This document shows positions 1 to 44,609 of a stretch of DNA of 44,609 bases, in pieces. Source of the stretch: Reclinomonas americana ATCC 50394 (Eukaryota). Within the stretch, counting starts at the first letter, position 1, and the number at the start of each line of letters is the position of its first letter. A program made the translations under genes and the position numbers. The notes under the pieces are model-generated. The model had not been told where the DNA came from. It searched no databases and saw only the letters and a list, made by a program, of their open reading frames with translations. The stretch covers positions 1 to 44,609 of the forward strand of contig PS015301.1 of the NCBI GenBank assembly GCA_048213135.1, read 5' to 3'.

Positions 1-36
1 CTCACACACGTCTCTCACTGTGCGTTTGTCGAGTAG

Positions 37-252
37 CAACTGAATCATGAGAACATTATCAACTTGTTGGACGTGTTTCGGCGCAAGGGCAAGCGGCACT
101 TGGTGTTTGAGCACGTGGATCGGTGCTTCTTGCAGGACCTCGAGGCCAACCCGGGAGGCATGGATTTGCACTACATCAAGAAGATGATGTATCAGCTGCT
201 GCGCGGCTTGGAGTATTGTCACTCGCAGAACATTATTCATCGCGACATCAAG
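37..252 (+). CDS. CDKL-family (CMGC) kinase, exon 3, on a contig that appears inverted
   Basis: TAG acceptor at 34-36, GT donor at 253. Encodes QLNHENIINLLDVFRRKGKRHLVFEHVD...LEYCHSQNIIHRDIK (kinase subdomains IV-VIb). Phase 0 continues exon 2, which lies on the minus strand at 994-1123. Confidence 0.9.
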
Positions 253-256
253 GTGG

Positions 257-347
257 GTGGAGAGTGAGGGGGAGAGGGAGAGGGAGGGAGGGAGGGAGCT
301 AGAGAGAGGGAGAGGGAGAGGGAGGGAGGGAGAGAGAGAGGGAGAGG
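257..347. repeat. Purine-rich (GGGA/GA)n simple repeat
   Basis: Nearly pure G/A tract, e.g. GGGAGAGGGAGAGGGAGGGAGGGAGGGAG, inside the intron after the CDKL exon. Confidence 0.9.
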
Positions 348-993
348 CACAGCCGTGGCCTTCTTTCGTGCGCACGTTCTCGATGTACCACGTCGCCTGT
401 GAACGCCGTTTTGTTGGACGAGNNNNNNNNNNNNNNNNNNNNNNNNNNNNNNNNNNNNNNNNNNNNNNNNNNNNNNNNNNNNNNNNNNNNNNNNNNNNNN
501 NNNNNNNNNNNNNNNNNNNNNNNNNNNNNNNNNNNNNNNNNNNNNNNNNNNNNNNNNNNNNNNNNNNNNNNNNNNNNNNNNNNNNNNNNNNNNNNNNNNN
601 NNNNNNNNNNNNNNNNNNNNNNNNNNNNNNNNNNNNNNNNNNNNNNNNNNNNNNNNNNNNNNNNNNNNNNNNNNNNNNNNNNNNNNNNNNNNNNNNNNNN
701 NNNNNNNNNNNNNNNNNNNNNNNNNNNNNNNNNNNNNNNNNNNNNNNNNNNNNNNNNNNNNNNNNNNNNNNNNNNNNNNNNNNNNNNNNNNNNNNNNNNN
801 NNNNNNNNNNNNNNNNNNNNNNNNNNNNNNNNNNNNNNNNNNNNNNNNNNNNNNNNNNNNNNNNNNNNNNNNNNNNNNNNNNNNNNNNNNNNNNNNNNNN
901 NNNNNNNNNNNNNNNNNNNNNNNNNNNNNNNNNNNNNNNNNNNNNNNNNNNNNNNCGAGAGAGAGTGTCAGTGTGTCACAGTGCGTTAGTTAC

Positions 994-1238
994 CTTGATG
1001 ATGCGTATCTCACGCAGAGCGGTCTTCTTGACTTGCTCGTCCTCGTCGCTCTCCATGAACTTTTTGATCGCCACCACATGCCCTGTCTCCTTGTCCTTGG
1101 CCTTGACCACCACGCCATATGTGCTACACACACGCACACAAAGAAGAGAGTGAGCGACACACACAGTGAGTGTGTGTGCGTGTGTGTGCGTGTGACTCAC
1201 CCTTTTCCCAGCACACCGAGCACCTCGTAGTGCTCCAT
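994..1238 (-). CDS. CDKL-family kinase, exons 1-2
   Basis: Exons 1238-1201 and 1123-994 join across a GT-AG intron to give [56 protein letters not shown]. The [14 protein letters not shown] alphaC motif is typical of CDKL kinases. Confidence 0.9.
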
Positions 1239-2235
1239 GTGTGTGGCGTGTGCGAGGCAGAGAGAAGAGTGCGCGTGTCTGAGTGAGTGTGTGAGTGTGT
1301 GCGTTGAGTGGACGGATCAACGGACGCGGCCAAATCATCGACATTGATTGTTGAGGTGAGCAGAGCACGCGTTTTTCATGTTTTCTCTCTCTCTCTTTTT
1401 GTTTATGTGCACCACTCTGTGTGCTGTTTACACACGCGCACACACGCTCATGTGCTCTCTGTGTGTCTCTCGCTTTGTACAACAAGTGTGTTCGATTGGC
1501 ATGCACACGTGCCGCGAGTGCCACTCTTTCTCTCTCTTTTGACACAGACACACTGTGCGTGTTGCACACCAGTCACTAGAGCAGTCTCTTGCGCACACAC
1601 TTGTACACACCACGCGTTGTGTGTGTGCGCGTGGCATGCACAGACCTCGTCCTTTTGCTTCAATGTGTGTGTGTCGTTTTTTTCATTTCATGCCCGTTGA
1701 GAGTGGATTTGATTTGTTGGCGATTGTGCGTGTGTGTGCGTCGTGTGTGCTGTGCACCAGTCAGTAGTGTGTCGTGTGCTCTACAAGATGGTGTGCGTTG
1801 TGTGCGCACTGTGTGTGTGCTCGTTGTGCTGGCCTCGTCCCAAGATTGAGTGTGTGTGTGTGTTGTCTGGGAAAATTGTGTATGATAGATTCGCACGCGC
1901 ACTTGTCTCTCTCTCTCTTCTCTCTCTCGCGCGCGCGCCCACTCTCCTGCTGTGTGTCTCTCTGTCAGCGTGTGCATGATGACTTGTCGCTCGTGTTGTC
2001 TTGCGTGGCATGCCCATCTCTCATCACTTGTCACCCCGCGCCTCACTCTTTCCCCCTCCTTCGTGTCACGAGATTCCCTCCTTTTATGTGAGCCAGAGAG
2101 TGTGTGTGTGTGTGTGCGTTTGGGTGGTTGTGAATGTGCACTGATTTGCATTTTTTCATGTGTGCTTTTTCGTTTGACCACAATGTGCAGCAGTCGGCTT
2201 TTTTTCCCAACACCCCATTCCCCCTGTGACAAATC

Positions 2236-3660
2236 ATGGAGCTTCGTGTCGGAAACAAGTACCGACTCGGCCGCAAGATCGGCTCGGGATCCTTTGGTGA
2301 AATCTGTTGCGTCTCTCTCTCTCTCTCTCTCTTTACTGCTTTCTTTGGTCGCCTGCCTCTCACGCTCTGTGTGTGCGCGCGTGCAGACCAAGGCACCAAC
2401 ATTCAGAGCGGCGAGCCCGTGGCTATCAAGCTGGAGCCCGTCAAGACACGGCACCCACAGCTGCTGTACGAGTCGCGTCTGTACAAGATTTTGGGCAGCG
2501 GTGGCGGAGGTGAGACGACTCTCTTTCTCTCTCTTTTCCGTGGCTTGATATTCTTCCCGTCGCTCACCCACTTGTTCTTCCTCTAGCTGTCGGCATTCCG
2601 ACGGTCAAGTGGTACGGTGTGGAGGGCGACTACAATGTGATGGTGCTGGATCTGCTGGGCCCGTCGCTGGAGGACCTCTTCACCTTCTGCTCGCGCAAGT
2701 TCTCGCTGAAGACGGTGCTGATGCTGGCCGACCAGATGATTTCGCGTGTGGAGTACGTGCACGCCAAGAACTTTATTCACCGCGATATCAAGCCGGACAA
2801 TTTCCTGATGGGCACCGGCAAGAAGGGCCACCACGTGTACACGATTGATTTTGGACTGGCCAAGAAGTACCGTGACCCCAAGACACACCAGCACATCCCC
2901 TACAAGGAGAACAAGGCCCTGACTGGCACCGCCCGCTACGCCAGCATCAACACACACTTGGGCATTGGTGCGTTATTTTTTTACGTTTTTTTGATTGCTC
3001 TCCCTTGTCGGTCGTCGTCTCATTTGTGGTGTGTCGCACAGAGCAAAGCCGTCGTGACGACTTGGAGAGTCTTGGACACGTGCTGTTGTACTTTTGCCGC
3101 GGCTCGCTGCCATGGCAAGGGCTGAAGGGCGCGACCAAGAAGCAAAAGTACGAGAAGATCAGCGAGAAGAAGATCTCCACACCGGTCGAGGCCCTGTGCA
3201 AGGGCTGCCCCTCCGAGTTCGCCACCTACATGAACTACACGCGCGCACTGCGATTCGAGGACAAGCCCGACTACCAGTACGTGCGCAAGCTCTTCCGCGA
3301 TCTGTTTGTCCGCGAGGGCTACCAGATGGATTATGTTGCGTCTTTTGTTGGTCAATGCAAAAGTGCGTATGCGTGTTTGTGGTGTCTCACCCGCAGTCTT
3401 CTTTTTGTATATACGCATAACAGGTGTTTGACTGGACCATTAAGCGAATTGTTGCGTCTGTCTCGTGTGCCCTGCTCGACTTGCTTCAGGAGAAATGACT
3501 GACTTTCCTTGCCTTCTTCTTCCTTCTCCCGTCGCAGCAAGAGAGCATTCAGGCCGAGCGACCACTGCGCGTGGCCGAGGCTGGTGGCGATGGCAAGAAC
3601 GAGGGCACGAGTGGCGCAGCTGCCGCCGCCGCTGCCGACGAAGAAAGGGCCGCGGAATAA
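2236..3660 (+). CDS. CK1: Casein kinase 1 (delta/epsilon-like), 6 exons
   Basis: Exons 2236-2305, 2387-2509, 2587-2967, 3042-3334, 3424-3450 and 3538-3660. Motifs [74 protein letters not shown] and DYVFDW are present. Short acidic tail, TAA stop. Confidence 0.97.
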
Positions 3661-3907
3661 GCGGTGCTGCGTTTGGCGGTGGAAACGAAAGAAAAAAGAA
3701 AAGGTTTTGTGTCCGGGTCATCATCAGCAACCTCAATGGCACGACGACGGGGGAAGGGCAAAAAGGAAAAAGAAGAAAGTGAAGCAATGTGTGAAACGTG
3801 TACGTAAAAAACAAACAAATCAAGAACCTGTCCTTCATCGCAGCGAGCGGTCCCGGCAATCATCGAGTCGCGCAACAATCTGCGCCAGAGTGTGTGTGTG
3901 ACCAGGC

Positions 3908-6900
3908 ATGCTCTCTAGTGGCAGCCGCCACGGTGGCGGTGGCGGCGGTGGAGGACTCAGCGGCAGCGGAAAGATGCCTCTCTTCACGCCATCCAACGGT
4001 TCTCATGCCCACCACCACAGAGGACCGGGCCACGCCACCAACACCACCACCACCACAACCACCACCACGACCACAACACCAGCAGCAGCACGGCCCAAAG
4101 GCACAACATCATCCTCTTCCTCCTCCTCCTCATCATCGTCATCATCAGCAGTGTCATTCACAATCACTCATGCCATCACGGCGTGGACAGCGCGCGCCCA
4201 CTGCAACGATGCCTCGCGCACTCCTGTCTTTGTCACACACTGTGTGTGTCCACCGCGACCACCAGCGGCAGCGTCGCCTTCGCGACGGCACCGCATTCCT
4301 GCTCCGCCACCAGTCGCCAGCAGCAGCAGCAGCAGCGCGTTGAGCCCTGCGGCTCGCGCCGAGGCCCTGGTGTTTTGCCACACGAGGCGACTGATCTTTG
4401 CACACGATGTGGCACTGGAAAGGTGCGTGTGTGAAGCTCGTGTGCGATGATCCTGCTGATGTGGCTGGCTGATCATGATAAATAATACGCAGGCAACCCG
4501 ACGAATCATGCACCGTCACCGTGGTGGAGCTGACACGGTCCACCGACCTGCGTGATTTGCTGGTGCAGTTCCGCGCGCGAATGCCCGGTGGTTTACCGTC
4601 CGAGTTGGCGTTTTCCACGTTGCAGGCGTCTCTGGCGGCGTTGCATGCACTGCATTCGCTGGGTGAATCGTACTGTGCCGGTGGTCCGCGGTCGGTGCTG
4701 ACGCCACGCTGTGTGGTGCTCTCGGATCAGGCAGGTATGCCGCAGCCGCGTGTGTTATTGCGGCCGTTCTGGCTGCAGGAGAGCACGCTGCCGGCCTCGT
4801 ATACGCACGTGCCGGAGGAGGAGATTGATGACTCGTTTGTGGCCCCGGAGCTCGATCGTGGCCCGCTTTGTGACACGCAGGCGGCCGACATGTTTTCCTT
4901 TGGCTGTTTGGTGATGACGGTGCTGCGTGGTGCGGAGTGGTGGCGGCTGCAGCACGAAGCGCTGCAGTCGGGCACTGCGTCCTCGCCCGTCGATCTGGTA
5001 CCTGGCTTGTCGTCGATGGCATGCAGAACACTGCGTGCCCTGTTGAGCTCCGACGCCAGCCGGAGACCACGAAGCACCGACCTCATGTACTCGTCGCCAC
5101 TGTTTTCCTCCCTGGTGGGTTTGCATTGTCACTCTGCCTCCTCGCATGTGGTGCTGAAAACATTGTTCACAGGAGGAGTTCGAGGCGCACTTTATCGGGC
5201 CCGAGAGTGTCGACAGTGACCGCGCTCCGTCATTGGACCCGCTGTTGAGCACTGCAGAGGCGATTCTCGGTGAGCCGCCAACGCTGTTCGACCAGGCGAC
5301 GAGGGAGGAGGAGGACGATGACGAACGAGTGGCAGATCGGCAGGCGAGTGTGGACGACGACGAAGACGATGGCTACGGTGGCGACGACGATGACTTGCTG
5401 CGCGAGTCGCTCCGACTGGCCGAGTTCCTCGCCGATCCGGCACACTCACCGTCACGGCTCCGTGGATCGCCATCACTAGCGAAGCGCACGACACCATTGC
5501 CTCCACCGCCGCCGCCACCACCTCCTCCACCACCACTGGTGTCGAACGATGTGGCGAGTGAGTCGAGCAGTATGAGCCACAGTTCAACTGCTGGCGAGCA
5601 TCCGTCGCTGCTCGAAGACGGCAACGCAGTGCTTGTGTGCATCGACGAGTTTCGTGAGCCTCACTCTCTTGTGCGCTGGATGCGTTTGATTTTCCCTCAC
5701 CCCGTCACGTGGCGTGTAGTGTGGTGTTGGAGAATGGCCGTGAGGGTCCGTGCGACCTGCTGGTGGACGTACGCTGGGGTCACGTGCGAGCCACACATCG
5801 AGTGCCGACGAGGTTCCGCCATGTCGATTCGGGGAGCCGCAAGCAGCGTTCGTTGTTGAGTACGTGGCCTCCGCTGTCACTCTCCACTCGCTTCGCCGGC
5901 AGCTCGCAGTCGCTGCTGCAGTTGTGCGCCACGAAATCCCTGTACATTTCCATTACCCTGTTGGACGCAACCACGACAGCGACGATCAACCACGATGACA
6001 TACCTCTCGGCACCGCGCACATTCGCCTGTCGGCGCTCACGGCAGACCGGCCAGAGACAGTGACTGACACCACTGATCTTGTATACATGGGCGATGTTCC
6101 CGGTGAGTGTGTGACGGAGAGGAGAGAGTTTGTCACGAGCGAGTGTGTTGACTGAAAAAATATCACTGCACAGGAACCATTCTCACCAGCGTGCACTTGC
6201 TGCGACCGCTGACTGCCACTCGTGTTGCGTCCTCGCCAGCAAACACACCATTAATGTCGGAGACGACTCCAGCAGTGGGATCACCACCACCGACCGACAG
6301 CAAGTCGGGCAGCCCGATGGATCCACAGACGCAAGAGCTGCTTTCGGCCAGTCGATCGCGTCTGAACGCCATCTTTGGCTCACTCGACGACCTGCTGGGT
6401 CGGTTGCGCGGCGACAGCGAGACGGGTGAGGAGGGCAGAGTGGGCTCGCCGAAATCGCCGCCAGTGACGCGCGGTGTGGACACCAGTGAGCAGCTGGCCG
6501 CACGGAGACCGCCTCCGTCTCCCCGACTGGAGGATCTGGCGATCGTGGACGCTGATGCCGTGGATGAGGCAGAGCCCAGATGGTCAGCGTCTGCGCATGT
6601 TGATGGTGTTGGTGCTGCTGCTGCTGCTGCTGCAGGGGATCGATCACGGCTATGGAGGTCACAGCCATCTCCGTTGTTCTCTGCCGACGCTCCCACCTCA
6701 TTATCGGTCTGCGTTTGAGTGATTGTGTATTCATTGTGGTGTCTGGCGCTGATGATGATGCTGTTGCTGCGCCACCAGTCGTCGTTGCACGCGCCGCGTG
6801 ATCCGCACTCGGCAGCCCGGGAACGAGAACGCCACTTGCTCCGGCAGTGGCATCTCGCCGAGCAGCAACAGCAACAGCAACAGCATGAACACATGCTGTA

Positions 6901-7640
6901 TGACTTGTCCGACGCTGCGCCCTCTGAGGCATTCCGTGCGCGCCTGGAGCACGCCGTGGCATCACCACAGCTCCGCCGCTACGAAACCACCGAGCGACGA
7001 CCCGGTCATCGCCGAGACTCGTACGCACGTGACCTGTCGGATGACGCAGACCGGAGAACCGACAGTGACGACATTTATGCGGCCAGTGAGAAACTCGAGG
7101 CGCTGCTGCTGCATCATCGCCACAGCCGAGGTAGGCAGTTGTGCGGTGTCGCAGCGCGCGGCAATCTCTGTTGATTCAATGTTCTCTTTGTTGTTTTTTT
7201 GCCCAGCCTCCAGCGACGATCCAGTATCGACGCTGCTTCCTGCCCTCAGTCCACATCACGACAGCTCCCTCTCCTCTTCATCTCCCTCGTCATCGTCCTC
7301 CCCTGCATCATCGTCTCCCGCACCACCACCGGCATTGACAATGTCCAGTCGCATGTCGCTGTCGCCGGCGGAGTTGGTGGCCAGAACGCAGCGGCACGGC
7401 GGCGAAGCGTGGAGCTCGTCGCTGCAGCACAGCTTTGCACGCAACAGTGTCGGAACACTGAGTTCGTCGCGTGTACAACCACCTCTGTCGTCGCTGTCGA
7501 CACCGGCACTTCGTCGGCAGCAGTCGCCGCCCGCAACTTCTGTTGTTCATCATGCGCTGCCGGAGCGCGGTCGCTGGTCCGCTCACAGCAGGTATGCGCC
7601 TCCTGCACTGCGAATAGCGGCGAGAAGACGCCCCTACTAA
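3908..7640 (+). CDS. Pseudokinase-like domain, C2-like domain and long disordered regions; multi-exon
   Basis: Frame-compatible introns start near 4423, 5115, 5649, 6103, 6707 and 7131. Kinase C-lobe motifs SFVAPEL, QAADMFSFGCLVM and LLSSDASRRP are present, but HRD and DFG are not. The C2-like segment reads VLVCIDDVVL...LYISITLLD...DIPLGTAHIRLSAL...GTILTSVHL. TAA stop at 7638-7640. Confidence 0.7.
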
Positions 7641-7784
7641 GAAAACATACTTGCTCCGCAGTGCCAGAGGCGACACCGAGTCCGTTTCCTCGCGAACCGC
7701 AAGACAGCGCGCGTGGCAGAGATGAAAAAAAAGAACACGAGTGAAAAAAACAATACCGCAGACGCGCATTATATTACGAGTGGA

Positions 7785-8819
7785 TTACACGACTCCCAGG
7801 GGGCGCGCACCGGCCCCGTTGGGCAGGTACTTGCTTCCGGAGTCCAGCAGAGTGCGCACGTCGTCACCGAGCACAATCTCCTGCTTGGTGGCATAACTAC
7901 GTGCGCGTGCCTCCAGCTGCGCCTTCAGAGGCTGCGCATTGTCGCCGCGTAAGTCGGCATATAGATAGTTGACCGTGTAGCCCAGCGAGCGTTTCATGCC
8001 CTCGTACGACGCGTCGCCGTCGGGATTGACACGCGCAAACATTGCTCCGTTGCCCAAGTGGAAGTTGGCCACCGGGTTCACAGCCCGACCGCGGTCGTCG
8101 CGGAGTCGGCCAACATACCAGGCACACCACGCGTTGAGTTGCTCCCGCACGGTCTCCATCTCCATGAAGCGCACGCCGCCCCTCATATTCTTCCACTCCA
8201 CCGCCAGTCGGCGCAAACGCAGCGGAACCATGTTGGATTCGCCGAGCCACTCGCGGAATCCCGGCACAGGCGACAGCGTGGAGAAGACGCGCACCTGCGA
8301 GGTACTCGGCTCCGACAGGATCGCCGACAGCGCACCGTGAATGAGCATGGGCCCGACATTGAGACCGGCCAGCGCAGGATCGGTGACCACCGCATACATC
8401 ATGCCGTGCGTCAGTGGCTCCTTGTTGCCTGCCACAGCAGCTGCTGCAGCGACATCATGGTGCGACAGCAGAGCGCGCACGCTCGGCGCCAGCGACGGGG
8501 TGAAAGCGACGCAGAGAACGCCGAGTGGCGTCTCCGGCCCGACCAAGTCGTGCGTCAACACAAACACTCGTCGATGCTCACTGGGCTCCATGCGCCACCG
8601 CGCCTGCTCCCGTGTGTACACCGGGTACAGCGTGTCGAGGTCGCCCACCGCACGCTGCGCCAGTGCGGTCATGGCGGGTGACGATGACGATGAGACCTTC
8701 CATGCGGGTGTGGAGGGCGCGAGATGCACACGCAGTGCGGTGAGAATCGCGCCCGAAGTCGCTGCATCGCAGCCACTGGGATTCCGTCGCATGGCCAGCA
8801 CCGTGCGCAGCGACTGCAT
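7785..8819 (-). CDS. MLYCD: Malonyl-CoA decarboxylase-like protein, intronless, about 344 aa
   Basis: Motifs FSTLSPVPGFREWL, NPVANFHLGNGA, RVN..GD.S.EG.KRS.G..VNYLY and GLNVGPMLI match the MCD catalytic domain. The Arg-containing, acid-free N-terminus (MQSLRTVLAMRR) resembles a mitochondrial targeting peptide. Confidence 0.88.
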   Translation of the reverse strand: MQSLRTVLAMRRNPSGCDAATSGAILTALRVHLAPSTPAWKVSSSSSPAMTALAQRAVGDLDTLYPVYTREQARWRMEPSEHRRVFVLTHDLVGPETPLGVLCVAFTPSLAPSVRALLSHHDVAAAAAVAGNKEPLTHGMMYAVVTDPALAGLNVGPMLIHGALSAILSEPSTSQVRVFSTLSPVPGFREWLGESNMVPLRLRRLAVEWKNMRGGVRFMEMETVREQLNAWCAWYVGRLRDDRGRAVNPVANFHLGNGAMFARVNPDGDASYEGMKRSLGYTVNYLYADLRGDNAQPLKAQLEARARSYATKQEIVLGDDVRTLLDSGSKYLPNGAGARPLGVV

Positions 8820-9073
8820 GAGCGCGCGCGTGTGTGTGTGTGTGTGTGAGAAGAGAAGAGGCAGAGTATTGGAACGCATGGCGTGTGTGCATGCGTGCTG
8901 CGCACCTCGCCTCCAGCAGCCACCTGCTGTGCTATTGTGCTGGACGAGGAGAGCGCCGACCACCATGCGCGGGTGGAGCGCACTACTCGCACCACCATCC
9001 GTCTACAGATGAATCGCCGGGACGACGGAGGACACTGCGTGCACACAACTCGCAACATGATTCATTGCCAGTT

Positions 9074-9707
9074 CTATCTCGATGGAGGTCTCAGTGGGGA
9101 CGCGGAGCTCCGGGCGGCAGTCGCCACTGGCGTGGGTATCGATGGTGAGCCGGCGCCGTTCGACAACGGAGACGGGGCCGAAGAGTACTCCGCAGTCGGT
9201 GGCGACACCGACTGGGTGATTAGGGATGCGGCAGTGGTTGCCGAGGAACTAGTGCGATGAAATGAACTGCTGGTGGATCTGGCCATCGAAGCCGCCGACA
9301 TCGTCGCCGACGCCGACGCCGCTCCTGCTGCTGCTGGGTGCCTCTCTGGGCTCCAGTCATCGGCAACGAGGTCGTCGTCTCCGCCGACAAGATCATCATC
9401 NNNNNNNNNNNNNNNNNNNNNNNNNNNNNNNNNNNNNNNNNNNNNNNAGTGACGCCGGCGACGCAGACATCGTCGTTCTACCACCAGCGGATGAGGCTGC
9501 TCCAGCGGCGGCTACTGCTGCTGCTGCCGCTGCTGCTGCCGCCGATGGGGACGATGACGACGATGACGACGAGGACGAAGAAGAAGAGGATGAAGACACT
9601 GGAGATGCGTGACGCGACGACGACGATGGCGACTGGGAGGAGCCAGGCGAGGTAGGCTGAGGCGGCATCAACGCCGTCGACGCCGACGCGGCACTCAGAC
9701 CGCGCGT
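9074..9707 (-). CDS. Ser/Ala/Pro-rich low-complexity hypothetical protein, probably a terminal exon, interrupted by an N gap
   Basis: Open minus-strand frames lie on both sides of the gap, with a polypyrimidine/CAG acceptor at 9708-9710 and a TAG stop at 9074-9076. The plus-strand frame has repeated TGA stops. No recognisable domain; upstream exons not identified. Confidence 0.45.
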
Positions 9708-10684
9708 CTGCAACAACGAAACACAACAAGAGAGAAGAAGATTAGACTGTGAATGTGAGCAACGCGGTCACGCAGATTCTCTCTCATGTGCACAGAGACA
9801 CCCACACACCCACACACACACCCACACAGGAGGGGAGGAGGAGGGGCCGCCACCAATGAAACACCATTGGAGTCACAAAATAAGCAAGAATGCAATCACC
9901 GCAGCGCGACGGCGGCGATACCACACACGCAATTGCGCAATGTACACACGCAGAGACGGTGGAAGATGAGAGTGAGAGAGAAAGAGTGAGAGGGAGAGAG
10001 AAGAAAGAGTGTCGCGATGTGTGTGAGAACGACGCAAACAGTCAAAGAAAGTAAAACCGCGTCAACCCACTCTCCCTCATACACGCACACACGCACACGT
10101 GCAGATAACTCCGTTCTGCAGTGTGCGGCTGCACAACACACACGCAAGAAGGGGAGACCAGGAAAGTGTGACGCAACGACATCCGCCATACGGTAAGCCG
10201 CACACGCAGAGAGATGCGATCACACACGCTCTCTGAGTGTGTGTGGAGTCCACACCGCACACGCGCTCGCACTCGGCCCGTGGACACACACGCACTTTGC
10301 CTGGGGTGCGTGCCTCTCTCTTTGCGCGCGAGCGGCAAACGCAGATCCTGTGATGATGCGCGGCGAATCCTCCTAAAATGGGATACCGGCCGAAATAATC
10401 TCTGCAGCAGCGGCCCCCAGGTCGCCCTGGTGCAGGCGTGGAGGGTGGTAGGTGAGCCGGAGAGGTCCGCTGCAAGGGGTTGTGTGGTCAGCGGAAGGCT
10501 GTGGCCAGCAACTGCGAGGAATATTCCTATCCTGAAAAGCGAAAAGCCATATATTGCGACGTACCCGTTCCGCTCGTACTCCAACAAAGTTGCTGCGAGG
10601 AAGGGGGGGAGTGTGGAGGTAAAACCAGCGACAAAGGTGGCGGCGTCCGATTAGAGAGATACAGCGACGCTAATCATTAATTGG

Positions 10685-10847
10685 TGTTTGTACGACGTCG
10701 ACGTCTTACTTGCAGTTGCAACTAAATTCGAAATGGGCCTCGGTGAACGGCACTGCCGCCGCCGCTGTACGTGTCGCGTTTTGCTTCAAGCTCGGATGCA
10801 GCGCGCTCGAATTCTTGACCCGCGCGCGCGACGTCGACGTTCATGCA
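10685..10847. mobile_element. Candidate MITE-like element, 163 bp
   Basis: Flanked by a perfect 9-bp direct repeat ATTAATTGG (10676-10684 and 10848-10856). Ends are TG...CA. Subterminal inverted repeats contain ACGTCGACGTC (10695-10705) and GACGTCGACGT (10830-10840). Confidence 0.4.
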
Positions 10848-10980
10848 ATTAATTGGCCACCCTTTTCCCACACACTGTCTCTTGTCAAGGTGAATGAGGA
10901 GAAGAAGAAGGAGGAAGGCCATACATAATCATTGCACTCCTTGTTTCCGTTTCCACGGGCAAAAAAAAACAAAAAGAGAA

Positions 10981-11053
10981 TGCCTCCATTGAGATTTGAA
11001 CTCAAGACCTCAACATTACTAGTGTTGCGCTCTACCAACTGAGCTATAGAGGC
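10981..11053 (-). tRNA. tRNA-Thr(AGT)
   Basis: GCCTCTATAGCTCAGTTGGTAGAGCG-CAACA-CT-AGT-AA-TGTTG-AGGTC-TTGAG-TTCAAAT-CTCAA-TGGAGGC-A folds into a 73-nt cloverleaf, followed by an oligo-T Pol III terminator. Confidence 0.97.
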
Positions 11054-11238
11054 GTTCACATTTGTCAGCCGCAACCGACATTCGCAGCCCCTGCTCTCCC
11101 GTGAGGCAACTCCAGCGACGGGCGCAGTAGCCACAGGAGCAGAGAGGCTCTTTGGCATGCCATGCACATTCTTCCTTGTGTTTACTCCTCCGTCATTCAA
11201 CAGGAAAGAAATTTCTTAAAAAAACATTCGACGGTCGA

Positions 11239-14200
11239 CTAACTATGAACCACGGCAGTCGCCGGTTCGTCGCCGAGACACACTGGGCACACGCTGTTGG
11301 CGAGACACCGCCGGTGCATGAGACTGCCGCAGCGGCAGGTGGTGACCTCGCGCACTTGGAAGGAGAACAGACGGTCGTTGACGTCGCGGCAAATGCGACA
11401 TACCTGGCCCCTGCTTCCACAATACTGCGCTCCGCAACACAGTGAGTGCACGCGAAACAGCAACAACAACAACAACAACAACACACCCGACAGTTCTTCA
11501 GCACGTGCTTTGTCATGCGCGAGTGCAGGTCTTCCAATTGCGGCAGCAGCGTCCCCGAGCTGCGACGACTGCTTGAGTACCTTTTTTTCTCGGTGTTCAT
11601 CCCTTCGCTCTCCCACACGCAACTGGAGATCCTGCAGATCCTGCAACGAGAAAATCTCCGTGCCAGAGATGAGGTGTGGACGGCTCGAGATGTGGGAGAA
11701 GAAGCTGCAATGATCCGCGCCAGTCAGTTCCATCAGAAACACATAACCTCAAGCGATCGTGTCTCGTCACCTCTCCGCATGAGAGCATCCCTGAATGGTC
11801 TCGGCAAGCGGACTGATTTCCGCACGCAGCATCTGCTCAACCATCCACCGTCAGGCATACACACGAGCGAGAAAAGCAGCAGAAAGAGCATGTCAACGCA
11901 CTCTGCAGCGTTGCAGCTCTGGCACCGTGTCAAAGAGTTCTGGGTTGACGGCGGACAAACACAGCACCGGATCGGAGAACATGGAGCTCAGGAATTCGTA
12001 CGCCATGTCGCACACGCATCCACTGCGCAGCGGAATGCACAGTGATGAGAAAGAGAGAGAGAATTCTCTTATCTCTCTCTTCTTTCCAGAAACACAAAAT
12101 CTTAAATCCCACGCATCTGCAGGCATGCGCTCCCTCTTTCCATCCTCTCCCTTCCCCTCCCTCCCTCCCTCCCGCATCGTGACTCACGGTCGGAAATCCC
12201 ACTTCATCACCACGCGTCCCGGAATAATGTGCCTCTTGTCCGTGTGGCACGACCGACAGCACAACCGTGCCGTGTACTCGCACAGCCGAGGTTTGCCAAA
12301 CATGGCGTTGGCTGCAGCACCACAAGCATGTCAAACTCACCTCTCCACGCACACACACGGGATCAGCGACACAGACTCACGCTTCTTGATGTGCTTGCCA
12401 CACACAGCGCACATGTGGCGCTGCGCTTGGTACACGAACCGGCGGTCGACCACCGTCTTTGACGGATCCAGGTAGTGGATGCGCAACTGCAGCGTCGATT
12501 AGTACGCAATGACAGAAAAAATAGTGGAGACTCGCTGCGCGCCCGGAACTCTCTTGGACTCCGGTGTTCGCGGGTCCCAGTCCACATCCGAACCGAGGGC
12601 CTCCCACACGTCGGCTGGGGGGAGCAACAAGCAAGAATCAATACATACATGGGCGCCGTCGCGCACGCGTGCGTACCACACTCACTCACCAACAATGCCA
12701 GCCCGTTCGAACCCGCCGTCAAACTGGCTAGCAGCGTCGTACTGACTCTCTGCATCCAACGCCGCTCCCCAGTCGCCCGACGCGTTGTGTGACGACAGTG
12801 CATCATCACCAGCATCAGCCTCGTCGCCCTCGTTCCAGCCGCTAAACGGGTCCACCTCGGCCGCTTCATCCTCTGCCACCAGCCAGTCAGCGAAATCCAC
12901 TCTTGACACGCCAGTACATCTCTCTGTTCACAAACCGAGCATGTCCCACGAAGAACTGAGGCCAACTGCGGACGCCGCAGCGGCCGCTCCCGCTGTCTGC
13001 GCCACGCCTCGTTGGCCGCCACTGCGGTGAGCGGCACCCGCGACTCGCCCACTAAAGTCGTCGTAGTCTTCCGCGTCATCCACAGTCTCCGCACCTTCTG
13101 CCTCGTCATACCCCGCATCGTCGTCACCTTCGTCGTCGCCCTCCTCTCCAGTTGCACGGCGCAGCTGAGCATGCACGCAGTTGAAAAGTCAGTACCGCAG
13201 GCCGCGGAGACAATGAGTGTGCATTGTCGCGCACCGTGGAGTCGGGAACGGTAACCTGGCTCTGACCAGCAGGGTACCAGTCGGAGAACGGAGAAATGTA
13301 CACAGGAGCCACCGAGTCTTCCGGCTCCCGCAGCAACAGCTCCTTCAGTGCGTCGGGATGCTTGAATCCGGTAATGTGAAGCGCCGAGTACGCCCCCGCC
13401 TGTGCCGGTAGGTACACACAGGTCACAATGTGCATCCAAACACAAATGGCAGCACGGCAACAAACCTCTGAGCTCTCCGCCGCAGTGTCTTCACTGCCGA
13501 CACTGTCCGACTCAGTGATAGACGGAGGAGCGGCTGTTGACATTACCGAGTCGGTCGGCATTTCTGCGTGATGCTCGCCCTTCTTTTCGGGTCGAGCGGC
13601 TGCAGCGGCGGCGGCCAGCGCCATCGGCGATCGATAATCCACTGACGATGCTACTGCGCCTGACGAGTGGAAGCAGATGAGTGACGTGAGCACACGCACA
13701 CACACACACACACACTCCCACACCCAGTACACAAGCAGACAAACCAGCAGATCTCTCTGTCGTCGGCAGCAAAGGTGGCTCACTGTAGGCGGTGCCCAGA
13801 TCGCTGTCGTCCTCAAACATAGCGTCATGCACCTCCTCGACCTCTTCCACCTCCTCCTCACCCTCCTCCGCGTCACCACTCTCGGTGGCACTTGCGGTAG
13901 CGTGGTGATCCACACCATTTGCGGCAGCGTGCTGTACAGGTTTGCTACCGACCAGATCGAAGCTGGTCTTGAGGGAAGAGGACAGGCGGGCTGGTGGCTC
14001 CTCAGTCGGAACCAACACCGATGTGTGCACTCGCATGCTTTGCGCTGTTCACATGTGTGTGCATGTCAGGATCATGCGGGTCTGAAAGGGATGATCTCAG
14101 CACGCAATGTGCGCAACGTCGCTGCGAATCACTTGCGGGGGGTATGCGGAAGCTCTGGCCGGCCTTCCATGACGAGCGTGTCTGCATACCGCGACGTGTC

Positions 14201-15647
14201 AGTCACAGGCACCTTCTGCCAAGTAGTGCAGCAAACGTACGCACCGATTCCAACTCCTGTCGCTCCTGCTGCAACGCATACCGCATCTGCACCAGCTCTC
14301 GTTCTTCCACGTGCAGTTTCTGTTGCAGAGCCTCTAGTCTCTGCCGCGTCCCCCCACCCACACACACTCATGGTTGTCAGAGTGGAGATGGCATGAGCGA
14401 TTCACGCAGACAGACACAAACACACACCGCCCGCTCCATGGACGACTGTCTCTCGAATTCCTGCTTCTCTCGGGCAAGAGCACGACTCACTGTCGTCACG
14501 CGAGTGCTGCAGTAGATCGTGAGCCAGCACAGCTCACTGGTGGCAACGCGACAGTGCACAAACGCAACTGCGACAGCATCTCGTCGAATTCGGGACAGTA
14601 CTTGGCGAGGGCGGTGGGCGGCACTGACCGCCTCAGTGAAGCGCACCGCTGACGGTAGTTGTCGAGACGTGCACTTAGCGTCTGCGTGTTCACAGCCATT
14701 GAGCAAGCTGGGAGAACAACATAATCAGAGTGCCAAAGCACCGACCTCAATTGCCGCCAACCCAAAATGGTCCGCCAGCGCAGCCGCCGACTCGAGGTGC
14801 ATAGAGTCGGCGCTGATTGCATGGTCGAGAGACGCAGCAAGCTGTGCATGCACGAAACGATCGACTACAAGGCGAAGCGCTGAGGCGGCCTCCTGCGCGA
14901 CGAGAGTGGAAGAGTTGGGTGAAATGAGCAAAGATCAGAATCGACTGCAACCAAACGCACCAACACAACCGCCGTCGGCACGGCAGGCGCAACGACGACA
15001 GGTGGTGATGGTGGTGCTGCTGCTGATGATGATGAAAAAGATACTGATGATACCACTGGTGCTGGTGCTGCTGGTGGTGGTGGTGCTGCTGCTACTGTCG
15101 TAGGAGGGGGTGCGCGCACTTCGACCTGCACCACCGGTGTCGGCACCGGCGTCGGTCGAGTCTCCTCGTGCGGCACGTGAGGTGCGGGCTCGTGCACAGT
15201 AGCCTTCACAGGCACTGGTGCTGGCGTTGAAGACGGAGCGCTGTCCTTCACTGGCAGTGGTGGCGGCGGTGCCGACGGCTGCACCGTCGTGGTCATGCTG
15301 GCCGAAGGCAGCTCAGCTTTCCGAGAGGACGACTTGTGTGGTGGTGATCCTGCACTGGACTCTGAGGCACCTATACCTTGACGAGTGAACTCAAGAGTGT
15401 TTTCACATGCGCATGTGTGTGTGTGTGTTGAACAACGCACCACCATCCAGTTGCACCACTCGCCGCTTGGCCTTCTTCTTGCCAGTGGATTTGCGCGTCG
15501 CAACCACTGCTTCCCCATTCACCGAGGCCTCCAGCACGCCAGTGCCGTCTGGCGACTGCAGTGGCGAGGGCGCGACAGGCGGCGAAGGAGTGGGGGACTC
15601 GGGCGGCGCAGCGGATGCCGCGGTGGCGAGGGCGGATGCCGGCGTTG
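11239..15647 (-). CDS. Rubicon/PLEKHM1/DEF8-family protein with a C-terminal Rubicon-homology (DUF4206) zinc domain; 5' part interrupted by a gap
   Basis: C-terminal exons encode QRHMCAVCGKHI, PRLCEYTARLCCRSCH.DKRHIIPGRVVMKWDF and CGSRGQVCRIC...LFSF...CRCGSLMHRRC...CPVC, the RH-domain pattern. Upstream are Pro/Ser-rich, coiled-coil and acidic regions. TAG stop at 11239-11241. Confidence 0.85.
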
Positions 15648-16249
15648 NNNNNNNNNNNNNNNNNNNNNNNNNNNNNNNNNNNNNNNNNNNNNNNNNNNNN
15701 NNNNNNNNNNNNNNNNNNNNNNNNNNNNNNNNNNNNNNNNNNNNNNNNNNNNNNNNNNNNNNNNNNNNNNNNNNNNNNNNNNNNNNNNNNNNNNNNNNNN
15801 NNNNNNNNNNNNNNNNNNNNNNNNNNNNNNNNNNNNNNNNNNNNNNNNNNNNNNNNNNNNNNNNNNNNNNNNNNNNNNNNNNNNNNNNNNNNNNNNNNNN
15901 NNNNNNNNNNNNNNNNNNNNNNNNNNNNNNNNNNNNNNNNNNNNNNNNNNNNNNNNNNNNNNNNNNNNNNNNNNNNNNNNNNNNNNNNNNNNNNNNNNNN
16001 NNNNNNNNNNNNNNNNNNNNNNNNNNNNNNNNNNNNNNNNNNNNNNNNNNNNNNNNNNNNNNNNNNNNNNNNNNNNNNNNNNNNNNNNNNNNNNNNNNNN
16101 NNNNNNNNNNNNNNNNNNNNNNNNNNNNNNNNNNNNNNNNNNNNNNNNNNNNNNNNNNNNNNNNNNNNNNNNNNNNNNNNNNNNNNNNNNNNNNNNNNNN
16201 NNNNNNNNNNNNNNNNNNNNNNNNNNNNNNNNNNNNNNNNNNNNNNNNA

Positions 16250-17055
16250 GAATGGACATGACACCGTGCCCAATGTCGACCAACTCGACGGCACTCGCAC
16301 TCTCCCGCTCCGACACCGCCTTGTTGAACTCGCGTCCAAAGTCGCCCTCCGCCGCACGCAGCTCGTCAATCACCACTCCCACACGTCCGCCCAGCTGGCC
16401 CACCACCTCCACAATCTTCTCCGTCATCTCGGCCACATTGCGCGCGTACGACACCACGTTGTAGGTGACGCCTTCCACTGGTCCACCGGCGCTGGCCAGC
16501 GGCGCAAAGTGCTTGGCTGCGTGCGATGATGGGAAGGTGATGAGAGAATGGATGAGAGAGAGAGAGAGAGAGAGAGAGCGGATCTCACACAGGGACTCTC
16601 TATGCATCTCTCTCCCTCACACGCACACACACAACAAACAAGCACCCTTTCCCTCCCTCTCTCTCACTGCATCCCTCCCTCGTACCTTTGGTGGCACTGG
16701 TGAGCAACGTGACTCGACTGTCGCCGCGATGCACAATTACGGCTGTCTCCGGCAACTCGTACTGGAACAAGAACAAGTGCGTCATTCCAACGCGCGTGGA
16801 CACTTGCACCTCTTGTGTGTCGACTTTGCCGAGCGGAAACACCAGAATGTCGGCATCGCCCCACTGACCGGTGTGTGACTGCAGAGAGAGGGAGGAGGAG
16901 GAAGGGAAGAAGAGAGAGAAAGTGTGTGCGTGTGAGCAGGGAGAGGGCGAGGAGACAGGGGAGGGGGAGTTCACGTTGGACATGTCGGAACAAACCTGCC
17001 AGTGATCGATAAGCAGGCGCACTTTGACGGCCACGGCCTCTGTGTTGACTGGCAT
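16250..17055 (-). CDS. SPT16: FACT complex subunit SPT16, N-terminal lobe (3 exons), on a contig that appears inverted
   Basis: Encodes MPVNTEAVAVKVRLLIDHWQ|...HLFLFQYELPETAVIV...LLTSATK|AKHF...GRVGVVIDE...GDFGREF...VDIGHGV, matching the Spt16 N-lobe pattern. The rest of SPT16 is on the plus strand from about 17922. Confidence 0.8.
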
Positions 17056-17305
17056 TCTCCTACAATGAATGCACTTGAATGCACACGCGCTTTCTCTCGC
17101 GAGTGCAAAGCAAACCCGGGGTGAGCGGGAATTGCATGAGTCACGCATTTGTCCACGAGTGTTGCTCAGCACCACACTTTCTTCCCTTGCATGATCACTC
17201 AGGCTCGCCAACAAATAAACTTAGTTAGTGCGCGAGGACCTGGAAAAGAAGGAGAAGGGAATGAGAACAAAAAAAAAAGTTGAAGAAAAAACATCAAAAA
17301 ATAAG

Positions 17306-17377
17306 CTCTCCCGCCGGGAATTGAACCCGGATCACCTGCGTGACAGGCAGATATCCTAACCATTAGACTACAGGAGA
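17306..17377 (-). tRNA. tRNA-Asp(GTC)
   Basis: TCTCCTGTAGTCTAATGGTTAGGATA-TCTGC-CT-GTC-AC-GCAGG-TGAT-CCGGG-TTCAATT-CCCGG-CGGGAGA-G folds into a 72-nt cloverleaf, with a downstream T-run terminator. Confidence 0.97.
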
Positions 17378-17496
17378 CTTGGTTGGTGATCTCTTCAAAC
17401 CAAGTCCCCGCAGCCGTGACAGCCCTTTGTATGCCGCACTTTGTCCCCCACAAAACACGCACATAACACTTCGTTCACCTCTCTCACTCTCTCACC

Positions 17497-17665
17497 ATGA
17501 GCGACGGTGTCGCCACTTTGCTTGACGACCTCACGCAAGCAGTGCGCGATGTCGCGTCTGTGGCCGCAGCCGAGAGTGCCGGCACTGTGCTCGATGAGTC
17601 GTGTGAGGCACTCATGCGCCTCTATCGCCTGTGTCACGCGGCACTGGCACATGGTCTCAAGAGAG
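17497..17665 (+). CDS. First exon of a RUN-domain protein, probably the 5' end of the Rubicon-family gene at 11239-15647
   Basis: MSDGVATLLDDLTQAVR...LMRLYRLCHAALAHGLKR matches the RUN motif LC..L..(I/A)L.HGLK. GTACGC donor at 17666. Flipping contig 16250-17773 puts it upstream of and co-directional with the RH gene. Confidence 0.7.
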
Positions 17666-17921
17666 GTACGCACATCCTCCCGCACAACACTAACAGAGAG
17701 AGGCACAAGGGAAGGAGAGGATGAAGCGAGAGAGAGAGAAGTGATTCATTTGTTTGTGCGCACATACACACACNNNNNNNNNNNNNNNNNNNNNNNNNNN
17801 NNNNNNNNNNNNNNNNNNNNNNNNNNNNNNNNNNNNNNNNNNNNNNNNNNNNNNNNTTTCCCTCGCTCTCACGCCCACATATTGTAGATTCTGTTGCGCT
17901 GATGCATGCAATCTGTTGCAG

Positions 17922-19386
17922 GCCACGGCAAGCCCGACCTCCGTGTTCATCAAGGAACTCACCTTCCGCGGCGAGAAGGCGCACTTTGAGAAGATCAACC
18001 GTGATGTTCGCGATATGCTGACGCAGCTGCGCCAGCGCGACAAGGAGATGCAGGAAATGGTGAGCGCATGTGTGGGGTTTCTCCCTGTCTTCTGTCGCAC
18101 AAGTTGGAGGCATGACCGAATATGTTGCGGGTGCGTTTGTGCGTGTTAGGCGGATGTGGTGGAGCAACCGGAGTTGGTTGTTGATCGACGTTGCGTTGGC
18201 GGTCATGCATGACTGTCACTTCCTGTTCCACTCTCTCACTCCGATTTCTCTGGTCGTCGCTGCTGCGCAGGCAATCCCATCGTGCTGCGCAATGTCAATG
18301 CGACACCGATGCCGACCAGCAAGAAGCGCCAGGGCAAGACCAAGAATGTGGGTTACCTGGAGGCGCACACAAACGGCTACCGCTACATGGTCAACAATGA
18401 GTCTGTCGGTGCGTACAGCCTATGTTGGGTTTTTTTGGTGGCTGCTGAACTCACCTGCCCTGCAGACATCATGTACCAGAACATCAAGCACGGCTTCCTG
18501 TCGCCGTCGGACTCGCACACCAAGACGCTGCAGCGCACCTCCAAAGTACTTTTGCACTTCAACTTGAAGGACCCCATCATGGTCGGCAAGACCAAGGCGT
18601 TGGACATTCAGGTGTACGCCGATGTGATGGTCGAGGACTCGCTAGGTACGCGAACTCTGGCTGCGTTTGGGTGATCACGTTGGGTGTTGCTCACAATGCC
18701 GTGCACGCAGCCAATGAGCGACGCATGAGTGATGCCACTGCCATGGAGGAGGAAGAGCGTGAGATCAAGAATCGGCGGCAGGTGCTCAAGTTGTTCCAGA
18801 CTTTTGCCGAGAAATCCGAGCAGCGCATCAAGGCTGTGGTGAGTGCCCGCCGATGCGTACGCCTCTTTATCACACACACACACACACACACACGTGTATG
18901 ACGTGCTTTGTGTTGTCGGCTCACACAGAATCCCGGCTTTGCCTTCGAATCACCGTTCCACGATCTCGAATTCGTCGGCGCCGTCAAGGGCTCCATGTCG
19001 CACCTTGCTCCCACCACCAACTGTTTGGTGTCGCTGCAGGAGAGTCCCTTCTTTGTGCTCTCGATCGATGATGTCGAGCTGGCGTCGCTCGAGCGTGTTG
19101 TGGTACGTTTGCGCAAGCGCCACACAAGAATACGCGTGTGCCTTCACTCACGTGCTTGCTGCAGACCGGGCAAAAAACATTTGATATCGTGTACGTGTTG
19201 AAGGATTACACCAAGGATCCCGTGCGAATCGATTCAGTCCCCATGTCGCGTATCGATGACATCAAGAACATTCTCTTGTGCGTGCGTTTTCCGCGTCTCC
19301 ATCCATCATCATCCCTTCTGTTGCTGACAGCACGTACGTGTGTGTGCCTGTGTGCTCTTGCGCTCTGCAGGGGTCTTGGTATGGTG
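17922..19386 (+). CDS. SPT16: FACT complex subunit SPT16, dimerisation and middle domains, partial and multi-exon
   Basis: Encodes VFIKELTFR, GYLEAHTNGYRY, DIMYQNIKHGF, LLHFNLKDPIMVGKTKALDIQVY, FESPFHDLEFVG, PTTNCLVSLQESPFFVLSIDDVELASLERV and KTFDIVYVLKDY across GT-AG introns. Confidence 0.93.
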
Positions 19387-19540
19387 NNNNNNNNNNNNNN
19401 NNNNNNNNNNNNNNNNNNNNNNNNNNNNNNNNNNNNNNNNNNNNNNNNNNNNNNNNNNNNNNNNNNNNNNNNNNNNNNNNNNNNNNNNNNNNNNNNNNNN
19501 NNNNNNNNNNNNNNNNNNNNNNNNNNNNNNNNNNNNNNNN

Positions 19541-22500
19541 ACATGCAAAGAGAGTCCCTGATGCCCACCGCACCTGGTGTTCCATCTGCGCAGCCACAGT
19601 TTCATAGTGTCAGCCAACGTAGCCATCATAGTACAGAAGGCTGCAAATTCCAAACCTCTGCAAGGGCCGGCGGGAAGCTGGTATACAGAGAATCGCACTT
19701 GGTGGCGGCATTCTCGCGATTCAGCTTGTCCTCGAAATGCTCTTTCGACTTGCTCGACAGCGAGAAGCAGATCTTGGGAATGGGGAAGAACACGCGTTCA
19801 AGTCGACGCTTGCGCACGACTTCCACGCGGCCCAACAGCCTCGAGAAGAAGAAGTAGTCGTCAAGCCGCAGACCGAGCTGTTCCATCACAAGATGCATGA
19901 GTCGGGAGACAACGGACAGAAAACACGAGCCTTCACACACACCCTCTTGCTCATGTGTTCATCCTCGGAGAAGAACTGCAGCATGATGAACAGATGCATG
20001 CCGAGATCGAAGCGATGGGACAGGGAGCTGCCGTCGAGTGCGTCGAGTGCGGCGACCAGCGACATGCCGGACGACTCCTTGGTGACGCCTAGCGTACTGA
20101 TAAGCTGCATGCGCAGGACAGATGGTACGTGTTAGCATCAGCAGCCGCACAAGCGCATACCCTCTCACGTACCTCGTCGTGAATTCGATGCATCAGGTCG
20201 CACATGCGTCGTAGGTCGAGCGTGTCGCTAATCAGGTACGCCAGACCACCTAACAGCATCTCACACTGATGAGAAAACGGCATGCTTTTTTTCCTTGATC
20301 AAGCAGTGGGTACTCCACCTGATCCCTCCTGGAGCAGACTGGTCAGCGTGATTACAGCGGCAATCTGCAAACTCGTCACAGCGTCGCTGTCGGGACACTC
20401 GGCGGCGAGGTCATCGTGGAACACCTTATTGATGGCCAGATACAGCTTGGAGGCTGCCACGTTTTGCTGGTTCTCCACTGCGCATCGTTTTTAGAGCCAA
20501 GTAAGTCCACCAGCGCACAAACACAAAACGCTCAGTGCCACTACCACGTCACGCACCGCATGGTCCTTGAATCATGTCGGTAAGAGTGCAAAACACTTGC
20601 GATGCTGCAATTGCCAACACAGAGTGAGCGTGCGCCGAATGCAAGAATTCTTCGACAGCCCTCACCAATGTGCATGTTGGAGCCGTCGATGAAACGCTCG
20701 TGCGAAATGTAGGTGACCACTTCGGAGACAATGTCTACCGACTCCACGACGTCGGGCTGTACCCGCAAGTAGTTCTGCGAAAGGAATCGAAATGCATGAG
20801 TATGATTCATGTCACTATCATGTCGATCGCCATGCACGCACCTGCCACGGGAGATTGTGTCCCTCACAGCACAGTTGCACCAGTCGCAGCACCTGGAGGG
20901 AGTATCCGCGCTCCTGCAGCATAAACNNNNNNNNNNNNNNNNNNNNNNNNNNNNNNNNNNNNNNNNNNNNNNNNNNNNNNNNNNNNNNNNNNNNNNNNNN
21001 NNNNNNNNNNNNNNNNNNNNNNNNNNNNNNNNNNNNACGCGCACAGGTTGTGGATATGATCGCCACTGGCAGCGACGAGCTCGTCAAGGAGGGACTTGAG
21101 TTTGGCATTGCACTTCTTGAGGGCGGCAATGTGCTTGGTGAGCAACATGACGCAAGTGGATCGCATTTTCTCCCGTGCTGAATCATTTCTCTCCGTGCAG
21201 TGCAAGACTCGATGCTGTCGTACCTCATCGAGTCGCGTGCATCGAAGCACGACTTTGTGAAGGAGCTTCGCCGCCGCCTGCGTCTTGGTAGCGAGGAGAT
21301 GAAGGAGAAGCGAGCGTACCTGCGACGACAGCGTGAGAAGAAGAAGGACATGGAGACAATGGGCTCCACATCCACTTCCGCCGATGCCACCGAGCTTATC
21401 GTGGTGCGCCGTCCGCTCAGCAGCGTTACTGCAAGGTGCGATTGCTCGAGCACAGCGGTGTCCATCAACTGCCCACTAATCATTTGACGCGCACAGCTCC
21501 CGAGGTGTCGACGCTGACGACTCCAAGTTCAAGGTGGAGTCGCTTACCGCATGTGCATTCACCACGGTAAATGACTCACGCNNNNNNNNNNNNNNNNNNN
21601 NACGCGTGTGCGCATATGTGAGTACATTTCAGGATAAAAATGTAAGACATCTGAGATTACCAGTCGCGCTGCTCCGAGTCTGCTCAATCGTGTCTGCATG
21701 GCCTGCACTGCCTTGGCACTGTCATTGTCAGCCTCTTTCTCCTTGATGCGAGTGATGGTGCGAGTCAGCACTCGCAAGCACATGGAGTACAAATTGGTCA
21801 TCTTGTCGGTGAGTCCGGTCTCCGACAGAGCCAGCATTTGACTATAGCACGTAGCAGAAATGGTTGATGAGCAGATCCAACTCAGGACGGAAGGGTCTCC
21901 GCATACAAGAAGTACCTCAGCAGCGTGATGAGTCGAGCCGCCTGTACGTCCTGCGTGGCGAAGATGGCGGAGAGGCGATCGAACTCGTCCATCAGACCGG
22001 AGTGAGCCGACCTGTTCACACGAAGCGATCAACAAACACAACTCACATTCTGACTCGCAAGAATACAAGAGAGACATCAGCAAAAACGCACAGACTCAGC
22101 AAAAAGTCGCCAATGTCTTCGGCGAGCGACTCTTCGACCGACATGGTGCTCGTCGCACCCTGACCAGTGCCACCGCGGAACAGCGAGAACGGGAAGTGCT
22201 GTGGCGCATAGAAATGTGAGTAATGAGAGTGTACTCGCTTACAACAAAATCAACGTCACGCGCGCAACTACAGTCGGTGCTGCTCCCGTGTTCTGCAATA
22301 TCAATACAACGGCGGTGAGTCCTCAGTCACTCATCACCAAAGAAAGGTAGCAATGAACGAAACAGAGAATCCAGCCTTGGACATGCTCTGGCGCGCACGG
22401 CTCACTGCGGTCTGCTCGTCCGGTGTCGATGCGAGCAGTTCAATGTGCATCAGCTGATCGGCCAGATCAACATTCAGCTCCAAGTCCGCCGGCCTGAGTT

Positions 22501-25500
22501 TTGTGTAAGCACAAGGGCAAGAGGCATGCATGGGCGTGCAAACGCACACACTACGTACCCACGCAGTTTTTCCACGGCCGGATTCTTGTACAGAGAGGCA
22601 ACGAACGGCAGCACACACTTGAAAATGTATGTCCTGTATGTTTCTCGTTCCTTTCGTCGTTGCTTGATCTGCAAGCGTGACAATGAGCATGTAACGAAGC
22701 TGCGCACACTTTCGTCATTGTCAAACGTACCATCTCGTCAGTGCCCATGGTGGACCGACGCGAGACCAGCGGAGCCATGCTGACCTGGCGTCTGGTGACC
22801 TTGCCGCCAACTCCGCCGTCGTTGGTCGCCGACCAGCAGTCCAACGATGACGATGTAGACGTGCGGCGAACCACTGGTGGTGGACTCATGACTGCTCCAG
22901 GCATGGTGGCCGTGTAAATCGAGCTCGAGTTCTGTCTGGCCAGCGGCAGTCCACGGCGCGATGTCTCGCTCCGCGGTAGTCCCGACGGTGGTGGCATAGG
23001 CCCTCGTGCTCCTGTCAAAGCACCGTTGTCGCGTTCCACTGGCGAGAAGACGTTGATCACGTCGCTTGCCACTCGCGCTACGGGCGGCAATGCCGGAACG
23101 ACCACGCCAGCTGGCGGTCCGTGGTTCAAATGTGACGACTGTGCCTGACTGTTGCCGTTCCACACCTGGCGAATACCCTGCAACTCCATGACAGTAGTCC
23201 TCTTTGCCAGATGCGGACGACCGCCAAAGCCCTGCACACGAGTGGCAGCGGCGGCGCTAGCCACGTTCTCGTCGTCTGTATCGCCATCTTCTCCGTCGTC
23301 ACTGCCGGTCGCTCCTGGAACATTGCCATGATCGCCAACCGCCACCAAACTCGAATCCGAATCTGCGCAAGACAAAAAGGGGACATGCGCATGGCGGTGA
23401 GACAATGGCGAAACAAGCAGCAAACACATTGTGTCTCAATAGGCCCTAATGTCGTACCGTCGTCGTCTCCACCACCAGCGGCCTCCTCCAGGGCATTCAA
23501 CACTGCCAGCCGAGTAGACCCAACGGAGGACATGGCATCGTCGGCCCCGGCACCACCGCTCTTGAGTGCTGGCGAGGCTTGTCGCGGGAACTCGCGATCA
23601 GCGGCGCCAAACTGCAGCGAGTGCCGGTGGTGCTGCAGTCGCAGAATAGTGGTGCGTCGCCGCTCCAGCTCTTCGTCTACCACAGTCGATTGCACGGGTG
23701 CCACCAGCGTCAGTGGCTCCGCACTCGGCACTGCCGTCTCGTCATCATTGTCGTGAGTGACGCCATCGTCACCGGCATCAGCTTCTTCCGTCAAGCGTCG
23801 TGCCTCTGCCTCCTGCAGCCGTTGCTGCTCCTCCTCCTGTCGGTGTTGTGCCTCGGCCAGGTAACGCTCCAGCTCCACGAGACGTGCCATCTCGCCCACG
23901 ATGCTGCGCAGCAGCAGTCGGATACGCGGCACTTCGTGAATCAGCGACGTCGACTGCTCCGTGTTCATGTACACCTCCAGCAGGAAGTCGAGAAGCGGGC
24001 CCTTGACTTCCAGCACAATGTGCGGGTCGTCCAGGAGATGACGAAAGACCTCTTGTGGCGGGAACCATGCCTGGCACTTGAGCTCCGTCTACAGGGGTGA
24101 TCAGCGAGTGAGTTGGCACGCTGCACAGGCGCAGAGAGGGAGGGAGAAGGAGGAAAGAGTGAAGAACGCAACATAGTAGTTCTTGCCCTTGGAGCAGAGA
24201 GTGAGGACATTGAGAAGTGCAATGTGGTATGCCAGTAGGCCGTCGTCCGGATGAGTCTCGTGGTCTCTGTCGCGCATCAGTTCCGACCTGCCAGTTGCGC
24301 AGGAGATTAGTGTCTTGAAGGAGAACAGTTCGCACACACCTGCAGGTGACAAGAACACACCGCAATGCAAAGCCATCGTCGCCGCGGAAGAGAACAAGGG
24401 CTCGACTTTCGCGCTCCGCGAGGGCGCGGAGGACCAAGTTTTGGTTGCGCTGGATCGGTTGGCTGCCGACACTGAGAATGCACTGTGTGGTACACGCAGA
24501 TGTGAGCACGCCCNNNNNNNNNNNNNNNNNNNNNNNNNNNNNNNNNNNNNNNNNNNNNNNNNNNNNNAGTGTGCGACAGTGTGAGTTCTCTGCACACACA
24601 CCTTCAAAAAAGTTCAGGTAGCGTGGATATCTGCCGTACTCGACAATCAGGCGGATAAAGTGACGAATGTGATCCTGCGTTTTGATTCAGGTGCAAGTGA
24701 GTCTTACTGCTGCGCAAATGGTGTACGAAATCCACTTTCTATACCTCACTCAATGACAAGCACCTGCCGAGAGAAGACACCATGAATGTGTCAGTCAAGC
24801 GATCTGGCTTGGAGACGTGCACTGCGAACAATGTACGCAACATGATTCGGTTCTCGAGCACGACCAGCTCGACGAGTTTCGCCACCGTCAGCTTGGTGCC
24901 CATCTGGCAGAGGAACAACTCAAAGTGTCGCAGAGCCTCGCGCTGATTCTCGGCATTGTCTTGCACCCACAAAATCAGNNNNNNNNNNNNNNNNNNNNTA
25001 GCTCGTAGATGCTGAGCATGAGGTTTTGCTCCTCCTCTGCCGACTCGTCGTCCGTCAGTGGCATCTGCAGGAACGAAACCAAAAGGTCGAGAGTGCCAAG
25101 GTCGCGCAGCAGATTCTGCTTCTGGCGTCGGTCGCCGCCCTGTTGCAGCTCTGCAAAGACGGAGGGTGATCAGTGGTGGGCACGCGTGCAGACAGCAGAG
25201 CGGGCACGTACCGAGAATGAGATCGCGAACCAAACAGTTGGCCTCCTGCTCCTCGCCGAGTGTCAACACGCTGCCACCGGCATAACACGAGAGTTCGTCG
25301 ACGATGCGTTTGAGCGAGCGATACAGCACAATGCTCCGCTCGGTGAGGATGTGAATGGCCTTGGCGCGCGTCAACAGCTCCTCCATCTGCCCGTGTGAAC
25401 GGAACAGCAAGTCGAAGGCAGCCGTGCGAAGTGGCGTGTATCGGTACTGACACAGGTCGAGGAACATGGCGTCGAGCTCGGCGTGGGGCACGAAAAAGTC

Positions 25501-28500
25501 GTGTTGCTGAAACGAGGGGATGAGAGATCGGAACAAAAATACAGACACCCACATGTGCATGTGCAGCAGACACACGCACCTTGAGCAGAAACTGCAACTG
25601 CGCTTCCAAGTCGATTGTCCGACCGGCTTTGAATAGAGCCAAGAAGTGGGTGATGCGCGAGTTGAGCCGCACATCGTACAGCGATGACAGAATACGGACG
25701 GCCTCCAGTTTGCAGTTCTACAGCACAAGGTGATGCTGTGAGATGAAGGACAGTGGAAGGTGTGCGGCATCCACCACGCGCGCACATACCATGATGAGCA
25801 AGTTGTTCTCCGTTTCTGAGAAGCGCGCGCTAAAGTTGCTCTCGCGCGAGTAATCATCGAAACGGCCGTCCATGACACCAACAATGCTGCGTGCAACTGC
25901 GCCCGCCACTTGCAGGTTGCGCAGCAGGCCTTGACGCACCATGACTCCCAGAATCTTCAGCAGCTGTTGTCGCATTGGATGTGTGTGTGTGTGAGACGCT
26001 ATCGCGAGTGGCGCCACCGCTGTTGTCTGCCACGCAACTGTTAATGAAAACGCATTCTCTTCGACTTGATGCAGCCGCTGCGGTGAGCTCTGCAGAATGT
26101 GCTGCAGCGAAAAGTCGATCAAGCGCGCAAGACTGCGAACAGCCTCATGGCGACCGGCTCCAGACAGCGACTGCAGTGATACACCTTGGTCCTCTTGTAG
26201 CCGCAGGCCCTGCACTGCTGCGTGAGACAAGCAGTAGGGACTCAACTCACTAAAACGTGTACGCGCACTTACCTCATCGACCGCCTCTGTCATGTTGTCA
26301 ATCCTCGTGGAGAGCGAAACAACACTGCTGGGAGCGGTCAATCGAGGACGCGCTGGTGCCACTAGCTGGGTATTGCGAGCACGGCTGGCTCGCATATCGC
26401 CCTCCTGTATTTGAATGTCGCCAGTGGTGGTATGGTCGACCTCGTGCCATATCTGCGAAGTGGCCTGTGAGCCAAGCGAACGGGCGCGATCACCCGAGAT
26501 GAGACGCGAGCATACCCTGACTGGCTCCACCAGCGGCATGTCTTCCAGGGCGCCCAGATGGACAATGTGCATCAGTGTTGCAAAGCGTGTGCGAAGGCGG
26601 AGATGCACTTGGGGGTTCGACAGCACGTCAAACACGAGCGAGAATGGCAGAATCTCCGAAATGTGTGACACACACGGTCGCGGCCGATTCTGTGCGACAC
26701 AACAAGAAGGCACGCAAGTGGTCAGCCTTTCGTCTGTTCACAAAACTCTTGCCGCCAGCAGCCATCATTCGTACCACACAGAGTAAGCCGTACAGGCGGA
26801 TCTGTTCCAAAAAGTATTCCACCAACTCGCTCTCGCCATCTGCGCGAAAGAGGGAGGGAGTGAGGCAACGTGCATGCAGGAGGAGGCAGAAGAAATGTTT
26901 TAGTGTTCGCACAATGCAAAAAGTCGGCCAATGGTAGCCGGCGTGCCTGCCCTTCATGATCGTACTCCACGTAGAGACCCTTGTCGGGTAGCCGACGAAC
27001 GTGCACCTGGACTCGCGGCATGGCCTTGACAAAGTGCTCGAGGATGAACAACTGCGACGGGCAAGGTGCGTTGTTGAGTGGAATACCGTCGCCAGCTGAC
27101 AATGTGACAGCAATAACCTGATTCTTTGTCACTCCACTGACGTCCTCGCATACACACAGAGTGCACAACAGGCTCATGTATCTGTTTCGGAAGCGACAAT
27201 GAGGATGTGTGCCGTCGTGCAGAGCACGAACACTCACACCACATACCTGGCCTTTCGGCCGCACAGCAGTGGGAGGTCAACAAAGAACTGCAGTTCTTGA
27301 TTGGTCTGTGACAGTGAAAAGTGAAAAGTGAGACGCGAGAGGTGAGAGGGAACTTTTCGGAAGCAAGCACGTTGTTACCATTTCTTCGAGAAGCGTGAGG
27401 TTGTCCTTGTAGATCTCCATCAGCTGTAGAATGAACGCTGTCAGCAACGTACGTGGAATGTTGCACTGGTGATGCCGCTCACCGTCAACGCAATCTCCTC
27501 CTCGTAGCCGAGCTGGTCTTGCATGAACTGTAATGACATTCATGATCAGTGGTTGTGACGGACCTAGTTGTTGCTGACAAGCGCACACACCTTGGCCATT
27601 GGACGGAGGTGTTCCCGATTCTTCCGATAGTCCTTGGCAAACTGCTTCATGAGGCGGTACACCAGTCGCACAACATCGTGTACGTGTCGACTGCGAGAGT
27701 CGTCCATCGCGTACGATTCGTTGCGGAAGATGGCCACAAGCACGCGATGACAGAGTAGGATGACCTGCCATGTTCACAAACAAAATCCGCGTTGACAAAG
27801 ATGATAGGGGGGGACACAAGCCTGTCGCTACGGCCAGCACACACCTTGCGTTCACGCAGTAGCTTTTGGTGCGCGCGAATCGGTAGACCCTCGCGTGTGA
27901 ACGGGTTGGTGTCGGTGGACTCGGTGCAGAAGAGAATGAGCAGAGTGAGGACTTGACGGACCGGCTGCGTCTGCTCGCGAGACGGCAGACCAGGTTGTTG
28001 CATCTGCACACGCACGCGCAAAGGGTGAATAGGGGGAGCGAAACATGAGCGCCCCTCCGATGAGTGACACGAACCAGGACAATGAAATCACTGAGCGGCC
28101 GCGACAGCATCACCACCAGGCTGAGGTCGGCCACCACGTCAGGCGGAACTCCGACCAGAGCAAACGCGTCCTCGTCCATCGGCAGCGCCGACAGCGACAA
28201 CTGGACTTGTCCGCCACCGTACTTGATGAAACTACCGACGCCCTGATGAACCAGCGGCGGTGGTTGGTTGGCCTGCTGAGGTCGGCTGCGTGGAGTCCAC
28301 GTCGATGCAAACTTCATCTTGCGCTTTCGTTCGTCCAGGGTGAGGAGGAAACCGCGAGTCTCACGGTGCCGGATGCGGACGAAATCATCAATGTTGATGA
28401 TACCATCGCCTTGGTACACCGGCGCAAAATCTGGACGCAAAACAGCACTGTGTGAGCTCGCTCGGTAGCTGGTGACGGTCACCGACCGCATCTCCGCTTA

Positions 28501-31500
28501 ACTGAAGACACAGGAGGGGTCGTCGCGATTGGCCGTAAGCAGCACGGCGTGTGTCCGACCAGCAGCATCTGCGCACGCGCACGTAAAAAACAATACAACC
28601 GACCAAGTTGGTTGAAATGATGGATAGTACCTCGCAGGATGGCATTCAAATGGTTGTTGGCGGTCTCTGGGGCCTCGGAGATCATCGACCCATCAAGCCC
28701 GCGCGGGGTGAGCTCCGATCGTTTCCGTTGCTGCGAGGCATTATTAGTGGTGACCAGCACGTTACTGGGCGCGACGCACGACTCACCCGACTGAGAGCGC
28801 CGGGAGGCAATGTCGAGTCGGATGGGTTCGCTACGCTCTGACGGTGACCTGCACTGCGGTCCTTCTCTGCTTTGACTGACAGGTACAGTCCCGAGGCCAT
28901 GTGTCGCAGCAGGAATGAGCTGTCCCACGTCGCGATACCACCTGCAAAGACAACAACGATTCAGCAGCATGAATCAGCAACATCAGTCATGTGTGTAGAC
29001 CTGTCATGGGGTCCTCGAACTCCAGTTGAAACATCAGATTGGAGCTCATGTGCGACGCCTTGCTGTTGCTTGTCGACTGCGATGAGGTGCGCTCGTCCGC
29101 GCCGTTGCCACCGCCGCTACCACAGCCAGTGACCTTGACAAATACTCGACTGTGCTCGGTGCCGGAACCACACAGGTAGCCACCCAGCTCCTTGTGAAAC
29201 AAGTACATGACACTGCCGGATTTCAACTGCGAGATGGAGCAGGGAGAGTTTAGCGGGAGTACGCAGTGAAAAAGAGAGATATAGCCAACGNNNNNNNNNN
29301 NNNNNNNNNNNNNNNNNNNNNNNNNNNNNNNNNNNNNNNNNNNNNNNNNNNNNNNNNNNNNNNNNNNNNNNNNNNNNNNNNNNNNNNNNNNNNNNNNNNN
29401 NNNNNNNNNNNNNNNNNNNNNNNNNNNNNNNNNNNNNNNNNNNNNTAACGAAATGCACATTCGCCTGTGGTGGAGTGTACGGCTCATACAGCAGCAGGCG
29501 CCACTTGACCGAGTTTGGTGACGCATTCACCTCCCACGTCTGCATAAAAAAAAAAGAGAGAAAGAGAGTGAGAAAATTGAGTGAGTGAGCAGCTCCAAAA
29601 AACACAGCAGCGAGTGCACTCTTACCTTGCTGGCCAGCTCTCGCAGTAGCTCGTAACGTGCATTTTCTTGCGCCATGAGAAGCGTAGAAAATGCCACCGA
29701 TCCCCCTGCCGTTGTGTCCTGGTGACTGACTGCCATGGCCGAATCGTCGTCGCTGTTCGGCGACGGCCCCGGCTGCGGCTGGAGAAAGAACTTGGCACTC
29801 AGCAGTTGTACCTGATCGCGAATGTGAATCCACTCGCCCTCGTTCACGAGTTTGGTGCCCGGCTTGATGTAGAACGTGGCACCAGAGCACGACTCGGGCA
29901 CAATTCCCAGGCGACTGCATCGCGGATCGCGCACCGACACCTGAATGAACAACGGCGCGTATTGGCATCAGCAGGATAAGAAGAATTAGAGAATGCAAGA
30001 AGAGTTGGATGAAAAGAACATGCGAGGTTGCAGGGAAGAAACAGAGCGGGAGATTGACAAAGAAGAGACGAAGTCCTTGAATATCAGGCAAAAGGAGGGC
30101 GAATGGAGCAACATCAGCCCTCTCTCTCCCTCTCTGCTTGTGCCGGCACTGACCTCGTGCAGCACCGTCAGGAACCCGTTCGACTTGACGTGACGCAGCT
30201 GCACGCTGGCGCCATACTTGACGAGCGAGCCCATGGAGCGACGCATTTCTGTCTCGTTTTCCCGGCGCTCCGCCTCCATTTTCATGTGCAGCGAGAGCAG
30301 TTGCGAGAGGACTGCGCCTTTTTGACTCAGTTCTTGCGGTGGCTGCGACACACAGAGGATCAGCGCATGTAGTCATCGCGTACGCAATACAGCGCCACAG
30401 TACCTGCTGGGGATTGAATGACAACAAGCCGTGCCGGTCGAGTGCCTTCTTGTACTTGTCCAACGCCTGGTGCGACTCGGCTGGCAGCACTTCAAACACG
30501 CAATCGCGAAAGTCGGCAGGTGGTGCATCCTGGGAGCCGGCCTTCAAGCACACTGTCCAGTCCACCGAGCTGTGTGCAGTCACTGGCGTGTGAGGGAAAT
30601 GCAACGCGAATCCGACACATGCAAGTGTGCGCGCTTACCCTTCTGCTGCCAGGAAGCCTTGAACTTCGTGAAAGAGCGAAATGCACGCTCCGTACGATAG
30701 CAACTGTTCCCGGCCAATGTCGCGAATCACGTCGCGCTCACGCATCGTCGCGGCANNNNNNNNNNNNNNNNNNNNTCACCGGGGAAGCCAGCCGATCCTG
30801 CGGTACCAGCAAAGCCGACAGGCGCAGCGGCAGCAATACCACTCCCGGATGCCGCACCGCCAATGCCGCCGGTGCCAAGCGCGAGCGACTGCTGCAGATT
30901 GTGGACGCTGCCTCCGTGCACCGACATGGACTCGGTGTTGTCGTGTGCCGCACCGGTAATGGCGGCCGCTGCGGCAGTGCCTTGCTGCATGCTTGCCCGA
31001 ATGTGCGGTATCATGCCCGCACCCACCGACACATGCTTGCGCAGCATGGACGGGAAGCGGTCGCTCTTCACGCCCTCCACAATGGGGCGCATCAGGATGC
31101 CGGACAGCTGCGTGACCAAGCGTTGCGTCTGTGGTGGTGTCGCCTGTGACGGCACATTCGGCGAACCGGCCCGAGAGACTGGAGCACTCTCCGACGCGAC
31201 CGGCAGGTGCTGCGANNNNNNNNNNNNNNNNNNNNNNNNNNNNNNNNNNNNNNNNNNNNNNNNNNNNNNNNNNNNNNNNNNNNNNNNNNNNNNNNNNNNN
31301 NNNNNNNNNNNNNNNNNNNNNNNNNNNNNNNNNNNNNNNNNNNCGTCTCTCTCCTCCCCAACTGCAGCAGCGGCATCGCAGCCACAGCTGCATCCGCGCC
31401 AAACAACTGCGCGTGCGCAGCATCCGTCGCAGCCGCTGACTCAAACCTCGCTGGCGTGTCACCAATCGACGGGGTCACCGAGTCGGCTGGCGCCGGCGAG

Positions 31501-32871
31501 AACATCTCAAACGTGTCGCTGCTCGCAAAGTTGACAGTGGACGAAACCGCAGATGGTCGATGAGCCAGCGGGCGCTGTGGGTAATCGTGGTACTGCTGCT
31601 GCAACGAGGAGGTGGCGGTGGACTGCTGCTGTTGATGCAAGAGTTGATGTTGATGTTGCTGTTGAGATGTGCGCATGGAGGAGAGGGATGACGCCGACTT
31701 GACCGTGTGCATCTGCGGTAGCATGTGCGCGGCAATGTCGTCGTCAAAACCACCCTCCATGGTTGCATCGGCGCTGACCGAGTGTTGCAACTCGTCGTCT
31801 CGCCGCATGTAGCCCAGCATCGATGCCGCTGCGGCGGATTCAGCGATCTCCATCGACAGCAACGGCGGTGAGGGCGAATGCCCAGGCACGTAGTACGGCT
31901 TGAGGCCGGCGGCGGTGACTGCTGGCATGGCGGCCATGGCGACCGGGTCCATTGCCGCAGACGCAGCGGCGGCCCCAGCAGCTGCGGCGGCAGACAACGA
32001 GGCAGTCGACATGGTTATCCCCGGTTGCTCAAAGAACATGGCATTCAGCAAACTGTGAGTCGAATCCGAGGCCGGAAACGGCGTGGCAGGTTCAACTTGA
32101 GTCTGTTTAGCGTGCACCAAAGAGTGAATGTCTGGAAACGATGCTCATGCCGAGACAGGGACACGAGACGCAACCGCTGTGTCGTCGTCGCTGTCGTCTT
32201 GTGCAGGCATGGGTGGCTCTGCACGGTTCCAGTTCGCGCGCAGGAAGAGCACATACGAGTTCGCATGTGCGACCTCCTCGTCAGCGGCCAGCGACGACAT
32301 TAGTGGCACAGTCGCCGAGAAGTCCTCCGCCTCCTCGGTCGTATCCGGAGGGAGCGGTATCCTGCTGGGCGACAAGACCTCCTGCGGCGCAGCAGCAGCA
32401 GTGGTGTCTAATTGATCGTCCACGGCACTTGGTGCTGGTTCTGCTAATGGCGCGGCGCCGTCGGTCCATGCAAGGGCCGGTGTCGGCCGCACAATCGGTG
32501 GCAACATGATTGTGTGTCCCGATCGCGGCACATTGAGGCCCAGCGGCGACCCGCTCAGCGAGAACACTCCAGGCGCCACAGCCGAAGGCGGCGGCGGCGG
32601 CGGTGGCGACGACCGCGATGGCGACCGTGCCTCGAGCGCACCTCTCAATTCGAACGTATTTGCCGAATGACCACCAGCCGACGTTACATCATCGTCATCT
32701 TCGTCGTTCTGATTCATCACATGGCTCGGTGCATATGGAACCCCGCGCACGGGTGAGAGGAAAGGCTCATGCTCCTCCTGGCGACGGAGGGAGAGAGAAA
32801 AGCATGCATACTCAGTCACATTGCAATATCTGGGGTCATGAGGAACCACTGACCTCTTCTTCCATCGACAT
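19541..32871 (-). CDS. ITPR: Inositol 1,4,5-trisphosphate receptor-like channel, more than 30 exons; C-terminal transmembrane/pore part not in the assembly
   Basis: IP3R motifs occur in order: LSYGACISL...GFL, PPADFRDCVF, YGASVQLRHVKS (suppressor/MIR); LRHMASGLYL; RAHQKLLRE and DYRKN (binding core); VRLNSRI; QNLLRDLG; GKNYYTELKCQ; VKGPLLDFLLEVYMNTE; LRLVQLCCEGHN and TLTDMIQGPCVENQ (RIH-associated); VEVVR...LERVFFPIPKIC. The putative start MSMEEE at 32871 is less certain. Confidence 0.92.
21048..21565 (+). CDS. ITPR: Three internal ITPR exons on a contig that appears inverted
   Basis: VVDMIATGSDELVKEGLEFGIALLEGGNVL|VQDSMLSYL... continues in phase 0 from the minus-strand exon ending QTRLSRLGAARL. 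This compares with IP3R GASNLVIDLI...AIALLEGGN..IQ. The contig is bounded by N runs on both sides. Confidence 0.88.
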
Positions 32872-33113
32872 CGTTCAAAGACCTCAATGGTGTACGCGCG
32901 CACGGACGGACGCGTGAGTGTCTGTGGGTGACGGTGCGATTGGTCCTTCTTTTCTCGTCGCAAGGTCAAAAATCAAACGTTCGAGTGCGAGCATTGTCAG
33001 ATGGAAAACGCGGGAATCGCTGTTCAAGTTCGATAAAGGTGGGGGGCCGCAGTTGTCTTCTCTCTCCACTCGCTCCCTTGTGTGGGCTCACCAGCCAGCG
33101 TGTGTGCGTGCAG

Positions 33114-35609
33114 ATGGAGGTCGACTTGGATGCTGGCGTCTCCATCATTGTTGCACAAGGTGAGATGATGGACAGCAGTGCGCACGTGTATGTGTGCATG
33201 TGCGTGTGTGCGTGTGTCTCGCTATGTATGCCTGCATGCACGAGAGAGAAGGAGGGAGGGAAGGCTGCGTGTGGGAGGCAAAGGCGTCGCACATGAGCAT
33301 TGTGCACACGCACACACCCACACACACGCTCTGTTGTCAGCGGCACTTGCAATGCATCATGTGAACGGCGAGTGCAGTGAGAGCACACACACACAATGAG
33401 AGAGACAGGCGAGTGACGAAGAGTGGGGGCGAGACAAGAAAGAGATGGCCATGGCGCGAAACGCTCACAATCTCACCATCACACAGAGGTGCTCGATGCG
33501 GTGTTGCTGATTGATCGCGGTCTGCTGGAGATGGACGTGCGACACGTGGCGCGTGCACTGCGCGCGTTGGTGTCGCTGCGCTCGCGAATGTCGGGTCTGA
33601 CTCTGCGCGAGGCCATTCAGCGTGTGGTCACACAACAGGTGTGCACGGCGAATCGCACCTCTCTCTCCCTCTCTCCCTCTCTCTCTCCTCTCTCGTCTCG
33701 TGTAATGTGACTCACTCACACCTCATATGCACTGGTCGTCAGGCGGCTCCTGTGGTCTACGATCTGGTCGATCAGTGTGTCGGCATTCTGGCCACCAAGC
33801 CGGCGGTGAGTGCCAGCGATGCCTGTCGAAGTAGGATGTGCGCTCATACGTGCGTGTTGTTAGGTGTGGGCTCCTCCGCAAACACCGTCGTCGGTTGCTG
33901 GCACGCCGCTGGCTCGCACGCCAGGCCGTGGCGACTTTTCGGCATTCAAAGACCCGAAGCCCAAGGCTCCGTCGGGTGGTGCCTCGTCGTCTGGTGCCTC
34001 GGGTTCCGCCGCCGCCGGTGACAAGAAGAAGGGCGGTGAGGACAAGGAGAAGGCGGCGGCAGAGGAGGAGGCGGAGAAGCCGGCAGTGCTCGACGCCAAG
34101 GGCAAGTTCCCGCGCCCTCGTGACCACATTGAGCCGGAGCTGGAGCTCTTCTTCCGGCTACTGGCCACTATTTTGCTGATCGACGACCAGCAGTTGCCGC
34201 AGGTGTGTGTGCATTGCGAAAGAAGGAGGAGATCAAGGGAGACATGGTGGTTGATGTTTTGTGCGTGTGTGTCAGGCATTGTTGGCTGCCGAAGACAACG
34301 TGCGGTTTGTCGCCGACCACGAGCGCCACACGATGGATCCGTTTGCGGCGCGCGCCTACTTCTACCTGTCACGGTGCCACGAGTTGCAGCACACCCTGGA
34401 CTCGATTCGCGGGTGCGTTTCTTTTCATGCACCTTGCGTTTTTCTTCGGTGGTGTGACTGACGCCGCTGCGTAGCGTGTTGCAAGTGGCTTTCCGCACGG
34501 CTTGTCTGCGACGCGACGAGTACCGCCAGACGACGTTGGCCAATCTGATCCTGCGCAACTTCCTGCACTACAACCTGTACGAGCAGGCCGACCAGTTCCA
34601 GGCTCTCTGCAAGTTCCCGTCCGACACGCGCATCCCGAACGAGCTGGCTCGCTTCCACTACTACAATGGCCGCATCAAGGCCATTCAGTTGGACTACGTC
34701 AATGCGTTTGATCACCTGGCGATTGCCATTCGCAAGGCGCCGACGCGCGCCGCGAGTGGCTTCCGCTCGCAAGTGACCAAGCTCAGCTGCGTCGTGCAAA
34801 TGTTGATGGGCGAGATCCCCGAGCGCTCCATCTTCAGACAAAAGGATCTGGCTGCTCACCTCAGGCCCTACCTGCACCTGACGCAGGTGAGTGCTTGCAT
34901 ATGTGTGTGTGTGTGTTTCTTGGCAGATTTATTTAGTTGTTCACTCGCTGGTTAGGCGGTGCGCGTTGGTGAGCTGTCGGGCTTTGCGACTGTGGTGAAA
35001 AAGTACTTTGAGCTGTTCCGGCGTGACAACACCCTGACGCTGATTCAGCGCTTGACCACCAATGTGATCAAGACCGGTCTGCGCCGCATCAACCTGGCAT
35101 ACTCGCGCATCTCACTGGAGGATGTGCGTCGCAAGCTGGCGCTGGACTCTGTCGAGGCTGCGGAGGGCATTGTCGCCAAGGTGTGCGCGGTGTGCATGAT
35201 CAGTGCTCGCTGCTCGCGTGGTGCTCATCCCCTGTTGTGTGTTTCTGCAGGCCATTGGCGACGGTGTGATCGATGCCACCATTGACCACGAGCAGGGCTG
35301 GATGCAGAGTCGCGAGATTACTGATGTGTACGTCACCGACGAGCCACACCAGGCCTTCCACAAGCGCACTCAGTACTGCCTCGACATTCACAACTCGGCC
35401 GTGAAGGTGACGCGACGTGTGTGTATCGAGTTTGCTGACTGTCGACGTTGACCTCGTCTCCCTCTGCGACTGCTGCACAGGCCATGCGCTTCCCGCCCGA
35501 CGCACACTCGAAGATCGTGGCCGACTCGGAGAGCGAACGCCGCGCCCGCGATCTGGAGGAGCAGGAGATGCTGGAGATGGACGACGAGGAGGACGACGAC
35601 CTCCCGTAA
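33114..35609 (+). CDS. RPN3: 26S proteasome lid subunit RPN3/PSMD3, 9 exons
   Basis: Encodes RHVARALRAL, RHTMDPFAARAYFY, TLANLILRNFLHYNLYEQA, NELARFHYYNGRIKAIQLDY, AIRKAP, QMLMGEIPERSIF, NVIKTGLRRINLAYSRISL, IVAKAIGDGVIDA and FHKRTQYCLDIHNSAVKAMRFP. All introns are GT-AG; TAA stop. Confidence 0.96.
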
Positions 35610-36044
35610 TCCCCCCTCGACCTGCCGAAATTCGTTAAGCCTTGACACGGGTGAAAAAATCAAGCAGGAGTGTTTCGCCCCTCTGCGTGTACACATGGAT
35701 GTGGGTGTGAGTCAGGAAATGAAGACAGGGATGGGCTTGCAAACCAACGTCGTCATGTCCTCCGACCTATTGCGACGTTCGCGCATCGGCAGAGACATCA
35801 GCAGCGTCGCTTAGTTGTTACCTCGTCACCGGCGGGTACGTGTTATTCACCGTGCCTCTCCCCTCCACCTTGCGCACTCTCCTTCTCTGTCTGCCGCGGC
35901 CGCCATGTCTCCTGCTATTTGTGTGCGTGTGTGTTGTCACTGACCAGTCCGCCCTGCTCTGCCTCTGCAGTCAGGCGACAGAGGCTCTTGCAGAGGCGCT
36001 CCAGCAGAGCGGAAGCGGAGTGTGCACAGGGTTGGGGGGCGGCC

Positions 36045-39000
36045 ATGGCCACGCGATTGAGCGACAAGATCAACGAGTTCCTCGCACAGCAGCAGCCACC
36101 GCAGCAGCAGCAGCCTCCGCCACAGCAGGTGCACGCGCAAGCTGAGCACAAGTCCAGTCGACGGCGTGACAATGGTGAGAGAGTGGATGCACAGGCAGTG
36201 ACGAACTGACAATGCGTGTCGGCGACTGACACGGTGTGCGTGCAGTCACTCGGCGACCCAAGTCCTCCAGTGGCAGCAGCGGGAGTCGCAGCAGCAGCAC
36301 GAGCAGTAGTAGCAGCAGCAGCAGCAGTAGTGGCAGCAGCAGCAGTGGAGGCAGCGCCAGGAGCCGAGGGAGCAGCAACAGTGGCAAGGTTGTCGATAAT
36401 GCTACTGCTGCCGCTGTTGTTGCTGGTGTGCCTGTGGAAGCTGCGCAGTTTGGCGGTGGCAGCGCCAGCAGCGAGAGTGTCGTGCACAGCAGCGGCACGG
36501 GAAGCGTAGACGACTACGATGACGGCGATGATGATGATGATGGTGACGATGACTATGAGGATGCATTGGAGGGATGCGCCGGTAAGAGAGTGGAGTCACC
36601 GGGTGCACCTGCAGCGGAGGCGCAGTCGAGAAGACGGCCCTCTGCGTCGTCTGTTGGCGAATCTCCTGCCGTGACGGCGGCGGCAGCGGCGGCAGCGGCG
36701 GCTTCGGCGGCTTCACCGCTGCTGCAGCCGGTGATGAATTACTGGAGCATTCCGCCGTCGGCCGCCGCCAGCTTGGTGGGCGGCCGAGCGCCGGGCTCCA
36801 CGTCTGTCACCTCGACGTCCACCACAACGACGACCACGACCACCACCACCACCACCAGTGCCACCGCGGCGGCGTCTGCAGCGGCGGGCAGTGGTGCTGC
36901 TGGGTCTTCGGCGGCGCTGGAGGAAGACGGACTGATCCTCCTCACAAAGAGTGCCTACCGAACAGACGTTGCGTGGTGGCGCGCGTGGAGATCTTTTTGC
37001 TGCCTGCCTTGTCCTCCACTGACTTTGTGTGTGTNNNNNNNNNNNNNNNNNNNNCGGCCGCCACAGCCGCGGCCGCGGCAGCCGAGAGCGACGACGCACG
37101 GACCGGTACTAACCGGCAGTTGCGTAGTTCCAGATGACCTCCCTCCACCAACAGCGCCTGTTCGAGATTCAAATTCTCCATCACCAGGTGGCCGTGTACG
37201 ATGATTGGCGCACTGCCTGACTCGAGAAACACATACGAGTAAGCAAGCAGCGCATGGACGGGAGAGAATAATGCGCGCCACGCACCTTTGATGTCCACCT
37301 GCGATGTGACGTCTCCGCGCAAGCGCACGGTGCGACCTCGTGGAATGATCACCGGCGTCTACACACACACNNNNNNNNNNNNNNNNNNNNNNNNNNNNNN
37401 NNNNNNNNNNNNNNNNNNNNNNNNNNNNNNNNNNNNNNNNNNNNNNNNNNNNNNNNNNNNNNNNNNNNNNNNNNNNNNNNNNNNNNNNNNNNNNNNNNNN
37501 NNNNNNNNNNNNNNNNNNNNNNNNNNNNNNNNNNNNNNNNNNNNNNNNNNNNNNNNNNNNNNNNNNNNNNNNNNNNNNNNNNNNNNNNNNNNNNNNNNNN
37601 NNNNNNNNNNNNNNNNNNNNNNNNNNCTGCAGCCACGGCCGGCCTGTCGTCATCGGCTGGGCGAAGACCAGCAGGGTCACCATCGACCCTGGATGCGCGT
37701 CACATGACCCCACACTCTGCACCACCATTACACACCGAGCTCGGCGACGGCGTCATTGCTCTCGGTGTGAACGGGCGTCTCGGTCGACCAGGCGTCGCTG
37801 ACCTCGGCGCGGGTTCTGTTGGCGATCTCATTGGCACCGGCACCGACGTGGATCACCGCCGTCGTGCCAAAGATGGACGCGCCAACGGATCCGCTGCTGG
37901 TGGCGATGGGCCCGGCGGCACGGCTGCTGCCGGGCTTCTGTCACGACACGATGCTGCCGAGCAGGACGACGAGTCCGCAGCCCATGTCAACGGCGCTGGT
38001 ACAGGTGGTCGAGGTGGCGGCGGTGGTGGCGGTCGTCGAGCAGTGCCTGCAGAGAACGGCGGCGGTGGTTCTCGTGCGCATCGTCGCCGTGCTGAGGTTG
38101 CCGACGATGATGAGGACGACGAGGCCGACGATGAGGATGATGAGGAGGACGACATTGATGAGGATGATGATGGCGACGACGATGACGATGACGACGTTGA
38201 CGACGAGGACCTGGACTACTACGATGACGACGATGATGACGACGAAGACGACTTGGGCGACGAGGATGGCGACAGTGACTTGGATGCGATTGAAGCGTCT
38301 CGGTTCAAGGTCGACGAACAGAGCGCCGGAGCCGGTCGACGAGTCGTGCGCAGCATCTGGGTCACTCGCGGTGGCTACCTCAGCGCACGGAAGACAACGT
38401 TTGACGTGCGCATCGAGGCACGCCAGGGCTCGACTGTGTGTCTGCAAACAACAGTGCACAACACCGGCAACAGTTGCGTGGCCGTTCTCTCTCTCTAGCT
38501 TGTCTGTCGAGAGATTCAAGACGACTAATCGTCGTTTCCCTGCAGTGCGCTGCGCCGTGATCACCGACGGATCGAAGCTCTTTGCGTATCACTGCGTGTT
38601 CCGAAAGCACGGCGGTGGTGGCATTCCGCCGTCGCCCTTTGGTATCGCCATCGACGATCCGGTTAGCACCAGTGACGACGATGATGAGGAGGAGTTCACA
38701 CTGGAGGACTTTGATCGGGGGCTCTCCTTGGCGGCGTCGTTGGTCGAGGCGGAGCTGTCGGACGGTGCGTGGGGGAATGTTTATGGCGAGTCGGTGGACC
38801 AGGATCAGCGTGATGCGGTGGCTTTGCATGGTGCGTCGCTGTGCTTGACCGTCCTCGACCATACGTGTGTTGGTACTGATGTGCATCTGTTTTTTTTGCA
38901 TGTGGCAGCATCGCCGTCACCGCCGTCGTCGAGCGCGTCGTTGCGGTCGGTGCCTCTAATTCTCTCCGGACAAGACATGAGATTCGGTTCCGGCATTGGC

Positions 39001-41992
39001 ATCATGCAGATGGCGGCTCCGGGTTCCGAGGCGGCCGCCATGGCCAGCACCGGGATTCTGCCGCAATTGGCCACCGAGCACGAGGCGATTTCGCTGCAGA
39101 ACTGCGCGCAAGCACGCCTGTACAGGCACGTGACTCCTTGCATTGTCGATTTGCTGTTGTGCCGAAATGGTAGCACGCTGACCACCATGTTGCGTCCGAC
39201 AGATGTCAATTGATGAGCGACAAGCTGGCCGTGACCGTGTGTGGCCCGATGTCTCGCGATGTAGAAATCGTGCACTGCCGCTTCAATCAGTGCGCCGGCG
39301 GTGCTCTCTTTGTGTGCACGCATGCGCGCGTGCACATGCTGCGCTGCCTGGTGCGTGATGTGCACACGTACGCAGTGCGCTGCGTGGCGGCGACCGTGAC
39401 ACTAGAGGAGAATGTGTTTGAGGACATTGTCGGTCACGGAGTTGATCTGATCAACAGCACCTCCAACATTATCGACAACTCGTTCCGCAACATCAACGTG
39501 CAGACCGCCAACAAGCCCACCGGTAACGCGCATGCAGTCTCTTTTGACGGTGTCTTGCGATTCACTCACCGACTCTTGTGTTGTTGTTGTTACAGCCGCC
39601 GACAGCCGTGGTGTCGGTATCGCTGTACGAGATGGTGGTCGCCCGGTTATCCGTGCCAATTACATTGATGGTGGTCACATCACGGGCATCTTTGTGGACG
39701 GACCGCAGTCGGCACCCATGATTGATGGCAACAAGATTCTCAACATCTCGGGCCCCTGCATCGGCATGCAGTCGTGCCACAGTGACACACTCGTCAAGGG
39801 CAACCTCTGTCTCAACTCCAGTTCGGTTGGCATTAGTGCTGTGCGGTGCGTGGCCACCTCGATCAAGGGCAACCGAGTGGAGAAGTGCAAGGACGCGGCC
39901 ATTATTGTCGAAGGACCACAGTCGAAACCGAGCATTCGACAGAACGAGCTGCGCGATTGTGGTATTGGTGAGTGCTGTGGATGTCTTCTTCTTTTTCTTA
40001 TCTCCGCGCTGAGCTCACACGCTGATGCCACCCCGCAGGCGTGTATGTGGTTGGCGATGCCGTTCCGCAAGTGATCAAGAACGTCATTGAAAGGTGTCGC
40101 AACGGCATCTACCTGCGAAGCTCGGGCGAGATCTCCAATTGTCGCATCGTGGATTCGGAGCGTCATGGCATCCATCTCGACGAGTGCACCGCCTGCTCTG
40201 TGACCGGCAATGAGATTGGTGCTGTGTCTGTGTGTGTGTTCTGTTCCTGCCGCACATGCGAATCAATCATTCACTCCTTGTGTGTGCGTGCGCGCAGTGC
40301 AAAGCGGTCAACACGGCATTCTTCTCGATGGGTGCGAGTCCATTTTGCTGGAGAACAACCGCATTCGTGAGACCAAGGTTGGCGCGGCTCTGGCCGTCGG
40401 CACGAGCCGACGAGTGACAGTACGCAAGTGTCAGCTGACCTCGAATGCCAAAACCAGTCTCTCCATTGGTGTGTTGCCGTGTGTGTCATCTCCACCCCTC
40501 TCCTTCTCATGTTTGTGCTGACGAATGCCTCGTGTGTGGCAGATGGCATGTCGGAGGCGGTGGTCGATGGCTGCATCATTNNNNNNNNNNNNNNNNNNNN
40601 NNNNNNNNNNNNNNNNNNNNNNNNNNNNNNNNNNNNNNNNNNNNNNNNNNNNNNNNNNNNNNNNNNNNNNNNNNNNNNNNNNNNNNNNNNNNNNNNNNNN
40701 NNNNNNNNNNNNNNNNNNNNNNNNNNNNNNNNNNNNNNNNNNNNNNNNNNNNNNNNNNNNNNNNNNNNNNNNNNNNNNNNNNNNNNNNNNNNNNNNNNNN
40801 NNNNNNNNNNNGCACAGAATGGTGGCTCTGGCGTGGCGATCGCGTCGCGCGCCGAGTGCCAGCTCACTCGCTGCTCCATTCACCACAACAGCGGTTCTGG
40901 TGTGGAAGTTGGCGAGCGCTGCAATGCAGTGGCCCTGCAAGGCTGCGATGTGCACCACAATGCGTGCGGTGTGAAGGTGACCACGAACCGCCTGACCAAG
41001 TTGCACGAGGGCAAGCTGCTGGCGTGGCGCGAGTCGAACAAGCTCGCCCGCAACACACACGAGCTCATGAGGTGCGTGTGTGTGCGCACTGGAGANNNNN
41101 NNNNNNNNNNNNNNNAAGTGAGGTGTGGCTGCTCCCTAATTCACATGTTTCGTGTGCAGCAACTCGTCACTGGCTGGATTGCCGCTTGTTTCGCGGCAGG
41201 AGGAGGAGCGACAGGTGGACAAGTTGCTCGAGTTTCTCGGTCACAGTGGCCCTGGCGGCGCGTCGTCAACGACGACGACCACCACCACCACCGCCACCAC
41301 CGCCACCACGACAACAGCAACACCAGTCAGCAATGGCAACGGTAGCGCTGGTGGCGCGCATGCTGTGTCGGGATCGGTGTCGCCTGTGCCGGCGGCGACC
41401 ATGAACGGTCACGTGGAAGCGTTGAAGCCGACGCGTGGGCAGGCGGCACACCGAGCCGCAGTGGTTAGCGCACCGGCCTCACCGACACCGACGGCGTCGG
41501 GAACCGGCACGGGCTCCGCCGGGTCCAAACGCGGTGGTGCGCTGACGGCTGCGTCGTCGCCAAAGAGCACCATCAACGTGCACAACGAGGGTGGCTCGAA
41601 GGCCTCTTCACTGTCAGCCGTTGCCGCGAACGCCGCACTCCTGGCATCACCGTCGTCGTCGTCTTCGTCGCTCACCGCGATGGACACGGAGACGGTGTCG
41701 CGGGTGGGTCCGGAGTCGCTGGTCCAGTTCTTCAGCGAGCTGCACAGCGTTCCCGCCTGGATGGCACAGATACCGACGGTTGCCGACGCCGAGGCGGCCG
41801 CACAGGGTCACAGCCAGTCCGACGACATGTTCGAGTGCCTGCCGGCGGTGCCGCGGCCCCTGCGCGCCATCCCACGATCAGCGCTGCTGCATTCGGCCGT
41901 GCAACAGAGCCCCATTGTGCCGTTCCTGGTGGGCCACTGGTCGGGCCCACCGTCGCTCCGCCATCGGTCGCGCTCAGCGTCCGCCACTCGCC
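36045..41992 (+). CDS. Large right-handed parallel beta-helix repeat protein (PbH1/NosD-like) with low-complexity regions; 3' end in a gap
   Basis: Repeating motifs such as GIAVRDGGRPVIRANYI, GIFVDGPQSAPMIDGNKI, AIIVEGPQSKPSIRQNEL, GIHLDECTACSVTGNEI and GVEVGERCNAVALQGCDVHHN. Poly-Asp, poly-Ser and poly-Thr tracts. The start codon is uncertain, with a possible upstream exon near 35905. Confidence 0.8.
37055..37358 (-). CDS. Internal exons of the beta-helix gene on a contig that appears inverted
   Basis: TPVIIPRGRTVRLRGDVTSQVDIK|GSAPIIVHGHLVMENLNLEQALLVEGGHLELRNCRL continues in phase 0 from the plus-strand exon ending LTKSAYRTD at 36967. Bounded by N runs. Confidence 0.75.
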
Positions 41993-43037
41993 NNNNNNNN
42001 NNNNNNNNNNNNNNNNNNNNNNNNNNNNNNNNNNNNNNNNNNNNNNNNNNNNNNNNNNNNNNNNNNNNNNNNNNNNNNNNNNNNNNNNNNNNNNNNNNNN
42101 NNNNNNNNNNNNNNNNNNNNNNNNNNNNNNNNNNNNNNNNNNNNNNNNNNNNNNNNNNNNNNNNNNNNNNNNNNNNNNNNNNNNNNNNNNNNNNNNNNNN
42201 NNNNNNNNNNNNNNNNNNNNNNNNNNNNNNNNNNNNNNNNNNNNNNNNNNNNNNNNNNNNNNNNNNNNNNNNNNNNNNNNNNNNNNNNNNNNNNNNNNNN
42301 NNNNNNNNNNNNNNNNNNNNNNNNNNNNNNNNNNNNNNNNNNNNNNNNNNNNNNNNNNNNNNNNNNNNNNNNNNNNNNNNNNNNNNNNNNNNNNNNNNNN
42401 NNNNNNNNNNNNNNNNNNNNNNNNNNNNNNNNNNNNNNNNNNNNNNNNNNNNNNNNNNNNNNNNNNNNNNNNNNNNNNNNNNNNNNNNNNNNNNNNNNNN
42501 NNNNNNNNNNNNNNNNNNNNNNNNNNNNNNNNNNNNNNNNNNNNNNNNNNNNNNNNNNNNNNNNNNNNNNNNNNNNNNNNNNNNNNNNNNNNNNNNNNNN
42601 NNNNNNNNNNNNNNNNNNNNNNNNNNNNNNNNNNNNNNNNNNNNNNNNNNNNNNNNNNNNNNNNNNNNNNNNNNNNNNNNNNNNNNNNNNNNNNNNNNNN
42701 NNNNNNNNNNNNNNNNNNNNNNNNNNNNNNNNNNNNNNNNNNNNNNNNNNNNNNNNNNNNNNNNNNNNNNNNNNNNNNNNNNNNNNNNNNNNNNNNNNNN
42801 NNNNNNNNNNNNNNNNNNNNNNNNNNNNNNNNNNNNNNNNNNNNNNNNNNNNNNNNNNNNNNNNNNNNNNNNNNNNNNNNNNNNNNNNNNNNNNNNNNNN
42901 NNNNNNNNNNNNNNNNNNNNNNNNNNNNNNNNNNNNNNNNNNNNNNNNNNNNNNNNNNNTCGTGGCGGAGGTGGAGGTTTGTGTGCGTTTGCGGACGATG
43001 CGTGCGTGGCTTTGGTGGTGAGCTTATGCGGGGTGTC

Positions 43038-44527
43038 GCTTCTTTTTCTTCGTGCAGCGGGTCTGGATGCGGCAGAGGAGGTGCTGCGTCGCAAGATCGA
43101 GTTGCTGCAGCAGGATATTGAGCGACGAGCGCAGACGGAGGAAAAGTTGCAGAACATGAACTCGACGCTGCGAGATCGCCTCGAGGCCTTCCAGCGCACC
43201 AACATGGAGAACGTGCAACGTGCCGAGCACGAGATGGACGCTCTCCAGTCCGAGCTGCATCGCATGGAGGAGGAGCAGCATCAATTGCGTGATTTGTTGA
43301 ACAAGGCAAGTCACATCACGTGACCCCGTATTCATCCTCCACCCATTGTGCTCATATCCCTCTCTTTCCCCACTCAACAGTCTGAGGAGGAGCGCAGTGA
43401 GTTGCAGCACCGCATGCAAGAGGCAATGGAGGAGTTGCGACAGGAGCGTGAGCGGCGCGCCGACGTGGCACGTCGTCTGGATGAGGAGCGTGAGGAGAAG
43501 GAGCGCAAACTCAAGATGCACATTCAGGTTTGTTTGTTTGTGCACAGTAACATGCGGTGAGACGATTCTCGACGCTCACAGTGTGTTTTTCTGCTGTTGC
43601 GTTCTCGCGCTGCAGCGGCAAGAGGAGATGGATCGCGAGCTGCGTGGATCCTCGGTCACCAAGGAGCGTCTGGAGGAGATGCTGGCCAACACGCGTGCCG
43701 AGCTGGCCCGCATCCAGTCAGAGACCGAGTTCTACCGTAGCAAGGTACACCGCATGCGCAGGTTGCTGACGCACTCGTGTATATTCCGTGACTGACATGT
43801 GGTGTGTCGGGGGTGTGTGCAGGCCGACGAGTACAGCCAGGAGCTGAAGGACAACATTTTGTTGGAGCAGAAGCTGGAGGCGGCTGCCGAGGTGTACGAG
43901 GAGCGTCTGCTTCGGCGCGTGTGGAACGCATTCAAGGACGGTGTGGCTGTGTCGCAGGTGCGTGCTGCAGTTTGTATGGTCAGCGCGTGTGCATGTGTTC
44001 TCGTGTCGTCGACTCACCTCCACCTGCGATCACAGATTCGCAGCCAGTGCAATGTGGCCTCTGACGTGTTCCAGCGACAGCGACTGTATCGTCTCGGGTG
44101 GAACACGTGGAGGTTCCACTTGCGGCTGCGTCGCCTCTCGCGCGAGAACGCGGAGCAGCGAGCCCGTGAGCGCCTGCAACGGTTTGTCAATGTCACCAGA
44201 GCACTGCGGAAGAGCAGAGAGCGGGAGACTGAGAGTGCCTGTCCCTTCTTTTGTTTCCTCGTGCGTAGTTGCTTCAACTCGTGGATGTTCCATCACTTGC
44301 TGGAGCAGCAGGCCAAGCGCGCAAGAAGCCGCCGACTGGTGAACCTGGTTCGCACGGCCCTCATTGCCTGGCGTGCCAACGCCCGAGTGACGGCGGCGGA
44401 CAAGCGCAAGGTCCGCTTGGCAGGTGCACACAGCCGCCAGGCGCTCCTGCGCAAGACGTTTGACCAGTGGCAAGTGTGGGTGCACCGTTTCGACATGGAC
44501 GAGGTTGGTGATGCATCTCGAGTCACG

Positions 44528-44563
<36 letters not shown>

Positions 44564-44609
44564 ACACACACACCCTGTCTCTCTTCTGCAGGTGTCGGAG
44601 CGGTCAAAG
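43038..44609 (+). CDS. Coiled-coil protein with Sfi1-like (centrin-binding type) repeats, partial
   Basis: Long E/R/Q/L coiled-coil exons are followed by LLRRVWNAFK, CFNSWMFH, LVRTALIAWRAN and LLRKTFDQWQVW, resembling the Sfi1 repeat LL...F..W. It may or may not be continuous with the beta-helix gene across the 41993-42959 gap. Confidence 0.6.

Follow-up and report, generated by a model that had tools for sequence, protein, structure and literature searches.

The 44,609-nt stretch of Reclinomonas americana DNA analysed here (the window) raises the question of whether the heptamer GTTGCGT serves as a second class of 5' splice site and, if so, in which register it is read by U1. A preliminary description had listed 11 donors of this sequence, and a heptamer count over both strands of the window found GTTGCGT at every one of these positions. 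The two strands together hold 20 copies, compared with 10.3 +/- 3.1 in shuffled sequences, of which 1 in 100 reached 20; relative to the local gene, 16 copies lie in sense and 1 in antisense orientation, with the strand being unclear for the other 3. A twelfth donor site, at 11623 on the minus strand, was absent from the earlier list, and five donor candidates differing from the heptamer by one letter were also found in the window. All intron models are our own predictions read from the DNA, and the resulting intron table contains errors; three gene-model passes were made, with pass 1 being blind to the donor sequence, the later passes PWM-based and the merged model partly edited by hand. The scaffold itself is a rough draft, exhibiting 17 N gaps and signs of mis-ordering.

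The casein kinase 1 (CK1) gene contains three of the 11 claimed sites, all of which are proven as exact exon ends:

2306..2386, plus strand: CK1 intron 1, 81 nt, tct/GTTGCGT, acceptor GTGCAG, junction GEIY/QGTN gap-free against P0014

3335..3423, plus strand: CK1 intron 4, 89 nt, tat/GTTGCGT, junction MDY/VFDW gap-free against P0014

3451..3537, plus strand: CK1 intron 5, 87 nt, att/GTTGCGT, branch-like CTGAC, junction TIKRI/QESIQ

A six-exon model using these donors encodes 338 aa and was compared with P0014, the 336-aa protein of a relative that served as reference for the junctions: identity is 92% and the alignment runs without gaps across all five junctions, the single 2-residue gap falling in the divergent C-terminal tail. 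Such an alignment was obtained only with the model that uses all three GTTGCGT donors. The boundaries of intron 1 cannot be slid in the sequence; in case of intron 4, cuts slid by +1 or +2 yield an identical mRNA, with GT-AG borders present only at offset 0; and the junction of intron 5 agrees with both P0014 and the euglenid CK1s, with read-through leading to a stop after 17 codons. Cuts made 3 or 5 nt downstream of the start of the heptamer give an extra residue or a broken frame in this gene, and a GC-AG intron cut 3 nt downstream (GTT/GCGT), with one residue gained, is ruled out by the three CK1 junctions being gap-free against P0014. Judged by these alignments, cleavage takes place immediately ahead of the first G. 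Among proteins of named organisms, those of euglenids are closest to this CK1, with the E. gracilis protein being 83% identical.

The other sites are distributed over further genes of the window:

24089..24172, minus strand: intron of the IP3-receptor-like (ITPR) gene, 84 nt, tat/GTTGCGT, the acceptor carrying an in-frame TAG, donor picked by each of the three passes

24764..24841, minus strand: putative intron of the IP3-receptor-like gene, 78 nt, cat/GTTGCGT, branch-like CTGAC, hand-read, weak

25964..26038, minus strand: putative intron of the IP3-receptor-like gene, 75 nt, aca/GTTGCGT, branch-like CTCAC, weak

32103..32174, minus strand: intron on the same strand as the IP3-receptor gene, within a 5' region of low complexity, 72 nt, gcg/GTTGCGT, chosen in all three passes

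18190..18270, plus strand: SPT16 intron, 81 nt, gac/GTTGCGT, following a 40-nt exon, picked by donor-blind pass 1

38473..38545, plus strand: intron of the beta-helix gene, 73 nt, aca/GTTGCGT, branch-like CTAAT, chosen in all three passes

14507..14568, minus strand: intron of the Rubicon-homology gene, 62 nt, gca/GTTGCGT, branch-like CTCAC, hand-read

11569..11623, minus strand: new intron of the Rubicon-homology gene, 55 nt, cca/GTTGCGT

36968..37034, plus strand: putative donor, gac/GTTGCGT, with the intron entering a 20-N gap (37035-37054)

The preliminary description had called on the 11 donors to restore the reading frame. This is proven for the three in CK1 and supported by one-sided homology together with frame at 24172 and 18190. 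The exon preceding 24172 ends in ...LCSKGKNYY and can be aligned with ITPR2 1365-1392 right up to the final residue of the exon (...CTEGKNVY, E 0.024), and all 14 of its matches are IP3 receptors; of the conserved motifs said to be rebuilt by splicing, GEIY/QGTN and DY/VFDW hold without gaps against P0014, and in GKNYY/TELKC the homology covers the GKNYY side only. At 18190 the exons on either side have Pfam matches to SPT16 60-103 and PH_SPT16 3-34, and the sole in-phase alternative donor downstream is GTCATGC; PDB searches added nothing on this intron. Three claimed sites are backed by frame and intron features only: the frame upstream of the 38473 intron meets a stop at 38496-38498; the 32174 intron takes out the sole stop (32145-32147) separating two long ORFs in the same frame; and splicing at 14568 links ...EFDEMLS to an 80-nt exon that prolongs the coiled coil, a plausible but unproven intron in place of which the gene models preferred other paths. 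The last three are weak or uncheckable, with 24841 requiring a 19-nt microexon at 24763-24745, whose own donor would be GTATAG, in a region on which PDB searches added nothing. Site 26038 is, as had been stated, in frame whether spliced or unspliced, and here the donor-blind pass took GTCGAAG 27 nt upstream and a bonus had to be granted before GTTGCGT was selected; 36968 is followed by intron-like sequence (CTGAC motif) only. In case of the added site at 11623, an RH_dom match (103-126, E 0.022) stops at the codon split by the donor, and the exon after the intron runs on in phase as ...SGTLLPQLEDLHSRMTKHVLKNC. A normal-looking in-phase GT was found within 45 nt at none of the 11 sites tested (the claimed sites without 36968, plus 11623). 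Close homology proves 3 of the 12 sites and another 3 are weak; three cases share one gene, and the counts are small.

GTTGCGT is used as a donor far in excess of its background. In the donor-blind model it is found at 6 of 110 donors, whereas TGCGT follows 5 of the 731 GT that lie within introns and 2 of the 1660 that lie in exons (p = 5e-5); conversely, 6 of 18 sense-strand copies of the heptamer serve as donors in this model, while of GT in general 110 of 3021 do (p = 3e-5). Donor use is ~8 to 15 times the intron-interior rate (p = 5e-5 or lower). The merged, partly hand-edited model starts 11 of 114 introns (9.6%) with GTTGCGT, in keeping with the earlier, very rough estimate of one traceable intron in ten, and the second donor class of high frequency that had been proposed does exist at about 10% of modelled introns, in excess over GT in both intron interiors and exons. 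As an observation on these predicted introns, we regard it as confirmed that GTTGCGT is a genuine second 5' splice site class of ordinary GT-AG spliceosomal introns, roughly one in ten here.

Apart from the donor, these introns exhibit ordinary features: their median length is about 75-80 nt, their branch motif is CTSAC-like, and a pyrimidine tract leads up to an end in YAG. All 11 sites that have a defined acceptor are GT...YAG. In the blind model a YT[CGA]AY motif lies 8-55 nt from the 3' end in 6 of 6 GTTGCGT introns and in 31 of 40 GTRNGY introns, and the mean pyrimidine fractions are 0.67 and 0.60, respectively; branch motif, pyrimidine tract, 3' end and length are the same in GTTGCGT and other introns. 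Removal of the introns restores frame and homology by alignment at the three CK1 sites, on one side at 24172 and 11623, and by frame only elsewhere.

Three explanations that would dissolve such a class can be set against these data. It is very improbable that these are normal donors with a T at +3 by accident, the GCGT stemming from GT/GC-rich introns: TGCGT is indeed fairly common inside introns (53 of 9027 positions), and three sense-strand copies of the heptamer (37119, 39189 and 43596) sit in the 3' parts of introns as non-donors, but donor use exceeds the interior rate to the extent given above, the C at +5 violates the best-kept position of normal donors, and the exon context of GTTGCGT donors is distinct. 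The draft state of the scaffold, with its gaps and signs of mis-ordering, could suggest that an extra T was miscalled in donors that are really GTGCGT; this we find scarcely credible, as twelve independent errors of the same kind confined to donors are implausible, GTGCGT is correctly read at many donors, and these normal GTGCGT donors have the -1 G that GTTGCGT donors are without. Hardly any weight can be given to a different kind of intron, be it euglenid intermediate or nonconventional introns with paired ends, U12-type introns or copies of mobile "introners". The nearest named relatives of CK1, the euglenids, do have nonconventional and intermediate introns according to the available parts of PMC3935182 and PMC11170887, but the end-pairing energy of -9.4 kcal/mol is no different from the -9.2 kcal/mol of other introns (p = 0.78) and the borders are GT-AG. 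A euglenid nonconventional or intermediate type was rejected on the ordinary end pairing, on these borders and on the absence of the CA/TG signature at +4,+5 and -7,-6 (+4,+5 being GC); a U12 type on the 5' end, which is GTTGCGT and not RTATCCTT, and on branch-like motifs that are CTSAC as in other introns; and an introner origin on the lack of similarity past the first 7-9 bases, with local scores beyond base 9 averaging 9.4 (maximum 16) compared with 8.3 and 7.8 in controls.

The register in which U1 reads these donors is reflected in the sequence around the cut. All 12 sites have C at +5 and GT at +6/+7, whereas G occupies +5 in 72 of the 101 other modelled donors. On the exon side, G stands at -1 in 1 of 12 GTTGCGT sites versus 27 of the 40 normal donors that the blind model yields (Fisher p = 5e-4), and in 1 of 17 when the five variant candidates are added (p = 2e-5); A, which a shifted register would prefer at -1, is found at only 4 of 12 sites and T at 5 of 12, and -2 is C or A at 11 of 12, resembling the normal -3. 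Slid by one base against G/GUGCGU, GUUGCGU has one mismatch. The -1 G is retained by normal-register donors whose +3 base is T (GTTTGT, GTTGGT), the four clearest cases of the blind pass being gag, cag, acg and gag. The donor-blind pass also called tgc/GTTTGTG at 14563, a stretch that we assign instead to the 14568 intron. Only T will serve as the extra base, with no donor among 7 sense-strand copies of GT[A/C/G]GCGT, and there was likewise no donor among 19 sense-strand copies of GTT followed by other common cores (GTGT, GAGT, ATGT, GTGC): the class is restricted to the GCG core, whereas normal donors use several, and a pure register shift does not predict this restriction. The preliminary description of the site as GTGCGT with an extra T is correct in that the consensus is moved by one base, with C at +5 and GT at +6/+7, but it does not account for the missing exonic -1 G or the single core. 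Nearest-neighbour folding with a generic U1 5' end, not that of the organism itself, gave weak duplexes in any register (+0.5 to -4.0 kcal/mol, versus -4.9 to -13.5 for four normal donors); an extended helix was formed at 3 of 12 sites, in each of which it was the shifted one.

Since no U1 or U6 snRNA gene was found within the 44,609-nt window and the analysis was made from DNA alone, the mechanism is one that we infer. We lean towards GTTGCGT being a genuine second donor class that U1 reads one base out of register. Here U1 would pair with G-U-U-G-C-G-U aligned with the normal junction G/GUGCGU, and therefore G+1 of the intron would take the place of the exonic -1 G, facing C9 of U1; U+2 would be the sole mismatch, and the GU at +6/+7 would substitute for the conserved GU at +5/+6. 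The catalytic core (U6, U5, Prp8) would cut at the only GU in reach, one base upstream of the U1-register position, and pairing of the U6 ACAGA with the +6/+7 GU would need to tolerate one extra nucleotide.

It appears unlikely that U1, and later U6, instead pairs in the normal register (G+1 opposite C8) with one U of +2/+3 flipped out, the site being GTGCGT plus a T. The intron pairs would be identical to those of the shifted model, a bulge at +3 (or +2) is documented for human sites in the available part of PMC4856993 (Figure 1C), and an extra base that is always T is consistent with the U-U ambiguity at +2/+3. However, such a bulge predicts the exonic -1 G of normal donors because it leaves U1 C9 free, and the folds gave a bulged helix at 0 of 12 sites. 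The near absence of the -1 G is why we favour a one-base-shifted register over a simple bulged T, and together with the restriction to the GCG core it makes the shifted register the better fit. More doubtful still is a dedicated U1 paralogue, perhaps joined by a U6 paralogue, with a 5' end complementary to GUUGCGU and existing beside the normal U1. Seven fixed bases in 12 sites are far more uniform than the normal GTRNGY class with its several cores, GTTGCGT pairs poorly with the generic U1 end, and, as far as the available part of PMC11170887 goes, Euglena U1 reportedly pairs all five bases of its own GTGTG consensus, so that U1 and consensus may co-vary in the group. Against this stand the failure to find an snRNA gene in the window, the branch motif, pyrimidine tract, 3' end and length that are as in other introns, and a uniformity that stems partly from the search for an exact heptamer, with one-letter variants seeming to exist. 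That the major spliceosome has two systems working side by side to recognise 5' splice sites, a normal U1 and a dedicated U1 (and possibly U6) paralogue for about a tenth of introns, is a similarly doubtful proposition; if true, this would be a lineage-specific analogue of the division of labour seen with U11/U12.

The sequence GUUAAGU is reportedly the example of a shifted (+1) human site given by Roca and Krainer in 2009. That shifted or bulged U1 pairing is known for human donors had been taken as established, and rightly so: both the shifted and the bulge +3/+2 registers are proven for human 5' splice sites (PMC4856993), although all validated noncanonical registers together make up ~1.5-2.1% of human sites in the available part of this paper. 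The same part describes shifted (+1) sites that resemble GTTGCGT in having a poor normal register, no G at +5, a consensus restored by a one-base slide of U1 and a cut that stays at the upstream GU; CA precedes the cut in its test oligonucleotide ACA/GUCAAGU and likewise in 4 of 12 GTTGCGT sites. In contrast to these human sites, the present class, defined by sequence, is one tight heptamer whose core is the local GCGU instead of AAGU, and it serves about 10% of introns. The bulge +3 (or +2) sites of Roca et al. 2012, as cited in the available part of PMC4856993, likewise exhibit an extra U after GU and a downstream consensus one position late, but the GTTGCGT class is without the exonic -1 G expected of a bulged helix starting at C9. 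Conventional introns of Euglena gracilis are similarly short and GT-AG, with a GTGTG-like consensus that has G at both +3 and +5, and they end in CAG behind a pyrimidine tract rich in C, whereas no second, shifted donor class is reported in the available part of PMC11170887 and the commonest cores in our window are GTGT, GCGT and ACGT. Diplonemid introns, also Euglenozoan and short in some species, differ according to the available part of PMC12621601 in their (G)/GTATG 5' consensus and in the noncanonical ends of hemistasiids, a pattern unlike GTTGCGT. No description of GTTGCGT as a splice-site signal was found in the literature searched, most subscription journals being outside its scope. 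Shifted or bulged U1 pairing being a rare exception in humans, a genome with one tight shifted heptamer at ~10% of its introns would lend itself naturally to the study of how U1 binding and the actual cut site separate and of how U6 handles an extra base. When gene finding relied on a donor matrix of one register, one of the proven CK1 introns was called wrongly and others were lost; unless gene models allow for the second class, annotations of this genome and its relatives will therefore acquire frame errors in a systematic manner.

The five one-letter variant candidates are the following:

22293..22363, minus strand: candidate intron, 71 nt, tct/GTTTCGT, donor chosen in all three passes

22199..22268, minus strand: candidate intron, 70 nt, gta/GTTGCGC, hand-read, unproven

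5649..5719, plus strand: candidate intron of a second kinase gene, 71 nt, cga/GTTTCGT, chosen by donor-blind pass 1

14045..14117, minus strand: candidate intron, 73 nt, gac/GTTGCGC, in phase with the poor donor GTGATTC at 14132, which it could replace

9003..9056, minus strand: candidate intron of the malonyl-CoA decarboxylase gene, 54 nt, cat/GTTGCGA, in phase with the implausible donor GTCCCCA at 9101, which it could replace

With these, the donor class may be written loosely as GTT[G/T]CG[T/C]. At 5649 the PWM passes took GTGCATC, 12 nt upstream. The donors at 22363 and 22268 would turn a 165-nt intron into two of ~70 nt that flank a 24-nt in-frame microexon.

The recurrent GTTGCGT 5' splice site is real, exceeds chance and accounts for about one intron in ten in the window. 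The scaffold is a rough draft with 17 N runs, and its genes are intron-rich with short introns. They were identified using Pfam on open frames and modelled exons:

Near 979-1572, minus strand: kinase
2236-3660, plus strand: casein kinase 1 (CK1), with exons 2236-2305, 2387-2509, 2587-2967, 3042-3334, 3424-3450 and 3538-3660
Plus strand: second kinase gene
Minus strand: malonyl-CoA decarboxylase gene
About 11.2-15.6 kb, minus strand: Rubicon-homology-domain gene (the 'RH gene' of the preliminary description)
Both strands: SPT16 pieces (minus strand: N-lobe, 16249-17628; plus strand, in the following contig: middle, PH and Rtt106-like segments, 17922-19277)
About 19.6-32.9 kb, minus strand: long IP3-receptor-like gene, which stops near 19610 without a channel domain
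Plus strand: PSMD3/Rpn3 gene
Plus strand: right-handed beta-helix gene
Plus strand: Sfi1-like gene

In case of CK1, the GTTGCGT donors put forward at 2306, 3335 and 3451 are proven: the spliced protein aligns to P0014, a protein 92% identical to the window CK1, without a gap across all five junctions (including GEIY/QGTN, MDY/VFDW and a third of 15 protein letters, not shown), the sole gap between the two being 2 residues in the C-terminal tail. Cutting 3 nt later, as a GC donor, would add one residue, and use of the inner GT, 5 nt downstream, would break the frame; at neither 2306 nor 3451 can the intron borders be slid. Among named proteins, this CK1 is closest to those of euglenids, with whole-protein identities of 85% for Rhabdomonas, 84% for Eutreptiella and 83% for Euglena, and on this basis the organism was taken to be probably euglenozoan.

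Introns across the window were predicted by dynamic programming with a three-periodic Markov coding score in three passes; an initial codon-usage gene model merged genes and strands and was dropped. In pass 1 (the blind pass) every GT received an equal donor score: 110 introns were predicted, and the commonest donor heptamer was GTTGCGT (n = 6). The same pass placed a donor at GTTGGGT (18424), for which later passes give GTGCGT at 18409 instead, a donor to which the human SPT16 sequence also points; the blind pass is wrong here and therefore overstates odd donors. Pass 2 added a single-register donor PWM and penalised GTTGCGT: four GTTGCGT donors were still retained, and the proven donor at 2306 was erroneously swapped for GTGAAAT at 2297. 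When GTTGCGT was granted an average donor score in pass 3, the proven CK1 structure was recovered exactly and eight GTTGCGT donors were used. Hand reading contributed two further sites of the preliminary description and one new site, giving the following candidates:

2306 and 3335, plus strand: CK1, used in the blind pass
3451, plus strand: CK1
18190, plus strand: SPT16, used in the blind pass
36968, plus strand: beta-helix gene, putative intron running into an N gap
38473, plus strand: beta-helix gene, used in the blind pass
14568, minus strand: Rubicon-homology-domain gene, hand reading
11623, minus strand: Rubicon-homology-domain gene, hand reading (new)
24172 and 32174, minus strand: IP3-receptor-like gene, used in the blind pass
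24841, minus strand: IP3-receptor-like gene, hand reading
26038, minus strand: IP3-receptor-like gene

The merged table, which we built ourselves and which is certain to contain errors, holds 114 modelled introns whose lengths have 74 nt as their median, their donors being GTTGCGT (11, with 36968 excluded), GTT[G/T]CG variants (2), GTRNGY (52), other GTR (37), GTTNGY (8) and others (4). The earlier estimate of one intron in ten agrees with the 11/114 of this model.

The heptamer is present in the sequence at all 11 coordinates originally claimed, and the window holds 20 copies compared with 10.3 +/- 3.1 in shuffles. Relative to the local gene, 16 copies are sense and 1 is antisense. Within modelled introns TGCGT follows 5 of 731 GTs, and in exons 2 of 1660, while GTTGCGT stands at 6/110 blind-pass donors (binomial p = 5e-5); put the other way, the blind pass used 6/18 sense GTTGCGT copies as donors versus 110/3021 of all sense GTs (p = 3e-5). 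Several copies were rejected as donors. Three sense copies, at 37119, 39189 and 43596, fall in 3' portions of introns; 39189 also lacks an in-phase acceptor, and the beta-helix repeat reads on there. Those at 31122 and 6224 are antisense or of unclear strand. Further copies outside the donor set are found at 10177, 7445 and 5971.

Within 45 nt of eleven sites (ten of those claimed and 11623), no in-phase GT besides the site's own resembles a normal donor. For the IP3-receptor-like gene, the match of the exon ahead of 24172 to ITPR2 1365-1392 runs through the exon's last residue (E 0.024; 14/14 matches are IP3 receptors), with ...LCSKGKNYY where ITPR2 reads ...CTEGKNVY, and a PDB search confirmed that the gene is IP3-receptor-like. 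The TELKC half of the GKNYY/TELKC motif is putative: PDB searches with the exon after 24172 and with other exons of candidate sites gave no relevant match. Comparison of the receptor ORF and of the SPT16 N-lobe frame with longer proteins found no homologues, nor did a library-wide protein search with the receptor exon 23459-24088. The candidate at 24841 has a 78-nt intron and requires a 19-nt microexon, and at 26038 the frame is open whether spliced or unspliced, as previously stated. Candidate microexons of this gene lie at 22269-22292 (24 nt) and 24745-24763 (19 nt), both on the minus strand; the introns flanking them are about 70-78 nt long and 3/4 of their donors are of GTT[G/T]CG type.

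For 14568, hand reading gives a candidate 62-nt intron, an 80-nt coiled-coil exon and then a GTGTGTG intron. At 11623, the Rubicon-homology match (103-126) stops at the donor-split codon and the following exon carries the domain on in phase. The domain (11400-12200, minus strand) is spread over five or more short exons, separated by introns of 55-74 nt with the donors GTGAGTC, GTGCGTT, GTGACGA, GTTGCGT and GTGTTGT; automatic gene models overlooked most of these exons. Long low-complexity coding tracts (Asp/Glu run; Ser/Gln/Ala-rich) occur at 38100-38252 and 36268-36384 on the plus strand and 31344-32972 on the minus strand, and because of such tracts several exon ends are hard to verify.

Apart from their donor, the GTTGCGT introns are ordinary: their length is 55-89 nt, their CTCAC/CTGAC-like motif and pyrimidine tract match those of other introns, their ends display no extra pairing (-9.4 vs -9.2 kcal/mol, p = 0.78) and, in an introner test, no similarity extends past the first 7-9 bases. 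U12-type introns, euglenid intermediate or nonconventional introns and introner copies are ruled out on these grounds. Across the window, 3' ends are mostly CAG, with a C/T-rich tract and the CTCAC/CTGAC-like motif up to about 55 nt upstream.

The preliminary description had read GTTGCGT as the consensus moved by one base through an additional T. After GT, normal blind-pass donors read GTGT (8), GCGT (6), ACGT (5), ATGT (3) and GCGC, GAGT and GTGC (4 each), and the GTTGCGT class has C at +5 and GT at +6/+7. The reading as a consensus moved by one base is right in outline. If the extra U were bulged with U1 in its normal register, however, C9 of U1 would be left free and a G at exon position -1 should remain favoured. 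This G is scarce: it is found in 1/12 GTTGCGT sites (otherwise T 5, A 4, C 2) versus 27/40 normal blind-pass donors (Fisher p = 5e-4), and position -2 is C or A in 11/12, resembling the normal -3 position. Variant candidate donors (GTTTCGT at 5649 and 22363, GTTGCGC at 22268 and 14117, GTTGCGA at 9056) lack the -1 G in 5/5 cases, giving 1/17 when joined with the class (p = 2e-5), while normal-register donors with T at +3 (GTTTGT, GTTGGT) keep it, the four clearest in the blind pass following gag, cag, acg and gag. Exon context thus points to a register shifted by one base rather than to a bulged T: GUUGCGU would be the normal junction G/GUGCGU slid by one base with one mismatch, following the logic of human shifted-register sites. 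Normal-register donors with T at +3 at 13465, 12935 and 16995 (minus strand) and 42977, 43528, 44182 and 44504 (plus strand) all have a -1 G; tgc/GTTTGTG at 14563, a fifth such donor in the blind pass, was read as lying inside the 14568 intron.

Only T serves as the extra base and only GCG as the core, with 0/7 sense copies of GT[A/C/G]GCGT and 0/19 of GTT followed by GTGT, GAGT, ATGT or GTGC serving as donors. Folded by nearest-neighbour rules against a generic U1 5' end, helices are weak (+0.5 to -4.0 kcal/mol), and the long helix in 3/12 sites is the shifted one (-2/G11, -1/U10, +1/C9, +3/A7, +6/C4, +7/A3). The weak helices, tight heptamer and GCG-core restriction leave room either for a dedicated paralogue or for a U1 unlike the generic one. 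A role of such a variant snRNA in GTTGCGT recognition is putative, as is register flexibility of an ordinary U1. GUUAAGU is a human example of a shifted or bulged register donor. Literature searches found no comparable case of shifted or bulged pairing among protists and nothing relevant for the heptamer in full texts, also in combination with splice-site terms. PMC4856993 describes two such pairings, the shifted register and a bulge at +3 (or +2); it puts all validated noncanonical registers at ~1.5-2.1% of human sites and states that U6 is not bound to the register of U1. In two further papers, the Euglena gracilis consensus GTGTG pairs with its own U1 (PMC11170887) and the diplonemid donor consensus is (G)/GTATG (PMC12621601).

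Rfam searches of the window (gathering threshold and E up to 1) revealed no snRNA genes and matched just two tRNAs, tRNA-Thr(AGT) at 10981-11053 and tRNA-Asp(GTC) at 17305-17377, both on the minus strand, between or within protein-coding genes and inside stretches modelled as long introns (447-479 nt). Around the gaps 15648-16248, 17774-17856 and 19387-19540, pieces of the scaffold probably stand in the wrong order or orientation. At 2160-2235 (plus strand), a pyrimidine-rich stretch followed by CAGCAG resembles a 3' splice acceptor some 40-50 nt 5' of the start codon of CK1; it may mark a site of spliced-leader addition or the end of a 5'-UTR intron.
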